Shown: positions 1 to 64,000 of the stretch, piece after piece
Numbering within the stretch: the stretch's first letter is position 1
Layout: each line of letters opens with the position of its first letter
Assembly: GCA_032112995.1 (NCBI GenBank)
Contig: DAMCTY010000004.1
Coordinates: forward strand, 27,335 to 91,334
Source: Stenotrophomonas sp.
Lineage (GTDB): Bacteria > Pseudomonadota > Gammaproteobacteria > Xanthomonadales > Xanthomonadaceae
Direction: 5' to 3'
DNA: 64,000 bases
Notes under the pieces: model-generated
Told to the model about the DNA's origin: nothing
The model's input: only the letters and a program-made list of their open reading frames with translations
Database searches by the model: none
Translations under genes and position numbers: made by a program

Positions 1-938
1 ATGTCATCGTGGTGATGGACCCCATCGCCCACATCAAGATCGCCAAGGACACCACGTTTGCCATGCTGCTGGAAGCCCAGCGCCGTGGCCACCGCCTGCA
101 CTATGTCCGCCCCGGCGGGCTGTCGCTGCACGGCGGCCAGGCCCAGGCCGAGGCTGCCCCGCTGCAGGTGCGTGACGACAAGGCAGGCTGGTTCAGCCTG
201 GGCGAGTTCGCGCCGCTGGCCTTCGGCCCCGGCCAGATCGTGCTGATGCGCAAGGACCCGCCGTTCGACGGCGAATACCTTTACGACACCCACATCCTCA
301 GCGTCGCCCAACAGGCCGGCGCGACCGTGGTAAACGACCCGCAGGGGCTGCGCGACTTCAATGAAAAACTGGCCGCGCTGCTGTTCCCGCAATGCTGCCC
401 GCCCACCCTGGTCAGCCGCAATGCGGCCGAGCTGAAGGCTTTCGTGCTGGGACATGGGCAGGCCGTGCTCAAGCCGCTGGACGGCATGGGCGGGCGCTCG
501 ATCTTCCGCAGCGGTACCGGCGACCCCAACCTCAACGTCATCCTGGAGACGCTGACCGACGGTGGCCGCCACCTTGCGCTCGCGCAGCGCTTCATCCCGG
601 ACATCAGCGCCGGTGACAAGCGCATCCTGTTGATCGATGGTGTACCGGTGGACTATTGCCTGGCACGCATTCCGCAGGGCGACGAGTTCCGTGGCAACCT
701 GGCTGCCGGCGGCCGCGGCGAAGGCCGCCCGCTGAGCGAGCGCGATCGCTGGATCGCCGCCCAGGTCGGCCCGGAAATGAAGCGCCGTGGCATGCGTTTC
801 GTGGGCCTGGACGTGATTGGCGATTACCTGACCGAGGTCAACGTCACCAGCCCGACCTGCGTACGCGAGCTTGATGCCCAGTACGGCCTCAACATCGCCG
901 GCCAGTTGTTCGATGCGCTCGAGGCTGGCCTGGCCTGA
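1..938 (+). CDS. gshB: glutathione synthetase, 5' end cut by window edge
   Basis: Track ORF 9..938 starts at a GTG, and the frame stays open to nt 3 (..VIVVMDPI). It is colinear with E. coli GshB as I recall it: VMDPI..FAMLLEAQRRG, LMRKDPPFD, LKPLDGMGG, GDKRIL, ARIPQGDEFRGNLAAGG, NVTSPTC. The stop TGA at 936-938 overlaps the next ATG (TGATG). Confidence 0.93.
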   Translation, partial: VIVVMDPIAHIKIAKDTTFAMLLEAQRRGHRLHYVRPGGLSLHGGQAQAEAAPLQVRDDKAGWFSLGEFAPLAFGPGQIVLMRKDPPFDGEYLYDTHILSVAQQAGATVVNDPQGLRDFNEKLAALLFPQCCPPTLVSRNAAELKAFVLGHGQAVLKPLDGMGGRSIFRSGTGDPNLNVILETLTDGGRHLALAQRFIPDISAGDKRILLIDGVPVDYCLARIPQGDEFRGNLAAGGRGEGRPLSERDRWIAAQVGPEMKRRGMRFVGLDVIGDYLTEVNVTSPTCVRELDAQYGLNIAGQLFDALEAGLA

Positions 939-1828
939 TGTACTCCCAGCCTGACGTCCTGCCGGCCGCCCCCCGGGTCACCGAGCAACAACGCCTGACC
1001 GCCACCTTGGTGTTGTCGGTGCTGGTGCATGGGCTGCTGATCCTGGGGGTGGGTTTTGCGGTCAGCGGCAACGCCCCGCTGGTGCCGACCCTGGATGTGA
1101 TCTTCAGCCAGACCAGTACGCCACTGACACCCAAGCAGGCCGATTTCCTGGCCCAGGCCAACCAGCAGGGCGGCGGTGACCATGACAAGGCCCAGCGGCC
1201 GCGCGATGCGCAGTCCGGCATCGTGCCGCAGGCCCAGGACGGGCTGGCTCCGATCCCGCTGCAGGCCCAGACCGCCGCCACACCGCCACCGCCACAGGCA
1301 CGGGTGATCACCAGCAGCACGGCCAAGGACGTGGTTGCCAACGCGCAATCGCAGCCTCTGCCCGAGCGACCCGATGCCGATGCACCGATGACCGCGCGCG
1401 AACAGCGCGATGCCGAAATGGCCCGGCTGGCGGCCGAGGTGCACCTGCGCTCGGAACAGTACGCCAAGCGCCCCAACCGCAAGTTCGTGTCAGCCAGCAC
1501 CCGCGAATACGCCTACGCCAACTACCTGCGCGCCTGGGTGGACCGGGCCGAGCGCGTGGGCAACCTCAACTATCCCGACGAAGCCCGCCAGCGCCGGCTC
1601 GCAGGCCAGGTGGTGATCACCGTCGGCGTGCGCCGCGATGGAACCGTGGAGAGCAGCCGCATCCTGCGCAGCAGCGGCGTACCCCTGCTTGATGCCACCG
1701 CGCTGCGGGTGATCGAACTGGCGCAGCCCTTCCCGGCCCTGCCCAGGACCGAGGACAACATCGACATCCTGCAGGTCACCCGTACCTGGGTCTTCCTGCC
1801 CGGCGGGCAGCTGCACGACGATCGCTGA
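938..1828 (+). CDS. TonB-family energy-transducer-like protein
   Basis: N-terminal hydrophobic anchor (LTATLVLSVLVHGLLILGVGFAV) followed by a Pro/Gln/Ala-rich spacer. The C-terminal block is TonB-C-like (NYPDEARQRRLAGQVVITVGVRRDGTVESSRILRSSGVPLLDATALRVIE). The ATG is coupled to the gshB stop. Confidence 0.8.
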   Translation: MYSQPDVLPAAPRVTEQQRLTATLVLSVLVHGLLILGVGFAVSGNAPLVPTLDVIFSQTSTPLTPKQADFLAQANQQGGGDHDKAQRPRDAQSGIVPQAQDGLAPIPLQAQTAATPPPPQARVITSSTAKDVVANAQSQPLPERPDADAPMTAREQRDAEMARLAAEVHLRSEQYAKRPNRKFVSASTREYAYANYLRAWVDRAERVGNLNYPDEARQRRLAGQVVITVGVRRDGTVESSRILRSSGVPLLDATALRVIELAQPFPALPRTEDNIDILQVTRTWVFLPGGQLHDDR

Positions 1829-1896
1829 GCAACCAGTCCTCCTGAAACAAGCCGTATGGCGGCCATGCCGAAAGACGCGTGCAGCTGCAACGTCAT

Positions 1897-2817
1897 TCAG
1901 GCGCTGAGTGCGGCCTGCAGCAGATCATCGGCGACGGCCAGCAGCATCGGGGCGTCATGCAAGGTTTGCCGCCACCCCGCCGGAATGCCCTCCAGTCCGT
2001 AATAGGCACCGGCCAACTGGCCGCAGATGGCTGCCGTGGTATCGGCGTCATCACCGAGATTGGCGGCCTTGAGCACAGCGCTGGCGTAATCGTCGGTGGT
2101 GGCAAAGCACCAGAGTGCAGCCGACAACGCGTCCACCACATAGCCGCTGCCACGGATTGCAGCCGCGTCCACAGCCACATGATCGCGCAGTGCGAGCGCT
2201 GCAATCGCCGGTGCACCCGGCGTTGCCCCATGCCCCAGCAGGATGGCCTGCTTGTCGTGACCCGCCAGCGCCATGCGCAACTGCGCGGCAAACAGCACGC
2301 AGGCATCCACCGCTTCGGTCGCGGCATGCGTTATGCGGGAGCTGTCAGCGGCCATCGTGGCCACCACCGCCAGGGGGCTGTGCGCGTAGTACATCGCCAC
2401 CGGGGCAAGACGCATCAACGAGCCATTGCCCGCACTGCTTTCTGCCTGGCTGCCGCTGAACGGATCACCGCTGCGCAGATAGGCTTCCAGCGCTTGGCTG
2501 ACGGTGCCACCGATATCGAAACATTCGCCGGTACTGCTCATGTAACCGTGCCGGTACCAGTTGCAATAGCGGTTCATCTGATCGACCGCATCGAAGCCCC
2601 GGCAGTGCAGCAGGCTGTGCGCAAGGCACAGTGCCATCGAGGTGTCGTCGGTCCACTGCCCTGGCTCCAGGCCGAACGGGCCACCACCAATCATGTCGGT
2701 GAGCGGCGCGAAACTTCCCGGGGCGCGGAACTCCAGGGTGGTCCCAAGCGCGTCGCCAACCGCCAAACCCAGCAGGCAGCCACGGAAACGGGACCGTGCG
2801 GGCGCGCGCGCGATCAC
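1897..2817 (-). CDS. ADP-ribosylglycohydrolase family protein
   Basis: FRGCLLGLAVGDALG and QWTDDTSMALCLA motifs are typical of the DraG/ARH fold. The GTG start at 2817 overlaps the tsaB stop (GTGA). The opposite-strand ORF 1879..2880 is Arg/Gln-rich shadow. Confidence 0.85.
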   Translation of the reverse strand: MIARAPARSRFRGCLLGLAVGDALGTTLEFRAPGSFAPLTDMIGGGPFGLEPGQWTDDTSMALCLAHSLLHCRGFDAVDQMNRYCNWYRHGYMSSTGECFDIGGTVSQALEAYLRSGDPFSGSQAESSAGNGSLMRLAPVAMYYAHSPLAVVATMAADSSRITHAATEAVDACVLFAAQLRMALAGHDKQAILLGHGATPGAPAIAALALRDHVAVDAAAIRGSGYVVDALSAALWCFATTDDYASAVLKAANLGDDADTTAAICGQLAGAYYGLEGIPAGWRQTLHDAPMLLAVADDLLQAALSA

Positions 2818-3521
2818 CCCTTGGAGGCGCGCAGCGCCTGCTGCTCGACCAGGGTCAAGGCGACGTTGTCACGCAGGTAGGCCGGCTGCACCAATTCCGG
2901 CGCGATGCCCTCGCCGCGCGCCATCGCCGGCACCGCGAGCCTGAGCACGTCCGAAGCGCGCGGCAGCGCCTGAGCATCAACGCTGTGCAATCGCGACTGC
3001 AGGCGACTGGCAAGCACGCCTTCGCCCGCACCAAAGCCGGTGCCCACACCGGCCCAGGCACGGCCGTCATCAGGCAGTGCATAGGCATCCGGGGCAATCA
3101 GCAGTTCGCGGTCCTGCAGCTGCAGGCTGCCATCGGCATCACGCAGGTAACGCGCGGCATAGATCTCGCCCATGCGCGCATCGATGCTGGCCAGCACGCA
3201 GGGCGCATCCTGCGGCGCACGCAGCGCCAGGGTCTGCAGGGTCGAGACCGGCAGCAACGGCTTGTCCAGCGCCAGGGCAATGCCCTGGGCAATGGCAATG
3301 GCCAGCCGCACGCCGGTGAAGGCCCCGGGGCCACGCCCCAGGGCAATGCCATCGAGCTGGCTGCGGCTGATGCCTGCTTCGGCGAGCAGTTGCTCGGCCC
3401 ACGGCAGACTCAATTCGGCATGCCTGCGCGGCGCCACCTCAAACCGCTCCAACACCTGCCCATCCACATACAGGGCAACGGAACAGGCTTCGGTGGCGGT
3501 TTCAAAGGCAAGCAGCTTCAT
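2814..3521 (-). CDS. tsaB: tRNA t6A37 biosynthesis protein TsaB (YeaZ)
   Basis: Track ORF 2814..3728 trimmed to the ATG at 3521 (its M70). MKLLAFETATEACSVAL and GPGAFTGVRLAIAIAQGIAL are TsaB hallmarks. The discarded 69 codons are Arg/Pro-rich and overlap the helicase 3' end. Confidence 0.9.
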   Translation of the reverse strand: MKLLAFETATEACSVALYVDGQVLERFEVAPRRHAELSLPWAEQLLAEAGISRSQLDGIALGRGPGAFTGVRLAIAIAQGIALALDKPLLPVSTLQTLALRAPQDAPCVLASIDARMGEIYAARYLRDADGSLQLQDRELLIAPDAYALPDDGRAWAGVGTGFGAGEGVLASRLQSRLHSVDAQALPRASDVLRLAVPAMARGEGIAPELVQPAYLRDNVALTLVEQQALRASKG

Positions 3522-3529
3522 GGCAACAA

Positions 3530-5638
3530 TCACGACAGGGAAAAGGGAGGGGCAGCAGGGGCCGGGGCTTCCGGCACCAGTTCGGCATCGGCCGGCGGCC
3601 CATGCTCCGGCGCCCATTGTCGCGCAAAGAAGGCCTGCACATCGGCCAACTCGCGGGTGCGCCGGAACGGCGGCAGGGAATCGAGGAACACGCGTCCGTA
3701 GCCGCGTGAAAGCAGGCGGGGGTCGCACAGCACCAGCACGCCGCGATCGCTTTCGCTGCGGATCAGCCGGCCGACGCCCTGCTTGAGCGCGATCACCGCC
3801 TGTGGCAACTGCTCATCACGGAATGGATTGCCGCCCTCGCGGCGGATCGCTTCCAGCCGGGCCTCGAACACCGGATCGTCGGGCGCGGCAAAGGGCAACT
3901 TGTCGATCACCACCACGCTGAGCGCATCGCCAGCGACATCCACGCCTTCACGGAAACTGGCCGAACCCAGCAGCACGCCGTTGCCGGATTCGCGGAAGCG
4001 CTGCAGCAGACTGGCGCGCGGCGCTTCACCCTGCACGAACAACGGCCAGGGCCCACCGCGCAGTGCCTCGGCGGCCTCACGCAGCGCGCGGTGCGAGGCA
4101 AACAGCAGGAACGCCCTGCCCTGCGACGCCTCCAGCACCGGCCACAAGCTGGCGATCAGCGCCGCCCCGAAGCCACGTGCCGCCGGATCCGGCAACTGCT
4201 GTGGCAGGTAGCACAGCGCCTGCTGCTGCCAGTCGAAGGGGCTGGGTTGCAGCAGGGTATCCGGGTCGTCCAGCCCCAGGCGCGTGGCCAAGTGGCCGAA
4301 ATCCCCATTGACGGTCAGCGTCGCCGAGGTGAACACCCAGGCCGCCATCGAACGTTGGCGATGCTCACGCAGCGGGCCGGATACATCCATCGGCGTGCGC
4401 TGGCAGCGGAACCCGCGCGGGGTCAGCTCATACCAGAGCACATCATTGCCAGGCGCGGCCTGCGGGAACAGCGAATCAGCCTCGGCAGCCGCCAGTTCGG
4501 GCGTGGCAACGTCCGTCGGCGCGGGGTCGACGTCCCATTCGCCCACCGCCGCGACGCTGTCGCCGTCCAGCCAACGCGACAGCCGTGACACCCCTTCCAA
4601 GGCACGGGCATGGCAGGCATCCAGTCCTGGCGAGGCCTCACGCAGCAGCGCCAGTACATCGCGCAACTGCGCGAGCGCTGCCGCCACGTCGTCAAAACCG
4701 TCGGCCACGGCAGGGTCCGCCAGCGCCCGCCAACGGGTGCCGCGTGCGGGCAGCTTTTCCATTGCCTCACGCAGCGCGCGCAGCGCCAGCTCCAGCGTCG
4801 CCACCGGTTGCTGCAGGCTGGCCTGTGCGCCCGCCACACTGCGGCACTCGGCCAGGCAGTCGCGCGCCAATTCCTGCCATGGGCGCATGCCGAAGCCCTC
4901 GCCGAAAAAATTGGCCGCCAGCTCCGGCAGCTGGTGCGCTTCGTCGATGACGAAGGCCTGCGCCCCCGGCAGGATTTCACCGAAGCCTTCCTGCTTGAGC
5001 GCCAGATCAGCCAGCAGCAGATGGTGGTTGACCACCACCAGGTCGGCTTCCTGTGCGCGCTGACGGGCGCGTACCACGAAGCAGTCGCTCCAGAACGGAC
5101 ATTCCGTGCCCAGGCAGTTGTCCATGGTCGAGGTGACCATGGGCAGCAACGGCGAATCGTCGGCCAGGCCTTCCAACTCGGCGACGTCGCCGTATTGGGT
5201 GCGCCCGGACCAGGCCACGATGCGCTGGAACTGCGCCACCTGTTCGGGGCTGCTGAAACGTGGCTCGCCGCGCGCCTGGTCCAGGCGGTAACGGCACAGG
5301 TAGTTGGCACGCCCCTTCAGCAGCGCGGCACGATGGCCGACGCCCAGCGCCGCGCGCACCCGTGGCAGGTCGCGATGGTAGAGCTGGTCCTGCAGGGCGC
5401 GGGTACCGGTGGAAACAATGGTCTTGAGCCCCGACAGCAGCGCCGGCACCAGGTAGGCGTAGGTTTTGCCGGTGCCGGTACCGGCCTCGGCCAGCAACAC
5501 GTCGCGCTGCTGGAAGGTATCGGCGATGGCCGCGGTCAGCCGCAGCTGCGCCGGCCGCGGCACGAACGCATCCAGCTGGCGCGCAAGCGCACCGCCTTCA
5601 TTCAATGCTTCACGGCTGGCGGTGGCTAACGAGGACAT
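3530..5638 (-). CDS. yoaA: ATP-dependent DNA helicase, YoaA/DinG (Rad3-like, Fe-S) family
   Basis: Walker A AEAGTGTGKTYAYLVPAL and DEAH box (VIDEAHQLPE). Four-Cys cluster region (NYLC...DNCLGTECPFWSDCFVV). The C-terminal KQGVGRLIRSESDRGVLVLCD is colinear with E. coli YoaA as I recall it. ATG at 5638. Confidence 0.85.
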   Translation of the reverse strand: MSSLATASREALNEGGALARQLDAFVPRPAQLRLTAAIADTFQQRDVLLAEAGTGTGKTYAYLVPALLSGLKTIVSTGTRALQDQLYHRDLPRVRAALGVGHRAALLKGRANYLCRYRLDQARGEPRFSSPEQVAQFQRIVAWSGRTQYGDVAELEGLADDSPLLPMVTSTMDNCLGTECPFWSDCFVVRARQRAQEADLVVVNHHLLLADLALKQEGFGEILPGAQAFVIDEAHQLPELAANFFGEGFGMRPWQELARDCLAECRSVAGAQASLQQPVATLELALRALREAMEKLPARGTRWRALADPAVADGFDDVAAALAQLRDVLALLREASPGLDACHARALEGVSRLSRWLDGDSVAAVGEWDVDPAPTDVATPELAAAEADSLFPQAAPGNDVLWYELTPRGFRCQRTPMDVSGPLREHRQRSMAAWVFTSATLTVNGDFGHLATRLGLDDPDTLLQPSPFDWQQQALCYLPQQLPDPAARGFGAALIASLWPVLEASQGRAFLLFASHRALREAAEALRGGPWPLFVQGEAPRASLLQRFRESGNGVLLGSASFREGVDVAGDALSVVVIDKLPFAAPDDPVFEARLEAIRREGGNPFRDEQLPQAVIALKQGVGRLIRSESDRGVLVLCDPRLLSRGYGRVFLDSLPPFRRTRELADVQAFFARQWAPEHGPPADAELVPEAPAPAAPPFSLS

Positions 5639-5769
5639 GGTTGCGGCGCGGTGATTGAGGGATCAGGAGTGGGGATTGGCGTGCAACCCCGCCCGGCGGC
5701 TGTGGGCAGCACTGTGCTGAATCGCCGCGGCTGTCACTTGCCGCTGCGCAGTCGCGACGCCCTGCCAGA

Positions 5770-6312
5770 TCAGTAGCGCTTGATGCCCGGCACGGTGCAG
5801 CCTTCGATCTGCGCATGTGCCGAGACCGCATTTTCCTTCTCGGCCCGCGCCAGACGCGACTGCTCGATGGTGGCCCAATGTCGGCGGCACAGCGGGCCGG
5901 TGCGCGAGCCCAGATCCAGCGCCTTCCTGGCAAGGGTCTCGGCACGTGCCCAATCGGCCTGCAACAAGGCGATCTCGGCACGCTCCTGCAGGATGCCCGG
6001 GTCGTTCTCCACCTGCAGCAAGGCTTCGTTCAAGGCCTCGGCCGCGCCGGCCAGGTCACCGGCCCTGCGCTTGGCGATGGCGGATTCACGCAGATCCTCG
6101 ACCTGCGGGTCGCGCAAGGGCTGCACCGTCAGCTCGGTGTCATCGACACCGGCAATCTGCTCCACCGCGGTCATGCGCTGCGCCGGGGTGGTGCTGTCCA
6201 CCGCTACCGGCGGTGCGGTCGGCGGTGCGCTGACGCAGGCACTGAGCAACAGGGAGGCCGCAGTGGCGGCCAATGCATAACGGATCGGGGACATGGCTTT
6301 CATGTGCTGCAT
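5770..6312 (-). CDS. TPR-like lipoprotein (hypothetical)
   Basis: Track ORF 5770..6453 trimmed to the ATG at 6312, which overlaps the mrcB stop (TAATG). Signal peptide with lipobox (MQHMKAMSPIRYALAATAASLLLSAC). The remainder is helical-repeat-like. ATGs at 6303 and 6294 are also possible starts. Confidence 0.6.
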   Translation of the reverse strand: MQHMKAMSPIRYALAATAASLLLSACVSAPPTAPPVAVDSTTPAQRMTAVEQIAGVDDTELTVQPLRDPQVEDLRESAIAKRRAGDLAGAAEALNEALLQVENDPGILQERAEIALLQADWARAETLARKALDLGSRTGPLCRRHWATIEQSRLARAEKENAVSAHAQIEGCTVPGIKRY

Positions 6313-8732
6313 TATCGCGCGGGGGTGTCTGAAGCGGGCGTTGACGCTGCGTCGTCGGGCTTGCGATCCAGCCCGAACCAACTGCGCCAGCCGCCGCCTT
6401 GCTGCTGCGCGCCCTCGCCTTCCACCGGTGCCGGCTCGGCCGGCGTGCTGCACGGCACGTATTGCGGCGCAAAGCCGACAACAAACGGAAAACGCCGCGC
6501 CCCCGGGCAGCCTTCATCGGTGGCATTGCTGCCGGCCGCTTCCACGTACTGCCAGTCCAGGCCCTTGTTGTTCACATGCAGCGCCTTGCTGGGCAGGTTG
6601 CGGAAGATGCCCGACCACACCCGCATCGCACCGGAGGCGCCATACAGACCGGTCTGCTCGTTCTGGTCGTTGCCCATCCAGATCACCGCCAGGTGGTCGC
6701 CGGTATAGCCGGCGTACCAGCTGTCGCGGCCGTCGTTGGAGGTACCGGTCTTGCCGGCCGCCTGCAGACGCGACAGGCCGTCGGCGTTGAGCCCGGCGGC
6801 GGTGCCGCTGGACACCACCTGCTGCAGACCCACACTGATCAGGTTGGCAGCGATGGAATCACCTTCCTGCGCCGGTGCCGGGCTCTTGTCGTAGCGCTTG
6901 AGCAACTTGCCCTGTGCATCCACCACACCACGCACGGCATGCAACGGCTGGATCTCACCGCCCGACGCCAGGAACTGGTAAAGCTGGGCCATGCCATACG
7001 GGCTCTGGTCGGTGGAACCCAGGATCACAGAGGGATTGGATTCTGCCTTCAGCCCGGCCAGCACGTGCATCAACTGGGTCAACCGCTCCGGCCCGACCTG
7101 CATGCCCACCCGCACCGTGGCCTGGTTGTAGGAACGCGCCAGCGCATCGATCAGACGCACGGTGCCATGGCTGCGGCGGTCAGCGTTGTCCGGGGTCCAG
7201 TTGCGGCCACGGCTGAGCTTGACCGTCACCGGCGAATCATCCACCCAGCTGGCCAGCGAGAAACGGTCAGGCTGTGCCAGCGCCAGCAGGTAGACGAAGG
7301 GCTTGAGCAGCGAGCCCACCGGCCGCTGGGCCTCGATCGCCCGGTTGAAGCCCGGCTCGGCCACGTCGACGCTGCCCACCACGGCCAGCACGTCGCCGTT
7401 GTGCACGTCGGTGACCACCAGCCCGGTCTGCAGCTCGGGGCGGCGCTTGTTTTGCAGCGCCTTGATGGTGTGCGCCACCGCGCCCTCGGCATAAGCCTGC
7501 GCCGAGGGTGACATGCCGGTGAAAACGTTCAGGCCGGCGCCCTGCAGCACGCTTTCCGGGTAGTCGTGGCCAAGCTGGCGCCGCACCAGGTCCACATAGG
7601 CCGGGAAGCGGTTGGCCGCGGCAATGCCCGGCGTCTTGGACACACCCAGCGGCGCGGTCAATGCGCGCTGGTACTCTGCATCATCGATCAGCTTGTTCTC
7701 ATGCAGCTTGCCGAGCACGAAATTGCGCCGGTCCAGCGCACGCTCGGGATTGCGCCGCGGGTCGTAGTAGGACGGCCCCTTGACCATGCCGATCAGCAGC
7801 GCCACCTGTTCGCTGGTCAGCGCATTGAGGTCACGGCCAAACCAGAATTCGGCACCGGAGGACACGCCATGGATCGCCTGCTTGCCGCGCTGGCCCAGGT
7901 AAACCTGGTTCAGGTAGGCCTCGAGGATGGTGGATTTGTCGTAGCGCGCCTCCATGATCAGCGCGTACAGCACCTCGTTGAACTTGCGGGTGATCGTCTG
8001 TTCCTTGCCGATACCGAGCAGGCCGCTGCGGGCCAGCTGCTGGGTCAAGGTACTGGCGCCCTGCCGGGTTTCACCACCGGAGCGCAGGGTCACCCACACC
8101 GCGCGGACGATGCCACTGAGGTCGATGCCGTGGTGGCGGGCGAAATCCTTGTCCTCCACCGCCTGCAGGCCGGTAACCAGCAGTTCCGGCGTTTCGCTGA
8201 TACGTACCAGCCGGCGCTCTTCCTGCTTCTGTCCGTACAAGGTGGCGATGCGGGCCGGATCCAGGCGTGCGACCTTCAGGCCCTTGCGGTCGGCGCTGTC
8301 ACGCAGCGAGGCCACCTGCCCGCCTGATACCACCACTTCCACCCGGCGCGGTGCCACGCGCCCGTCGACATCGACGTAACCGCGGCTGGCGATATGGAAC
8401 GTGGCGCCCTGCAGCCGATACGTGCCGGGGCTGCTGCCGGTACCGTCGTCGCGATAACCGGACGCTGCCAGTTCGGTCTTGAGGGTGGTGGCGTTCATCG
8501 CCACACCCGGGCTGAGCACCAGCGGACGGGCATAGACCCGGGTCGGGATCTGCCAGCGCAGTTCGCCAAAACGCTGGGTCACCTGACTGTTCAGGTACAA
8601 CGTATAAGGGATCAGGAAGCCCAGCCCCAGTGCGACGGCGGCCATGCCCCAGGTGATGAGGCGATTGCGCCAAGGCGAGGTACTGCCGTCGGTATCGTCG
8701 TCGAATTCGTCGGAATCGTAGCGTCGGGGCAC
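6312..8732 (-). CDS. mrcB: penicillin-binding protein 1B (bifunctional glycosyltransferase/transpeptidase)
   Basis: Acidic cytoplasmic tail plus TM (ITWGMAAVALGLGFLIPYTL). GT51 motifs (EDKDFARHHGID, RKFNE). Transpeptidase SxxK (SLLKP), SxN (SYN) and KTG (KTGTS). The start is GTG at 8732, with no in-frame ATG before the TM. Confidence 0.92.
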   Translation of the reverse strand: MPRRYDSDEFDDDTDGSTSPWRNRLITWGMAAVALGLGFLIPYTLYLNSQVTQRFGELRWQIPTRVYARPLVLSPGVAMNATTLKTELAASGYRDDGTGSSPGTYRLQGATFHIASRGYVDVDGRVAPRRVEVVVSGGQVASLRDSADRKGLKVARLDPARIATLYGQKQEERRLVRISETPELLVTGLQAVEDKDFARHHGIDLSGIVRAVWVTLRSGGETRQGASTLTQQLARSGLLGIGKEQTITRKFNEVLYALIMEARYDKSTILEAYLNQVYLGQRGKQAIHGVSSGAEFWFGRDLNALTSEQVALLIGMVKGPSYYDPRRNPERALDRRNFVLGKLHENKLIDDAEYQRALTAPLGVSKTPGIAAANRFPAYVDLVRRQLGHDYPESVLQGAGLNVFTGMSPSAQAYAEGAVAHTIKALQNKRRPELQTGLVVTDVHNGDVLAVVGSVDVAEPGFNRAIEAQRPVGSLLKPFVYLLALAQPDRFSLASWVDDSPVTVKLSRGRNWTPDNADRRSHGTVRLIDALARSYNQATVRVGMQVGPERLTQLMHVLAGLKAESNPSVILGSTDQSPYGMAQLYQFLASGGEIQPLHAVRGVVDAQGKLLKRYDKSPAPAQEGDSIAANLISVGLQQVVSSGTAAGLNADGLSRLQAAGKTGTSNDGRDSWYAGYTGDHLAVIWMGNDQNEQTGLYGASGAMRVWSGIFRNLPSKALHVNNKGLDWQYVEAAGSNATDEGCPGARRFPFVVGFAPQYVPCSTPAEPAPVEGEGAQQQGGGWRSWFGLDRKPDDAASTPASDTPAR

Positions 8733-8822
8733 GGGGATGCGAGAATGTGAAGTGGGACGAGTCTAACGCAGCCGCCGCGCGGCGGGCGTTTGGCCGCCCG
8801 CCCCTGCTTAAGCTGGAGTTCC

Positions 8823-10934
8823 ATGGGAATGTCGATGTCGTTGGCCGATGCGCGCTACCACCTCAACCGCATCATCGGCCTGGCCCGCCGCGGCCTGGCC
8901 AGCCTGCGCACCCGCGGCTGGCGCGCCACCCTGCACCGCGTGGGCGTGCACACCCGCCGGCAACCACCGGCCGCGCGTGAACCACTGTACTTTCCAAACG
9001 CCGAGCCGTTCGTGCCGTTCAGCGTGCCCAGCAGCGCACAGCCTACGGCCAGCATCGTGATCCCGGTCTACAACCACGCCGATCACACGCTGGCCTGCCT
9101 GCGCGCACTGGCCGCGCACCCGCCAGCCGCCAACTGCGAAATCCTGGTCATCGACGATGGCAGCAGCGACGCCACCGTCGAATGGATGCCGCGTATCACC
9201 GGCCTGCGTTACCACGTGCGCCCGCAGAACGGCGGCTTCATCGCCGCCTGCAACGACGGCCTGCGGCTGAGCCGCGGCGATTACGTGGTGCTGCTCAACA
9301 ACGACACCATCCCGCAGCCCGGCTGGCTGGATGCCCTGCTGGACACGTTCGCGCAGCTTCCGGCCGCAGGCCTGGTCGGCGCGCAACTGCTGTATCCGGA
9401 CGGCCGCCTGCAGGAAGCGGGCGGGGTGGTGTTCAATGACGGCAGCTGCTGGAGCTACGGCCGCTTCGAATCCGCCGAAGACCCGCGCTACAGCGCACTG
9501 CGCGACGCCCATTACTGCTCCGGCGCCGCCATCGCCCTGCCCCGCGACCTGTTTGAACAGCTGGGCGGACTGGACACACGCTACGCCCCGGCCTATTACG
9601 AAGACACCGACCTTGCCTTCAAGGTGCGCGCCGCCGGCCGGCGTGTGCTGGTGCAGCCTGCCAGCCGCGTGGTGCACGACGAAGGCACCAGCAACGGCAC
9701 CGATACCGGCAGCGGGGTCAAGGCCTACCAGGTACGCAACCAGAAGGTCTTTGCCCAGGTCTGGCAACAGACGCTGCAGGCGGAGCACCCCGCGGTGGGC
9801 ACAGTGCCGTTGCCGGCCTTGCTGCATCAAGGGCAGCGGCAGATCCTGATCATCGACGAGTGCCTGCCGCAGCCGGACCGTGACTCCGCCTCGCTGCGCC
9901 AGTTCAACCTGATCCGCATGCTGCTGGCCGAAGGCGCCCACGTGGTGTTCCTGCCCACCCGCGGTGAACCGGCCAGCGCCGCCAGCGCCGCCCTGCAGGC
10001 CATTGGCGTGGAGGTCTGGCATGCGCCCTTCCTCAACGGTGTGGCCGCCTGGATGCGCGGCAACGGCGCCCGTTTCGACGTGGTGATGCTGGTGCGCCAT
10101 CATGTGGCCAACGAATGCCTGCCGCTGCTGCGCCAGTTCGCACCACAGGCCCGCACCGTCTTCGACACGGTGGACCTGCACTACCTGCGTGAGCGCCGCG
10201 GCGCCGAGCTGGCACGCGACCAGCGCCTGCTGCGCAGCGCCGAGCGCACCCGCGCCACGGAACTGGCAATGATGGCCGCCACCGATGTGACCCTGCTGGT
10301 CAGCGCCGCCGAAAAGGAACAGTTGGCCACCGATGCACCGCAGGTGCGGGTGGAACTGATCTCCAACCTGCACGAGGTAGCCGCCACCGGACCGGGCTGG
10401 ACCCAGCGCCACGACCTGGTGTTCGTCGGCGGCTTCCGCCATCCGCCAAACCTGGATGCGATGCAGTGGTTCATCGGCGATGTATTCCCGCTGATCCACG
10501 CGCAACGCCCGGACATCGTGTTCCATTGCATCGGCGCCGACGTGCCGGACAGCCTGCAGGCGCTGGCCGCCACCCGCCCTGGGGTGAAGATCCACGGTTA
10601 TGTCCCGGACGTTGTGCCTTACATGCGCCAGGCGCGCATCGCGGTGGCACCGCTGCGTTTTGGCGCCGGGGTCAAGGGCAAGGTCAACCTGAGCATGGCC
10701 CACGGCCAGCCTGTGGTCGCCACCACCTGCGCGGTGGAAGGCATGTACCTGCGTGATGGCCTGGATGTGCTGGTCGCCGACGGCGCACAGGTGTTTGCCG
10801 GTGCGGTGCTGCGCCTGTATGACGACCCCGGACTGTGGCAGCGCCTGTCCGAAAATGGCCTGGACAACATCGCCAGGCACTTCTCGATGGATGCAGCCCG
10901 GCAGGCGGTGCGGCGGGTGTTCTTCGACGTCTAG
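8823..10934 (+). CDS. fused glycosyltransferase (N-terminal GT2-like, C-terminal GT1/GT4-like)
   Basis: GT2 signatures: IVIPVYNH, ILVIDDGSSD, LLNNDT, YEDTDL. The C-terminal half resembles a GT-B enzyme (VFVGGFRHPPNLDAMQWF..., GAGVKGKVNLSMAHGQPVV). The track start at 8790 is TTG. I prefer the ATG at 8823, preceded by GGAG at 8815-8818. ATGs at 8829 and 8835 are also possible. Confidence 0.75.
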   Translation: MGMSMSLADARYHLNRIIGLARRGLASLRTRGWRATLHRVGVHTRRQPPAAREPLYFPNAEPFVPFSVPSSAQPTASIVIPVYNHADHTLACLRALAAHPPAANCEILVIDDGSSDATVEWMPRITGLRYHVRPQNGGFIAACNDGLRLSRGDYVVLLNNDTIPQPGWLDALLDTFAQLPAAGLVGAQLLYPDGRLQEAGGVVFNDGSCWSYGRFESAEDPRYSALRDAHYCSGAAIALPRDLFEQLGGLDTRYAPAYYEDTDLAFKVRAAGRRVLVQPASRVVHDEGTSNGTDTGSGVKAYQVRNQKVFAQVWQQTLQAEHPAVGTVPLPALLHQGQRQILIIDECLPQPDRDSASLRQFNLIRMLLAEGAHVVFLPTRGEPASAASAALQAIGVEVWHAPFLNGVAAWMRGNGARFDVVMLVRHHVANECLPLLRQFAPQARTVFDTVDLHYLRERRGAELARDQRLLRSAERTRATELAMMAATDVTLLVSAAEKEQLATDAPQVRVELISNLHEVAATGPGWTQRHDLVFVGGFRHPPNLDAMQWFIGDVFPLIHAQRPDIVFHCIGADVPDSLQALAATRPGVKIHGYVPDVVPYMRQARIAVAPLRFGAGVKGKVNLSMAHGQPVVATTCAVEGMYLRDGLDVLVADGAQVFAGAVLRLYDDPGLWQRLSENGLDNIARHFSMDAARQAVRRVFFDV

Positions 10935-10955
10935 GCAGGCAAGGCCAACAACGCG

Positions 10956-12251
10956 TCAGGCGCAGGCCCGCTGGGGGCGGGTATACCCGCCATGCACCGG
11001 GTGCCGGGCGCACAGTGCCGCCACCTGGGCGCGCACCGATTGCGTCGCGCGCTCCAGGCCACCGGTCTGCATGGCGTCCAGCACATCGGCCACCAGCTCC
11101 GCCAGTTGCTCGCATTCGGCCACTCCAAAGCCGCGCGTGGTTACCGCCGGTGTGCCAATGCGTACACCCGATGTCACCATCGGCGAGCGCGGATCATTGG
11201 GCACCGAGTTCTTGTTGGTGGTGATCCATGCCTGGGCCAGCGCCGCATCGGCCTGCTTGCCAGTGAATGGTCGGTCGGACAGGTCGATCAACAACAGATG
11301 GTTGTCGGTGCCACCGGAGACAATGCGGTAGCCCCGCTGCTGCAACCGCGCCGCCATCGCACGGGCATTGGCCAGCACCTGCTGTTGATAGCGCTTGAAA
11401 CCTGGCTGCAAGGCCTCCTTGAAAGCGATCGCCTTGGCGGCGATCACGTGCATCAACGGCCCCCCCTGCACACCTGGAAACACCGCAGCATCCAGCCGTT
11501 TGTTGAATGCCGCATCCTGGCCCTTGGACAGAATGATGCCACCACGCGGCCCACGCAGCGTCTTGTGGGTGGTACTGGTGACCACATGCGCATGCGGCAA
11601 CGGGTCCGGATACACACCGGCGGCAACCAGCCCTGCCACATGCGCCATGTCCACCCACAGCAACGCCCCCACCTTGTCTGCGATGGCGCGCATGCGTGCC
11701 CAATCCTTGTGCCGGGAATAGGCGGAGAAGCCACCGATCAGCAGCGCTGGGCGCTGTTCAACGGCAATGCGCTCCATCTCGTCGTAGTCCACCCGTCCGG
11801 TTGCCGGATCCAGCCCATAAGGAACGACCCGGTAGTGCCGTCCGGAAAAATTGGCCGGGTTGCCGTGGGTCAGGTGCCCCCCCTGCGCCAGGTTCATGCC
11901 CATCACCGTATCCCCTGGCTTGGCCAGGGCCAGAAACACCGCGGCATTTGCCTGCGCGCCGGCATGTGGTTGCACGTTGGCGTAATCACAATCGAACAGC
12001 GCCTTGACCCGTTCGATCGCCAGCCGTTCGGCCACATCCACATGCTCGCAGCCGCTGTAGTAACGCCGCCCCGGGTAACCCTCGGCGTACTTGTTGGTGA
12101 AGACCGAGTCCTGCATCGCCATTACCAGTGGGCTGGCGTAGTTCTCCGAGGCGATCAATTCGATGTGATCCTGCTGGCGCTGCTGTTCGGCCATCAGTGC
12201 CTGGGCAAGCTCCGGATCGAACGCGGCAAGGTCCAACGCAATGTCATGCAT
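10956..12251 (-). CDS. glyA: serine hydroxymethyltransferase (possibly a paralogous copy)
   Basis: Track ORF trimmed to the ATG at 12251 (M54). Motifs: [34 protein letters not shown] (PLP-Lys motif), [12 protein letters not shown]. The start overlaps the pdxY stop by 8 nt. Confidence 0.9.
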
Positions 12252-13185
12252 GAGTAACGTCCCTGGAGGAAAAATGCGAATACAGCGGCTGCACATGCAC
12301 ACGGCTGGCGGACGGCAACGGGCGCGCGCACTCGCCGGCAACAATCTGCATCGGCAGCAGCAGTTCTGCGGATGCGGCCTGGCCGGTGCGCTGCACTGCC
12401 CGCACAACATGCTCGCAGGCGCTCATTACCGCTGCCTGCAGGCCCAGGCCGCACAGCCAACCGGCATTGAGCGCGGCAGCGAACAGGTCGCCCGTGCCCT
12501 TGGGCACGATCGCATCACGCCCGTGGGTAAAGCAGTACGCCTGCCCCGCCGTAACCAGCACCACCTGTATCTCGTTCTCGGCGCAAGCCGCCGGTGCGGC
12601 GCTGGTCACCGCTATCCAGCGCGTGCGCCCGACCAGCAGGCTGCGGGCCGCCACCACCACGTCGTCCACATCGTTGGTGGGCATGCCGGTCAGGCGCGCC
12701 AGCTCGAACCCGTTCGGGGTCATGCCATCCGCCAACCCCAGCAGATGATGACGGTAGGCCTCGAGCAGCCCATCAGCCACATAGATTCCATGATCGTAAT
12801 CCCCCAGTACCGGATCGATCAGCACATGCAGCGCAGGTTGCGTCGCCAGCAGTTGCGATAACCAGTCAGCCAACTGCGCCGCCTGCGCCGGCTTGCCGAG
12901 ATAGCCCAACTGCACCGAGCGCAGGGCCTGCAGCGCGCCACGCGCGCGCAGGTCCTGCAACCACCCGCAGAACCACGCGTCCGGCGGTGCCCCACCATGT
13001 ACGCTGGGGTAATGCGGCGCGTTGCTGAGCAGCACCGTCGGCACAGCCGCCACGCTCAGGCCAAAGGATTCCAGCACCGGCACCGCCACGCTGTTGCCAA
13101 CCCGGCCGTAGAGCACCTGCGATTGCACCGACACCAGGTCGAAGGACAGTGGCTGTCCCGCTGGTGAGAACCCGGGAGCGCTCAT
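12244..13185 (-). CDS. pdxY: pyridoxal/pyridoxamine kinase
   Basis: [25 protein letters not shown] at the N-terminus and a ribokinase-fold C-terminal [10 protein letters not shown] motif. The ATG at 13185 overlaps the upstream stop (ATGA). Confidence 0.85.
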
Positions 13186-13892
13186 GCAGATACTCCTTCC
13201 ATTGCATCCAACCCATCCAGCCAGGCGCCAAACACCGCCCTTGTGGCCCTGGGCAAGCGGGCCCGTAGCGGCAGTGCCTGCGCGCGCAACGCCCGCGGAT
13301 CGATACCTTCGAGTGCAAGTTCACAGGCATGCCCAAGCAGCCAGTGTTCGATACGCGCGGGATCAACCTCAAGATGGCATTGCAGGGCAAGTACCCGGCG
13401 ACCCACGCTGAAAGCCTGGTTGGCGCATGCCGGCGTAGCGGCCAGGCAGGTGGCTGCACGAGGGATGCCAAACTGATCACCGTGCCAATGCAGCACTGGC
13501 ACCTGACCCAGCAACGCCAGCGGTGACTGCATGCCCTGTGCATTGAGCGACAGTGGGGCAAAACCAATCTCCTTGCTGTTCATGCCCACCACTTCGGCTC
13601 CCAGCGCGCGAGCGATCAACTGCGCCCCCAGGCAGATGCCGAGCAGCGGCCGATCCTGCAGCAGCTGGCGATGGATCAACGCCAGCTCGCTTTCCAGCAC
13701 CGGATGGATGGCCTGGTCAAAGGCACCGATCGGGCCGCCCAGCACCACCAGCAGATCCGCTGCCGGCACCGCATGCAGTTCCGCATCGGCAGCCTCCAGA
13801 TAGCGCACCGCATAGCCACGTTCCTGCAGCAGCGGCTGCAACACACCCAGATCCTCGAAGTGCACATGACGGATCGCCACTGCGGTCTTCAT
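13182..13892 (-). CDS. class I glutamine amidotransferase-like protein
   Basis: Nucleophile elbow LLGICLGAQLIA and a downstream HWHGD/...CHLE pattern, as in GuaA-type GATase domains. The ATG at 13892 overlaps the yggS stop. Confidence 0.8.
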   Translation of the reverse strand: MKTAVAIRHVHFEDLGVLQPLLQERGYAVRYLEAADAELHAVPAADLLVVLGGPIGAFDQAIHPVLESELALIHRQLLQDRPLLGICLGAQLIARALGAEVVGMNSKEIGFAPLSLNAQGMQSPLALLGQVPVLHWHGDQFGIPRAATCLAATPACANQAFSVGRRVLALQCHLEVDPARIEHWLLGHACELALEGIDPRALRAQALPLRARLPRATRAVFGAWLDGLDAMEGVSA

Positions 13893-14692
13893 GGCGTGGC
13901 CTGCGTATCGGCGTGCGGCCAGTAATGGCTGTCTGGCAGCGGCCGCGCACCAAAGATCGCCTGACCCACGCGGACCACCGTCGCCCCCTCTTCTATCGCA
14001 ATCTCGAAATCGCCCGACATTCCCATTGACAGTTCCTCAAGACCGACGCCGGCCGGCGCGTCCTGGCGCAGCCGGTCCCGCAGCTCGCGCAACTGGATGA
14101 AACACTGGCGCACCCGTTGCGCCTGGGCGGAGAACACCGCCAACGTCATCAATCCGCGCACACGCAAGGCCGGGTAGGCTTTCAGCGCATGCATATGTGC
14201 GGCCACCTGTTCCGGCGCCAGACCGTACTTGCTGGTTTCACCGGAGGTGTTGACCTGCACATAGACATCGAGCCCGCGCCCCTCGATCTGCAGCCGGCGC
14301 TCCAGCGCTTCGGCCACACGCAGGCTGTCCAGCGCCTGGAATTCGCTGGCAAAGCGCGCGGCCAGCTTGGCCTTGTTGGTCTGCAGGTGGCCAATCAACG
14401 ACCACCGCAGATCCCCCAGGTCCTGCATGGCCTGCCATTTGGCTGCAGCTTCCTGCACCTTGTTTTCGCCCAGCAGATCGCAACCGGCGGCGTGCGCCAG
14501 GCGCAGGCTCTGCTCCGGCTTGGTCTTGCTGACCGGCAGCAAGCGCACCCCCGCAGGATCACGCCCTGCGCGCCGGCAGGCCGCATCCATGCACGCACGC
14601 ACCCGCGCCAGGTTGCGGTGGAAGTCCTCCACGCTCGCCGCCTGGGGGTAGCGTCCATGGTGTTCGTGGCGGGTCTGGGTGGCCTCAGGCAT
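13889..14692 (-). CDS. yggS: YggS-family PLP-binding (PLP homeostasis) protein
   Basis: Motifs: LLPVSKTKP (PLP lysine), LLGENKVQE, IGHLQTNKAK, LSMGMSGDFE. The start overlaps the benE-like stop by 8 nt (AATGCCTGA). Confidence 0.9.
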   Translation of the reverse strand: MPEATQTRHEHHGRYPQAASVEDFHRNLARVRACMDAACRRAGRDPAGVRLLPVSKTKPEQSLRLAHAAGCDLLGENKVQEAAAKWQAMQDLGDLRWSLIGHLQTNKAKLAARFASEFQALDSLRVAEALERRLQIEGRGLDVYVQVNTSGETSKYGLAPEQVAAHMHALKAYPALRVRGLMTLAVFSAQAQRVRQCFIQLRELRDRLRQDAPAGVGLEELSMGMSGDFEIAIEEGATVVRVGQAIFGARPLPDSHYWPHADTQATP

Positions 14693-15935
14693 TGGCCTTC
14701 TCCACCGGTGTCACATTTCCCCGCGCTGCCACGGCTGGCAACTGCCGTTGCAACCGGCCGTGGAGCAGCGCATGCGCCGCCAAACCGATCACCAACCCCC
14801 AGAACGCGCCACCGATGCCCAGCAGGGTGATATTGGCTGCCGCCGCCAGGAAGGTGATCAGCGCGGCTTCGCGGGTACGCGCATCGGCCAACGCCGTTGC
14901 CAGGCTGCCACCTATGGTTCCCAACAATGCCAACCCGGCCAGGGTTGCAATGAACGTAGGCGGCAAGGCCGTGAACAGCGCTGCCAGGGTCACCCCGAAT
15001 ATCCCGACGACGATGTAGCCGATACCCGCGGCCACCCCCGCGATCCATCGCTTGGCCGGATCTTCATGAGCCTCGCGGCCGGTGGCGATGGCGGCCGTGA
15101 TCGCTGCGATGTTGAAGCCATGCGCACCGAACGGTGCCATCAGCAGCGAGCCAAGCCCGGTCACCGCGACAATGGGATTGGCACTGGTGCGGAAACCATC
15201 GTTGCGCAGCACCAGCATGCCCGGCATGTACTGGCCGGTCAGCGTGATCAGGAACAAGGGCAAGCCCACACTCAACAGCGCATTGAGGGTAAAGACCGGC
15301 ATCGTGAATACCGGAGATGCCAACTGCGCAGTCACCGCGGACAGATCCAGCCGTCCACGGGCCAGCAGGAATGCAAGCCCCAGCAGCAGGATGCCAAGCA
15401 CCGCATAGCGCGCAGTGAAGCGCTTCAGCAGCACATAGGCGGCGATCAGCAGACCGGCCAACCATGGATCAACATTCAGCCCGGCAAACGCCCTGCTACC
15501 GAACTGCAGCAGGATGCCTGCCAGAAGACCGGCCGCCACGCCTGGCGGTATCAGCCGGATGAGCCGTTCAAACCCACCTGACAATCCAAGCACCACAAAG
15601 CCCAATGCCGAGACCAGATACGCACCGATCGCTTCGGCATAAGGCGTCGTCGCCAGCGCAGTGACCAGGAACGCCGCCGCAGGTGTCGACCAGGCCGTGA
15701 TGATCGGTGCGCGCAGACGCCAGCTGAGCAGCAGGCCGGTAACACCGACACCGATCGAGAGCGACCACACCCACGAAGCGGTGAGCTGGGGACTGAGCCC
15801 GGCCACGCTGGCGGCCTGCAGCACCAGGATGAAGGTGCCGCCATAGTTGACGATGACCGACACCAGGCCGGCAATAACGGGATGCACCAGGTCGTGCACG
15901 CGCAGGGGCTGGCGCGGGGAAGCTGCAGGGAGCAT
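14685..15935 (-). CDS. BenE-family membrane transporter
   Basis: Track ORF trimmed to the ATG at 15935 (M42). It is polytopic and hydrophobic. VIAGLVSVIVNYGGTFILVLQAA...ITAWSTPAAAFLV is colinear with E. coli BenE/YdcO as I recall it. Confidence 0.82.
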   Translation of the reverse strand: MLPAASPRQPLRVHDLVHPVIAGLVSVIVNYGGTFILVLQAASVAGLSPQLTASWVWSLSIGVGVTGLLLSWRLRAPIITAWSTPAAAFLVTALATTPYAEAIGAYLVSALGFVVLGLSGGFERLIRLIPPGVAAGLLAGILLQFGSRAFAGLNVDPWLAGLLIAAYVLLKRFTARYAVLGILLLGLAFLLARGRLDLSAVTAQLASPVFTMPVFTLNALLSVGLPLFLITLTGQYMPGMLVLRNDGFRTSANPIVAVTGLGSLLMAPFGAHGFNIAAITAAIATGREAHEDPAKRWIAGVAAGIGYIVVGIFGVTLAALFTALPPTFIATLAGLALLGTIGGSLATALADARTREAALITFLAAAANITLLGIGGAFWGLVIGLAAHALLHGRLQRQLPAVAARGNVTPVEKANA

Positions 15936-16084
15936 GGGGAAGCGCGGACTCCTCGGGGTAGAAGGTGGCTGTTGCGGAGGCCGTTTTATAGATCGGAAAT
16001 GGCATGATGGACCCCTCCACTTTTTACATAGGAAGCAGACCATTGTTCCGCCATGCACAACTGGAGTCCGTCAAAGCCTGGGTC

Positions 16085-17527
16085 ATGAACCCAGCCCAGC
16101 GCGCCTTGCCGCTGCATGTGCGCATCCAGCGCGCCATCCGCCAACTGGTACTGGATGGCGCATTGGATGCAGGCCGTGCGCTTCCCGCCTCCCGAGCCCT
16201 GGCGGTGTCGTTGGGCGTCTCCCGTGACACGGTCGAGGCCGCCTATGGTCAGCTGCATGCAGAAGGCTTCATCGAGCGGCGGGTGGGCAGTGGCAGTTTT
16301 GTCGCCGAGCGCGCGCGCTGGCTGGACCGGCATGACAGCACCCGTCCGCGGGGCACCGCGCCGCAGCCACCGCGGCTGAGCCAACGCGGCAATGCCATGT
16401 ACCGCAATGGCGGGGTACGCGACTTCCTTGCCCCGCGCGCGTTTGCACCCGGCGTCCCCGAGACCCGTGCTTTCCCACTGCCGATCTGGGAGCGCCTGCA
16501 GCGCCAGGTGCTCAGGCAATGGGGCAGCGCCGCCCTGCTGCACAGCCCGCCACAAGGCATGGAAGCGCTGCGACGTGCGATCGCTGACTACGTCAATCTT
16601 GAGCGCGGTGCGCATGCCAGCCCGGAACGGGTGCTGGTAGTCACCAGTTCACAGCAGGCGCTGACCTTGTGCGCCAGCGTATTGCTCGATCCGGGCGAAC
16701 AGATCTTCATCGAGAACCCCGTCTACCACGGCGCACGCAAGGCCTTCGATGCCGCCGGGCTGCGCTGCGTGCCGGTTGCGGTAGACGCCGAAGGCATGCG
16801 TGTGGACCAGTTGGACGATGCCATTGCTGGCCGGGCGGTGTTCCTGACCCCCTCCCATCAGTTTCCCAGCGGTACAACCCTGGCCTTGGACCGGCGGCTG
16901 CAAGCCATTGAATGGGCCCGCAGCCGGCAGGCCTGGATCATCGAGGATGACTACGACAGTGAATTCCATTACGCCGGCAAGCCCATGGCCTGCGTGCAGG
17001 GGTTGGATCCGCATCACCGCACGATCTACATCGGCACTTTCACCAAATCGCTGTTCCCCGGGCTGCGCATCGCCTTCATGGTGCTGCCCCCGGCACTGGT
17101 CGCGCCGATGACCACCGCCCGCACCCTGCTCGATGGACACAGCGCCCCCATTCCACAGCTCACGCTGGCCCGTTTCATGGAGGGTGGCCATTTTGGCGCG
17201 CATGTGCGCGCCATGCGCATGATCTACAACCAGCGTCGCGATGCCTTGGCGCAGTTGCTGCGTCGCCACCTGGCCGGGGTGCTGGAGCCACGGGTGCCGG
17301 ACGGCGGCATGCAGATGCCGTGCCTGTTCCTGCAGGCTATCGACGAAGCCCGTGCTGTGGACGCCGCCCGCCGAGCTGGCATCGATCTACTCGGGCTGAG
17401 CACCCTGTATGCGCCGGACACGCCGACCAGCGCCGGCTTGTTGATGGGGTTTGCCGCTCACACGCCGCAGGAACTGGAGCAGGCGGTGAAAACGCTGGCA
17501 CAGGTTCTGCACGACATGCGCCGTTGA
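16085..17527 (+). CDS. MocR/GabR-type PLP-dependent transcriptional regulator (GntR wHTH + aminotransferase-like domain)
   Basis: wHTH: LPASRALAVSLGVSRDTVEAAYGQLHAEGFI. Fold-type-I domain with the PLP-Lys context YIGTFTKSLFPGLRIAF. I prefer the ATG at 16085 because codons 16004-16084 have low GC3 (17/27) and rare codons (ata, aga, gga), so they look non-coding. The track start is 16004. Confidence 0.85.
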   Translation: MNPAQRALPLHVRIQRAIRQLVLDGALDAGRALPASRALAVSLGVSRDTVEAAYGQLHAEGFIERRVGSGSFVAERARWLDRHDSTRPRGTAPQPPRLSQRGNAMYRNGGVRDFLAPRAFAPGVPETRAFPLPIWERLQRQVLRQWGSAALLHSPPQGMEALRRAIADYVNLERGAHASPERVLVVTSSQQALTLCASVLLDPGEQIFIENPVYHGARKAFDAAGLRCVPVAVDAEGMRVDQLDDAIAGRAVFLTPSHQFPSGTTLALDRRLQAIEWARSRQAWIIEDDYDSEFHYAGKPMACVQGLDPHHRTIYIGTFTKSLFPGLRIAFMVLPPALVAPMTTARTLLDGHSAPIPQLTLARFMEGGHFGAHVRAMRMIYNQRRDALAQLLRRHLAGVLEPRVPDGGMQMPCLFLQAIDEARAVDAARRAGIDLLGLSTLYAPDTPTSAGLLMGFAAHTPQELEQAVKTLAQVLHDMRR

Positions 17528-17569
17528 GCTTCCTCAACCCGGACGTATCAGCCCGCATATTTTGGCAAC

Positions 17570-19120
17570 TCAACGCAAAGCGTTGCGCACCCGATCGCTG
17601 AAACCGGCGATTTCCGGCGTGGCCGGATCGATCTGCTGGGCTTGCTGCAGCGCCTGCTGCGCAAAAGCGGTGTCACCACCGCCCAGGCGCTCGCTGCCCA
17701 CCGCTATCCAGCGCTGGGCCAAGCGGCGCCGGGCAACGCCCAGGCTGGAATCGCCCGGCGCCAGCGCCTGCCAGGCATCCAGACAGGTACGCGCCGCACG
17801 CAGGCGATTACCGCGCAGGTTGTCTTCCATGCAGGCACGCGCAGCAGGCTGGATACGGGCCGCTGCGCGCTTCACCCGCGGATCCTGCGGTGCCAGCGCC
17901 TGTGCCGCCTTGAAATGATCGTAGGCGCTGCTGCCTGGCGGCAACAGCCATTGCTCGCGGGCTTCGGCCTCCTGCAGTTGCGCCAGCAGGCCCTTCAAGC
18001 GGCGTTCGCGTTCGCCGGGCGACAAGTGGGTGTCCATCGCGCGCCGCGCGGTGCGGATGCGTTCCACCGTCTGTGCGGCGGCAACCACTTCGGCGTTGTC
18101 CGGCGCCAACTGCTCTGCCTGCTGCAACGCACGCGCGGCAGCCTCGAACTGGAAATCTCCGGCCAGCCGCGTGGCCTCCTGCGCCTGCAACTGCGCCACC
18201 CGCATCAGCCCCTGCCGCGCGGCCGGGTCCTCGGCCACCGCCAGCACCTCGCTGAAGGCATCGGCGGCGGCCTCCAGCCGGCCCCGCGCCAACGCCCGCT
18301 CGCCCTGCAACCGACGCCGCTCCAGCGATGCGTTCAACAAGGCCTTGGCCGCGGGCAACTCGACGTGCCCCGGGTCGTAGAACTCCACCCGCCGCAGCGT
18401 GGCCGCCGCAGCCTGCAGCTGCCCGGGTCGTTCGACTGCACGGTTGGCCTGCATGACCAGCTCGGCCAGCGCTTCGTCACGCCCTTCCAGCGCCTGCATG
18501 CGATCGGGCTGGATGGCCAGCACCTGCTGGTACAGCGGCAACGCACTGTCGGCGCCATCGTCCAGCCGGCCCTGCGCATGTGCGCTTTCAGCCTGCTGCA
18601 GCAGTTCTTCCACACTGCCCTGCTGGCGCCGTTGCGTGTGCAGCTGCATCTGGATGCGATCGATATCGCTGGACGGAGCCTGCAGCCGCCGCGCCAACTG
18701 CAGCGCCTGCTCGCAGGCGCTGTAGTCACCGGCGGCCAATGCCTTGCGGGCACGCTCCAACGCGGCCTGTGCGGTCCGCGCCAGCGCCTGCTTCACCTCC
18801 ACCCGGTCAGGGTCCAGCGCCGCCGCCGCCTCGAACAGTTCGCCCGCGCCGCTGCCGTCCGCCGCGCTCAGCCGCCCCTGCTGCAACGCCTGGCCACCGG
18901 CATCCAGCAGTTTCTGGATGCGACTTTCCGGCCACAGCCAATCCGCCAGCGGCTGCCGGAATATCGCCAGCACGATGCTCAGCAACAGCACGCCGATGCC
19001 GATGGCCCGCCATGCTCGTGGGCTGTTCCAGCCACGCGCCACCCACCAGCGCCCATACAGCCGCAGCTTGTCGCCGAGTGTTTCCAATCCCTGTTGGCCG
19101 CGTTGGCGCCAGTTCTCCAT
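17570..19120 (-). CDS. membrane-anchored helical-repeat (TPR-like) protein, hypothetical
   Basis: One TM (AWRAIGIGVLLLSIVLAIF) followed by an Ala/Leu/Gln/Arg-rich helical repeat region. ATG at 19120, 13 nt after the relA stop. The plus-strand ORF 17642..19216 has shadow-like composition. Confidence 0.65.
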   Translation of the reverse strand: MENWRQRGQQGLETLGDKLRLYGRWWVARGWNSPRAWRAIGIGVLLLSIVLAIFRQPLADWLWPESRIQKLLDAGGQALQQGRLSAADGSGAGELFEAAAALDPDRVEVKQALARTAQAALERARKALAAGDYSACEQALQLARRLQAPSSDIDRIQMQLHTQRRQQGSVEELLQQAESAHAQGRLDDGADSALPLYQQVLAIQPDRMQALEGRDEALAELVMQANRAVERPGQLQAAAATLRRVEFYDPGHVELPAAKALLNASLERRRLQGERALARGRLEAAADAFSEVLAVAEDPAARQGLMRVAQLQAQEATRLAGDFQFEAAARALQQAEQLAPDNAEVVAAAQTVERIRTARRAMDTHLSPGERERRLKGLLAQLQEAEAREQWLLPPGSSAYDHFKAAQALAPQDPRVKRAAARIQPAARACMEDNLRGNRLRAARTCLDAWQALAPGDSSLGVARRRLAQRWIAVGSERLGGGDTAFAQQALQQAQQIDPATPEIAGFSDRVRNALR

Positions 19121-19133
19121 GCGCCAAGCTTAC

Positions 19134-21299
19134 CTAGCCCAGCCTTCGGGCATCGTCTACACCCGGCAAGGCCTCGAGTTTGCCCAGCAGGGTGGACAGC
19201 TGCCCGTAGTCGTTGACCTTCAACCGCAACCGCAGCTGCACCCTGCCGCTCTCGCGCAGGTTGTCGCTGTTGATCTCGATGACATAGGCGTCTTCCTGGG
19301 CGATCAGGTTGGTGATGTCCTTGAGCAACCAGCGCCGATCGACCGCGCGCACCATCACGTCCACCTCATAGGCCGAGCCCTTGCGCCCCCATTCCACTGG
19401 CAGCACGCGGTCCGGATGGGCTGCACCCAGCCGTGCCAGCGATGCGCAGTCGGCGCGGTGCACGGTCACCCCGCGGGTGCGGGTGAGATAGCCCTGGATG
19501 GGCTCACCCGCCACCGGCTGGCAGCAACGGGCCAGTTGCACCAGCAGATTGCCCACCCCCTGCACGGTGAAATCGGACTTGCCGGTACCGCCACGGCGCG
19601 CGGTGGGCCGCGGCAGTGCCGGTACCGCCGGTGCCTGGGCGGCCTTTTCCGCCTCCAGCAGGGCACGGCTGACCTGGTTGGGGCCGGTGTCGCCCAGGGC
19701 AACCTGGATGTAGAGATCGTCGACGCTGTCGGCGTGGAACTTGCGCGCGGCCACCATCAAATCGGCCTGCTGCAGCCCCAGGCGCTTGAGCTCGCGCTCC
19801 AGCAATTCACGGCCGGCCTGCACGTTGCGCGCGCGGTCCAGCTTGTGAAACCAGCTGCGTACCTTTTCGCGCGAACGTGCGCTGGCCAGGAAGCCGTTGG
19901 ACAGCAGCAGCCAGTCGCGGCGTGGGTCGGCCTCCTTGCCGGTCAGGATCTCCACCCGGTCGCCACTGCGCAGCTTGTAGCCCAGCGGCACGATGCGGCC
20001 GTTGACCTTGGCGCCCCGGCAGCGGTGCCCGACCATGGTGTGCACCTGGTAGGCGAAATCCAGCGGTGTGGCACCGGCCGGCAGGTCCATCACCTCGCCC
20101 TTGGGGCTGAGTGCGTAGACCCGGTCCTCGACCAGCTCGGCATCCAGCGCTCCGGCCAGGTCCTCGGGGTTGCCCGGGTCCTGCGCCTGCTCCAGCAACT
20201 GCCGCATCCAGGTGATCTTGCGGTCAAAGGCCTTTTCCGCGCCCTTGCTGCCTTCCTTGTACTTCCAGTGCGCGGCCACGCCCAGTTCGGCCTGCGCATG
20301 CATCTCGTGGGTGCGGATCTGCACCTCGATCGTACGCCCTTCCGGGCCGATCACCGCCGTGTGCAGCGAGCGGTAGTCGTTGGCCTTGGGGCGGGCGATG
20401 TAGTCATCGAACTCACTGGGGATGGGCGTCCACAGCGCATGCACAGCCCCCAGCGCGGCGTAGCAGGCCCCCACATCGTCCACCATCACCCGTACCGCGC
20501 GCAGGTCGTACAGCTGCTCGAAGGCCAGGTGCTTCTTCTGCATCTTCCGCCAGATGCTGTAGATGTGCTTGGGCCGACCACTGACCTCGCCGCGGATGCC
20601 CTGCTCGGCCAGCGCCGCGGACAGTTTCTTCTTCACGGTCTCCACGTAGCGCTCGCGCGCCACCCGGGTTTCGTCCACCTCGCGGGCGATGTGCCGGTAG
20701 GTATCCGGGTCCAGGAAGCGGAATGCCAGGTCTTCCAGCTCCCATTTCAGCTGCCAGATGCCCAGCCGGTTGGCCAGCGGCGCATGGATGTCACGGGTGA
20801 GCTGGGCCAGTGCCCGGCGCTCCTCATCCGGCAGCTTGTCGGCCGCACGCATGCAGGCCAGCTGCCGTGACAGCAGGATCGGCACCACCCGCAGGTCATG
20901 GATGATGGACAGCAGCAAGCGGCGCAGGCCCTCGCTGTTGCGCCCAGCATCGCGGCCGGCGTGCAGCGCCCAGACCTGGTCGGCGGCCTCCTGGCCATCC
21001 AGCAGGCCCGCCACCGCCACCGCTGCCGGCCCCAGCGGCAGCTCCGCCAGATGCGCCCGCAGGCCCGGCAGATCGAACAACAACGCAGCGACAATCACGC
21101 CTTCATCCGCGGACAGCAGCGCGAGCGAATCCAGCGTGTCGGCCAGCACCGGCCAGGGCAGCCGGGGCGCGGTATCGACATCGGGTTGCTGCCAGCACGT
21201 GAGCAGGGCCTGCCGCAGCGGTTCGGACAGGGCGCGGGTAGAGGCACGCTGCAGCAGCGCTTCCAGGCCGGGGGAGGGGGAACGGTTCACAGCATTCAA
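19134..21299 (-). CDS. relA: GTP pyrophosphokinase RelA ((p)ppGpp synthetase I)
   Basis: Synthetase motifs: HIYSIWRKMQKK, YDLRAVRVMV, DYRSLHTAV, EVQIRTHEMH. TGS and ACT-like C-terminus. The N-terminal pseudo-hydrolase region has LLFDL where SpoT has HD. The start is uncertain: TTG at 21299 or GTG at 21290. Confidence 0.92.
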   Translation of the reverse strand: MNAVNRSPSPGLEALLQRASTRALSEPLRQALLTCWQQPDVDTAPRLPWPVLADTLDSLALLSADEGVIVAALLFDLPGLRAHLAELPLGPAAVAVAGLLDGQEAADQVWALHAGRDAGRNSEGLRRLLLSIIHDLRVVPILLSRQLACMRAADKLPDEERRALAQLTRDIHAPLANRLGIWQLKWELEDLAFRFLDPDTYRHIAREVDETRVARERYVETVKKKLSAALAEQGIRGEVSGRPKHIYSIWRKMQKKHLAFEQLYDLRAVRVMVDDVGACYAALGAVHALWTPIPSEFDDYIARPKANDYRSLHTAVIGPEGRTIEVQIRTHEMHAQAELGVAAHWKYKEGSKGAEKAFDRKITWMRQLLEQAQDPGNPEDLAGALDAELVEDRVYALSPKGEVMDLPAGATPLDFAYQVHTMVGHRCRGAKVNGRIVPLGYKLRSGDRVEILTGKEADPRRDWLLLSNGFLASARSREKVRSWFHKLDRARNVQAGRELLERELKRLGLQQADLMVAARKFHADSVDDLYIQVALGDTGPNQVSRALLEAEKAAQAPAVPALPRPTARRGGTGKSDFTVQGVGNLLVQLARCCQPVAGEPIQGYLTRTRGVTVHRADCASLARLGAAHPDRVLPVEWGRKGSAYEVDVMVRAVDRRWLLKDITNLIAQEDAYVIEINSDNLRESGRVQLRLRLKVNDYGQLSTLLGKLEALPGVDDARRLG

Positions 21300-21353
21300 T
21301 TACGGACGGATGCCCCTACACTAGCGCCCAACCGTCTCCGGGAACAATCACCC

Positions 21354-21869
21354 ATGAAGCTGCCCCGCCTGGCTGTCCTGCTTGCTGTCACCACATTGTC
21401 GCTCTCATCGCTGTCCCCGGCCCACGCGCAGCGCGTGGTACAGGGCGACCTGCAGCAGCAGATGTCCGCCGATGAATTCAAGGCCGCCGGCCTGGACAAG
21501 CTCAGCACGCAGGAGCTCGCCACCCTCAACAACTGGTTGCAGGGCAAGGTCGAGCAGGCCGCCAGCCAAGCGTTGGAGCAGGCGCGCGAGGAAGGCCGCC
21601 AGGAAGTGATCGTCAAGAACCGGGGCTTCTTTGATTTCGGCAGCAACGAGCCCATCCAGGCCACGCTGGAAGGCGAGTTCCGCGGCTTCGGCAAGGGCCG
21701 CCAATACACGCTGGACAATGGCCAGGTGTGGGAACAGACCGATGACGCCATGGTCGCCGGGGTGCGCAAGCAGGCACCCCAGGTGCGCATCACCCCCGGG
21801 CTGATGAACGTGTGGTACCTGCAAGTTGACGGGGTCAATACCCGTGCCAAGGTGCGTCGCACCAAGTAA
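21354..21869 (+). CDS. secreted hypothetical protein
   Basis: The ATG at 21354 lies inside track ORF 20898..21869. Clear signal peptide (MKLPRLAVLLAVTTLSLSSLSPAHAQ). The preceding part of the track ORF is antisense to relA. Confidence 0.65.
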   Translation: MKLPRLAVLLAVTTLSLSSLSPAHAQRVVQGDLQQQMSADEFKAAGLDKLSTQELATLNNWLQGKVEQAASQALEQAREEGRQEVIVKNRGFFDFGSNEPIQATLEGEFRGFGKGRQYTLDNGQVWEQTDDAMVAGVRKQAPQVRITPGLMNVWYLQVDGVNTRAKVRRTK

Positions 21870-21876
21870 GTCCTTC

Positions 21877-21898
21877 GCCCCGGCCGCCGCGCCGGGGC
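21877..21898 (+). terminator. GC hairpin after the small secreted-protein gene
   Basis: GCCCCGG (21877-21883) pairs with CCGGGGC (21892-21898), with an 8-nt loop, followed by TTCTTCC. The T-tract is weak. Confidence 0.4.
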
Positions 21899-21927
21899 TT
21901 CTTCCGCATCAGCGAGCCTGCCCTTTC

Positions 21928-22455
21928 ATGCCCGCCATCCTGTTCATCCTGCTGTTGCTGCTGCCGACCACCGCCGCCGCCGCCGATGTCTACAAATGCA
22001 AAGGCCGGTCCGGTGAAACCATGTACTCCGAGCACCCGTGTGACGCCCGCGCCGAGCCGATGAAACTGCGCGATACCCGCCCCTCGGAGTCGTTCACGGC
22101 AGCTGCCACCGCTGCTGCGGAAAGCAGCCAGGCCAGGAACACCGAAACGCCGGCCAGTGCTGACAGCAGTGGTGGTGAGCTCGAGGCCATCCGCGCCGCC
22201 GAGAAGAGCTGCATCGCCGATGCCACCGCGTCCATCTACGGCCCATCCAACGACCGCGTCGGCACCTTGCAGCAGCAGATGTCCCTGCTCAACGAGGAAC
22301 TGGCCAAGGCCAACGATGCCGAACGCAGCCAGGCACTGCGCACGCGCATGGCCACCTTCCGCCAGGCCATTACCCGCGAACACAACAATGCCCATACGCA
22401 GATGGGCAATGCGCGCAGGCGCTGCATCGAACTGGCCAAGACCAGCGACCGCTGA
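21928..22455 (+). CDS. DUF4124-like secreted protein
   Basis: Track ORF trimmed to the ATG at 21928. Signal peptide MPAILFILLLLLPTTAAAA, then DVYKCKGRSGETMYSEHPC, a pattern I associate with DUF4124. Coiled-coil-like C-terminus. Confidence 0.6.
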   Translation: MPAILFILLLLLPTTAAAADVYKCKGRSGETMYSEHPCDARAEPMKLRDTRPSESFTAAATAAAESSQARNTETPASADSSGGELEAIRAAEKSCIADATASIYGPSNDRVGTLQQQMSLLNEELAKANDAERSQALRTRMATFRQAITREHNNAHTQMGNARRRCIELAKTSDR

Positions 22456-22468
22456 CCCCAAGCCATGG

Positions 22469-22495
22469 TGCACCGCCGCTGTCGGCGGCGGTGCA
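22469..22495. terminator. hairpin between convergent genes (DUF4124-like / hrpA)
   Basis: TGCACCGCCG (22469-22478) pairs with CGGCGGTGCA (22486-22495), with a 7-nt loop. No U-tract on either strand. Confidence 0.35.
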
Positions 22496-22504
22496 TGCCT
22501 CGCA

Positions 22505-25500
22505 TCAACTACGCAGCGCAGCCACCCGCTGGGCCAGTTTCTTGGCCGAAATGCCGGAGCGGAAACCCAGTTCCTGGGCAAACAGGGACACCCGCAACTC
22601 CTCGATGTCCCAACGCAACGCCGCCCATTCCGGGCGCTCGCTGCGGCCCTGCACGCGGGCCTCGTCCAGTGCATCGACGAAGGGCTTGAGCTCCAGCATG
22701 CGCGCCTGGTCGCGCGGCGGATCGCGCTTGGCGCGCTCGGCACGCAGGATCATGGCCTTCAGATAGCGTGGGAACTGCGCCAGCGCATCGGCCGGCGTCT
22801 GCCGCAGGAAGCCTGCATGCACCAGTCCGGCCAGTTGCGCCTCCATGTCATCCAGATTGCCGCGCGCCCACCCCATCAGCGGCGCCTCCAGCTGCGGCTT
22901 CAGCTCGCCGACCAGGCCGAGGATGCTTTCGGCCAGTTTCAGCCGCTGCATGGCCTCGCCGAACAGCTGTTTGGCGGCCTCGGCCCGACGCAGCTCGAAG
23001 GCCTCGGCGCTGCGGATGTCACCCAGTCCCTCGGCCAGCACCGCATTGAGTGCGGCGTCCACCAGATCACCGCGCAAGCGCTCCTGCGATTCGATGGCCG
23101 CATACAGCAGGCCGGTCTTGGGGGCGATCGGCAGCTGCTTGCGGGCCTGTTTGAGCTTGTCGGCCAGACCGATCTCCAGCAACCGACGCACCCCTCCAGG
23201 GTGCGCCAGACGGGCCTCGTTGCGGTCGGCGAAGATACGCAGCGCGGCAGCCTCGCCGGTGTCGACCAGCGCCGGATAAGCTGGCACGCCGGCCTCCCCG
23301 GGCACCTGTTCGGGAATGCTGCTGCCGGGGAACTCGCGCAGGCCCTCGGCGGCCAGCGCCTTGCCTGCACGGGCAGCAAACGCATCACCGGCGCGCTCAC
23401 CGAAGCGCGCGCGCAGGCTGTCCAGGTCGCGTGACATCGCCAGCATCCGACCCGCGCCGTTGTGCTTGCCCTTGCGCGCGGAGGACGTGTCGCGGGCGGC
23501 ATCGGGCGCGCCTGCCGGCGCCGCGTCGAACAAACGCAGGTTCATGCGCAGATGCGGCTCCAGCGCCTCGACATCGAAATCGGTGGCCGCCACCGCTGCG
23601 CCGGTCGCCTTGGACAGGAAGCGCGCCAGTTCGCCGCGGATGTCGTCGGCCGATGGCTGCGGCCACGCCTCGAAGAAGGCGCGGCCGAAATCCGGTGCCG
23701 GCACGTAGTTGCGCCGCATCGCCTTGGGCAGGCTGCGGATCAGCGCCGATGCCTTGTCGGCGACAAAGCCCGGCGCCAGCCAGGACAGCCGCGCCGGATC
23801 CAGCGCATTGAGCAGGTGCAGCGGTACGTCCAGAGTGACACCATCGTCCTCGCTGCCCGGCTCGAAGCGGTAGTGCAGGGCAAGCCGGGCATCACCCAGC
23901 GCCAGGTACTTGGGATACCGGTCCTGCTCGCTGCCCTCGCCCGGCAACAGATCCGTCAGCGACCAGTGCAGGCCACGGCGTTGTTCCGGCGGCAGCGCCT
24001 TCCACCAGGCATCCAGCAGGTTGACCGAATGGATGCTGGACGGCACCCGGTCCAGGTACCAGCGCGCCTGCCAGTCCTCGTCGGCGACGATGCCGGCACG
24101 GCGCAGCTTGGCTTCCTCCTCGCGGGCCTGCTCCAGCACCTTGATGTTGTCGGCGACAAACCCGGCGCGGGTAGTGATCTCACCGGTCACCAAGGCCTGC
24201 CGCACGAAGATGTCATGTGCCTCGCCCGGATTTATCTTGCCGTAGTGCACCGGCTTCTTCGGCGCCAGCACCAACCCGAACAGGCTGATCTGCTCCGACG
24301 CCAGCACCTGGCCCTGCGCCCGGGACCAGTGCGGATCGAAATGCTTGCGCGCCAGCAGATGCGGCACTTCGGCAATCACCCAGTCCGGCTCGATCGCGGC
24401 GTTGGTCATGCCCCACACGCGCTGGGTATCCAGCAAAGTGGCGCTGAGCACCCACGGCGGCGGCCGCTTGGCCAATGCCGAACCCGGGAACAGATGGAAG
24501 CGGCGCTGGCGCGGGGCTTGGAAATCGCCCTTGTCGGTGCGATGCCCCACCTGGGTCGGCAGGCCGGCAAGGATCGCCCGGTGCAATGCCTGGTAGGCCG
24601 CCACGCGGACCTTGTCGGGGATGCCGCCGACAACCGAGTCGGCGTCGGGCTTGCCTTTTTTCCCCTCGAGCCCGGCCCGAAGCGCAGGCAAGCCCGCCCC
24701 TGCCGCCGGCTTTACACCCTCCCGCGCCAGCCGCGCTGCCTTGTGCAGCTCGCCCCGCGTGGCCTTGCGCTTGGCCTCGGCGTCACCACCGGCAGGCACT
24801 GCCGGCGGTGCCGACATCAAGGCCCGGCCGAAGGTTTCGTCCTCGCCCAGTGTCCAGCCCAGTTCCTCGCACAACAGGCGTAGCTGGCGATGCAGTTCGC
24901 GCCATTCGCGCATGCGCAGGAAGCCCAGGAAATGACGCCCGCACCAGTCGCGCAGCTTGGACTGGGTAAGCTCCTCGTGCGCGCCACGGTAGGCGTTCCA
25001 CAGGCGCAGGATACCGATGAACTCGGAGCGCGCATCGGCAAACAGCGCGTGGGCATTGTCGGCGGCTTCACGCGCCTCGGGCGGACGCTCGCGCGGATCC
25101 TGGATGCCCAGGAACGAGGCGATCACCAGCATCTCGCGCAGGCAGCCCCCCTTCTGCGCCGCCACCAGCATGCGCGCCAGCTTCACATCCACCGGCAGGC
25201 GTGCCATCTGCCGGCCGATGGCGGTCAGCTTGCGCTCCTCATCGATCGCACCCAGTTCGGCCAGCTGCTGCCAGCCATCGGCAACCGCACGCTCGTCCGG
25301 GGCTTCCAGGAACGGGAACTCGTCGATCTTGCCCAGGCCCAGCTGCAACATGCGCAGGATCACCCCGGCCAGCGAGGAGCGGCGGATTTCCGGATCAGTG
25401 AACTCCGGCCGGCTCTGGAAGTCGGCCTCGGCATACAAGCGGTAGCACACGCCCTCGGACACACGCCCGCAGCGGCCCTTGCGCTGGTTGGCGCTGGCCT

Positions 25501-26716
25501 GCGACACCGGCTCGATATGCAACCGGTCCAGCTTCTGGCGCGGGCTATAGCGCTTGACGCGGGCCAGCCCCGGATCGATCACGTAGCGGATGCGGGGCAC
25601 GGTCAGCGAGGTTTCGGCGACGTTGGTGGTCAGCACCACGCGGCGCTTGGCACCGGGGTTGAAGACCCGGTCCTGGTCCTTCGCCGACAGGCGCGCATAC
25701 AGCGGCAACACCTCGGTTTCGCGGTACTTGCGCCGCTCCAGCGCCTGGTGCGCATCGCGGATCTCACGCTCACCGGGCAGGAACACCAGCACGTCACCGC
25801 GCGGGTCACTGCGGGTGATCTCATCCACTGCTGCCACGATGGCCTCATTGACCGACATCGGGTCGCTGTCGGCCTCTTCACGGCGACGATTGCCGGCCGC
25901 CGGCTCGGCGGCGGCCTTGTTGCCTTCCTCCAACGGCCGGTAGCGCACTTCTACCGGATAGGTACGGCCTTCCACGCTGACCACCGGCGCGTCGCCGAAA
26001 TGGCGCGAGAAGCGCTCGGTGTCGATGGTGGCCGAGGTCACGATCAGCTTCAGGTCGGGACGTTTGCGCAGCAGCTGCTTGAGGTAGCCCAGCAGGAAGT
26101 CGATATTGAGGCTGCGCTCGTGCGCCTCGTCGATGATCAGGGTGTCATAGCGCGACAACCAGCGGTCCGAGGCGATCTCGGCCAGCAGGATGCCATCGGT
26201 CATGAACTTGATGCGGCTGTCCTCGCCCACCTTGTCGGTGAAACGGACCTGGTAGCCGACCACCGTCCCCAGCTCGGTCTGCAGCTCCTCGGCCACGCGC
26301 GCGGCCACCGCGCGGGCGGCAATACGGCGCGGCTGGGTGCAGCCGATCATGCCGGCGCTGCCGCGGCCTGCGGCCAGGCACAGCTTGGGCAGCTGGGTGG
26401 TCTTGCCGGAGCCGGTTTCACCGGCGATCACCACCACCTGGTGAGCGCGGATCAGGGCGCTGATCTGCTCGGCTTCACGCGCGATCGGCAGCGCCTGGTC
26501 CATGGTGATGGTGATCGGGCGCGCCATGCGCTGCTGGCGCTGCGTACAGGAACGCTCCAGCAGCTGCCGGAAGGCGGCCTCGCTGGCCGCGTCGGGCTTG
26601 CCCTGCCAGCGCGAGAGCAGCCCCAGCAGGCGGCCACGGTCGCGGCTCATGGCGCCGTCAATGGCAGTGCGGGCCTCGCGAAGGCGGTTGGGCAGGTTGT
26701 TTTCGATAGCGCTCAT
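22505..26716 (-). CDS. hrpA: ATP-dependent RNA helicase HrpA (DEAH-box)
   Basis: Motifs: IAGETGSGKTTQLPK, IIDEAHERS, TSATID, TNVAETSLT, QRKGRCGR. About 1,400 aa with the long HrpA C-terminal extension. The track start at 26719 is TTG. The ATG at 26716 (MSAIENN) is preferred. Confidence 0.93.
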   Translation of the reverse strand: MSAIENNLPNRLREARTAIDGAMSRDRGRLLGLLSRWQGKPDAASEAAFRQLLERSCTQRQQRMARPITITMDQALPIAREAEQISALIRAHQVVVIAGETGSGKTTQLPKLCLAAGRGSAGMIGCTQPRRIAARAVAARVAEELQTELGTVVGYQVRFTDKVGEDSRIKFMTDGILLAEIASDRWLSRYDTLIIDEAHERSLNIDFLLGYLKQLLRKRPDLKLIVTSATIDTERFSRHFGDAPVVSVEGRTYPVEVRYRPLEEGNKAAAEPAAGNRRREEADSDPMSVNEAIVAAVDEITRSDPRGDVLVFLPGEREIRDAHQALERRKYRETEVLPLYARLSAKDQDRVFNPGAKRRVVLTTNVAETSLTVPRIRYVIDPGLARVKRYSPRQKLDRLHIEPVSQASANQRKGRCGRVSEGVCYRLYAEADFQSRPEFTDPEIRRSSLAGVILRMLQLGLGKIDEFPFLEAPDERAVADGWQQLAELGAIDEERKLTAIGRQMARLPVDVKLARMLVAAQKGGCLREMLVIASFLGIQDPRERPPEAREAADNAHALFADARSEFIGILRLWNAYRGAHEELTQSKLRDWCGRHFLGFLRMREWRELHRQLRLLCEELGWTLGEDETFGRALMSAPPAVPAGGDAEAKRKATRGELHKAARLAREGVKPAAGAGLPALRAGLEGKKGKPDADSVVGGIPDKVRVAAYQALHRAILAGLPTQVGHRTDKGDFQAPRQRRFHLFPGSALAKRPPPWVLSATLLDTQRVWGMTNAAIEPDWVIAEVPHLLARKHFDPHWSRAQGQVLASEQISLFGLVLAPKKPVHYGKINPGEAHDIFVRQALVTGEITTRAGFVADNIKVLEQAREEEAKLRRAGIVADEDWQARWYLDRVPSSIHSVNLLDAWWKALPPEQRRGLHWSLTDLLPGEGSEQDRYPKYLALGDARLALHYRFEPGSEDDGVTLDVPLHLLNALDPARLSWLAPGFVADKASALIRSLPKAMRRNYVPAPDFGRAFFEAWPQPSADDIRGELARFLSKATGAAVAATDFDVEALEPHLRMNLRLFDAAPAGAPDAARDTSSARKGKHNGAGRMLAMSRDLDSLRARFGERAGDAFAARAGKALAAEGLREFPGSSIPEQVPGEAGVPAYPALVDTGEAAALRIFADRNEARLAHPGGVRRLLEIGLADKLKQARKQLPIAPKTGLLYAAIESQERLRGDLVDAALNAVLAEGLGDIRSAEAFELRRAEAAKQLFGEAMQRLKLAESILGLVGELKPQLEAPLMGWARGNLDDMEAQLAGLVHAGFLRQTPADALAQFPRYLKAMILRAERAKRDPPRDQARMLELKPFVDALDEARVQGRSERPEWAALRWDIEELRVSLFAQELGFRSGISAKKLAQRVAALRS

Positions 26717-26803
26717 CAATGGTTCAACGTGAAAACTTGAAATACAGGTATGTTCCCGATAGCGCTATTGTGAAGCCATTCAACCCGCCAAGGAGAAAGC
26801 GTC

Positions 26804-27352
26804 ATGGCCAAGGCCAAGAACAGCAGCAAACCAGAAGCAGGAAAGAAGAAGCTGGCAGCCGCCGCGCCGTCCATACCCGGTGTCGATATCGGGATCAAGG
26901 ACAGCGATCGCAAGAAGGTCGCCGACGGCCTGTCCCACTTCCTGGCCGATGCATACACGCTGTACCTGAAGACCCACAACTTCCACTGGAATGTCACCGG
27001 GTCGATGTTCAACTCGCTGCACAACATGTTCATGGACCAGTACACCGAACAGTGGACGGCCCTGGACGAGATTGCCGAGCGGATCCGCGCGCTGGGCTTC
27101 AACGCCCCCGGCTCCTACCGTGAATTCGCCGCGCTGACCTCGATCCCGGAGGAGCCCGGCCTGACCGACAGTGCGGACTGGCGCGAAATGGTACGCCAGC
27201 TGGTGGTCGGCAACGAAGCGGTATGCCGCACCGCGCGCAAGGTGCTGGACCAGGCCGACGACGCCGACGATGCCCCCAGCGAGGACCTGCTGACCCAGCG
27301 CCTGCAGATCCACGAGAAGTATGCGTGGATGCTGCGCTCGCTGCTGCAGTAA
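26804..27352 (+). CDS. dps: Dps (DNA starvation/stationary-phase protection, ferritin-like)
   Basis: Lys-rich N-terminal tail, then LADAYTLYLKTHNFHWNVTG..F..LH..FDEQY-type ferroxidase region. AAGGAGA Shine-Dalgarno sequence lies 7 nt upstream of the ATG. Confidence 0.92.
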   Translation: MAKAKNSSKPEAGKKKLAAAAPSIPGVDIGIKDSDRKKVADGLSHFLADAYTLYLKTHNFHWNVTGSMFNSLHNMFMDQYTEQWTALDEIAERIRALGFNAPGSYREFAALTSIPEEPGLTDSADWREMVRQLVVGNEAVCRTARKVLDQADDADDAPSEDLLTQRLQIHEKYAWMLRSLLQ

Positions 27353-27360
27353 CCCAGCGG

Positions 27361-27702
27361 TGTAGTGCCGAGCCATGTTCGGCAAGTGGCTCGCCCGGTA
27401 ATGCCCCAGCCGAGCGTGGCTCGGCTCTACGAACAACAAGCAGCTGCACCTTGTAGTGCCGAGCCATGCTCGGCATGCGGCTTGCCCGGTAATGCCCAGC
27501 CGAGCGTGGCTCGTCTCTACCAATAACAAGCAGCTGCACCTTGTAGTGCCGAGCCATGCTCGGCATGCGGCGTGCCCGGTACTGCCCCAGCCGAGCGTGG
27601 CTCGGCTCTACCAAAAAAAATAGCTGCAGCCTTGTAGTGCCGAGCCATGCTCGGCAAGCGGCTTGCCCGGTACTGCCCCCGCCGAGCATGGCTCGGCGCT
27701 AC
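27361..27702. repeat. tandem array of 4 compound palindromic REP units (GTAG...CTAC ends; SMAG-like)
   Basis: Units start at 27361, 27452, 27542 and 27633 (period 90-91 nt). Each unit has hairpin A, TGTAGTGCCGAGCCATGCTCGGCA, a ~22-nt spacer, and hairpin B, AGCCGAGCGTGGCTCGGCTCTAC. Units are separated by ~20-nt A-rich linkers. Confidence 0.9.
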
Positions 27703-27795
27703 AGCCGGGGTCGTGCAAACCTGAACCGGGTGCTGGGCCGCCACTGACCCTGTGGCGGTCGGTCGGCGCGGGCCGTCAGCAGGTAAACTACGCCG

Positions 27796-29598
<1,803 letters not shown>

Positions 29599-29622
29599 AC
29601 GCCCTGTCCGCACACAGGCCGC

Positions 29623-31260
29623 TTACCAGCGTGCGCTGATGCGGAAGTCGGCGCGTACGTTGTCCTGATCCTTCAGCACCTTGTCCAAAGGATGCCCAAG
29701 ATCCAGGCTGTAACTGTAACGCTTGGCGAACTGGCCGTTCAGGCCCATGCCCACGCTGCTCAGGCTGGCAGATGCCGGGAAATCGCCATGCACCTGACCG
29801 CGGTCATAGAACACGTAGACATCATGCGCCTGCCGATAAGGCCGGTGCAGTTCCACACTGCCGTAGTAGCCGCGTACGCCGGACAGGGCACCACGCACGT
29901 AACCACGAACGCTGCCAATGCCACCCACCTGGAACAGGTTGCCCGAAGGCAGGAAATCGCCGTTGCTCAGCTGCCAACCCAACTGCGCACGATACAGGAA
30001 CCCGCTGGCCCCCAAGCGCTGGGTCCAACCGGTTGTGCCGTTGGCGACTGTGAAGCTACGCCCCTGCTTCAGGGCTTCATCTGTACGTATCCGCGAAATG
30101 CCCTGGTAGAACGTCCAATCGTAGCCATCATTGCGATAGCCCGTGTTGACGCCAACCGTGGCGACCGTGGAGTTTGTTTCCGACACGCGGACGTCCGCGA
30201 TGTCCGAGGTGGAATTGCTGCGCGAGATGCTGGCCACCGTGGACAGCAACCAGTTCTGGGTGGCGACCCAAGGCTGGGTATAGTCCAGGCCGTAGTTGGT
30301 TGATTCCCCGGTGATGTCGAGATCGCGGTATGCGCCATCGATGATGTTGATCTGGTTGCGGGAAACACTTACGCCCAAGCGTCCGTTGCGCTTGTTGACG
30401 ATGCCCGAGTACGCCACCCGTCCTTCCAGGCCGCCGCGCGAATAGGCTACCGAGCCGGACAGAAGGTCGTTGAGCCCTGCCAGGCCCCAGAACTGTCCCT
30501 GCACGCCAAAGCGCTCACGACCTGTGCTTTCCACGCCTGAGTTGTCAACGAAAACACCCCAGTTGTGGCGGTCGGGGGACCGCGCCATCAGCACGATATC
30601 GGTCTGCCCCGCAGCCTCGCCCGGCCGCAGCAATGCACGCACCTGCATGTCGCTGGTGCGGTTCAGGTATACCAGATCGTCGCGCAGTTGGTCTGCCTGC
30701 ACCACACCGCCGGCTTCCTGCTTGACACGCCGCAGCACAAACCGCTCTGGAACCCTACCCTCGCCCTCCCCGGTCACCAGCAATCTGCCAAGGCGCCCCT
30801 CCAGCAGGGTGACCACCACGGTACCCCCGGATAGATCCTGCTGCCGCAGAAGTGCTTTGGCAGTAGTCACGCCCTTGGCCTGGTAGGCCGCATTCACCTC
30901 CCCCACCAGCGCATCCAGCTCGGCCATGCTTACCTGCCGCCCCGCGTAATGGCTACGCACAAGCGCCAGCGTCTGCGTATCCAACAGTTCTGACGTCGGC
31001 TCGAAGCGCACGTCCTGAAGGAGGAAGCTCACACCCTCCGCCTTGGCATCGGCCGCCGGTGCCTCCTGCGGCACCGCCTGCAGCGGATCGATGACCGGCT
31101 TGCTCGGTTGCAACGGCTGGCGCTGCTCGTAGTAATCATCGATGCGCTGCGTGGTCTGCCCGCCATCGGTCGGAACCGATTGGGCCATGGCCATGCAGGG
31201 CAGCAGCGCGCCGCCGATCAGAAGCAGGCTTCGATACATCTTCAAATCCCCATGTTTCAT
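29623..31260 (-). CDS. ShlB/FhaC/HecB-type two-partner-secretion outer-membrane transporter (TpsB)
   Basis: Signal peptide (MYRSLLLIGGALLPCMAMAQ), POTRA-like region (LLQDVRFEPTSELL..., VVVTLLEGRLGRLLVTG), and a beta-barrel with the L6 motif FQVGGIGSVRGY and a terminal ...RISARW. The ATG at 31260 overlaps the TpsA stop (TGATG). The ATG at 31239 is an alternative; the track start at 31263 is TTG. Confidence 0.9.
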   Translation of the reverse strand: MKHGDLKMYRSLLLIGGALLPCMAMAQSVPTDGGQTTQRIDDYYEQRQPLQPSKPVIDPLQAVPQEAPAADAKAEGVSFLLQDVRFEPTSELLDTQTLALVRSHYAGRQVSMAELDALVGEVNAAYQAKGVTTAKALLRQQDLSGGTVVVTLLEGRLGRLLVTGEGEGRVPERFVLRRVKQEAGGVVQADQLRDDLVYLNRTSDMQVRALLRPGEAAGQTDIVLMARSPDRHNWGVFVDNSGVESTGRERFGVQGQFWGLAGLNDLLSGSVAYSRGGLEGRVAYSGIVNKRNGRLGVSVSRNQINIIDGAYRDLDITGESTNYGLDYTQPWVATQNWLLSTVASISRSNSTSDIADVRVSETNSTVATVGVNTGYRNDGYDWTFYQGISRIRTDEALKQGRSFTVANGTTGWTQRLGASGFLYRAQLGWQLSNGDFLPSGNLFQVGGIGSVRGYVRGALSGVRGYYGSVELHRPYRQAHDVYVFYDRGQVHGDFPASASLSSVGMGLNGQFAKRYSYSLDLGHPLDKVLKDQDNVRADFRISARW

Positions 31261-34200
31261 CAATTGGGTGCCCCCAGGTTGAGCGCATCCCTGTCCGACG
31301 TGATGACGTCCCCACCGAGGTCGATATCCAGACGCAATTCGGGCGACCGGTCTTCGTAGGCGGGGTCAAGTTGCAACATGCGCCCCATGTAACGCAGGGC
31401 GGCTTCACCGAGATAATTCATGTTGCTGTCGATGTGCTGGTTGTTGTAGTTCGGGCTTGTGATTCGGAACCCATCGTTGAAGCGAACGACGTAGGCATCG
31501 GTATCGAGGTACACACCATCTGCCGACAGGCGGAAGTTGCGGCTGGGCTGCATCAACTGCACATCGTATGGGCGCAACAGCGGGCTGTTGTTGTCCATCA
31601 ACAACTGCATCTGCGGCGTCCGCAGCGTCATGGTGTTTCCGATGTAGCCATTACCAACAGCAACCTTGCCTGCACTCGATGCCAGGTAGGCATCCACCGC
31701 GCCGAGCTGGTCGATCAGCCACGCATCGCGGGGATCAACCTCGACAATCACCTTCCGCGCTACGCCATTGTGATAGCCCGTCAACGTGGTCGTCAGCGGC
31801 CCCGTGCCGTTGGACGACTGCGCCACCTTGGCATCAATCATGTCGGCGGCCAGGCTCAGGCGGGTAGCAACGACGCCTTGCGACAGGCTCAGCTGATCGC
31901 GTGCGGCCAAGCTACCCGATGCGGCCGTCAGCAAACCACCCGTGAGCGATCCGCCCTGTGCATCCATGCTGGCAATCGTGCCAGCCTGCACCCGGTCAAA
32001 CACAATGCTGCCGCCGGAGATGATGGACTGCACTCCACCACTGTGGCCGTCTCCCACAGAAACGTCACTACCGGCCACCAGATCAACATCGCGACCGGCC
32101 ACATAGGCGCCCCAAGCCTGCTTGGCGCCACTGTTACCCACGATATCGACACCAGCGGTTGCGCTGCCGATGTCGATGGCGCCAGCCGCGCCGACCTGCA
32201 ACGAATCACCTGCGTTGGCCGTACCGCCGACCACATCGCTGCCACGGGAGGTCAAAGCCAGGTTGTTGCCTGCCTGTAGCGTATTGAATACAAGCGCGGC
32301 AGTAGATGCCATCTCGACATTGCAACCTGCCATCAACGCGCCGATGGCAATCGTGCCGCCAGCATCGCCGGTGAAGTTGCAGCCTGCCGTTACCTCATCG
32401 GCCTTCAGGTCCTTGCCGGCCACCCAATTGCCATTGGTCCCGATATGCGCCGTGCCCACATCGATGCTCTGGTGCGCATGCAAATTCATGGCGCCAGCGG
32501 TCGATGCCCGGATCATCGTCACGTTGCCGCCGGCCGTGGCCGACAGATCCCCTTCACCGTCGAAGGTGGTCACCGTGGTGTTACCAGCACTGGTCAGCAC
32601 GCTGTTGCCGGTCACGGTCAGCGTGTTGGCGGTCAGGTTATTGCCGGCATTCACCGCCAGCGCCTTGCCAACCACCGCCGTGCCCAGCACCACGTCCGAC
32701 TGTCCATCCAGCGTGGCGTTGCCGGTGACGTTGGCAGTAGCGATGGACAGCGTGTCCACCGCATCGGCCACCAGGTCGCTGCCAGCGCTGAGCTGCTGCA
32801 CATCCAGCGTGCTGCCCGAGGACAGCGTCATGCTGCTGCCGCTGTGCAACGTCGTGGCGGCCAGCGCCGCAGCCGACGTCACATCCAGCGTGCCCTGCGC
32901 CGACAGGCGGCCCAGCGTGCTGCTGCCCGTGCTGGCCAGGGTGGCGTTGCCGCCGACCGTGCCATCGTCCAGCTGCAGGTTGCCACCGGCCCTCAGCGCG
33001 GCGTTGCCATCCACCAGTGCAGTGGTCACGGCCATGTCACTGCCGCTGTCCAGCGAGGCGTTGCCGCCCACGTCCAGCGTATCCACCGTCATCGTCGTGC
33101 CAGCGGTTGCCGTGGCATCGCCGATAACTGCCAACGAGCCGATGGTGCTGCTGCCGGTGCTGGCCAGGGTGGCGTTGCCGCCGACCGTGCCGTCATCCAG
33201 CTGCAGGTTGCCGCCGGCCCTCAGCGCGGCGTTGCCATCCACCAGTGCAGTGGTCACGGCCATGTCACTGCCGCTGTCCAGCGAGGCGTTGCCGCCCACG
33301 TCCAGCGTATCCACCGTCATCGTCGTGCCAGCGGTTGCCGTGGTATCGCCGATAACTGCCAACGAGCCGATGGTGCTGCTTCCGGTGCTGGCCAAGGTGG
33401 CGTTGCCGCCGACCGTGCCGTCATCCAACTGCAGGTTGCCGCCGGCCGTGGTCGACAGGTCCCCTTCACCGTCAAAGGTGGTCACCGTGTTGTTGCCAGC
33501 ACTGGTCAGCACGCTGTTGCCGGTCACGGTCAGCGTGTTGGCGGTCAGGTTATTGCCCGCATTCACGGCCAGCGCCTTGCCGACCACCGCCGTGCCCAGC
33601 ACCACGTCCGACTGCCCGTCCAGCGTGGCATTGCCGGTGACGTTGGCAGTAGCGATGGACAGCGTGTCCACCGCATCGGCCACCAGGTCGCTGCCAGCGC
33701 TGAGCTGCTGCACATCCAGCGTGCTGCCCGAGGACAGCGTCATGCTGCTGCCGCTGTGCAACGTCGTGGCGGCCAGCGCCGCAGCCGAGGTCACGTCCAG
33801 CGTGCCCTGTGCCGACAGGCGGCCCAGCGTGCTGCTGCCCGCGCTGGCCAGGGTAGCGTTGCCGCCCACCGTGCCATCGTCCAGCTGCAGGTTGCCACCG
33901 GCCTTCAGCGCGGCGTTACCATCCACCAGTGCAGTGGTCACGGTCATGTCACTGCCGCTGTCCAGCGAGGCGTTGCCGCCCACGTCCAGCGTATCCACCG
34001 TCATCGTCGTGCCAGCGGTTGCCGTGGCATCGCCGATAACTGCCAACGAGCCGATGGTGCTGCTGCCGGTGCTGGCCAGGGTGGCGTTGCCGCCTACCGT
34101 GCCGTCATCCAGCTGCAGGTTGCCGCCGGCCGTGGCCGACAGATCCCCATCACCATCGAAGGTGGTCACCGCGGTGTTGCCAGCACTGGTCAGCACGCTG

Positions 34201-37200
34201 TTGCCGGTCACGGTCAGCGTGTTGGCGGTCAGGTTATTACCGGCATTCACCGCCAGCGCCTTGCCGACCACCGCCGTGCCCAGCACCACGTCCGACTGCC
34301 CGTCCAGCGTGGCATTGCCGGTGACGTTGGCAGTAGCGATGGACAGCGTGTCCACCGCATCGGCCACCAGGTCGCTGCCAGCGCTGAGCTGCTGCACATC
34401 CAGCGTGCTGCCCGAGGACAGCGTCATGCTGCTGCCGCTGTGCAACGTCGTGGCGGCCAGCGCCGCAACCGACGTCACGTCCAGCGTGCCCTGCGCCGAC
34501 AGGCGGCCCAGTGTGCTGCCGCCGGTGCTGGCCAAGGTGGCGTTGCCGCCTACCGTGCCGTCGTCGAGCTGCAGGTTGCCACCGGCTTTCAGCGCGGCAT
34601 TGCCATCCACCAGTGCGGTGGTCACGGCCATGTCACTGCCGCTGTCCAGCGAAGCATTGCCGCCCACGTCCAGCGTATCCACCATCATCGTCGTGCCAGC
34701 GGTTGCCGTGGCATCGCCGAGCACTGCCAACGAGCCGATGGTGCTGCTGCCGGTGCTGGCCAAGGTGGCGTTGCCGCCCACCGTGCCATCGTTCAGCTGC
34801 AGGTTGCCGCCGGCCCGCAGCGCGGCGTTGCCATCCACCAGTGCGGTGGTCACGGTCATGTCATTGCCGCTGTCCAGCGCGGCGTTGCCGCCCACGTCCA
34901 GCGTATCCACTGTCATCGTCGCGCCAGCGGTTGCCGAGGCATCGCCGAGCACGGCCAACGAGCCGATGGTGCTGCTGCCCGTGCTGGCCAGGGTGGCGTT
35001 GCCGCCCACCGTGGCATCGTCCAGCTGCAGGTTGCCGCCGGCCGTGGCCGACAGATCCCCTTCACCGTCAAAGGTAGTCACCGTGGTGTTACCAGCACTG
35101 GTCAGCACGCTGTTGCCGGTCACGCTCAGCGTGTTGGCGGTCAGGTTATTGCCGGCATTCACCGCCAGCGCCTTGCCGACCATCGCCGTGCCCAGCACCA
35201 CGTCCTGCTGCCCGTCCAGCGTGGCATTGCCGGTGACGTTGGCAGTAGCGATGGACAGCGTGTCCACCGCATCGGCCACCAGGTCGCTGCCAGCGCTGAG
35301 CTGCTGCACATCCAGCGTGCTGCCCGAGGACAGCGTCATGCTGCTGCCGCTGTGCAACGTCGTGGCGGCCAGCGCCGCAGCCGACGTCACGTCCAGCGTG
35401 CCCTGTGCCGACAGGCGGCCCAGCGTGCTGCTGCCGGTGCTGGCCAAGGTGGCGTTGCCGCCCACCGTGCCGTCATCCAACTGCAGGTTGCCGCCGGCCG
35501 TGGCCGACAGATCCCCATCACCGTCGAAGGTGATCACCGTGGTGTTGCCAGCACTGGTCAGCACGCTGTTGCCGGTCACGGTCAGCGCGTTGGCGGTCAG
35601 GTCATTGCCGGCATTCACCGCCAGCGCCTTGCCAACCACCGCCGTGCCCAGCACCACGTCCGACTGTCCATCCAGCGTGGCGTTGCCGGTGACGTTGGCA
35701 GTAGCGATGGACAGCGTGTCCACCGCATCGGCCACCAGGTCGCTGCCAGCGCTGAGCTGCTGCACATCCAGCGTGCTGCCCGAGGACAGCGTCATGCTGC
35801 TGCCGCTGTGCAACGTAGTGGCGGCCAGCGCCGCAGCCGACGTCACGTCCAGCGTGCCCTGCGCCGACAGGCGGCCCAGCGTGCTGCTGCCCGTGCTTGC
35901 CAGGGTAGCGTTGCCGCCCACCGTGCCATCGTTCAGCTGCAGGTTGCCACCGGCCTTCAGCGCGGCGTTGTCATCCACCAGTGCAGTGGTCACGGTCATG
36001 TCACTGCCGCTGTCCAGCGAGGCGTTGCCGCCCACGTCCAGCGTATCCACCGTCATCGTCGTGCCAGCGGTTGCCGTGGCATCACCGATAACTGCCAACG
36101 AGCCGATGGTGCTGCTGCCCGTACTGGCCAGGGTGGCGTCGCCGCCCACCGTGGCATCGTCCATCTGCAGGTTGCCACCGGCCGTGGCCGACAGATCCCC
36201 TTCACCGTCGAAGGTGATCACCGTGGTGTTGCCAGCACTGGTCAGCACGCTGTTGCCGGTCACCGTCAGCGTGTTGGCGGTCAGGTTACTGCCGGCATTC
36301 ACCGCCAGCGCCTTGCCGACCACCGCCGTGCCCAGCACCACGTCCGACTGTCCATCCAGCGTGGCGTTGCCGGTGACGTTGGCAGTAGCGATGGACAGCG
36401 TGTCCACCGCATCGGCCACCAGGTCGCTGCCAGCGCTGAGCTGCTGCACATCCAGCGTGCTGCCCGAGGACAGCGTCATGCTGCTGCCGCTGTGCAACGT
36501 AGTGGCGGCCAGCGCCGCAGCCGACGTCACGTCCAGCGTGCCCTGCGCCGACAGGCGGCCCAGCGTGCTGCTGCCCGTGCTTGCCAGGGTAGCGTTGCCG
36601 CCCACCGTGCCATCGTTCAGCTGCAGGTCGCCACCGGCCTTCAGCGCGGCGTCGCCGCCCACATCCAGCGTATCCACCGTCATCCTCGCGCCAGCGGTCG
36701 CCGTGGCATCGCCGAGCACAGCCAACGAGCCGATGGTGCTGCTGCCGATGCTGGCCAGGACGGCGTTACCGCCTACTGTGCCGTCATCCAGATGCAGGTT
36801 GCCACCGGCCGTCAGCGAGGCGTTGCCGCCCACGTCCAGCGTATCCACCATCATCGTCGTGCCAGCGGTTGCCGTGGCATCGCCGAGCACGGCCAACGAG
36901 CCGATGGTGCTGGCGCCCGTACTGGTAAGGGTAGCGTTGCCGCCTACCACAATCGTATCGGCATCCAAGTCAGCTGTCGTTGTCACCGACAGATCGCCAC
37001 CACTGGTAATGTGGCCTGCCTGCAACGAAACGGCATCTACGACCGCATCTGCACCCGAGATCAACTCGTCGGCGACCAGATTGCCCGAGCTGGACAGAAC
37101 AAGATCTCCCGCCAAGGCATCCAACGTGCTGATGTCTGCACCATTCGGGAAGCTCAGGTAAATGCCGCCAGCGGCGCTGCGCACCAACGCCAACCTCCCA

Positions 37201-40200
37201 ACATCCACGACGACAGGATCGCTGACCAGGCCTACGCCGTTGCCCGCCAACATCTGCGCGCTGACATTGGCACCTCCGGCCACGTTCACCACCGCATCGC
37301 CGTTGCCACGAATGGCGCCAGCTGCATTCAGATCAAGTTGATTGCCCGCTTCACTGCCGCTGACGGCAAGTCGGCCAATGGCAATATCCTTGCCCGACCG
37401 AATCGACACGATCTTGCCAGCGGTGAGGCTGCTCCCGGCCCCCATTGCGTAGTCACCGGCATCAATCAAAACCTGGCTACCCGCTTCCACTACTGCCCCG
37501 GCTCCAATATGGGCAGCCTGCACGGAAAGCAGGCGCAGCACCTCATCCACCTGCGCAGAGCCAAGGCTCAGCTTCTTGCCTGCATTCAGCTGCGCTGACG
37601 CAGCGCGCGTGATCTCACCAACCGCAACATCCCCGTTGGGGGCGCTTACGCTCAAATCGCCAACAGCATCAACCGTTGCGATGTCGACGCCGGTGTATCC
37701 AGTAACGGTGACATCGTCACCCCCTTCAAGCACATCCGCCGTCACTCGGCCCAGGCTGGAGAGCAAACGCAGCTCGCCCCCGGCGGTGATGGTACCGATG
37801 GGCATGTCCGTCTTGCTCGACAACAGCACGCTGCCACCGGCATCAGCCGACAATTGGCCACCGGCGATGATGCGCACGGCAAGGCTTTCACCATTGCTGG
37901 ACTCGTCCCGGATATCACCACTGACCGTCAGCTGGATATCGCGACCGGTGAGGACCGCCACGTCCTTCAGGTAGGAAAGAAGGCCACCGCCCGCAACCGT
38001 CAACACCAGATCCTGGTTGGCATTGACCAGGCCGACACGCAAGTCACCCGCAACCTGCTCAAGCCTTGCATGGTCACCCGCATTTGCAAGCAACAGTGTT
38101 CCATTCACCTGCACACGCAATGGCTGCGTGTCGGTACCGGTGATGCTGCGCAATGCCGAAATGCTGAGGTCCTTGCCGACGCGCAGCGTCGTAGCCGTGT
38201 TACCCGCGACATCGGTGATATTCCCATCGCTGCCGATACGCGCCGACCCGCCGCTACTGAAATGCTTGAATGCCAACGATGAGATCCCGTAAAGGAACGC
38301 ATCCCTGCCAATCGTCGCATCAACACTTCCCTTGGCGTCGATGACCAGCGGCGAATTACTGTTGATCCGCAGCCTGTCAACCGCTGCACCATCACGAACC
38401 TGCTGTGCAGTCAGCACCTTGCCTGTGGCATCGAGCATTTCGACATCACCGGGCGTCGTTGCCAGGCGCATGGCCAGCGCGGTCTCGTCGCTGACATTTC
38501 CATTTTTCAGATCGGCCAGGCTGACGGTGTACTGCTTTTCAAGACGCCCCAGATCCTTGCTCGCGATCAGCGTGATATCGCGTCCCAATACCACGGGATC
38601 CATATTGAGTGCTGACCCGGCGGAAGGCTCCAATGCATTTGCATTGAATATATGCCGCAGCTGATCTTCGTCCCAGTAGGAATCCGTAGCCAGCCCAGCC
38701 AGTATCTGCGCCCTGCGTGCATCTGCAGGACTATTGGAAATATCCGTCAGGCTGTAGCGGTAGTCCTTGTCGTATGACGCAAACGCACCTTCCTGGGCCC
38801 AGTCGCTGCCAAACGCGTCAACGAACACGGCTTCCAGCCGGGCGTAGCGGGCCGCGAGATAGCTCACAACCCCTGCATCATCCAGGCTGCGCCCAGCATC
38901 CATCTCCGCCAGCGAACGGAACAGCGCAATGCCATTCGCACCAGGAACGTAACTGCCGTTGACCACGCCACCCAGTGCCTTCAACTGGTAGTACTCGGCG
39001 TAGCCGGCATCCACCTGGTTCTGATAACTCAAGATGGACTGCTGATCGGCACCTTGGCCCTTGAACAGTTTGAGGTTGTCACGCAGACCCGCCAGTTGGT
39101 CTTCCGAGAGGAAGCTCACATCACCACGCAGCGCCGCATTGAATATGGAGCCTGACGATGCCTGCAACAGTACGTTGCCGGTGGCGGATTCGACCCGGTT
39201 CACCCAGAAATCGCCCGCCGTGTCGTGCAGCCCGATATTGCCATTGGCATACGCCGTGACCAGCCCACCTTCTATCGAAGCATCATTACGCAGGGTTTCC
39301 ACCGCGCGAATCGTCATCACCGAACTGCCGTTGCCGCCGATGGCACCGTTTGCGCTGCGCAGGTCGATATTGCGGCCAACAATCGCCGTACCGGTAGCGA
39401 AGGCACTTGTGATGTTGCCGCGGGCATGCAACCACACGTCGCCAATCCTGCTGCCACGCTGTGCGTTGAGCGACACCTTGGCATCAGAGTCGACATTCAG
39501 CGCGATATCGCCCCCTGCGCTGGCAATGATGTTCCCTGCGGCAACGGTCTTACCCTTGTTGTCCAGATAAGAAACTATCTGGATATCCAGCGGGCTGCTG
39601 CCCACATCCGGCTTGGTCCCGGCAATGGTGCCTATGGTCCGGCCAGCGGACAGGCTCAGCTCGTTGGTAATGATCCTGGCGAATGGCGACGTGCTTTCGA
39701 TATCACCATTGACACTGGTCAGGAACGTCTTTCCGTCGGTGTTCTTCAACACACCGTTGATACGGATCGTCTCACCCGAATCCACGTCCAACAGACCGGC
39801 ATCATTGGTCTTGAACTGGATGGCGATTGGGTTGTCAGCCTTGGCCCTGTTGCTGACAACAAGCGTCCCTGACGTCGGAAATTCGAGATCCCAGTAGGTT
39901 CGCCATGTGCCACCGTCGTCGAACTGGTTCTTCGACGGGAATCCATAGTTGTACCTGCAGCCGTTGCTGTTCTTGCCGCCTTCGCAACGGTAGTTCACCC
40001 CCCAACCAGATCTCCGGGTGTCAAAACTGCCCCTGGTTACCGTCGATTCAAAAACCTTTCCACCAAGGCTGCTGCCGGTACTCGAATATGTCACGCCTGA
40101 CGTTTGCCACTGCTGGCCGTTCTCTACAACCCTTCCGCCAGCATCGATCCAATACCAGTTATCCGCGGTGCCAACACCCTTGTCGTTGAAGGTGACATTC

Positions 40201-43200
40201 CGCTTGATGCGCGCCGTCTGCGTCCACGACGCCACCATGCCGGACCTGGGTGCGTAGGCGTAGCTGCTCGCATCAGCAAGCTTCGTTACCCCAGCCGACT
40301 CCCAGTCTGCGGTATTGATCGCCCCCTGGTAGGCATTGAGCGAACCGTTCGTGTCTTTCACATACCACGTTGTCTTGTTCTGCTCCCTGTCGCGGATGGT
40401 GATCTTGCCCTCCGCACCGGTACCCACGGTGATATCACCCAATTGCAGGCCCATATCCGCCAGCTGGTTGTCGATGACAACCGACCCCTTGCCGCTGATG
40501 ACGTTCAGTGCACCGCTGGTGGAGGTACTGACAATACGGCCGTCCAGGGTGATGGAACCGCCGCCCTTTGCGTAGATATCGGGGACGACAAACTGGTTCC
40601 TGGCCGGGTCGAATTTCAACGCAATCTTCGTCGAAGACGACGAATTGGCCCTCACGAAGCTTTCGGGGACGTCAAACAGTCCAGTGCTTCTCGCCACCCG
40701 TTCGCCGTTCGCGTTTGTGTAGAAGAAACTTTCGACCCAACTGCGGAGCTCGCTGCTATTGCGGTCCAGAATGGCGGAATAGTCCACCGGGACGCCTGAC
40801 GTCAAGGGCACATTGACGTCAATCGTGGCGGCCTTGATGCTGATTCCGCCACCCGCCGTAACCCCCCCTGTACCGGTCTTGGGAACGGTCGAATTTGCCG
40901 CCGACGTCACCTGCGAAGGTTGGGTGGAGAAGGAAGCCACCAGCTCTCTGGCATTCACGACCGGCACATAGTTTGCAGATCCGGTGCTGTATTGTGACAC
41001 CTTGCCGCCGTCGTAGAACAAGCCCTTCAGGTCCGCCTGGGTGCAGTCCTTGTCACCAATCCGATAGCGGCAGGCACCATAGATATAGAGGCTCCCATAG
41101 CCATTGTTGTTGGTGCCCTTGTCGGCGCCTCGATAGAGCAGGTAGTCCGTCAGGGTCTGACCGTTGCGGGCAGCCGCATCCTTGTAGAGGTAGGTGGCAA
41201 TGTAGGCAGCAGCATCGTCCGCATTGGTGATGCCGGCAGCCACGCTCACCCGGTTCCACAACGTGCTTACCAGTGCGCCGCTCCAGTTGCCGGTACCGAG
41301 GTTGTAGACCACGTCTCCGTTCGGAATGTCGACCGAAAGCGACTCAACCTGCTGGGCGCCCGCACCATAGAAGCTGCCCATTGCATTGAAGATTTTCAGC
41401 GCCGCGCCCCTGGCGATGATATCGCCCGCGCCGACGATGGCTGATGCAGCCCCCACGTTGCTGATGGTGACCTTCGCGCCGCCCTGGCCCCTGTCCTCGG
41501 TCACCCGGATGCCTTGGGGAGTGTTGCTCAGGCCGGTGTACAGAACATTGCCACCACTGTAGTCCGGCATCACGATATCGCCAGCCAACAGCAGGTTGTC
41601 CGCGCTGTTGTTGGTGATGCTGATACTCGGCGAGCCCTTGGCAGTTATCGAACCGCTGCCGCTGATGTTGTTTCCGTACAGAATGACGTCGCCACCACCA
41701 GCAAACAGGTCACCAATGACCCAGGTATTGGTGGCCTTGTCAGATGCAACGTCGAAGTCCGTGGAACCGGAGTCATTGAACGCCTTCTTCAGTGCTGCGC
41801 TGCTATCGCGCCATGCCTCGAATTCAAGCAGGTCGCCGCCGCCGGCATCCTTTGTCAACTGGCCATTGCCATCTATGGTGATGTTGAGCTTGCTGTAGCG
41901 CCCGGCCACCACCGTTCCATCGACGATCACATCCCCGGTGTTCGTACCCGAGGTCTTATTGTCACGCACCGTAACCGGGATGAAACCGATCTGGTAGCCC
42001 GTGGCCGAGCCGTCCGCATTGCGGAACACATCATTGCCATAAGCACCCAGCGACACGAATGCGCCACTGAGCAGCTTGCTGTTCTGGGCAAGCGCCGTTC
42101 GAGCAGCACTGTCCACCGTGGAGCGCGCCGAAGAATCCGGAATGGCTACCAGGCCCTTGCTATACCCCAGGGCCACCGCGTTGCCAGCGATCCGCGAGCC
42201 GTTGCCATTCATCCTATCCATGCCAGCGGAGACGTAGGCGTTGTGCAGGGACTCAAGGCTCGCCCCTTCACCCACCTTGACATCCTGGTCCACCTTCAAA
42301 TTGACAGCCGCGTCCGCCTTGCCTACCGCAGCCAGGATGCCCCAGGTATTGACCAGTGCATTGGCACCCACATCGGCCTTGGCATAGGTACCGACGTTGA
42401 GCATGTAATTGCTCTGCAGCTTGGCGTTGGTACCAATAGTGACCTTGTTCACCAGCGTCGCATCGGCCTTGGCCTTGACGACCGCAACGTTGATCGCGCC
42501 ACCGGTGGTCAGACCCGCACGATCATCCGTGTTCGCGTTGGTAGCCGCCACGATATCCAAACCAACGGCATCGCTCCCGGTCGGAGTGCCGCTGGCGTAA
42601 AGCTGGGCGCCGTTGCCAATATCAACAGCACTGCTGCCGGCCAGTATCGTGGAGACCTGGGAGGCACTGCCGGTCAGGACGCCGCCGCCGGCGGCACTGG
42701 CGGCGAGCTTGCCGACGAGAACACTGTCGATATTGTTTTCGGTAGCCAGCCTGATGGAACTGTCCGAGGCAATCCGGGCCTTCTCGCCCACGCTCAGGAT
42801 GACGTCGGCCTGGACGTCATTCTCAGCGTTCGCACCGCTGGCGTTGAGTACGCCCGCACCGGTGCTGTCCGCGCTGGCGCCATATTTGGTGGAGTGCGTC
42901 GCAGTCGCCACAAGCTTGGACACATCCCAGTCAGCCAGGTCCCCGATGGCTACATCCGTTGTGCTCTTGGTTACCGTCCGGGCCAGCGATGCATTGCCGG
43001 CAATCAAGCCGCCAGTGCCCGCCGTGGCATCGGCGGTGTTCTTGTCCTCACCGCGTGCATTGAGCGTGACGGCCCCGGAAATCAGCCGAGTAGCGTCACC
43101 CACCCCTGCATGCACAGTGGAGGCGGATTCGGCGGTGGCCTTCACCACGCCAGCAGCCAGCAACCCGCCCACGCTGACGCCCGTGGCATCAGCGTTCTGG

Positions 43201-46200
43201 GAGCTCACATTGGAGGATGTGACGGTTACCGCTCCGCCGCGTTTATAGGCGCCCGCTACGTCCTCATCGGCAGCGCCAGTCACGCGCGCTCCGTCCATGA
43301 TGTCGGCGCTCACGGCATTGCTGCTCTTGGCGGTTGCAAATGAACCTGCGCCCGCAAGGTACAGACCACCGGAACCAGCAATGGAGCCGGCCTCCACCCC
43401 AGCGCTGGCAACGGAGGCAATCACGCTGACATTGCCTGGATTGCGCAGCTCGGCCTGCGTACCGATGAAGGCATTGACATCGGTCGTTGAGCTTGCGTTT
43501 GCCACCGCCGCGCCAACCGCTGCACCGATTGCAACCGCAGCGCCGATGGCATTGGCTGAAACGTCAGGCCTGGCGCTGGCATTGATCGAAACACCCCCCT
43601 TCAAGCCGGTGACTTTGCTGCGATCGCCAATGCCGGCCGTCACCTCTGAACCATCATGTGCCGTCGCCACCGCGCCGCTGGCCCCGGCAAGCACACCACC
43701 GGCTGCCCCCAACGCCGTTGCATCCACCGCGCCCTCGGAGCGGGCATCTATTGCAAGATTGGCAAAGCCGGTCAGGTTTGTATCTGCTGCCGTGCCGGCG
43801 CTCACACGCGCCGAACGATCCACGTCTGCGACAACCACGCCAGCGGCAAGCGCACCCGCTGCCGCGCCGATGGCGGACAGGTCCACGCTGCTGGCGTCCT
43901 TCGCAGCGACCTTCACGTCCTTGACGGTACCGGCCGACGCCATGGTTCCAGCAATGCCGGCGCTGACCGCCTGTTCCAGCCTGGCCACGCCTACCGCAGC
44001 GCCCACACCAACCAGGCCGAGAGCACCCGCATACACCTCCATATCAACAGCCTTGCCGCCTGCACCGTCGCCGGCATTGGCCTGCACGTCGATCAACGAG
44101 GCATCCACCTTGTCCGCTGCCAACGTAGCGGTGGTATTGCCATACAGCCCGGTGAAACCAAAGGCACCGCCCGCACCCACACCACCCACGCCGACACCAC
44201 CAACCCGGTTGAGGCTGCTCATTGCCGTCGAGGCATTGACCTTCACTTCCGTGGCCGCCAAAGCACCGCCACGAATACTGGCCTCAACCGTATCGCCGCG
44301 CCCGGACAGTGAACCCACATCCAGATTTCCGCGCTTGTTGAGCGCATCCAGATCACTGCTTGAAACCGTGCCCGAACCGGCCAACACGTCGGCGTCAACC
44401 TTGTCTTCCGATGCCACCGACTTCAGGTTGCCGAAGGTACCGCCCAGCTCCTTGCTGGCGTCGCCGCTGTCGCCCAGGCCAGATAGCAGCAGCGAGGCGG
44501 CAGCACCAATGCCAGTGCTCATGCCACCGCCGGCCGTGAGGGTGGTCATGTTGATGTCGCGGTCGGATCTGGCGTCAACAGAAATGCCGTTGGTCGCGGT
44601 TACCCCACTGTCCAGAATATTTGCCCGCACGGTGCTACCGAGGATGGCAATGGAGGCACCCGCGCCCACGCCGGTCCCCATCACACCCAGGCCGAAGCCG
44701 CCGGTGTCGGCGCGCAGCTTGAGTACGTCCTTCGCCGTCACATCGGCGCTGGTCGAGTCCACGGTGGCGTTATGTACGATCGCCTGCGTGTCGTTCTGAA
44801 GCAGGTGCAACTGCGCCATGCCAGCAATGCCGGTACCACCGGCACCTGCCGCCCCCAGCGCGACGCCGTTGAAGTCCGAGCGACTGTCCGCCGATACCTT
44901 CAGCGCATTGGCGACGTCTATCGTGGTTGCGCTGCCCGCCCTGCCAATACCCGCGTAGGTGACCGCACTGCCCATGTTGACCAGCGCGGCTCCGGCCACC
45001 GCAGCCCCCAGTCCCACGGCACCCACGCCGGCAACCAGCGAAGCGGCATTGTCGCTATCGGCCGACACCTGCAACGAGCCGCTGCGTGCCTTGCCGCCAG
45101 CCACCCGCGCTGTCGTATTGGTATTGAAATCATTGACCACCGCCGATGCGGCGCCGCCGCCCAAACCGGCAGCCATACCGATGACGATGGCGAGCGAGTT
45201 CTGGCTGCCAGCTGCATCAACCACCACATCGCCCTTTGCGTTGAGCGTCGCATTGTCGATGGATGCGAGGGCATTGCTGTCAAAGAAGTTCGTCGACAGT
45301 GCACCGGCGCCGGAGAAACCGCCACCGGCAGCCAGCCCGCCGACGTAACTAGTCGACGCCACATGGTGGCTGGCACGCACATCAACGGCCTGCGTTGCGG
45401 CAGCATCGCCCGCATCAGCGTCGTCGCCCGCCGCGCTTGCCAACCCTTGCTGGTTGATTCGTGCATCCTGGATGCTTGCCACCGTGCTGCCGGCAACCTT
45501 GTTGACGGCGGCCATCACGGATACGGCGGCACTTGCGATCGGCACCGTGCCGATCGCCGCACTTGCCCCGATCGTATTGATCTGTTGCGCGGTTGCCGCA
45601 TTCACTGCAACGCCACGCACGCCGACACTACCCGTACTCAGATCCACCGAACTGGACGCCATGTTGTCGGCATCAGTCTCAGTGCTGTGATTGTTCGCGG
45701 TCTTGCGATGCCCCCCATTTACCTGCAGGGCATCCCCCAGCGCCAAGGCCGTCACCTCGGTGTCGCCCCCCCGGATGATGGCCTCCGTCGTGCCGTCAAC
45801 CAGATTGACCACGGTACCCAAACCGATGCCGACGTTGCCGCCCACACCCACGCTACCGGCAAACACGTCAATGCTCTGCCTCTGGGCAGCCATCACGCCG
45901 ACGTTCTCCCGGGCAATGACCTTGGCACCGTCCTCGATCCGCGCCGAGACCGTGCCATCCATCTGGTTCACCGCAATGGAGGCCGCGCCACCAACCGTGC
46001 CGCCCCCGCCAATGCCGGCCGCTACGGTGCGTATACGGTTTCCATTTCCGCCGGCGGCTCCGGACGCATCGGCCTGGACCAGCAGGTTGCGGACACCCAG
46101 ATCCGTCGAATCGCCGCTGACCGATGCCGAGGTGGTGCCTCCAATATTGTTATAGGCGATCGCCGCGCCTACGCCCACGTTGCCGCCGATCGCCGCCCCA

Positions 46201-49200
46201 CCCGCCAGCGAGTCGATGCTGCGCTCATCACTGGCGCTGACGGACACGTCTGCGTCGTCGTTGCGCACGGTGCTGTCCGAAAGCAGCGCCGTTGTATCCG
46301 AAGAGATCAGGTTGGTGGTCACGCTACCGGCAACGCCTACGTTGCCACCGGCGGCACCCGAAGCGGCGATGGTCCGGATCAGGCTTTCGTTACCGGCAAC
46401 AATCTCGAGTTTCGACGCCCCGTCAAGTGCAGAACCGACGACAATCGCCGCGGTACGGCCGCCAATATCATTGACGCTGCTTGCGACGCCAACGCCCACC
46501 TTGCCGCCAGCACCCAGCGCACCACCGAGCGAATAGGCCGCGCCCTTGGTCTGGGCATTCACATGCACATCGCCTGTCACCCCGGCGCCATGCGCGCGGA
46601 CTCCCTCGATACGGGCCTCCGTCGCACCATCCTTGATGATATTGGTGGCGTTGCTTGCCGCGATGGCCGCATCGCCGGCAGCGGCACCGGCGATGGCCAG
46701 GGTCTTGGTGATGGCGTCGGAATCCGCCCTCACTGCGAGCTGCTCGGACACCTCCAATGCCGAGCCATCAATGGCTGCAGCGGTGGTGTCCTTGATGGTC
46801 GCCACGTTGATTGCGGCGCCAATCGCTGCGTTGCCGGTGGTGCCCGCAACCGCACCAGACAACGTGTAGATACGCGAATCGTTGTCCGCCCCAAGCAGCA
46901 GATTCTTTGCTTCCAGCACGCCGCCGTTGAGCGTGGCCTGCGCGGTGTTGCCGATCTCACTCCAGCCCACCGAGCCCTGTACGGCGACATTGCCAGCAAA
47001 GCCGCCAGCCACCGCACCAGACAGGATCTTGGCATTGTTGGCCGCGGAGATCGCGGCATCATCCTGTACTTCCAGCAGCGCATCCTGTGCATTGGCAACC
47101 GTTGTGTTGCCAATGTCGTTGATGGTCAGTGCAGCCCCCACTGCCACCTTGTTGCCTGCGGTCAATGCACCGGCAAGTGAGCCGATGAACGAGTCGTCAC
47201 TGGCATCCAGGCGGACGTCGCGCGCCGCGAGCTCGGCACTGGATCCCGCGCCCTGGGTATCGTGCCCGACGTTTACGGTGGTCTGGTTCTGGATGGCGTT
47301 GTAGGACGCACTGCCGACGCCGGTGAATTTTCCGCTACTGGCACCTACTCCCACGCTGACAGCGATGATCTGCGCGTTGTCGCGGGCAGCCAGATTGATG
47401 TCCCCGTCGTCAGCTCGGATGCTGGCGTCATCCACGGTCACACTGTGGCTGTTCTTGATGGTGTTGTAGGCGAAGGCAACGCCCGCATTGTTGTCACTGG
47501 CCTGCATCATCCCGGCAACGGCAATGATCGAGCTCTTCGCATTGCCATCGCGGCCAATGGCATCCACCTTGGTATCGTCATTGTCGTCGGCGTTGGCTCC
47601 TACGTCCGTATCTGCCAGGCCAGAACCACAGTAGTCAGCACTACCGCCGGTTCCATTGTCTCCATTGCAGTTGTTGCCAGCGCTGCCAAGATCGTCATCG
47701 CTGGCCGTACCTGCATAGGCAGTGAGCGTACCCGCAATATCGATATCGGCGCCGCCAACGATGCGGGCCTCGGTGGTGTTGCCCACCTGGTTGACGAGGA
47801 CAGAACCTGCCAAGCCAATACCGCTGTCACTCTTGGAGGCACCACCAGCCGCAGCTGCGGCCACGATCCGCGAGGCATCTGCGGCGCGCACCGTGACGTT
47901 GTTAAGTTTTTGAACACTGCTGCCATCGATGGCAGCAGTGGTTACATCCTGAACTTCCGCATAGGTTACGGCGGCGCCCACGCCGGCGCGGCCGCCAAAG
48001 TAGAAGGCGCCGCCGCCGTTGGCTATTTTCGACTCGTTGACCGCCAAGATGTCGAGGTCACCAGCAGCCCCCTGCATGCCGGTCAGGGTTCCGCCCTGGA
48101 GCACGGCTTGCGTGCTGTTCTTCGACATGCCCACGGTCGCCGACACCGCCACTGCCGCAGCCTTGGCCTGATCGGTGGATGCATTGACGCCAACGCCCAA
48201 ACCTACGTTGACCTGCTCGCTCTCGTTGCGGGCGGTCAGCACCACATCCTTGGCATCGACGATGGTGGAATCGGTGATCCCAGCCCTCGTGGTGTTCTGT
48301 ATATCGGCGTAGGCGACGCCGCCGGCAATGGAAGCACTGGCTTCCTGCTGCCCCACCACAACCGACAATGCCCCGCTGATGCTTACCAGCAGGGTCTTGT
48401 TGAGGGCAGCCACGTCCAGCTTCAGGCCATTATTGGAGTGATCCTTGATGTTTGCGCTGCTGATATCTGCGGTGGTCTTCTGACGGGCACGGTTGACAGT
48501 TGCGCTACCTGACACCGCAACGCCGAACTTGGGCTTCTGCTCCCCGCCGGCCTGCCCTCCCTGTCCACCGCCATCCTCAGGCTTTCCCGAGCCCAGCAGC
48601 GACTTTGCCTTGTCGAAGTACTTGCCCAAGCCTTCATCGCCGGCCAGGCCAGCCTTCTCGGCCATTCCCTCCAGCTGCCCCACCTTGCCGGTAGCGCGGG
48701 ATTTCAGCTTGTCCAGGAAGCTCGGGTTGTCCGCGCTGCGCTTCTGCGCCGCCGCTTCGCTATCCCCCTGGCCGTACTTGTTGTCCTTGCTGCTGACCAC
48801 GCTGCCAGCTGCGGCAACGGCACCCGACAGGCCTTCGCTGTTCGCCGTCACTTCGAGCACGTCCGTACTGACCGAGCCCTGCTGTGTGCCCGCAGCGCCG
48901 GTAGCGAAGCCATCGGGGATCTGCCCGATGAAGGCGCGTGTATCCGTATCCATCTGCTGGTAGGCCACACTCAAACCCACCGATACGCTCTTGCTCATGG
49001 CTACTGCGCCGGCCACCGACCAGACAAACAGATCCTCGTCGGCACCTATAGCCACCGATTTCGCCACCAGCGAGGCCTTGTTGCTCACCCCGGCCAGCGT
49101 ATGGCTGTCCAGGTCCATGGCAGACGCCGTGCCATTGAGATTGAAGCTACCGCCCTGGCCGCTCTGCAAAGCCAGCGACACCAGGGTTTCCTTGTTGACC

Positions 49201-53086: not shown

Positions 53087-55834
53087 TCAACCGGCCGCCT
53101 TGGCCAACAGCAGCAGACCTTCCACCTTGCGCAACTCTGGCGAACCCTCGACCTGATGGCGCCTGAGCACCACTGCGGCGCGTGCCAACTCTTCCTTGGC
53201 GGCTGCCGGATCGCCAAATTGCAGCAGGGTTTCGGCCAGGCCCAGCCGGTAACCCGCTGTACTCAGGTTGTCCTCACCCAGCAGATGGCTTGCGTACTCC
53301 ACAGCCTGCTGGCGCAGGCGCAGGGCTTGGGCTCCTTCCTGCCGCCGTTGCGCCAATTCGGCGCGCACGCTGGGCAACTCGGCACGCAACTCCGCGGGCA
53401 TTTGGCCGGGAATCTGCGCAAGCAGTTGCTGCGCCTCGTTCAGCCGCCCCTGACCGATCAGCCAGCGGATCCACAACAATCTGACCTCCAGGCGACCCGG
53501 GGCATCGGCAGGCAGTGCCGCGGCCAATCCCTGGTCAGCATGGGCGATGTGCCCCCCCGCTTCCTCGGCCCGACCCAACCGCATCAGGATGCGCCCCATG
53601 CCCGTCTCGGCGCGCAGCGCCGTGGGTGAACTCGCCCCCAACTGACTGCTGCGGATTGTCCAGGCCTGGCGGTACATCCGGTAGGCCTGCGGCAGATCAC
53701 CGCGCAGCTCATAAAGAGAGCCATGATTGAACAGCCCCATCGAGTATCCGACGGACGTTTCGCCATCAATCGCAGCACTCAAGCGTTGCCGTTCGCGGAA
53801 CTGCTGTTCGGCGGCATCAAGATCCCCCATGTCGACGTACAGATCGGCAAGCGCATCATGCTGGGCCAGCATGAAGCCATTCTTGGCACCATACAGCCCC
53901 AATGCCTGCTGCTGCCCACGCTGCAACAATGCCAAGGCCTCGTTGAACTTGCCCTGCTCACGAAGTATCTGCGCCAGGTGAAGTTCAACGGTCAGGCTCA
54001 TGCTGGTGCGTCGACCATGCAGGCCCGCAAGTACCTGACGAAAGGCCTTTTCAGCCTCAGGTTGGTGGCCCCAACGCAGGTACATGAGACCCTGGTTGTA
54101 AAGCAGCTCATGCAACCGACCATCTTCGGGAGACAGATGGGAGACGCCATACAGGCGCTGTGCCTGCTCGAAATCCTGTTCCGCCGCATCAAACCGCTGC
54201 TGGCTCACCAGCGCCAGCGCTCTTGCCGCATGCAGCTTCGCCCGCACATCGCCCACCTCCCGCGCGGAGCCCAGCAGGACCAAGCCACGATCCGCAAGCT
54301 GCTGGCCCTGCGCACCGTTGCCGGCAGAAGTTTTCAAACGCGACAGATTGGCCAACACCCCTGCAGCATCCACCGGCCGGGCAACATCCGCACGCATGAA
54401 GCCTTCATAAGCCTGCTGCAGATTGCGCTCGGCCTCCATCGCCATGCCGGAGTTCTGGTAAGCCTGCCCGAGCACGGACTGCATCCTCGCCAACTGCCCA
54501 GGTGCATCCCGCAATTCACTGCCCACCTGCAAGGCAGCCTTGTCCAGCAACTGACGCGAGCTGAGCTCCTCCTGGCCGCGTTCGGTGCGCAGGAACGGAT
54601 CGGCGGTCTCAAACACGCCAATCATGAAATTGCTGACCTGCTGTGCGATTGCCGCCTCTTCTCGCGCCTGCCGGCGGCTCTGCACCAGCCCAAGGATGAA
54701 CAGCAGCAGCAGCGCAACCAGACCCAGGCCTGCGGCAAGTGCGCGCCAGTTGCGCCGCATGCGCTTGCCGAGCTGATACAGGCGCCCACCTGATCGTGCC
54801 ACCACCGCGCGCTTGTCCAGGTATCGGCGCAGATCGGCACGCAAGGCCTCCACCGAGCGATAGCGCTGCCTGGCATCCAACGCGCAGGCACGCGCCGCAA
54901 TGGCATCCAGATCACCCTTGAGATTTCTTCGCCACGCCAGGCCTTCGGCGGCGTTCTGGCTCGGCAACACCACCGGCACATCCACGTCCTGCGGCTCGCG
55001 CACGCATGGATGATCGGACAGCATCTCGACGAGCATCACGCCAAGGCTGTACACGTCACCCGCAGCACCCACTGTCTCACCACGGATCAACTCCGGGCTG
55101 GCATAGCTGGGTGTGCAATAGCCCGCGTCCGGCTTCGCGCGCGCCTCGTTGAGGATGCGGGCCAGGCCGAAATCCAGCAGTACCGGTTGGCCGCCAGGCA
55201 ACACCAGCACATTGGATGGCTTCAGGTCACAGTGCAGCACCAACTGCTCATGCGCGGCCTGTACCGTTGCGCATATCTCCAGAAACAGCAGTATGCGTTC
55301 ACGCAGCCCCAATCCACGCTGCTCGCACCAATTGTCCAGGCTGATGCCGTCGATGTACTCCATCACCAGATAGGGATGGCCCTCAGGCGTGGTGCCGCCG
55401 TCATAAAGCCGGGCAACATTGGGCAATTGCAGGTCTGCCAACACCTGCCGCTCCATACCCAAGCGTTCGACCTCGCCCTGGCCTGGCAGACCGTGCAGCA
55501 ACTTGATCGCGACCGTGCGCTGGTACAGACCATCGGCACGCTCAGCCTTGAACACCGTGCCCATGCCTCCCTGCGCAATACGCGCAGTCAGCCGCCACGG
55601 TCCAACCCGTTCGCCCACACCGAATTCCGGCGCCAGTGCCCGCGCCAATACCGTGTCCAGCCGGTTGCTGACCCTGCTCAGGCCCACGGTCTGTGAGCGC
55701 AGCAGCTGCAGCACCTCCTCGCGGATGTCCGCATCATCGCAAGCCGTTACCAGCGCCTGCTGCCATTGTTCACGCGGCAGCTCGCTGGTCGCATCGAACA
55801 GCTCCCTTACCTTGCGCCAGCGCTCCTCGGCCAT
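53087..55834 (-). CDS. membrane Ser/Thr protein kinase with large C-terminal TPR region
   Basis: ATG at 55834 (the track start at 55885 is GTG and overlaps the sigma gene). Hanks motifs: GGMGTVFKA, VAIKLL, HCDLKPSNVLV, DFGLA, YASPE. One TM (ALAAGLGLVALLLLFILGLV, ~54683-54745) followed by ~530 aa of TPR-like repeats. Confidence 0.88.
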   Translation of the reverse strand: MAEERWRKVRELFDATSELPREQWQQALVTACDDADIREEVLQLLRSQTVGLSRVSNRLDTVLARALAPEFGVGERVGPWRLTARIAQGGMGTVFKAERADGLYQRTVAIKLLHGLPGQGEVERLGMERQVLADLQLPNVARLYDGGTTPEGHPYLVMEYIDGISLDNWCEQRGLGLRERILLFLEICATVQAAHEQLVLHCDLKPSNVLVLPGGQPVLLDFGLARILNEARAKPDAGYCTPSYASPELIRGETVGAAGDVYSLGVMLVEMLSDHPCVREPQDVDVPVVLPSQNAAEGLAWRRNLKGDLDAIAARACALDARQRYRSVEALRADLRRYLDKRAVVARSGGRLYQLGKRMRRNWRALAAGLGLVALLLLFILGLVQSRRQAREEAAIAQQVSNFMIGVFETADPFLRTERGQEELSSRQLLDKAALQVGSELRDAPGQLARMQSVLGQAYQNSGMAMEAERNLQQAYEGFMRADVARPVDAAGVLANLSRLKTSAGNGAQGQQLADRGLVLLGSAREVGDVRAKLHAARALALVSQQRFDAAEQDFEQAQRLYGVSHLSPEDGRLHELLYNQGLMYLRWGHQPEAEKAFRQVLAGLHGRRTSMSLTVELHLAQILREQGKFNEALALLQRGQQQALGLYGAKNGFMLAQHDALADLYVDMGDLDAAEQQFRERQRLSAAIDGETSVGYSMGLFNHGSLYELRGDLPQAYRMYRQAWTIRSSQLGASSPTALRAETGMGRILMRLGRAEEAGGHIAHADQGLAAALPADAPGRLEVRLLWIRWLIGQGRLNEAQQLLAQIPGQMPAELRAELPSVRAELAQRRQEGAQALRLRQQAVEYASHLLGEDNLSTAGYRLGLAETLLQFGDPAAAKEELARAAVVLRRHQVEGSPELRKVEGLLLLAKAAG

Positions 55835-55860
55835 AGCCCCCCCCGATGCCAATCCCGCGG

Positions 55861-56454
55861 CTAACGCAGCTGCCGATTCAACCACGCCCGCGCGAAGCGC
55901 AGGTCACGGTCAACGGTTGGCGCGGACACGCCCAGCACCAGGGCGATCTCATCACGCTGCATGCCGCCGAAGTACGTCAGCTCGATCGTGCTCGCCGCAC
56001 GCGGCTCCATTTCGGCCAACTGATTCAACGCCTGGTGCAGGGCCAGCACGTCATAGCCGATATTGCTCTCTTCATAGGCCTGATCGGCGTGCGACAACGT
56101 CAGTTGCTCTACCCCGGCGCCGCGCTTGCCGGCAGCCCGGGCGCGCAGGTGGTCGACCAGCACCGACCGCATCTTCAGCGCGGCGATGGCCACGAAATGG
56201 GTGCGATCCTTGTACTCGGCGTCACTGCCGAGCAGGCGCATCAAGGACTCGTTGACCAGAGCTGCGGGCTGCAGGGTACCGTTGGTCTGCTGGGACAGAC
56301 GGTTGCGGGCAAGCTGCATCAGGTCCGAATACATGGCTTCGAACAAGTGCTCGCGCGCCTGCATGTCGCCTTGCTGCCAGCGATGCAGGAGTTGGGTGAT
56401 CTGCTGCCTGCTCAATGCTGCTCCCGCGTAACGGCCTGTGCCCCGTCCGGCCAA
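55861..56454 (-). CDS. ECF-type RNA polymerase sigma factor (Sigma70_ECF / kinase-associated type)
   Basis: Motifs: ITQLLHRWQQGD..A...L, HFVAIAALKMRSVLVDHLRARAAGKRG, and region 4 IALVLGVSAPTVDRDLRFARAWL. There is no in-frame ATG before ITQLL. Candidate starts are TTG at 56454 (track) or TTG at 56415, the latter preceded by GGGAG 5 nt upstream and preferred by me. Confidence 0.82.
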   Translation of the reverse strand: MAGRGTGRYAGAALSRQQITQLLHRWQQGDMQAREHLFEAMYSDLMQLARNRLSQQTNGTLQPAALVNESLMRLLGSDAEYKDRTHFVAIAALKMRSVLVDHLRARAAGKRGAGVEQLTLSHADQAYEESNIGYDVLALHQALNQLAEMEPRAASTIELTYFGGMQRDEIALVLGVSAPTVDRDLRFARAWLNRQLR

Positions 56455-56477
56455 CCGCGCCGGAACCTATCCAGCCA

Positions 56478-56506
56478 ATGGTAGGACCCTGACCTCTTAC
56501 TGCCAA
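56478..56506 (-). promoter_or_regulatory. sigma70-like promoter candidate for the ECF sigma gene
   Basis: On the minus strand: TTGGCA (56506-56501), 17-nt spacer, TACCAT (56483-56478). It lies between the tRNA terminator and the sigma start. Hexamer matches only. Confidence 0.3.
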
Positions 56507-56558
56507 CTGTACCTGCTGGCGTGCGGCGCGTGCGCGACAGCGCCCCCAAGGCGGCAAC

Positions 56559-56586
56559 AAAAAAGGCCCCGGATCGCTCCGGAGCC
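56559..56586 (-). terminator. rho-independent terminator of tRNA-Lys
   Basis: Minus-strand RNA: GGCUCCGG-AGCGAU-CCGGGGCC (8-bp stem including one G-U pair) followed by UUUUUUGUUG. It starts 10 nt after the tRNA CCA end. Confidence 0.8.
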
Positions 56587-56596
56587 TTTGCAGTAT

Positions 56597-56672
56597 TGGT
56601 GGGCCGTGAAGGATTCGAACCTTCGACCAAAAGATTAAAAGTCTTCTGCTCTACCGACTGAGCTAACGGCCC
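56597..56672 (-). tRNA. tRNA-Lys (anticodon UUU), CCA encoded
   Basis: Reverse complement: GGGCCGTTAGCTCAGTCGGTAGAGCAGAAGACTTTTAATCTTTTGGTCGAAGGTTCGAATCCTTCACGGCCCACCA. It folds as a 7-bp acceptor, a GCTC/GAGC D-stem, an anticodon loop CTTTTAA, a T-loop TTCGAAT and 76 nt total. Track ORF 56412..56678 across it is spurious. Confidence 0.95.
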
Positions 56673-56681
56673 AAACAAAGA

Positions 56682-56697
56682 CCCGGCCGCAGCCGGG
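56682..56697 (-). terminator. hairpin plus U-rich tract after queC
   Basis: CCCGGC (56682-87) pairs with GCCGGG (56692-97), with a 4-nt loop. On the minus strand it is followed by UCUUUGUUU, immediately before the tRNA 5' end. It could be a queC terminator or a tRNA leader structure. Confidence 0.35.
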
Positions 56698-56733
56698 GCG
56701 CGTATTCTACCCCATCATTCGCAAAATCGGAAT

Positions 56734-57402
56734 TCAGACGTAATGCGTGGGGTCGGCGAGGCCGGCGGCGCGGAAGCCGTCGGCGCGCAGCTGGCAGGCA
56801 TCGCAGTGGCCACAGGCCCGGCCATCCATGTCGGCCTGGTAGCAGGACACGGTCAAGCCGAAGTCCACCCCCAGGCGCTGGCCCTCGGCGGCGATCTGTG
56901 CCTTGCTCAGGTATTGCAGCGGCGCATGCACGTTGATGCCGGCGCCCTCGACACCGGCCTTGGTGGCCAGGTTGGCCAGGGCCTGGAAGGCGGCGATGAA
57001 CTCGGGGCGGCAATCCGGGTAGCCCGAATAGTCCACGGCGTTGACGCCACAGAAGATGTCATTGGCGCCCAGCACCTCGGCCCAGCCCAGCGCCAGTGAC
57101 AGCATGATGGTGTTGCGGGCTGGCACGTAGGTCACCGGAATGCCGGCGCCACCCGCCTCGGGCACGTCGATGTCATCAGTCAGCGCCGAGCCGCCGATGC
57201 TGCGCAGGTCCACGTCCACCACTTTGTGGCCGGCCACGCCCAGGGCGCTGGCCACGCGCTTGGCCGCTTCCAGTTCGGAGGTATGGCGCTGGCCGTAGCG
57301 CACGCTCATGGCGTATACCTCGAAGCCCTGTTCCTGGGCCATGGCGACGACGGCGGCAGAGTCCATGCCGCCGGAAAGAAGCACGACTGCTTTCTTCTTC
57401 AT
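56734..57402 (-). CDS. queC: 7-cyano-7-deazaguanine synthase
   Basis: Track ORF trimmed to the ATG at 57402 (M54). [17 protein letters not shown] (PP-loop SGGxDS). C-terminal zinc Cys cluster CG.C..C..R ([13 protein letters not shown]). Confidence 0.93.
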
Positions 57403-57479
57403 TGTTGCGTTCCGGTTGGGAGAGGAATGCCAGCACGCTGTCCCGCGCCGGGGTAAACGATCGGGGCGAGGCCGCCGGC

Positions 57480-58175
57480 TCAATAGCCGGGCGCGTCGTC
57501 CCACAGCAATTTGTGCAGCTGCATCTGGAAGCGCACCGGCAGGCGGTCGGCGACGATCCAATCGGCCAGTTCACGCGGGCTGAGCTGCGATTTGCTGGGC
57601 GAGAACAACACCATGCAGCGCGCCGCAAGCGCATGCTCGGCCAGCATCTGCTTGGCCCAGTCGTAATCAGCGCGGCTGCAGATCACGAACTTGAGCTGGT
57701 CGCGTGCGGTCAGCAACGGGATGTTCTGCAGCCGGTTGCGGGCCATTTCGCGCGAATCAGGGGTCTTCAGGTCGACCACGCGTGACACGCGCGGATCCAC
57801 CGCAGCAATGTCCAGCGCACCGGAAGTTTCCAGCGACACATCCAAGCCGGCATCGCACAGCTTCTGCAGCAGGATAAGGCAGCGCTTCTGCGCCAGCGGC
57901 TCGCCGCCGGTCACGCAGACATGACGCACGCCCTGCTTGAGCACCTCGGCGACGATGTCGTCGATGTCCCACCAGTCGCCGCCATGGAAGGCGTACTCGG
58001 TATCGCAGTACTGGCAACGCAGCGGGCAGCCGGTAAGGCGCACGAACACGGTCGGCCAGCCAGCGGTATCGGCTTCGCCCTGCAGGGACAGGAAGATTTC
58101 AGTGATTTTCAATCGCGGCAACGGCGATTGCACAATCTCGCTGGGAACAGCGGCGCTGGGAGAATTCATAGTCAT
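57480..58175 (-). CDS. queE: 7-carboxy-7-deazaguanine synthase (radical SAM)
   Basis: Motifs: [18 protein letters not shown] and [19 protein letters not shown] (CxxxCxxC-like cluster). ATG at 58175, with 58169 as an alternative; the track start at 58184 is GTG. Confidence 0.9.
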
Positions 58176-58202
58176 TGGCCGCACCGTCGGTGCGGCACCA
58201 CA

Positions 58203-59012
58203 TCAACGCAGCTGCTGGCCGAGCCGGATCGACTGCAAACGATCCTGGGCGGTACGGGCCGCATCACTGCCGGGAAAACGGGAAACAACCTGCTCCAGGG
58301 TCTGCTGCGCCTGTGCGCTGTTGCCTTCACCAAACTGCGACAGGCCAAGCTTCAGCAAACCGCCGGCAGCCTTGTCGTGGGTGGGATAGCGGGCAACCAG
58401 ATCGCTGAACTGAGCCTCGGCCATCTTGAAATTACGCGTTGCGTAGAAGCTCTCACCCAGCCAATACAAGGCATTGGGGGTGTAGGCCGCATTGGGGTAC
58501 AGCTCGAGGAAGCTCTGGAACAACTGCGCCGAGTCGGCGTAATTGCCGGCCTTCAGCGCGTCAAACGCCACGTTGTAGGCCGCACGCTCGTCACCGGCCG
58601 AGGCCAGCGAGCCGGCATCGCCCCGCACCGTTGGCGGACGTTCGGCAGCAGCCGCTGTCGGCTTTGCGGCCGCAGCGGCGGGCGTCGCCGCGCCAGAAAC
58701 CGGAGCCTCAGTGCCGCCGTTACCACCTTCGAGGCGGTTCAGGCGACCATCCAGGTCCAGGTACTGATCGCGATTACGCTGCTTCAGCTGCTCGTTCTCA
58801 TGCTGAAGCTGCTCGATCGTGCCCTGCAACGCCTGCATCTCAGTACGCAGCTGCTGCAGCTGATTGAGCATGTCGGTATTGGCCTGGCTGTTGTTGACCT
58901 GCGTTTCCAGCACGCCAACCCGATCCGCCAGACTTGCCCGCTGCGCATACGCGGGCGCGGCAGCCCCAAGGGCTGCCGCGGCCACGAGCATCAGTTTGAG
59001 GCTGATGCGCAT
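58203..59012 (-). CDS. cpoB: cell-division coordinator CpoB (YbgF), Tol-Pal associated
   Basis: Signal peptide, an N-terminal coiled coil (LNQLQQLRTEMQALQGTIEQLQHENEQLKQR), and a C-terminal TPR block (YPNAAYTPNALYWLGESFY, YPTHDKAAGGLLKLG). Confidence 0.9.
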   Translation of the reverse strand: MRISLKLMLVAAAALGAAAPAYAQRASLADRVGVLETQVNNSQANTDMLNQLQQLRTEMQALQGTIEQLQHENEQLKQRNRDQYLDLDGRLNRLEGGNGGTEAPVSGAATPAAAAAKPTAAAAERPPTVRGDAGSLASAGDERAAYNVAFDALKAGNYADSAQLFQSFLELYPNAAYTPNALYWLGESFYATRNFKMAEAQFSDLVARYPTHDKAAGGLLKLGLSQFGEGNSAQAQQTLEQVVSRFPGSDAARTAQDRLQSIRLGQQLR

Positions 59013-59015
59013 CGA

Positions 59016-59534
59016 TTACTGCGCGGTGTAGACGATTTCGACGCGACGGTTCTGCGACCAGCAGGACTCGTTCGACTCGGTGCAGACCGGACGCTCTTCA
59101 CCGTAGGACACGACGGTCAGCTGCGAAGCCGAGCCACCGTTGGCCTGCAGTGCCGAGTTCACGGCATTGCCACGACGCTCGCCCAGGGCCTGGTTGTAGG
59201 CACGGCTGCCGCGCTCGTCGGTGTGGCCCTGCAGGGTGATGCGCGAGGACGGACGGTCACGCAGGTACTTGGCGTGGCAAGCCATGATGGCCTGGAATTC
59301 CGGCTTCACGGTGTCCTGGTCCAGGTCGAAGTAGACAACGCGCTGGCGCAGGCAAGCGTCGGTGTCCAGATCGCCCGGGCCGTACAGGCCGGAGGTGGAC
59401 GGGCCGGTCGGCTGGGTGGTCGAACCGGTATCAACCGGCGGCTGCGCCGGCTGTTCCTTGACCTTCTTCGAGCAGCCAGCCAGCGCGGCTACGGACAGCA
59501 GCGAAACGAGCAAAACACGAGTGGACTTGTTCAT
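59016..59534 (-). CDS. pal: peptidoglycan-associated lipoprotein Pal
   Basis: Track ORF trimmed to the ATG at 59534. Lipobox LAGCSKK. OmpA-like C-terminus (YFDLDQDTV, LQGHTDERGSRAYNQALGERRG, NRRVEIVY). Confidence 0.93.
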   Translation of the reverse strand: MNKSTRVLLVSLLSVAALAGCSKKVKEQPAQPPVDTGSTTQPTGPSTSGLYGPGDLDTDACLRQRVVYFDLDQDTVKPEFQAIMACHAKYLRDRPSSRITLQGHTDERGSRAYNQALGERRGNAVNSALQANGGSASQLTVVSYGEERPVCTESNESCWSQNRRVEIVYTAQ

Positions 59535-59598
59535 GGCTATACCTAAAGGCTCCTGGGCCAATGTTGGGTTTTAATGCGACTGGGATATTAACATTTTC

Positions 59599-60915
59599 TC
59601 AACGCGCGGTGCGGTATGGGCCCCACGCGGGTTCCCGGACATCACCATCAGCAAGTACAAGGCGCTGACGCACACGGCCATCAGCAGATACTTCATACAG
59701 CACCCCACGCCCGCCTTCGCGGGCGGCGTACAACACCATGCTCGCGTTGGGGGCAAAGCTGGGCGATTCGTCCAGCGAGCCCGGCGACAGCGTGCTCCAG
59801 CGCGGCGCGCCCAGGCTGCTGTCCATCATCGCGATCTTATAGCTGCTGCCAGCGCCCTGCGCAACGGCGATTTTCTTGCCGTCATAGGAAACGCTGGCCT
59901 TGGCATTGTAGTTGCCCTGGAAGGTCACCCGGTTGGCGCTGCCGCCGCTGGAGGAGACCTGGTAGATCTGCGGGCGACCGCCACGGTCGGAGGTGAAATA
60001 GACCGAACCGCCATCAGCCGACCAGGTTGGCTCGGTGTCGATGCCGAAGTGGTTGGTGAGCTGGGTCAGCTGCTTGCTGCCCAGGTCCATCACGTAGATT
60101 TCCGGGTTGCCGCTGCGCGACAGGGCCAGCGCCAGACGGCGGCCATCGGGCGAGAACGACGGCGCGCTGTTGATGCCACGGAAGCTGGTCAGCAGCTCAC
60201 GGCCACCGGTGGCGATGTCCTGCACATAGATCGACGAGTTGCCGCGTTCGAAGCTGACATAAGCCAGCTTGCGGCCGTCCGGGCTCCAGCTCGGCGACAG
60301 CAGCGGCTCGGCCGAACGCACGATGGTCTGCGGGTTGTAGCCATCGGAATCAGCCACCATCAGCGCATAGCGCATGTTGGCGCCGCTGCCGCTGGCGGTG
60401 ATGTAGGCAATGCGCGTCCAGAAGGCGCCGCGCACACCGGTGATTTTTTCGTAGATGGCATCGGCCATCTGGTGGGCCACGTCACGCATGGCGTTGGAAC
60501 GGGCAGTCATTGCCAGGCCCAGCATGCGCTCGCCCTTGGCCACGTCGAACAGCTCGTATTCCACGCGGTAGGCGCCAGCACCGGCATCGAGCACGCGGCC
60601 GACGACCAGATAGTCCTGCTTGAGCGCACGCCAGGTGGGGTATTGCACCTCACTGCCGCGGGTCGGGCGCTCAACGATCTGGGCTTCGGGCAGATTGCGG
60701 AACTGGCCCGAACGGTCCAGGTCGGCACGCACCACGGCAGCCACGTCGGTATTGGGCGCGGACGCCCCCTGGTAAGGCATCGGCACCACGGTGATCGGGG
60801 TGGCCGAGGCGTTGCCGCCGATGATGTCGATTTCCAGACCCTTCTGCTGCGCCATGGCCGCCAACGGCAGCATCAGGGCAGTAAGGGCAAGCAGCCAGCG
60901 AGGCAATTTCTTCAT
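59599..60915 (-). CDS. tolB: Tol-Pal system periplasmic beta-propeller protein TolB
   Basis: Track ORF trimmed to the ATG at 60915 ([23 protein letters not shown]). Repeated propeller blades are visible ([45 protein letters not shown]). Confidence 0.93.
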
Positions 60916-61058
60916 GGGGCGCTCAGCAGTACGAATGAAGAGGGATAAAGAGGGATAGCAGCAACGGGATGAACATTTTCGCAATCGTGAACGAAGGATG
61001 CGTGAAATCCAGCCCCCAGCGGCAAGACTAGCCCATTAAATTCAGTTTCCAACGAAAC

Positions 61059-61082
61059 AACCCGCCTGCAGACAGACGGGTT
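61059..61082 (-). terminator. hairpin after tolA
   Basis: AACCCG (61059-64) pairs with CGGGTT (61077-82), with a 12-nt loop, 10 nt after the tolA stop. On the minus strand it is followed by GUUUCGUUGG. The stem is weak. Confidence 0.3.
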
Positions 61083-61091
61083 GGTGCGGCA

Positions 61092-62165
61092 TCAACGATC
61101 CTGCGCCTCGAAGTTGAAATTCAGGTTGCGCTGGAACACCGACTCGTAGCCGCGGTACGGCAGCGGCTGGGCGCGCAGCACCGCGGCTTCCACCGAGCGT
61201 TTGCCGGCTTCGTCATACGGGCAACCCGGGGCGAACTCGACGCTGACCACTTCACCGCCGGGCAACTGGCGGATGGTCAGGCGGCAACGCTGGCCACGCG
61301 GGATCGAATCCGGACGGACCCATTGATTGAGCACGGCCTGCTGGATGGCGGCGGCGTACTTGGCGGTCAGGTCATTGCTGGTACCGCCCTGCCCCGGCGA
61401 TGGCGTGCTGGGGCCGCTGCTACCGCTGCTGGTGGCGCTTGCCTGCGCACGGGCGCGGGCATCGGCCACCTGGCGCAGGCGCTGCTCGGCCAGCTTGGCC
61501 TCACGCTCGGCCTGTTCGCGCTTGCGGCGGATCTCTGCGATCTTCTGCTGGCGTTCCTGCTCGGCACGGGCCTCGGTGGCCTGGCGCTGCTGGTCGGCCA
61601 GCTTCTTCTGGCGGTCGGCCTCTTCCTGCTGCTTGGCCAGGCGCAGTTTCTGCTCGGCCTCTTCCACGCGCTTGCGCTCGGTCAGGTCGATCTGCTCCTG
61701 GCGACGTTTGGCTTCCTGCTCCTGCTTGGCCTTTTCCTGCGAGATGGCCAGTGCGCTGACCCGCTCCTGGTCAACCGTATCCGGCTGGGCAATGCGCTCC
61801 TGCGCGTTGTGCTGCTGCGGGGTCGGCGCATCCTGGGGCTTGGGCTCGGGGATGGGCTGCGGCGGCGGCACGGTGTCTTCCGGCACCGGCTCGGGCTGTA
61901 CTTCTTCCAGCGGCTCGGGCAGGTCCGGCAGTTTCTCGGAGGCACGCAGGGCCTGCCGCGCGGCCGAGGCTTCGGCGGCGGACAGCTGCATATTGGCTTC
62001 CAGCGCGGGATCGCCGGCGGCCGCCTCGGTATTGCGCGCAGGCGACCACAACCAGGCCGCGATGAAGATCGCCGCCACCAGCAAGTGCACCAGCAGGGCC
62101 AGTACGACCGGCAGGCCCCACTCGTTGCGGTGGTCGGGCGGCGGTGGCAGTGCGTCAGCGTGCAT
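61092..62165 (-). CDS. tolA: cell-envelope integrity protein TolA
   Basis: N-terminal TM (LPVVLALLVHLLVAAIFIAAWLW), a long Lys/Glu/Ala/Gln-rich helical domain, and a C-terminal TolA-III-like domain. The ATG at 62165 overlaps the tolR end by 11 nt. Confidence 0.9.
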   Translation of the reverse strand: MHADALPPPPDHRNEWGLPVVLALLVHLLVAAIFIAAWLWSPARNTEAAAGDPALEANMQLSAAEASAARQALRASEKLPDLPEPLEEVQPEPVPEDTVPPPQPIPEPKPQDAPTPQQHNAQERIAQPDTVDQERVSALAISQEKAKQEQEAKRRQEQIDLTERKRVEEAEQKLRLAKQQEEADRQKKLADQQRQATEARAEQERQQKIAEIRRKREQAEREAKLAEQRLRQVADARARAQASATSSGSSGPSTPSPGQGGTSNDLTAKYAAAIQQAVLNQWVRPDSIPRGQRCRLTIRQLPGGEVVSVEFAPGCPYDEAGKRSVEAAVLRAQPLPYRGYESVFQRNLNFNFEAQDR

Positions 62166-62583
62166 CGGTCGCCAGACCCACCTTTTCGATCTTCGCGGCC
62201 TTGATCACGTCCATGGCGTCCATGACCTTTTCATAGGCCACGCTCTTGTCAGCAGCCACGATCACGCGCAGATCCTTGTTCTGCGAGGCCAGGGCACCCA
62301 GCTGCGCCTGCAGCGCAGCGGCGTCCATGGCCTGCGGGTCCTTGGCTTCGGGCAGCTTCAGGCTCATCTGGCCGTCGGCGCGCACCGAGACGATGATCGG
62401 GTCCTGCTTGCTCTCCAGTGCCTTGGCGGTGGAACTGGGCAGGTCTACTTCAAAACTGAGGGTCAGCAGCGGCGCGGTCACCATGAAGATGATCAGCAGC
62501 ACGAGCATCACGTCGATGTACGGCACGACGTTGATCTCGGACTTGAGCTTGCGGCGCTTGCGACGGGGTATGGCGGCGGTCAT
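62155..62583 (-). CDS. tolR: Tol-Pal system protein TolR (ExbD family)
   Basis: SEINVVPYIDVMLVLLIIFMVTAP is the ExbD/TolR signature. 142 aa. Positioned between tolQ and tolA. Confidence 0.92.
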   Translation of the reverse strand: MTAAIPRRKRRKLKSEINVVPYIDVMLVLLIIFMVTAPLLTLSFEVDLPSSTAKALESKQDPIIVSVRADGQMSLKLPEAKDPQAMDAAALQAQLGALASQNKDLRVIVAADKSVAYEKVMDAMDVIKAAKIEKVGLATDAR

Positions 62584-62621
62584 GGTTGGGCTCCTGCGGT
62601 CAGAGGAAGGCGCGGGCGCGC

Positions 62622-63404
62622 TTACTCGTCGCTACCGCTCTGCTGGCGCTGCAGGATGGAGCTGAACTCCTCGGCAAAGGTTTCATAACGCACCGACAGC
62701 CGCTCGACGCGGGTGGTGAAGCGGTTATAGGCCCACACCGCCGGGATGGCCACGAACAGACCGATGGCGGTGGCGAACAGGGCTTCGGAAATGCCCGGGG
62801 CCACCGAGGCGATACCGGCCTGCTCACCGCTGCTGATCATGTCGTGCATGGTCACCATGATGCCGAACACGGTGCCGACCAGGCCCACGTAGGGGGCGGT
62901 GGAACCGATATTGGCCAACAGTTCCAGGTTGCGCTCCAGGCCGTCGACCTCACGGGCATAGGTGGTGCGCATGGCGCGCTGCGCGCCTTCCAGCTGGGTG
63001 CGGCCGTCGAAGGCGCGGCGGCCCTGCAGGCGGGTGTATTCGCGGAAACCGGACTCGAAGATGGCTTCCAGGCCATCCACCTGGCGGTTGCGGTCGGTGG
63101 CCGAGGCGTACAGCTTGCCCAGGTCGGCACCTGACCAGAAGCGGTTTTCGAAGTCGCTGGCCTCGCGGTCGGCGGCCTTGAACACGCGCGCCTTGCGGAA
63201 AATGATCACCCAGCTGATGAAGGAACCGGCCAGCAGCAGCAGCACGATCAGCTTGACCGGGATACTGGCCTTGACCATCAGGTCCAGGTAGTTGATGCCA
63301 CCGCCGTGGCTGGCCTGTGCCACGGTCTGCGCGGCTGCGGCGCTGACATCGGCCGGCAGGGCCTCGGTCACGGTGGCCTGCAGGGCCAGAAGCAAAGCGA
63401 TCAT
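62622..63404 (-). CDS. tolQ: Tol-Pal system protein TolQ (MotA/ExbB family)
   Basis: INYLDLMVKASIPVKLIVLLLL aligns with the E. coli TolQ N-terminus as I recall it. LANIGSTAPYVGLVGTVFGIM is the MotA/TolQ/ExbB motif. The ATG at 63404 has a GAGGA Shine-Dalgarno sequence and gives a ~35-aa N-terminal extension. Confidence 0.9.
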   Translation of the reverse strand: MIALLLALQATVTEALPADVSAAAAQTVAQASHGGGINYLDLMVKASIPVKLIVLLLLAGSFISWVIIFRKARVFKAADREASDFENRFWSGADLGKLYASATDRNRQVDGLEAIFESGFREYTRLQGRRAFDGRTQLEGAQRAMRTTYAREVDGLERNLELLANIGSTAPYVGLVGTVFGIMVTMHDMISSGEQAGIASVAPGISEALFATAIGLFVAIPAVWAYNRFTTRVERLSVRYETFAEEFSSILQRQQSGSDE

Positions 63405-63424
63405 CCGATCTTCCTCAGTGTTGC

Positions 63425-63850
63425 TTAAGCGGTTTGTGTTTGAAGGGGTTTAAGCGTTGCGTACAGCGTGTCATCAATGGCCTGCGGGCGGAAATCGCGC
63501 GCACCCACGGCGGCCAGGCGTACCTGTGCGGCAGCCAGCACCTGGCCATCGCGTTCCACCGTCTGCGCCATCAGCAGGCTGGCCCGCCGGCATTGCAGCA
63601 GTTCCACCGTGGTGGTCAGCGCATCGTCCAGCTTGGCCGGCTTGATGAAATCAAGGTTCATGGAGCGGACCACGAATACCTGTCCGTCACCACAACGCAT
63701 GGATTCCTGCCCATAGCCCAGCGCGCGCATCCATTCGGTCCGGGCCCTCTCCATGAAAGCCACATAGCGGGCGTGGTAGACCACGCCGCCAGCGTCGGTA
63801 TCTTCCCAGTAAATGCGTGTCGGCCAACTGAACCGGGCCTCAATCGTCAT
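63425..63850 (-). CDS. ybgC: Tol-Pal-associated acyl-CoA thioesterase YbgC (hotdog fold)
   Basis: Track ORF trimmed to the ATG at 63850. [32 protein letters not shown] is the 4HBT/YbgC signature. The start overlaps the ruvB end (ATGACGATTGA). Confidence 0.9.
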
Positions 63851-64000
63851 CGCGCTGCTCCGCAAACAGATCGGCCGCGGCCGGGGCGGCCTTGGGCTTG
63901 AGCCCCAGGTGGCGGTAGGCCTTGCTGGTGGCCATGCGGCCACGCGCGGTACGCACCAGGAAGCCCTGCTGGATCAGGAAGGGCTCGACCACGTCTTCCA
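63840..64000 (-). CDS. ruvB: Holliday-junction helicase RuvB, 3' end only (5' part beyond the window)
   Basis: Not in the ORF track. My translation of the reverse complement of 63840-63998 gives [52 protein letters not shown], matching the conserved RuvB C-terminus (EPYLIQQGF..RTPRGR). Confidence 0.85.

Follow-up and report, generated by a model that had tools for sequence, protein, structure and literature searches.

A resident ECF43-like sigma factor/kinase pair as candidate regulator of an adjoining mobile sapC–tpsA–tpsB cassette in Stenotrophomonas sp.

In the 64-kb stretch of Stenotrophomonas sp. DNA analysed here (the window), a mobile sapC–tpsA–tpsB cassette adjoins a resident sigma factor/Ser-Thr kinase pair, and we consider it reasonably probable, on the basis of sequence comparison, that the pair controls the cassette via a promoter located at the cassette's own left edge. 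The five genes are co-oriented on the minus strand in the order sigma, kinase, sapC, tpsA, tpsB; all five were found where a first-pass annotation had placed them, with gaps of 26 nt (sigma/kinase), 152 nt (kinase/sapC) and 105 nt (sapC/tpsA), and its overlap of the tpsB ATG with the tpsA stop and its 24 nt between the block's end and the recQ stop are likewise confirmed (Table 1). The tRNA-Lys(UUU) gene lies outside the variable unit, and the predicted terminator 3′ of it insulates the sigma gene against upstream transcription.

Table 1. Features of the locus, with positions counted from the first nucleotide of the window.
Feature	Coordinates	Strand	Basis or details
recQ	27796..29598	+	Convergent neighbour; 24 nt between recQ and tpsB stops
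tpsB, Omp85-type TPS transporter with signal peptide	29623..31260	-	ShlB 88 bits, POTRA_2 53 bits
tpsA, LktA-family filamentous exoprotein, 6,937 codons	31260..52073	-	PF05860, NF012204, NF012206
Tandem DNA array in tpsA	32917..36948	-	TRF; period 228/456 nt, 66–83% matches
TPS secretion domain, FxxPxG (LktA) type	51363..51833	-	aa ~81–237, after Sec signal peptide
sapC–tpsA spacer	52074..52178	-	Inverted repeats rich in GC; GGAG-N7-ATG invariant; T-tract absent
SapC-family protein, 251 aa	52179..52934	-	PF07277 238.6 bits, model positions 1–218 of 220
Predicted ECF-dependent promoter TGATAG-N17-CGGT	52982..53008	-	GCTTTTCC precedes second block
CRP/Clp-type box TGTGAACTGCGTCACG, 9/10	53025..53040	-	Just outside DNA common to mobile cassette
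PknS-like transmembrane Hanks Ser/Thr kinase	53087..55834	-	Pfam/NCBIfam profiles; architecture compared with PknS
ECF43-like sigma factor (sigma2 + sigma4)	55861..56415	-	PF07638, TIGR02999, alignments
Predicted sigma-70-type promoter of sigma–kinase pair	56478..56506	-	TTGGCA-N17-TACCAT
Intrinsic terminator 3′ of tRNA-Lys	56562..56589	-	12-bp stem, then T-run
tRNA-Lys(UUU)	56597..56672	-	ARAGORN; Rfam RF00005, 78 bits; upstream neighbour

Genes for sigma, kinase, SapC and TpsA occur together in ten lineages, covering six flanking contexts and three genera. Five-gene loci lie beside queC in the window, L093, L172 and L174, on the peptidase S8 side in L087, on the DUF1249 side in L089 (Luteimonas), on the ABC-F side in L090/L096 and on the M13 peptidase side in L177 (Lysobacter ciconiae); L095 is a further locus with sigma, kinase, sapC and tpsA. 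In L176 (Stenotrophomonas sp. NLF4-10) and L180–182 the cassette is missing and queC–sigma–kinase directly adjoins recQ; the sigma/kinase pair is therefore resident. The first-pass annotation had asked whether recQ abuts tRNA-Lys/queC where the block is absent; since recQ instead abuts the kinase in these relatives, the variable unit comprises only the sapC promoter and sapC–tpsA–tpsB. In the window the indel spans ~29599–53013, between the kinase stop and the recQ stop, and homology with the mobile cassette L092 begins at ~53013, at the first block of the element that precedes sapC. The cassette moves: two backgrounds share an identical SapC that comes with an integrase stub, and three samples combine the locus lacking the cassette with a cassette elsewhere (see below).

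The element, TGATAG-N17-CGGT in the window, starts 74 nt 5′ of the sapC ATG. As TGATnG-N17-CGGT it has one exact match in the 64-kb window, and there is no copy at the sigma–kinase promoter. Across the 12 loci aligned, its two blocks are invariant and their distance is constant, the spacer itself being variable; a T-rich tract and an AGGG block, both conserved, follow downstream. The element is present 64–85 nt before sapC in 13/13 loci of the clade (ten five-gene lineages and three nested sigma-less loci, with the element-bearing cassettes L007/L094 belonging to the S. rhizophila group) and in 0/14 distant sigma-less SapC–TpsA loci, a distribution which is confounded by phylogeny, as motif and sigma/kinase genes fall in one clade. 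A weight matrix gave 44.8 bits for the window element and leave-one-out scores of 16–41 bits; its top non-training match (19 bits, in 2 × 2.7 Mb = 5.4 Mb) is in L. capsici (L179), upstream of a gene adjoining a paralogous sigma/kinase pair, and is a single observation, ~215 nt from that gene. We found no published ECF43 promoter consensus for comparison. Conservation and spacing indicate that the element is likely an alternative-sigma-type promoter, likely read by the neighbouring sigma. The CRP/Clp-like box that the first-pass annotation saw in the 152-nt gap is also real and phylogenetically supported: boxes scoring at least 8/10 are found at 9/14 sigma-less SapC–TpsA loci versus 4/134 control SapC loci. 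In five-gene loci the box is largely lost (kept in 1/9), as would be expected if another input had replaced CRP/Clp.

Alternatively, the adjacency of pair and cassette may be historical, with the sigma/kinase pair regulating other genes, the cassette under CRP/Clp and an unrelated factor, and the element serving as the site of another sigma or transcription factor that Stenotrophomonas, Luteimonas and Lysobacter have in common. In L176 and L180 the pair does persist in place although the cassette is missing, cassettes do occur without adjoining regulators (L007, L092, L094), CRP/Clp boxes are the ancestral SapC–TpsA control, and the distribution of the element could merely track phylogeny. Since no cassette lies near the L176 pair, the pair may serve other targets, or further ones. 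However, the linkage is kept in all six flanking contexts, which are unrelated, the L. capsici match adjoins a paralogous pair, and the CRP/Clp box is mostly gone where the pair is linked, and we regard a purely historical adjacency as unlikely. The first-pass annotation had asked both whether the pair is conserved at this locus without SapC/TpsAB, which it is, and whether its regulon excludes them; the latter does not follow, because in at least one genome that lacks the cassette at this locus, a cassette located elsewhere retains that promoter element. In GCA_032061965.1, JGI 3300011801 and SRR1749359, a sigma/kinase locus lacking the cassette is accompanied in the same sample by a cassette not linked to it, and each of these cassettes keeps the sapC element, so that regulation in trans by the pair is plausible. 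The recurrent linkage and the clade-limited promoter element speak for the kinase/ECF secretion module envisaged by the first-pass annotation; it is not self-contained as a unit, the pair being resident and the cassette alone variable.

The element might also be a 5′-leader RNA element, or an operator, acting on translation or stability of the sapC–tpsA mRNA rather than a promoter, as its location within ~75 nt of the sapC start codon and the conserved T-rich tract and AGGG block that follow it would allow. This we consider improbable, since conservation is limited to two short blocks a constant 17 nt apart, the spacer itself varying, which is a promoter-like geometry, no Rfam match or covarying helix was seen for the element, and its first block is exactly where homology with the mobile cassette sets in. 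Acquisition of the entire five-gene block as a genomic island at the tRNA-Lys 3′ end, suggested earlier and favoured by the adjoining tRNA gene and by the GC3 of the kinase (0.735), tpsB (0.76) and most of tpsA (0.68–0.75), which is lower than that of the flanking genes (~0.85), is highly improbable, given that the kinase and recQ stops, not the tRNA, delimit the polymorphism, that cassette-less relatives hold the pair by queC–tRNA-Lys, that sigma and sapC have near-host GC3 (0.83), and that we found no integrase in the window (as the first-pass annotation had noted), no boundary repeats and no repeat of at least 9 nt common to tRNA-Lys and either junction.

The regulator in the reading that we prefer, control of the cassette by the resident pair, is an ECF43-like sigma factor (Sigma70_ECF, PF07638, 151 bits, cutoff 21; TIGR02999 183 bits, cutoff 126) that starts at a TTG (56415) with a GGGAG ribosome-binding site; alignment of orthologues makes the alternative start at 56454 less likely. 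As in ECF43, it has a two-domain match, an adjoining Hanks-type kinase and no acidic sigma2.2 motif (TLQPAALVNE, or QPAA, with 0 acidic residues at the four DAED/DxxD positions), the loss of which is an ECF43 criterion (PMC8999054); no anti-sigma domain was found in the five-gene block. It departs from ECF43 at motif position 3, where the phospho-acceptor Thr (QTTA), present in 88% of members (PMC13147305), is replaced by Ala. This Ala recurs in L087, L093, L172, L174, L176, L177 and L180; Thr is kept in L090/L096 and in the paralogues L178/L179. The sigma also departs from the EcfP precedent cited by the first-pass annotation, QPAA standing in place of the phospho-threonine motif. Because of this replacement, the Thr/Ser of the sigma2–sigma4 linker is the likely phosphorylation site: the linker LTLSHA (T-x-S) is conserved in 15/15 sigmas examined, its equivalence to EcfK T106/S108 being assumed. 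The sigma4.2 helix is invariant across the sigmas compared.

The kinase has an N-terminal extension of ~85 aa, a Pkinase domain (aa 100–343 of the extended ORF) with VAIK, HCDLKPSN, DFG and SPE motifs, one transmembrane helix (aa ~362–388) and a TPR region of ~530 aa, a predicted periplasmic sensor. It is a non-RD (HCD) kinase, which, like the missing canonical phospho-threonine of the sigma, we count against control of the cassette by the pair. The promoter predicted for the pair is the sole sigma-70-type match within 51.9–56.8 kb, and is conserved before the sigma gene in L093 (N17) and L087 (N18), with CATAAT in L090/L096.

The giant ORF was confirmed as a TPS exoprotein. When TpsA was scanned as two halves there was no TPS match; the domain was found with the isolated N-terminus (PF05860, 49 bits, cutoff 33.5) and with NCBIfam models (NF012204, 'LktA family filamentous adhesin', 122 bits, cutoff 60), whereas TIGR01901 (adhes_NPXG) was barely over its cutoff (29.5 versus 29.1 bits). 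Canonical NPNL/NPNG(I) motifs are absent from the domain, which has FFVDPHG (FxxPxG) instead. LktA_tand_53 repeats (NF012206; 134 and 172 bits) occupy 15 stretches at aa ~500–3400, and TpsA thus combines the adhes_FxxPxG domain and the repeats that define the LktA family; it also holds a ~1,600-aa segment without annotation. The lower-GC core of tpsA noted previously is real and takes the form of a GC3 mosaic, in which the tandem array coincides with a host-like block (0.83–0.87). With a signal peptide and TPS domain on TpsA and a cognate POTRA/ShlB transporter in TpsB, the pair has the features of two-partner (type Vb) secretion. A CdiBAI reading was rejected: there is no VENN motif, the gene order is A–B with tpsB overlapping the tpsA stop, and no toxin family was found in the C-terminal 600 aa of TpsA. 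The overlap (TGATG) suggests that tpsA and tpsB are translationally coupled. We found no terminator between sapC, tpsA and tpsB, and the sapC–tpsA spacer has a fold z-score of -0.02.

The association of SapC with tpsA genes of the LktA type is genuine and conserved, which bears out its pairing with the giant TpsA in the first-pass annotation. The SapCs of five-gene loci form one clade in the tree, and adhesin-linked SapCs cluster apart from orphan paralogues. The window protein has no predicted signal peptide or transmembrane segment and is by prediction cytoplasmic; its AF2 model (pLDDT 87, pTM 0.81) gave no structural relative in the PDB (best E 0.19), and no PDB sequence match was found. 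At L081 and L083 SapC is encoded with a TolC-like OEP and a giant DUF4347/RTX protein, and by this arrangement also accompanies type I-secreted giants. Gene neighbourhood is the basis for the role proposed for SapC below.

In the mechanism we propose, the sigma–kinase pair would be transcribed from its own housekeeping-type promoter, and a cue from the envelope or from outside the cell, acting at the TPR domain, would activate the kinase, which would phosphorylate the sigma, likely at the linker Thr/Ser. The activated sigma would bring RNA polymerase to the sapC promoter, with the CRP/Clp-type site ~20 nt 5′ of it as a possible second input in this strain, and sapC, tpsA and tpsB, with no intervening terminators, would be co-transcribed. 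Before export, cytoplasmic SapC may act either on the giant TpsA itself or on how it is expressed, whether as a holding/targeting factor or as a modifying enzyme; TpsA would then cross the inner membrane by Sec and be exported by TpsB via its FxxPxG TPS domain, giving a very long surface fibre. The sapC element offers a testable target for kinase-paired ECF43-type regulators, the locus would provide a first functional context for the SapC family and, if the regulatory link is true, ECF43/kinase control extends to a TPS giant adhesin cassette.

The secretion genes resemble Fusobacterium necrophorum LktB/LktA in their FxxPxG-type TPS domain, 53-residue tandem repeats and ShlB-type partner. The window differs in its gene order (tpsA then tpsB, with sapC upstream) and in the 76/152-aa repeat array and unannotated segment of its TpsA, which is about twice the size of LktA. 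The founding SapC is that of Campylobacter fetus sapCDEF (Pfam description; cited in PMC2938197), whose gene accompanies those of a type I system that secretes S-layer proteins; there too a SapC gene heads an operon for export of very large surface proteins, although the window relies on two-partner secretion. SapCs of the same Pfam family occur in TonB-receptor/tryptophan-halogenase/JmjC neighbourhoods, for which an enzyme was predicted (PMC2938197), but none of those partner genes is at the window locus.

Among regulators, the ECF43 prototype EcfP/PknT of Vibrio parahaemolyticus (reviewed in PMC8999054) likewise pairs a sigma lacking the acidic DAED in sigma2.2 with a Ser/Thr kinase; EcfP is switched on by phosphorylation at the second Thr of STTA, where the window sigma has Ala, and its regulon is polymyxin resistance rather than the adhesin cassette proposed here. 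PknS/EcfK, which control a T6SS in Xanthomonas citri and in which the linker phosphosite T106 is functional (PMC13147305; Bayer-Santos 2018 as cited there), are also from the Xanthomonadales and share with the window an adjoining PF07638-type ECF and kinase with no anti-sigma, a kinase with N-terminal extension, one transmembrane helix and periplasmic TPR, an adjoining secretion-system locus and conserved, presumably equivalent, hydroxyl residues in the sigma2–sigma4 linker. EcfK has QATE with T51 in sigma2.2, whereas QPAA provides no phospho-acceptor there, and the TPR region of the window kinase (~530 aa) is far longer than the three repeats of PknS. The target of PknS/EcfK is a T6SS and the candidate target here a type Vb giant adhesin cassette; no target promoter has been published for EcfK, whereas in the window a candidate can be defined.

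All five co-oriented minus-strand genes of the block were found as the first-pass annotation had described them, and the tRNA-Lys(UUU) with its terminator, recQ and the sizes of the gaps match the values reported there, as do the assignment of TpsB to the ShlB/FhaC type and the overlap of its start with the tpsA stop. An identical SapC protein, in an unchanged gene layout, was found in three Stenotrophomonas sp. MAGs and in several metagenomes. SapC served as the anchor for scans of a genome collection and a metagenome collection; 171 loci (L-numbers) were then annotated with the window's proteins, and for intermediate homologues of SapC and of the kinase Pfam-annotated contexts were sampled as well.

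Features of the block in the window, and comparison loci (L-numbers) sharing its genes
Feature	Position or loci	Strand	Evidence or context
ECF sigma gene	55861..56415	minus	Sigma70_ECF, 151 bits; TIGR02999, 183 bits
Hanks kinase gene	53087..55834	minus	VAIK, HCDLKPSN, DFG and SPE motifs; single TM helix at ~362-388; ~530 aa of TPR
SapC gene	52179..52934	minus	PF07277, 238 bits
tpsB	29623..31260	minus	POTRA_2 and ShlB domains, signal peptide; ATG overlaps tpsA stop (TGATG)
Tandem array in tpsA	32917..36948	minus	period 228/456 nt (76/152-aa units), 66-83% matches, host-like GC3
Five-gene form	window, L093, L172, L174		upstream neighbour queC/tRNA-Lys
Five-gene form	L087		upstream neighbour peptidase S8 gene
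Five-gene form	L089 (Luteimonas sp. e5)		upstream neighbour DUF1249
Five-gene form	L090, L096		upstream neighbour ABC-F gene
Five-gene form	L177 (Lysobacter ciconiae)		upstream neighbour M13 peptidase gene
Five-gene form	L095		flank unresolved
Unlinked cassette, background 1	L183-186		after birA-coaX-SPOR
Unlinked cassette, background 2	L187/188 = L092		RepB/ParB and IS-fragment context
Sample with both loci	L181 + L184		assembly GCA_032061965.1
Sample with both loci	L180 + L185		JGI 3300011801
Sample with both loci	L182 + L186		run SRR1749359
Short-chain dehydrogenase beside SapC	L094:8070-9841; L007:7962-9735; L029:8562-9341; L034:9015-9860		sigma-less SapC-TpsA loci

The position of the block had suggested a self-contained island inserted at tRNA-Lys, in which case recQ should abut tRNA-Lys/queC wherever the block is absent. 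In Stenotrophomonas sp. NLF4-10 (L176) and in L180-182, however, the sigma and kinase genes sit beside queC (tol-pal-queE-queC-sigma-kinase) and are followed immediately by the convergent recQ, which thus abuts the kinase instead. A blastn comparison of the window with a cassette-less relative is collinear to the last kinase codons and then jumps to the recQ 3′ end, so that the polymorphic segment comprises only the SapC promoter and sapC-tpsA-tpsB, approximately 23.4 kb (hereafter the cassette), and the sigma-kinase pair is resident. The block is thus not an island at tRNA-Lys. No repeat of at least 9 nt is common to the tRNA-Lys region and either junction, the cassette boundaries in the window carry no repeats, and no integrase-like sequence was found in the window, in agreement with the first reading, which had seen neither an integrase nor an att-like repeat. 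GC3 is approximately 0.85 in the flanking genes, 0.83 in the sigma gene and 0.825 in sapC; it is 0.735 in the kinase gene and 0.76 in tpsB. Small insertions do occur on the tRNA side of the block: one Stenotrophomonas lineage has an opposite-strand DUF5694 gene between queC/tRNA-Lys and sigma (L174:2963-4060, L175:327-1382).

The cassette itself is mobile. An identical SapC, with a truncated phage-type integrase (Arm-DNA-bind_3 and Phage_int_M) ahead of it, occurs in two unlinked backgrounds, and three independent samples each hold both the cassette-less queC-sigma-kinase-recQ locus and this unlinked cassette. The sigma-less loci L007, L092 and L094 nest within the SapC clade of the five-gene loci, which indicates that their sigma-less state is a secondary separation. 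Homology between the window and the mobile cassette of L092 starts at window position ~53013, 5 nt upstream of the TGAT block; the mobile unit carries the TGATnG-N17-CGGT element described below as its left edge. A 23-kb adhesin cassette that moves as a unit starting exactly at its promoter bears on variation in the surface-fibre repertoire among Stenotrophomonas strains. In the chromosomal background (L184:1-1138, L185, L186), an Imm11 immunity gene lies close to the unlinked cassette, as does a gene encoding an X-Tfes XVIPCD domain, a signature of type IV secretion antibacterial effectors.

The order sigma-kinase-SapC-giant TpsA is found in ten separate lineages, in which the upstream neighbour is of six kinds. 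The SapCs of these loci form a single clade in a neighbour-joining tree, and identity to the window declines in parallel for sigma, kinase and SapC, which together indicate that the four genes were inherited together through several relocations. The kinase evolves much faster than the sigma factor (for example 65% versus 90% identity in L180).

When the DNA upstream of sapC is aligned for 12 loci, two blocks prove invariant and keep a fixed distance, TGATnG-N17-CGGT; a near-invariant GCTTTYC stands ahead of the second block and the rest of the spacer varies. The geometry is that of an alternative-sigma promoter. Each of the ten five-gene lineages and each of the three nested unlinked cassettes has this candidate element, 64-85 nt ahead of the sapC start, and none of 14 sigma-less SapC-TpsA loci that are more distant has it. 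The 64-kb window holds a single occurrence; as the short pattern is not rare (0.57 occurrences expected), the evidence lies in position and conservation. With a weight matrix the 13 sites score 28-45 bits (16-41 bits on leave-one-out), and the best other match over 2 x 2.7 Mb, at 19 bits, is intergenic in Lysobacter capsici (L179), upstream of a secreted M23 peptidase gene and beside a paralogous sigma/kinase pair (kinase 42% identical). In that region (L179:15384-15874, minus strand) the match is ~215 nt upstream of the M23 peptidase/BTRD1 gene, and the leader between the two holds a long REP-like inverted repeat (GGAGCCGGGATTAGGGATT...). Across all compared sigmas the sigma4.2 recognition helix, PTV[D/E]RDLRFARAWL, is essentially without variation, as would suit a common -35 element. 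The sigma gene is preceded by a conserved promoter of housekeeping type (TTGGCA-N17-TACCAT) and by no copy of the element; its sequence gives no sign of autoregulation. A sigma-54 reading of the element was rejected on inspection of the alignment, the GG/GC spacing being wrong and the GG not conserved. The literature searched yielded no published ECF43 promoter consensus.

The CRP/Clp-like box previously noted ahead of sapC was confirmed as TGTGAACTGCGTCACG at 53025..53040. Boxes matching TGTGA-N6-TCACA at 8 or more of 10 positions upstream of SapC occur in 9 of 14 sigma-less SapC-TpsA loci versus 4 of 134 control SapC loci, and in one of nine five-gene lineages, that of the window. CRP/Clp control therefore looks ancestral for the SapC-TpsA operon and largely replaced in the sigma/kinase clade. 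Clp is a CRP homologue sensitive to c-di-GMP. The window's box lies outside the DNA common to the window and the mobile cassette, and the window has both inputs, the box and the candidate sigma promoter.

The giant protein, when scanned in two halves with Pfam, gave no TPS match, a problem of sensitivity or composition filtering; its isolated N-terminus matches PF05860 (49 bits) and the protein scores 122 bits against NF012204, 'leukotoxin LktA family filamentous adhesin', and carries at least 15 LktA_tand_53 repeats spread over residues ~500-3400. The proposed TPS exoprotein is thus a TpsA, although its TPS-domain motif is FFVDPHG rather than NPNG, placing it in a divergent FxxPxG subfamily. 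A contact-dependent inhibition (CDI) reading of the locus was tested and rejected. The lower-GC core reported for tpsA holds for codons 1-5000 (GC3 0.68-0.75), whereas codons 5001-6500 are host-like (0.83-0.87), with 0.73 at the C-terminus, so that the gene is a mosaic. Coincidence of the tandem array with the host-like block suggests recent amplification in situ. Ahead of the array, a segment of ~1,600 aa (residues ~3400-5000, window ~37000-41900) matches no family and is the lowest in GC. In several public assemblies tpsA is uncalled or covered by many spurious antisense ORFs (L001:11738-20756, L175:6103-16083, L184:10817-20756), so that annotation can easily overlook or fragment the gene; the L172 copy is split into two products of 2785 and 2288 residues. 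The sapC-tpsA spacer (52074-52178) contains GC-rich inverted repeats whose arms differ among loci yet stay complementary (GGCCGC/GCGGCC, GGCTGC/GCAGCC, GGCAAGG/CCTTGCC), and the locus alignment showed no T-tract there. The spacer was also considered as an RNA element or attenuator, and this reading was rejected: the window copy has a fold z-score of -0.02, no improvement on shuffled sequence, and neither a terminator nor an Rfam family was found.

SapC genes with an LktA-type TpsA behind them are widespread, occurring in Stenotrophomonas, Dyella halodurans, Oleiagrimonas soli and various MAGs, and there are variants such as the canonical TpsA-TpsB-SapC-giant of L168. In two lineages, a Bordetella MAG (L081:641-6528) and a Vicinamibacteraceae MAG (L083:5967-17829), the genes behind SapC instead encode a TolC-like outer-membrane factor (OEP) and a giant DUF4347/RTX protein, a type I secretion substrate. 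This arrangement echoes the Campylobacter fetus sapCDEF operon, the founding SapC operon. In L083 a radical SAM gene lies ahead of SapC. Approximately 100 SapC paralogues in Rhodanobacteraceae lie among unrelated housekeeping genes, and adhesin-linked SapCs group apart from these orphans in the neighbour-joining tree; the orphans' neighbourhood (dxs, HNH, GNAT, acyl-CoA dehydrogenase, occasional OEP/AcrB) offered no informative clue to function. Four sigma-less SapC-TpsA loci, from three genera, have a short-chain dehydrogenase gene directly upstream of SapC, which may be coincidence as its orientation varies; in L094 a LysR regulator lies beside it, and L007 has a 302-aa ORF at the matching position. 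SapC has neither a signal peptide nor a TM segment, and its AlphaFold model is confident (pLDDT 87, pTM 0.81), with no PDB match above noise by fold (best E 0.19) or by sequence profile. An earlier comparative study (PMC2938197) located SapC in neighbourhoods with TonB receptors, halogenases and JmjC proteins and predicted it to be an enzyme. The first-pass annotation knew of no description of a kinase/ECF-controlled surface-fibre secretion module with a SapC accessory, and our literature search found no paper linking SapC with two-partner secretion or adhesins. The recurrent place of SapC at the head of giant-secreted-protein operons with two export routes suggests a cytoplasmic, substrate-tied role. 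For this widespread family the locus provides a specific setting that can be tested, that of a partner to giant secreted adhesins. We propose only tentatively, and as a joint reading, that giant repetitive surface proteins, by whichever route they are exported, have in SapC a dedicated cytoplasmic biogenesis factor, the operon of which has in one Xanthomonadales clade come to be controlled by a kinase-activated ECF sigma with a linker-only phospho-switch acting through TGATnG-N17-CGGT. If true, it would cover the type Vb LktA-type fibres here and at ~25 other loci, the type I DUF4347/RTX giants of L081/L083 and C. fetus S-layer proteins, making SapC a new class of secretion accessory protein of unsolved fold.

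The best-supported model overall is that the resident ECF43-like sigma/PknS-like kinase pair would activate a dedicated promoter at the edge of the mobile cassette, the genes of which are presumably co-transcribed, with a CRP/Clp input kept in this strain. The gene content, synteny, indel boundaries, mobility and motif statistics behind it are shown, and the assignment of the promoter to this sigma, the phospho-switch, the co-transcription and the SapC role are inferred. ECF43 pairs are abundant (343 Xanthomonadales representatives; PMC13147305), yet for hardly any of them has a target promoter or regulon been defined; here a compact pairing of a single sigma with a single promoter and operon is predicted, and loci with a linked cassette, an unlinked one or none serve as natural 'experiments'. 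Among characterised systems X. citri PknS/EcfK (PMC13147305) comes closest, the window's kinase sharing with PknS an N-terminal extension, kinase domain, one TM helix and periplasmic TPR. The window's kinase is non-RD; of 11 orthologues and paralogues, 10 have HCDLKPxN in the catalytic loop, L089 alone having HRD. ECF43 members have by definition lost the acidic DAED motif of sigma2.2, where a phospho-acceptor threonine is usually present (consensus QTTA, EcfP STTA, EcfK QATE; PMC13147305, PMC8999054). The window's sigma reads QPAA, having lost the acidic motif likewise but, unlike these, the threonine too. The threonine is also absent from Stenotrophomonas and L. ciconiae orthologues and is kept in L090/L096 (RPTV) and the paralogues L178/L179 (RPTS, QATS), so that its loss is derived. 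LTLSHA in the sigma2-sigma4 linker is conserved in 15 of 15 sigmas examined and, by its position, may be equivalent to the region of the functional EcfK phosphosites T106/S108 (PMC13147305). The locus therefore makes the putative phospho-switch directly testable, including in a variant without the canonical sigma2.2 threonine. Kinase/ECF-controlled secretion is already known for a T6SS, and this locus is not a categorically new system.

Follow-up and report, generated by a model that had tools for sequence, protein, structure and literature searches.

A giant exoprotein gene of Stenotrophomonas assigned to the LktA family of two-partner secretion adhesins

Background

In two-partner secretion (TPS), an exoprotein (TpsA) is exported by Sec, docks on the POTRA domains of its partner TpsB, is threaded through the TpsB barrel and folds outside the cell as a beta-solenoid (PMC5422565). 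According to the 2017 TPS review, published TpsA sizes range from ~100 to 650 kDa (PMC5422565). FhaB/FHA of Bordetella and other classical TpsA adhesins have a signal peptide, a TPS domain, an extended beta-helical shaft of 19-residue periodicity, a conserved C-terminal part and a POTRA-bearing Omp85-type partner (PMC5422565). These features have counterparts in the protein described here, where the signal peptide and the beta-helical shaft are predictions. The latter protein differs from classical FHA in that its TPS domain carries FxxPxG instead of NPNG, is borderline on the TIGR01901 model and comes without any Fil_haemagg match; it is also about twice as long as FhaB. Proteins of the CdiA group are of comparable size and likewise form a long filament.

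The window analysed in this study is a stretch of 64,000 nucleotides of a Stenotrophomonas sp. contig (DAMCTY010000004.1, assembly GCA_032112995.1). It encodes a TpsA whose N-terminal domain and repeat type are, by the NCBIfam models, those of LktA of Fusobacterium necrophorum, an anaerobic animal pathogen and in this respect unlike the host of the window. LktA is 3,241 aa long, about half the length of the TpsA of the window. It is secreted by two-partner secretion, and this name-giving member of the family acts as a leukotoxin rather than as an adhesin (10.1101/534297). The lktBAC genes are ordered B-A-C, as opposed to A-B in the window.

Results and discussion

The tpsA gene and its product

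In the ORF listing of the window, 31260..52139 on the minus strand is one ORF. Translated from the ATG at 52073, which has a GGAG ribosome site 8 nt on its 5' side, it yields 6,937 aa with the terminal stop as the only one; the stop-free frame of 6,937 codons reported in an earlier reading of the sequence alone (hereafter the sequence-only reading) is thus borne out. In-frame GC3 is comprised between 0.60 and 0.90. The product has a computed mass of 684 kDa, at or marginally above the published TpsA range, and a pI of 4.4. Its architecture comprises, in this order, a TPS domain, LktA repeats, a core, a helical module, a 19-aa solenoid with cassettes and a terminal domain (Table 1).

The ten cysteines of the protein are all arranged in five close pairs, a pattern suggestive of local disulphide loops such as a secreted protein may have. 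These pairs are found at aa 306/313, 1469/1482, 3668/3677, 4030/4039 and 6565/6584, with spacings of 7-19 residues.

Table 1. Features of the tpsA-tpsB locus (positions in the window; aa numbering of TpsA)
Feature	Position	Strand	Basis or remark
ECF sigma factor, candidate regulator	55861..56415	-	
Ser/Thr kinase with TPR repeats, candidate regulator	53087..55834	-	
SapC-family gene	52179..52934	-	PF07277 7.9e-71; 105 bp upstream of tpsA
tpsA, giant LktA-family exoprotein gene	31260..52073	-	6,937 codons + TGA
Sec signal peptide, predicted (aa 1-48)	51930..52073	-	hydropathy; cleavage site inferred
TPS secretion domain, FxxPxG variant (FVDPHG), aa 60-297	51183..51896	-	PF05860, NF012204, TIGR01901
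LktA-type degenerate ~53-aa repeats, aa ~460-3140	42654..50696	-	NF012206, iterated HMM, periodicity
Non-repetitive aromatic-rich core, aa 3141-4329, two local Cys pairs	39087..42653	-	conserved, no family model
Helical module, aa 4330-4560	38394..39086	-	phmmer; helices at AF2 model residues 525-682
Unique-sequence solenoid, 19-residue period, aa 4561-5043	36945..38393	-	autocorrelation peak at 19
Cassette array, aa 5044-6515	32529..36944	-	4.4 kb of repeat units
C-terminal solenoid segment, aa 6516-6759, 19-aa period, one Cys pair	31797..32528	-	
Conserved terminal domain, aa 6760-6937	31263..31796	-	relatives' C-termini
tpsB, ShlB/FhaC-type outer-membrane transporter, 545 aa	29623..31260	-	POTRA_2, ShlB, VRGY

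Signal peptide, TPS domain and LktA repeats

Judged from hydropathy, the N-terminus displays a long charged n-region followed by hydrophobic residues over aa 28-44, with a putative cleavage site after AWA, before a further A. When aa 1-330 were scanned alone, the Pfam TPS model PF05860 matched aa 60-297 with 50.0 bits (cut-off 33.5, E = 4.9e-13), which places the TPS domain near the gene start, where it had been proposed to lie. The NCBIfam model NF012204 ("adhes_FxxPxG, leukotoxin LktA family filamentous adhesin") reached 126.2 bits (cut-off 60, E = 1e-36); the score of the classical NPXG model TIGR01901 was borderline (31.2 bits for a cut-off of 29.1).

The region that follows was recognised by NF012206 ("LktA_tand_53") in 15 stretches, at 270.4 bits (cut-off 50, E = 3.7e-82). 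Iterating an HMM on TpsA itself recovered ~40 repeat copies from aa ~460 to ~3010, and the autocorrelation of the region peaks at 53-54 aa. The sequence-only reading had described here degenerate repeats of the form G.G.A...N.I...T.A.I; this description of their kind agrees with the observed period, their length being ~8 kb and not 9 kb. The repeat peptides it quoted as examples are exact, and so are the coordinates of the two charged linkers that it placed within the repeats (50169-50240 and 48528-48587). It had moreover suggested the LktA family. The scores of both NCBIfam models above their cut-offs, the 53-54 aa period and the name given by NCBI to the orthologues confirm this suggestion. 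By its sequence, TpsA is thus a member of the LktA-family two-partner secretion adhesins.

The core and the helical module

An aromatic-rich core of lower GC content had also been anticipated, and was found: over ~42.1-38.6 kb, aromatic residues make up 7-13% of the sequence versus 0-4% elsewhere, with a GC content of 0.58-0.59. In our profile scans, no Pfam or NCBIfam family covers the stretch from aa ~3150 to 6937. In a per-segment phmmer scan, the helical module was the segment recovered in the largest number of relatives. PDB sequence searches with the N-terminus, the core, the C-terminus and a core profile returned no match.

Using 18 aligned relatives, we modelled aa 3800-4565, corresponding to part of the core and the helical module, with AF2 (pLDDT 79.5). 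The model is mostly beta: it shows domains rich in beta-strands, among them a long hairpin, a succession of short strands that looks like a solenoid by DSSP, and a bundle of helices. The Cys pair 4030/4039 sits in a low-confidence loop of this model. Foldseek searches with it against PDB and BFVD gave nothing convincing, the best E-values being 0.4 and 0.17, respectively. In the core alignment, the invariant columns are mostly Gly, together with one Asp, and include no His, Ser, Cys or Lys. This absence of conserved catalytic-type residues speaks for a module with a structural or binding function rather than for an enzyme, and the hypothesis of an enzyme-bearing core was rejected on this ground.

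These searches also bear on whether TpsA might act as a cytolysin or leukotoxin-like protein, damaging the membranes of eukaryotes, for instance those of amoebae, fungi or plants. Both NCBIfam models place it in the LktA family, which speaks for such an activity, the archetype LktA being a T5b-secreted leukotoxin that acts on leukocytes (10.1101/534297). However, the family models span the TPS domain and the repeat only and include no toxic module, NCBI itself calls the family "filamentous adhesin", and neither Pfam, NCBIfam, PDB sequence search nor Foldseek detected a pore-forming or enzymatic domain. We therefore hold a cytolytic role to be improbable and favour an adhesive or cell-contact fibre.

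The 19-residue solenoid and the cassette array

Downstream of the helical module, the 19-residue period extends through aa 4561-5043 and again through aa 6516-6759, on both sides of the cassette array. The repeats of this part had been called "FHA-like" in the sequence-only reading. This designation does not hold, since the 19-residue period is all they have in common with FHA: Fil_haemagg and Fil_haemagg_2 did not match at E<=0.01 over the whole TpsA, and FHA repeat models gave no match at E<=1 in ten tiles covering the protein outside aa 1251-3249 and 5101-6479.

The array is built from units of 152, 76 and 57 aa, every one a multiple of 19 aa, which follow each other in the order 57, 57, 152, 76, 152, 152, 76, 76, 152, 76, 152, 76, 76 and 152 aa, the last 152-aa unit merging into the C-terminal region. 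Copies share 91-98% DNA identity, with exact repeats of up to ~310 bp, and the GC3 of the array is higher than that of the rest of tpsA (0.83-0.90 vs 0.60-0.79). The only matches of the profile scans in the C-terminal half fall in the cassettes and are weak, of beta-helix type (DUF3737, DUF5649, FwdC). Between species, the protein identity of the cassettes drops to 38-68%. Being far more alike within the genome than between species, they point to concerted evolution or recent amplification.

Inside the array, at 32122-37598, the plus strand has two long antisense reading frames (1,679 and 1,717 aa). Coding on that strand was considered and rejected, long ORFs being there a by-product of GC-rich repeats.

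Array length across assemblies and species

The tpsA locus is present at 98-100% identity in at least 10 other assemblies. At least 9 contigs of the same species terminate in or at the array, and calls of 5,943, 5,261 and 5,063 aa correspond to contig-end truncations at this place. N-gaps interrupt the array in GCA_002469325.1 and in JGI 3300011897; they break the true frame, so that in GCA_002469325.1 the gene caller took antisense ORFs instead. Assembly GCA_032100465.1 gives the same 6,937-aa call as the window. Finally, the ENA contig k141_47450, from a 98-99% identical strain, carries an intact gene of 5,930 aa, in frame and shorter by 3,021 nt (53×19 codons). Irrespective of the assembly, we confirmed that tpsA is a real, intact giant ORF.

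How far the figure of 6,937 aa is itself a product of assembly is a separate matter. The array could have been mis-ordered, expanded or collapsed, the true protein measuring ~5,900-7,000 aa. The ~310-bp exact repeats, the contigs stopping at the array, the N-gaps and the shorter gene of k141_47450 all argue in this direction, and they make the exact figure dependent on the assembly. Against it, a second assembly reaches the same length, two gapped scaffolds match the cassette order of the window over 2.0-2.5 kb at 99.5% identity, the 2-9% divergence between cassettes provides anchors, and arrays of this size are present in orthologues. On balance, we consider an assembly artefact doubtful but worth bearing in mind.

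Between species, the array region varies from ~230 to 1,590 aa, the ~1,470 aa of the window being among the longest. The 456-bp cassette is absent from PUT21 and present in ~3 copies in S. humi and in ~9 copies in one MAG. We therefore regard the array as real and specific to lineages, with a variable copy number whose exact value in the window is uncertain. The 4.4-kb array of near-identical cassettes announced by the sequence-only reading is real at 36944-32529, with the same reservation on its copy number.

The C-terminal region, the partner gene and the neighbourhood

After the array, 422 aa remain. This region had been delimited at ~410 aa and described as unique; the region stands, its uniqueness does not. 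Its final ~180 aa recur as a conserved domain that closes many proteins of the family, with 0-59 aa left to the C-terminus in every relative that has it. Between species the C-terminus is 54-64% identical, like the remaining protein. A single-sequence AF2 model of the C-terminal 458 aa reached a pLDDT of 42 and was kept out of the fold search.

The stop codon of tpsA overlaps the start of tpsB in a TGATG junction, the ATG of tpsB sharing the A of the tpsA TGA; the same overlap is kept in Stenotrophomonas sp. PUT21. TpsB contains POTRA_2 (3.7e-14), ShlB (1.1e-24) and Omp85 (2.7e-07) domains as well as VRGY motifs. Its start is ambiguous between the ATG at 31260 (545 aa) and the RefSeq ATG at 31239 (538 aa), which has GGGGA upstream. 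The identification of tpsA as encoding a TPS exoprotein was upheld by the 50-bit PF05860 match and by this adjoining TpsB with its POTRA_2 and ShlB domains.

Upstream of tpsA, no terminator was predicted between the sigma factor, kinase, SapC and tpsA genes. The sole strong terminator (56589-56562) and the sole site resembling a promoter (56506-56478) both lie upstream of the sigma gene. From this arrangement, sigma factor, kinase, sapC, tpsA and tpsB may possibly constitute a five-gene unit regulated by the sigma factor and the kinase. The locus sits among housekeeping genes of the chromosome: one flank carries tol-pal, queE and queC, the other recQ, hrpA and relA. Neighbouring proteins have exact matches among RefSeq "Stenotrophomonas sp." entries.

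In its great size and its distinct C-terminal region, TpsA recalls CdiA, the proteins of that group reaching 650 kDa (PMC5422565), and it could by analogy deliver a C-terminal toxin into neighbouring bacteria. Unlike CdiA, however, it has neither a VENN or related pre-toxin motif, searched for over TpsA, nor a polymorphic C-terminal toxin, its C-terminus being conserved as described above. There is no immunity gene either: tpsB begins on the stop codon of tpsA and the next gene, recQ, is on the other strand. The gene order A-B also departs from the cdiB-A-I arrangement. We rejected the contact-dependent inhibition toxin reading on the missing motif, the missing immunity gene and the conserved C-terminus, and deem a CdiA-like effector very improbable; an adhesive or cell-contact fibre is again preferred.

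Relatives of TpsA

An exhaustive HMMER search with aa 3400-4599 retrieved 200 cluster representatives. The best matches are 5,446-6,449 aa long and have the core at about the same position; so does one representative of 4,883 aa that lacks the C-terminal modules. Mapping the modules of the window onto the relatives showed that their order is common to them. As in the window, orthologues of the LktA family possess an FxxPxG TPS domain followed by ~3,000 aa of 53-aa repeats, then the core, the helical module and the terminal domain in identical order. NCBI applies the name "leukotoxin LktA family filamentous adhesin" to proteins of Luteimonas, Pseudoxanthomonas koreensis, Lysobacter and a Halanaerobiales MAG; orthologues include those of Luteimonas sp. 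e5 (WP_456995453.1, 6,102 aa), P. koreensis (WP_162433759.1, 5,852 aa) and Lysobacter sp. (WP_324908325.1, 5,445 aa).

We also scanned genomes with a 3-sequence alignment as query, a search that did not return the window's own species. It detected orthologues in S. humi, S. rhizophila, Stenotrophomonas spp. TWI273 and PUT21 (the latter on a complete chromosome) and two MAGs; they are collinear with the window and share 52-70% identity in each module. The frame is open across each of these loci, and in the Stenotrophomonas orthologues the same overlapped tpsB follows. By adding ~466 aa upstream of each locus, we estimated total lengths of ~5,700-7,000 aa. Identity to members outside Stenotrophomonas is only 33-48%. 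A more distant relative is found on the chromosome of the alphaproteobacterium Qipengyuania sp. DGS2-2 (locus L023, 26-15391), where a gene of ~5,100 aa with 28% core identity precedes an ORF of 633 aa. Xanthomonadales are thus not the only group with the giant architecture.

The sequence-only reading had noted that the protein is roughly twice the size of a classical FHA. The size is indeed unusual relative to FhaB, but it is ordinary for the subfamily, whose members run from 5.4 to 7.0k aa.

Proposed role of the fibre

A TPS domain of FxxPxG type, an overlapped cognate TpsB and a collinear, conserved architecture are shown by our analysis. We conclude that the tpsA product is likely a type Vb TpsA of the LktA family, with surface adhesion or a cell-contact fibre as its function. 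Five cysteine pairs, a pI of 4.4, a hydrophobic N-terminal stretch and the 53- and 19-aa periods all support a secreted fibre. By analogy with described systems, the precursor would be exported by Sec, its TPS domain would dock on the POTRA domains of TpsB, and the chain would thread through the TpsB barrel to fold outside the cell as a very long beta-solenoid fibre. This fibre would be composed of ~2,700 aa of 53-aa LktA repeats and then ~2,200 aa of 19-residue coils. At ~4.8 A per coil, its length should exceed 100 nm.

Within such a fibre, the core and the helical module would lie midway and may be the likeliest ligand-binding part, acting as a functional head. The cassette array could act as a copy-number-variable spacer altering the length of the fibre in steps of 19 aa, and the terminal domain probably governs its retention or release.

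Conclusions

The family is already named and orthologues are annotated in RefSeq; a full-text literature search on that name brought up no paper of relevance. Modestly new are only the conserved half that lacks annotation and the variable array, and the finding leaves the understanding of type V secretion as it was. With its product of ~684 kDa, the locus adds a clearly bounded case to the largest TpsA proteins. It is instructive in practical terms as well: short-read assemblies break at the array, and on gapped scaffolds a gene caller put spurious antisense ORFs in place of the real gene.

About half of each giant LktA-family protein is conserved and has neither a Pfam or NCBIfam model nor a solved structure, which makes it a reasonable structural target. 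It comprises the ~1,200-aa core, whose predicted fold is confident and lacks a structural neighbour, together with the helical module and the always C-terminal domain of ~180 aa. Tentatively, this C-terminal half might define a distinct and widespread subfamily of giant TpsA proteins with a new binding or function module, the cassette array serving as a length switch. If this is true, the fast-evolving array, kept in a 19-aa register, would tune the distance of the module from the cell.

Follow-up and report, generated by a model that had tools for sequence, protein, structure and literature searches.

A homogenised array of 19-residue-coil cassettes in a giant Stenotrophomonas TpsA exoprotein

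The 19-residue repeat regions of FHA/FhaB from Bordetella pertussis form a rod that has been modelled as a beta-helix (Makhov 1994 and Kajava 2001, as cited in PMC5422565). The Stenotrophomonas protein described here resembles FHA in being a TpsA with a TpsB as its putative exporter, and in having a long rod built on a 19-residue repeat, here supported by AlphaFold2 and lag analysis. It differs from FHA in that no Fil_haemagg or Fil_haemagg_2 repeat profile matches anywhere in the protein, its TPS domain belongs to the FxxPxG and not the NPNG type, the gene order is tpsA-tpsB, and the repeats, which are imperfect and degenerate in FHA, are cassettes of 3, 4 and 8 coils that are 91-98% identical. 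EtpA is likewise a TpsA adhesin, with a C-terminal rod of large fused multi-turn repeats thought to stem from internal duplication and recombination. It has however one repeat type in four copies and a coil of about 25 residues per turn (228/9), whereas the Stenotrophomonas array interleaves two or three cassette types over 14 units, with a coil of strictly 19, and a sequence relationship between the two is detectable in the TPS domain only.

The leukotoxin of Fusobacterium necrophorum and its LktA family share with our protein an FxxPxG TPS domain and repeats of about 53 residues, both above curated cut-offs (NF012204, NF012206). LktA is 3241 aa long, the Stenotrophomonas protein about twice that, and the combination of a 19-residue cassette rod with the C-terminal module sets it further apart from LktA, being rare (169 of 1.84 billion representative proteins). 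The self-associating autotransporters TibA, AIDA-I and Ag43 also have beta-helical passengers with repeats of about 19 residues, but they use type Va secretion while this TpsA belongs to type Vb, and to our knowledge near-identical multi-coil cassettes have not been described in them.

The host protein and its rod

The window, i.e. the whole 64,000-nt stretch of DNA that was analysed, contains the following features of the locus:

31260..52139, minus strand: open reading frame of the giant TpsA exoprotein, 6959 codons counted from the earliest possible TTG (ORF list)
51183..51896, minus strand: TPS secretion domain, FxxPxG type, with FFVDPHG at ORF residue 178 (Pfam, NCBIfam, motif search)
43074..48476, minus strand: degenerate LktA-type tandem repeats of about 53 residues, approximate limits (NF012206, lag analysis)
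31740..37397, minus strand: rod of 19-residue coils, predicted beta-solenoid, about aa 4915-6800, approximate limits (lag analysis, AlphaFold2, in-register print-outs)
31263..31739, minus strand: conserved non-solenoid C-terminal module, about the last 160 aa (AlphaFold2 confidence low)
29623..31260, minus strand: gene of the TpsB outer-membrane transporter, 545 aa (Pfam, public gene calls)

Translation probably starts at the ATG at 52073 and gives a product of 6937 aa, which is the length of a public gene call in GCA_032100465.1 with the equivalent start. The TPS domain scores 49.4 bits against Pfam PF05860 (cut-off 33.5) and 122.4 bits against NCBIfam NF012204 adhes_FxxPxG (cut-off 60), and NF012206 LktA_tand_53 matches with 99.7 and 240 bits over 5 + 12 stretches, where the lag analysis of aa 1600-3000 gives a signal at lag 53-55. 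The start of tpsB, directly downstream, overlaps the tpsA stop, and its product matches ShlB (87.9 bits), POTRA_2 (52.8 bits) and Omp85 (30.8 bits). On sequence grounds we place the protein among the two-partner-secretion exoproteins, in the LktA/FxxPxG subfamily and not with FhaB proper; the "FHA" coil of the earlier note is thus apt in a broad sense only, although its 19-residue period stands. The protein may act as an adhesin-like fibre, either secreted or on the cell surface.

Being a large TpsA paired with a TpsB, it could also be a CdiA-type contact-dependent inhibition toxin, with the repeats as FHA-1/FHA-2 regions that deliver a C-terminal toxin. We find this hardly credible: a motif search found no VENN or related pretoxin motif, the missing Fil_haemagg matches argue against it, the last 411 aa are not polymorphic but 56-73% conserved between species, and no small immunity ORF is present, as tpsB comes next and then a RecQ gene on the opposite strand. 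The C-terminal module itself has no Pfam or PDB match, and when the profile of the C-terminal flank was compared with PDB sequences, TibA was the sole and marginal match (E = 0.0066).

The lag analysis of the rod gives multiples of 19 alone. In an AlphaFold2 model of the last A cassette (defined below) and the C-terminal flank, strands recur every 19 residues with a pLDDT of 95-99 over the first ~330 residues (~17 coils), and this pattern runs about 9 coils beyond the last cassette; a single-sequence model of B-B-A-B has the same period at pLDDT 76. A Foldseek search gave no significant structural neighbour. The models support a beta-solenoid whose strands recur strictly every 19 residues.

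Anatomy of the cassette array

The homogenised core of this rod is an array of about 4.4 kb, composed of cassettes B' (57 aa, 3 coils), B (76 aa, 4 coils) and A (152 aa, 8 coils). As parsed from the protein, and in the order in which it was assembled, it reads:

32496..36941, minus strand: cassette array, 14 units, 78 coils, 1482 aa
36771..36941, minus strand: unit 1, B'
36600..36770, minus strand: unit 2, B'
36144..36599, minus strand: unit 3, A
35916..36143, minus strand: unit 4, B
35460..35915, minus strand: unit 5, A
35004..35459, minus strand: unit 6, A
34776..35003, minus strand: unit 7, B
34548..34775, minus strand: unit 8, B
34092..34547, minus strand: unit 9, A
33864..34091, minus strand: unit 10, B
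33408..33863, minus strand: unit 11, A
33180..33407, minus strand: unit 12, B
32952..33179, minus strand: unit 13, B
32496..32951, minus strand: unit 14, A

The order B' B' A B A A B B A B A B B A and the cassette sizes agree with the earlier note, whose coordinates (32502-36947) were off by 6 nt and whose mention of 20 units conflicts with its own 14. The 1482 aa are 78 coils of 19 aa with no remainder, their consensus being GNATLTSGGNLTVxTLxVG, and the reading frame is unbroken through all cassettes. A glycine codon opens 59 of the 78 coils, typically in a near-constant G-N-A (GGC AAC GCC) that often follows a glycine closing the previous coil. The 32-mer landmark GTGGTGTTACCAGCACTGGTCAGCACGCTGTT, searched for with up to 3 mismatches (0 matches expected in shuffled sequence), occurs at 32575, 33487, 34171, 35083, 35539 and 36223; its six copies and their spacings of 912, 684, 912, 456 and 684 were as first reported, at positions 9 lower. 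Tandem Repeats Finder independently gave periods of 228, 456 and 171 nt. Direct reading confirms that B' is B without the 19 aa DSGSDMTVTTALVDGNAAL. The junction GGNLQLDDGTVGGNATLASTGSST, which had been attributed to all cassettes, is carried with 0-3 aa variants by each of the 12 junctions 3' of the first B', while that between the two B' units has diverged further. The final ~9 codons of unit 14 diverge into unique flank.

Copy divergence and reliability of the assembly

The earlier note had seen only a handful of nucleotide differences per unit, which most pairs exceed: A copies are 92.8-97.6% identical (11-33 differences per 456 nt), B copies 90.8-98.2% (4-21 per 228 nt), and the two B' copies just 84%. 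Synonymous positions, which it called conserved, are similar but not identical, pooled pS being 0.10 in A and 0.13 in B and within-array dS 0.03-0.25; between Stenotrophomonas species the flanking C-terminal region has a dS of 1.0-1.36 and a pS of 0.55-0.63. The A cassettes of the window are 93-98% identical among themselves and at most 84% identical to those of the closest species. It could be argued that these are ancient, stable repeats of fixed copy number, kept alike solely by purifying selection on the protein, and a dN/dS of 0.24-0.31 does indicate such selection on the cassettes. Their pS is however about 5 times below that of the orthologous flanks, and unit size and copy number differ in every genome examined, which makes this explanation very improbable.

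An exact 310-nt repeat, common to units 3 and 5 at a distance of 684 nt (A + B), includes the preceding B/B' tail and crosses a unit boundary; it points to a recent event. A core of 134 nt is identical in all six A copies. Four-gamete incompatible site pairs are frequent (31 of 91 in A, 31 of 45 in B), and a GENECONV-like test for long concordant tracts did not reach significance once corrected for multiple testing (best p = 0.03-0.05). Taken as sequence evidence, the copies support concerted evolution by recent recombination or homogenisation, so the earlier proposal of recent recombination or conversion holds for low divergence and mosaic sites but is not backed by the tract test.

The test result is also what would be expected from a recent burst of duplication alone, i.e. 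a few unequal crossovers with neither ongoing gene conversion nor raised variability. The arrays of other species, with internal identities of 73-92% (L006) and 71-90% (L011), are more diverged, which suggests that arrays can age without homogenisation, and the B cassette is seen only in this species and its closest relative, L004. We nevertheless regard a burst as unlikely, since apart from the four-gamete incompatibilities the pairwise distances fit no nested block duplication (B10 and B13 have 4 differences, the adjacent A11 and A14 have 33), A and B predate the split from L004 (dS ~1.0) while the copies differ by a dS of ~0.1, and the arrangement differs among conspecific assemblies.

The window is probably part of a metagenome-assembled genome, and array order and homogeneity are those of the assembly; the GCA_032100465.1 gene call has the identical length. 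Short-read assemblies routinely break at the array, as had been predicted: at least nine conspecific contigs end inside it (six in unit 14, three in upstream units), N gaps occur in the arrays of L014, L002, L003, L004 and L005, and L001, a near-identical public MAG contig, has four N runs and 449 fewer array bases. It is possible, although we doubt it, that the array is real but that its copy number, order and part of its near-identity come from short-read metagenome assembly, by repeat resolution, bulge collapsing or polishing. Besides the breaks, the array holds exact repeats as long as 310 nt, and L001 and L014 agree against the window at ten array sites; the window has the consensus of all paralogues at nine of them, which fits homogenisation by the assembler as well as gene conversion. 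Against this, in L001 and in L014 independently a block of 2.0-2.3 kb reads A B B A B A and is 99.5% identical to the window, both arrays likewise begin with B' B' and finish with B A, the frame is intact across the 14 units, and N-free isolate contigs, e.g. S. humi DSM 18929, hold arrays of the same kind.

Variation between genomes and a proposed route of change

Orthologous arrays were compared across eight genomes of Stenotrophomonas/Pseudoxanthomonas and across conspecific assemblies. They have 1 to 14 units of 38, 57, 76, 114, 152 or 171 aa, and the 19-aa register is kept in all of them through to the conserved C-flank, so that the whole-coil length changes proposed earlier are borne out. 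L010 has one unit, L009 has 114 + 114 + 152 aa, L007 five of 152 aa, L011 152, 114, 152, 152 and 152 aa, L006 ten units of either 152 or 171 aa, and P0013 three times (38, 38, 76) aa, while L004 reads leader, A, B, gap, A.

Conspecific flanks are 98-99.98% identical. The array of L013 is B' B A [B coils 3-4] A, i.e. 25 coils against 78 in the window; its protein is shorter by 1007 aa (53 x 19), and the whole difference lies inside the array. This could be a collapsed assembly; the longest internal exact repeat is 58 nt, and the assembly, made at k=141, is therefore self-consistent. The L015 contig terminates in a chimeric 6-coil unit that joins B coils 1-2 to A coils 5-8. As judged by eye, novel joints share only ~11-14 nt of exact homology, centred on GGC AAC GC, which we judge too short for assembly chimeras if k is at least 21 (k is known for L013 alone). 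They lie at the cassette junctions, where the earlier note had placed recombination, but also at internal coil starts. The array thus apparently varies between strains in whole turns of 19 residues. At about 0.48 nm per coil, 78 coils would make a fibre of ~37 nm, against ~12 nm for 25 coils.

We think it likely that the array is the homogenised solenoid core of a giant TpsA, exported by the adjacent TpsB and reshaped in whole coils by recombination. As each turn takes up 19 residues (57 nt), mostly with a glycine-codon start and a near-constant G-N-A, misaligned pairing of any two turns would stay in frame and in structural register, whether it came about by replication slippage, by an unequal crossover of sister chromosomes, or by deletion and duplication at short homologies. 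Whole cassettes would be shuffled, gained or lost where A and B recombine within the long heads and tails that they share, and rarer joints between non-equivalent coils would create cassettes of new sizes (38, 57, 114 and 171 aa). A variant out of register would fail in folding or secretion, and only whole-coil variants would then be seen. Repeated exchange, recent duplication, or both may have made the copies in one genome far closer than orthologues.

Bartonella BadA, streptococcal alpha C/Rib and staphylococcal SasG/Aap have near-identical in-frame stalk repeats with concerted evolution and strain differences in copy number, and are well-known trouble spots of short-read assembly. Their repeats fold as independent domains or are coiled-coil segments, whereas here the unit of change is one rung of a continuous solenoid, so that unit sizes go in steps of 19 aa and cassettes of unequal length interleave. 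The array is an instance of a familiar kind of repeat evolution.

The cassette array and its 19-residue coil

We consider the array of near-identical cassettes in the rod of the giant TpsA to be well supported as real, and the inference of the earlier note, that recent recombination at shared junctions changes the fibre in whole-coil steps, is supported on all main points. When the translated protein was parsed at the junction motif, the order and sizes of the units came out exactly as had been described, with type A of 152 aa, type B of 76 aa and type B' of 57 aa, and an HMM built from the copies returned the identical map.

32496-36941, minus strand: cassette array of 14 units, running B' B' A B A A B B A B A B B A

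The 1482 aa of the array equal 78 x 19 without remainder. The 78 stacked coils have the consensus G-N-A-T-L-T-S-G-G-N-L-T-V-x-T-L-x-V-G and 59 of them open with glycine; at the start of most of the 57-nt coils there is a G-N-A codon stretch, glycine-rich and nearly constant, and cassettes A and B have 70-nt heads and tails in common. Tandem Repeats Finder gave periods of 228, 456 and 171 nt, and the 32-nt landmark of the earlier note recurs six times with at most two mismatches, at spacings of 912, 684, 912, 456 and 684 nt, where shuffled sequences are expected to give none. The proposed alignment of the units yielded nucleotide identities of 92.8-97.6% between A copies, 90.8-98.2% between B copies and 84% between the two B', so that the "handful of differences" seen by eye applies to the closest pairs and not to the remaining ones. 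The description is therefore correct; the 20 units mentioned in its list of checks are a slip for the 14 found. Two antisense ORFs on the plus strand also span the array, at 32122-37161 and 32445-37598 (1679 and 1717 aa).

A lag analysis of TpsA gave multiples of 19 only between about residues 4900 and 6700, and a separate period of 53-55 at residues 1600-3000. The last A cassette together with the C-terminus was modelled with AlphaFold2 from a nine-sequence alignment, and from residue 1 to about 330 the pLDDT was 95-99. In this model a 5-residue and an 8-residue strand repeat every 19 residues over approximately 17 coils, eight in the last A cassette and about nine in the supposedly unique flank; the last ~170 residues were of low confidence. 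A single-sequence model of B-B-A-B had the period 19 again (pLDDT 76), and both models are all-beta solenoids. The lag analysis and the recurring strands of the models thus support a predicted 19-residue coil of the rod. Foldseek searches of the PDB with both models found no significant neighbour, the weak matches being mostly beta-solenoid or beta-helix proteins, and PDB sequence searches gave only TibA and FwdC, both marginal.

The earlier note had referred to the FHA beta-helix and its 19-residue coils. The period stands, but the family does not, as Fil_haemagg and Fil_haemagg_2 had no match in Pfam scans of the whole protein or of 600-900-aa pieces (E <= 0.1), and a motif search found neither NPNG nor NP.G, only F..P.G at residue 178. 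"FHA" is best taken here to mean a TpsA with a 19-residue solenoid.

A giant TpsA related to the LktA family

The array is part of the following locus.

29623-31260, minus strand: TpsB, ShlB/FhaC-type, overlapping the TpsA stop (ShlB 87.9, POTRA_2 52.8, Omp85 30.8 bits)
31260-52139, minus strand: giant TpsA ORF of 6959 codons from the ORF list, holding the array
31263-31739, minus strand: conserved, uncharacterised C-terminal module, the last ~160 residues, with the motifs VEVDPRDAW and AYVVRF across species
about 43074-48476, minus strand: LktA-type repeats of ~53 residues (NF012206, lag 53-55), a second and far more degenerate repeat system
52182-52934, minus strand: SapC-family gene, directly upstream of tpsA
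53087-55885, minus strand: Ser/Thr protein kinase with TPR repeats, upstream of tpsA

The ATG at 52073 is the probable start, which makes the protein 6937 aa long, and a public gene call of exactly this length is present in GCA_032100465.1 (contig DAMDJN010000003.1). A candidate Sec signal peptide was spotted by eye (MPRPAGLALAIGSVLGVALPLSAWA followed by AGG). The first 400 residues hold a TPS secretion domain (PF05860, 49.4 bits against a cut-off of 33.5), and the FxxPxG N-terminal domain matches NF012204, the NCBIfam "leukotoxin LktA family filamentous adhesin" (122.4 bits, cut-off 60). LktA 53-residue tandem repeats (NF012206) score 99.7 and 240 bits (cut-off 50) and lie in 17 stretches of the N-terminal half, while TIGR01901 (adhes_NPXG) is borderline at 29.5 versus 29.1 bits. 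Pfam scans on pieces of 3000-5000 aa overlooked even the TPS domain, and smaller pieces were required. The C-terminal module had no match in Pfam or the PDB, and its AlphaFold2 confidence was low.

A CdiA toxin was considered and rejected: none of the motifs VENN, ELYN, NEALV, DAMV and LYVN was found in TpsA, the C-terminus is 56-73% conserved between species, and immediately downstream of tpsA there is TpsB, then RecQ on the opposite strand, with no immunity gene. The TPS domain, the TpsB partner and the LktA-family matches, in a protein lacking Fil_haemagg, NPNG and pretoxin motifs, identify a type Vb exoprotein that is neither of the FhaB family proper nor a CdiA. Family membership suggests an adhesin-like fibre role. 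The neighbouring genes are SapC, the Ser/Thr kinase, RecQ, a ferritin-like gene and HrpA; related contigs additionally have an ECF sigma factor upstream of tpsA. SapC, the kinase and the sigma factor may be regulatory neighbours of the TPS operon; a promoter and terminator scan around the tpsA-tpsB junction gave nothing informative. A literature search did not find this protein, or an LktA-type TpsA in Stenotrophomonas, reported.

Homogenised cassettes and variable arrays

The paralogous copies in the window are more alike than the orthologues, synonymous sites included. Pooled over the copies in the window, A has a pS of 0.10 and B one of 0.13 (dN/dS 0.31 and 0.24), whereas the adjoining C-terminal region has a pS of 0.55-0.63 and a dS of 1.0-1.36 between species. 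The A cassettes are 93-98% identical to each other, at most 84% to those of the closest species (locus L004) and 50-73% to those of others. Both A and B are present in L004 and are thus older than the split from it, and the likeness of the copies today must have arisen afterwards, by homogenisation or re-expansion. Ancient, stable repeats are rejected since the synonymous divergence is low and the arrays are variable, and the duplication of larger blocks, such as (A B B)n, is rejected since the pairwise distances show no nesting.

Informative sites are mosaic, with four-gamete incompatibility in 31/91 site pairs of A and 31/45 of B, and an exact repeat of 310 nt, found 684 nt apart (A + B) and crossing a unit boundary, marks a single recent event. 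Together with the low pS, this favours the recent recombination or conversion that had been proposed, but a GENECONV-like permutation test for unusually long concordant tracts was not significant and so does not demonstrate gene conversion over repeated unequal exchange.

Conspecific contigs were compared by their TpsB protein, unchanged on 21 of them, and SapC, unchanged on six, with flanks 98-99.98% identical to the window. The predicted failure of short-read assembly was borne out. At least nine contigs end in the array, six inside the last A cassette (window 32552-32875) and three from the other side, one each in the first B', in the first A and in unit 9. The conspecific L001 (GCA_002469325.1) lacks 449 bases of the array and has four N runs in it, the array of the conspecific L014 has two N runs, and those of L002-L005, from other species, also have N gaps. 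Where assembled, L001 and L014 have the order of the window over 2.0-2.3 kb. In another conspecific contig, L025 (JGI 3300014608, Ga0121386_100060), TpsA is called only up to 5254 aa and breaks off within the first A cassette; with ~3 kb of contig still to follow, this points to a frameshift, gap or mis-join within the array. Gene calls in L001-L003 consist of spurious opposite-strand genes and only a 436-499-aa 3' fragment of TpsA, and the giant gene is consequently largely missing from protein databases.

L001 and L014, which come from essentially the strain of the window, agree against it at ten array sites within 2 kb (33624, 33629, 33630, 33648, 33723, 33995, 34014, 34384, 34407 and 35283; compared over window 33265-35303), although their flanks differ from it at only 1/11,443 and 3/13,440 sites. 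At nine of the ten the window has the base of all paralogous copies, and both gene conversion in the lineage of the window and a consensus collapse in its assembly or polishing are possible explanations. With a collapse, the identities quoted here, and the invariance of a 134-nt core in the six A copies, would be slightly overstated.

Apparent length variation between strains, as the earlier note expected, shows in two conspecific contigs, with the reservation that both are short-read metagenome assemblies and the window is probably a metagenome assembly too. L013, a 531.6-kb MEGAHIT contig, has the array B' B A [B coils 3-4] A, i.e. 25 coils, and its TpsA of 5930 aa is 1007 (53 x 19) residues shorter, a difference wholly within the array. 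L015 breaks off in a chimeric 114-aa unit, in which B coils 1-2 are joined to A coils 5-8. The novel joints run from A coil 8 to B coil 3 and from B coil 2 to A coil 5, in samples ERZ27245288 and JGI 3300011847. By eye, exact homology at these joints extends over only ~11-14 nt near GGC AAC GC, and the longest internal exact repeat of L013 is 58 nt, which makes it unlikely that the joints are assembler chimeras; the short array of L013 as a whole could still be a collapsed assembly.

Between species, a search with a C-terminal profile brought up eight loci, in Stenotrophomonas spp. and in one Pseudoxanthomonas MAG, with identities of 56-73%, and two additional metagenome contigs joined the comparison. 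A genome-contig scan with exact C-terminal peptides found no relative, and an alignment-based scan succeeded. A protein homologue search with the unique pre-array flank found none, its candidate list probably being saturated by low-complexity words, and in metagenome contigs neither an exact 33-mer of the last unique coil nor the protein flank had a match. A-type cassettes directly precede the conserved C-flank in every retrieved locus, and their numbers and sizes vary.

Cassette arrays in other species
L004 (closest species): two-coil leader, A, B, gap, then A
L006: ten units of 152 or 171 aa
L007: 5 x 152 aa
L009: 114 + 114 + 152 aa
L010: one unit
L011 (S. humi DSM 18929): 152, 114, 152, 152, 152 aa

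Comparing cassette order in related genomes, as had been proposed, thus gave differing orders and sizes and a constant register: printed 19 residues per row, every array compared keeps a single register from leader coils to flank. The 114-aa units have coil 6 fused in register to coil 8, and the 171-aa units an extra leader-type coil. Cassette B is limited to the species of the window and L004; its first and last coils resemble A coils 1 and 8 (13/19 and 14/19), and its coils 3-4 the leader coils of L004 (13/19 and 12/19).

A profile search found only 169 relatives among 1.84 billion representative proteins, several of them giants. P0012, P0013, P0014, P0017 and P0025 are giant TpsA proteins of 5638-7083 aa that have the C-terminal module in common with the window protein. 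Strong internal repeats precede this module at least in P0012, P0013, P0017 and P0025, and weaker ones in P0014. The array of P0013 is (38, 38, 76 aa) x 3, in the 19-aa register of the window. P0017 and P0025 have periods of 214 and 118 aa, and among more distant family members there are periods of 118, 160, 170, 174 and 214 aa, none a multiple of 19.

Proposed length change in register

We hypothesize that coils would mispair at the G-N-A codon stretch that begins most of them and at the shared 70-nt heads and tails, and, since these starts, heads and tails are so alike, misaligned pairing would stay in frame and in structural register. Exchange over long homology at the cassette junctions would gain, lose or shuffle whole cassettes, and short-homology events at other coil starts would create new cassette sizes. 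Products out of register would presumably not fold during export and would be lost. A beta-helix rises ~0.48 nm per rung, and the array would accordingly measure about 37 nm with 78 coils and about 12 nm with 25.

It is a much bolder suggestion, and in our opinion an improbable one, that the array is a contingency locus or molecular ruler, where high-frequency gain and loss of coils in register generates subpopulations with fibres differing by tens of nm. The conserved G-N-A coil start would then make such changes fail-safe, in steps of 0.48 nm, and selection on reach or antigenicity would act on the length variants. If so, it would be a design principle common to the giant LktA-type TpsA proteins of a rare clade, as P0013, P0014, P0017 and P0025 each have their own homogenised array before the C-terminal module.

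Bacterial adhesins are well known for expanding repeats, for concerted evolution and for stalks whose length varies between strains, and current understanding is therefore unchanged by the array, which belongs to a known class: repeats of a bacterial surface fibre that are nearly identical and vary in copy number. The closest parallels described are the 19-residue repeats of FHA and the four 228-residue repeats of EtpA (PMC5422565, PMC10284417). In public assemblies tpsA is systematically broken, gapped or mis-called, with fragments of 436-499 aa instead of ~6,940 aa, so short-read surveys of Stenotrophomonas surface proteins under-report and mis-size it.

The main immediate value is this warning for annotation and assembly, together with a neat system for beta-solenoid length variation. 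It is a clean natural case of a continuous beta-solenoid that can alter its length and retain its fold, the step being one 19-residue rung and the cassettes among relatives having 2, 3, 4, 6, 8 or 9 rungs, and it is tractable by PCR sizing, long reads and EM or AFM for asking if the length of its rod is of consequence to a type Vb exoprotein.
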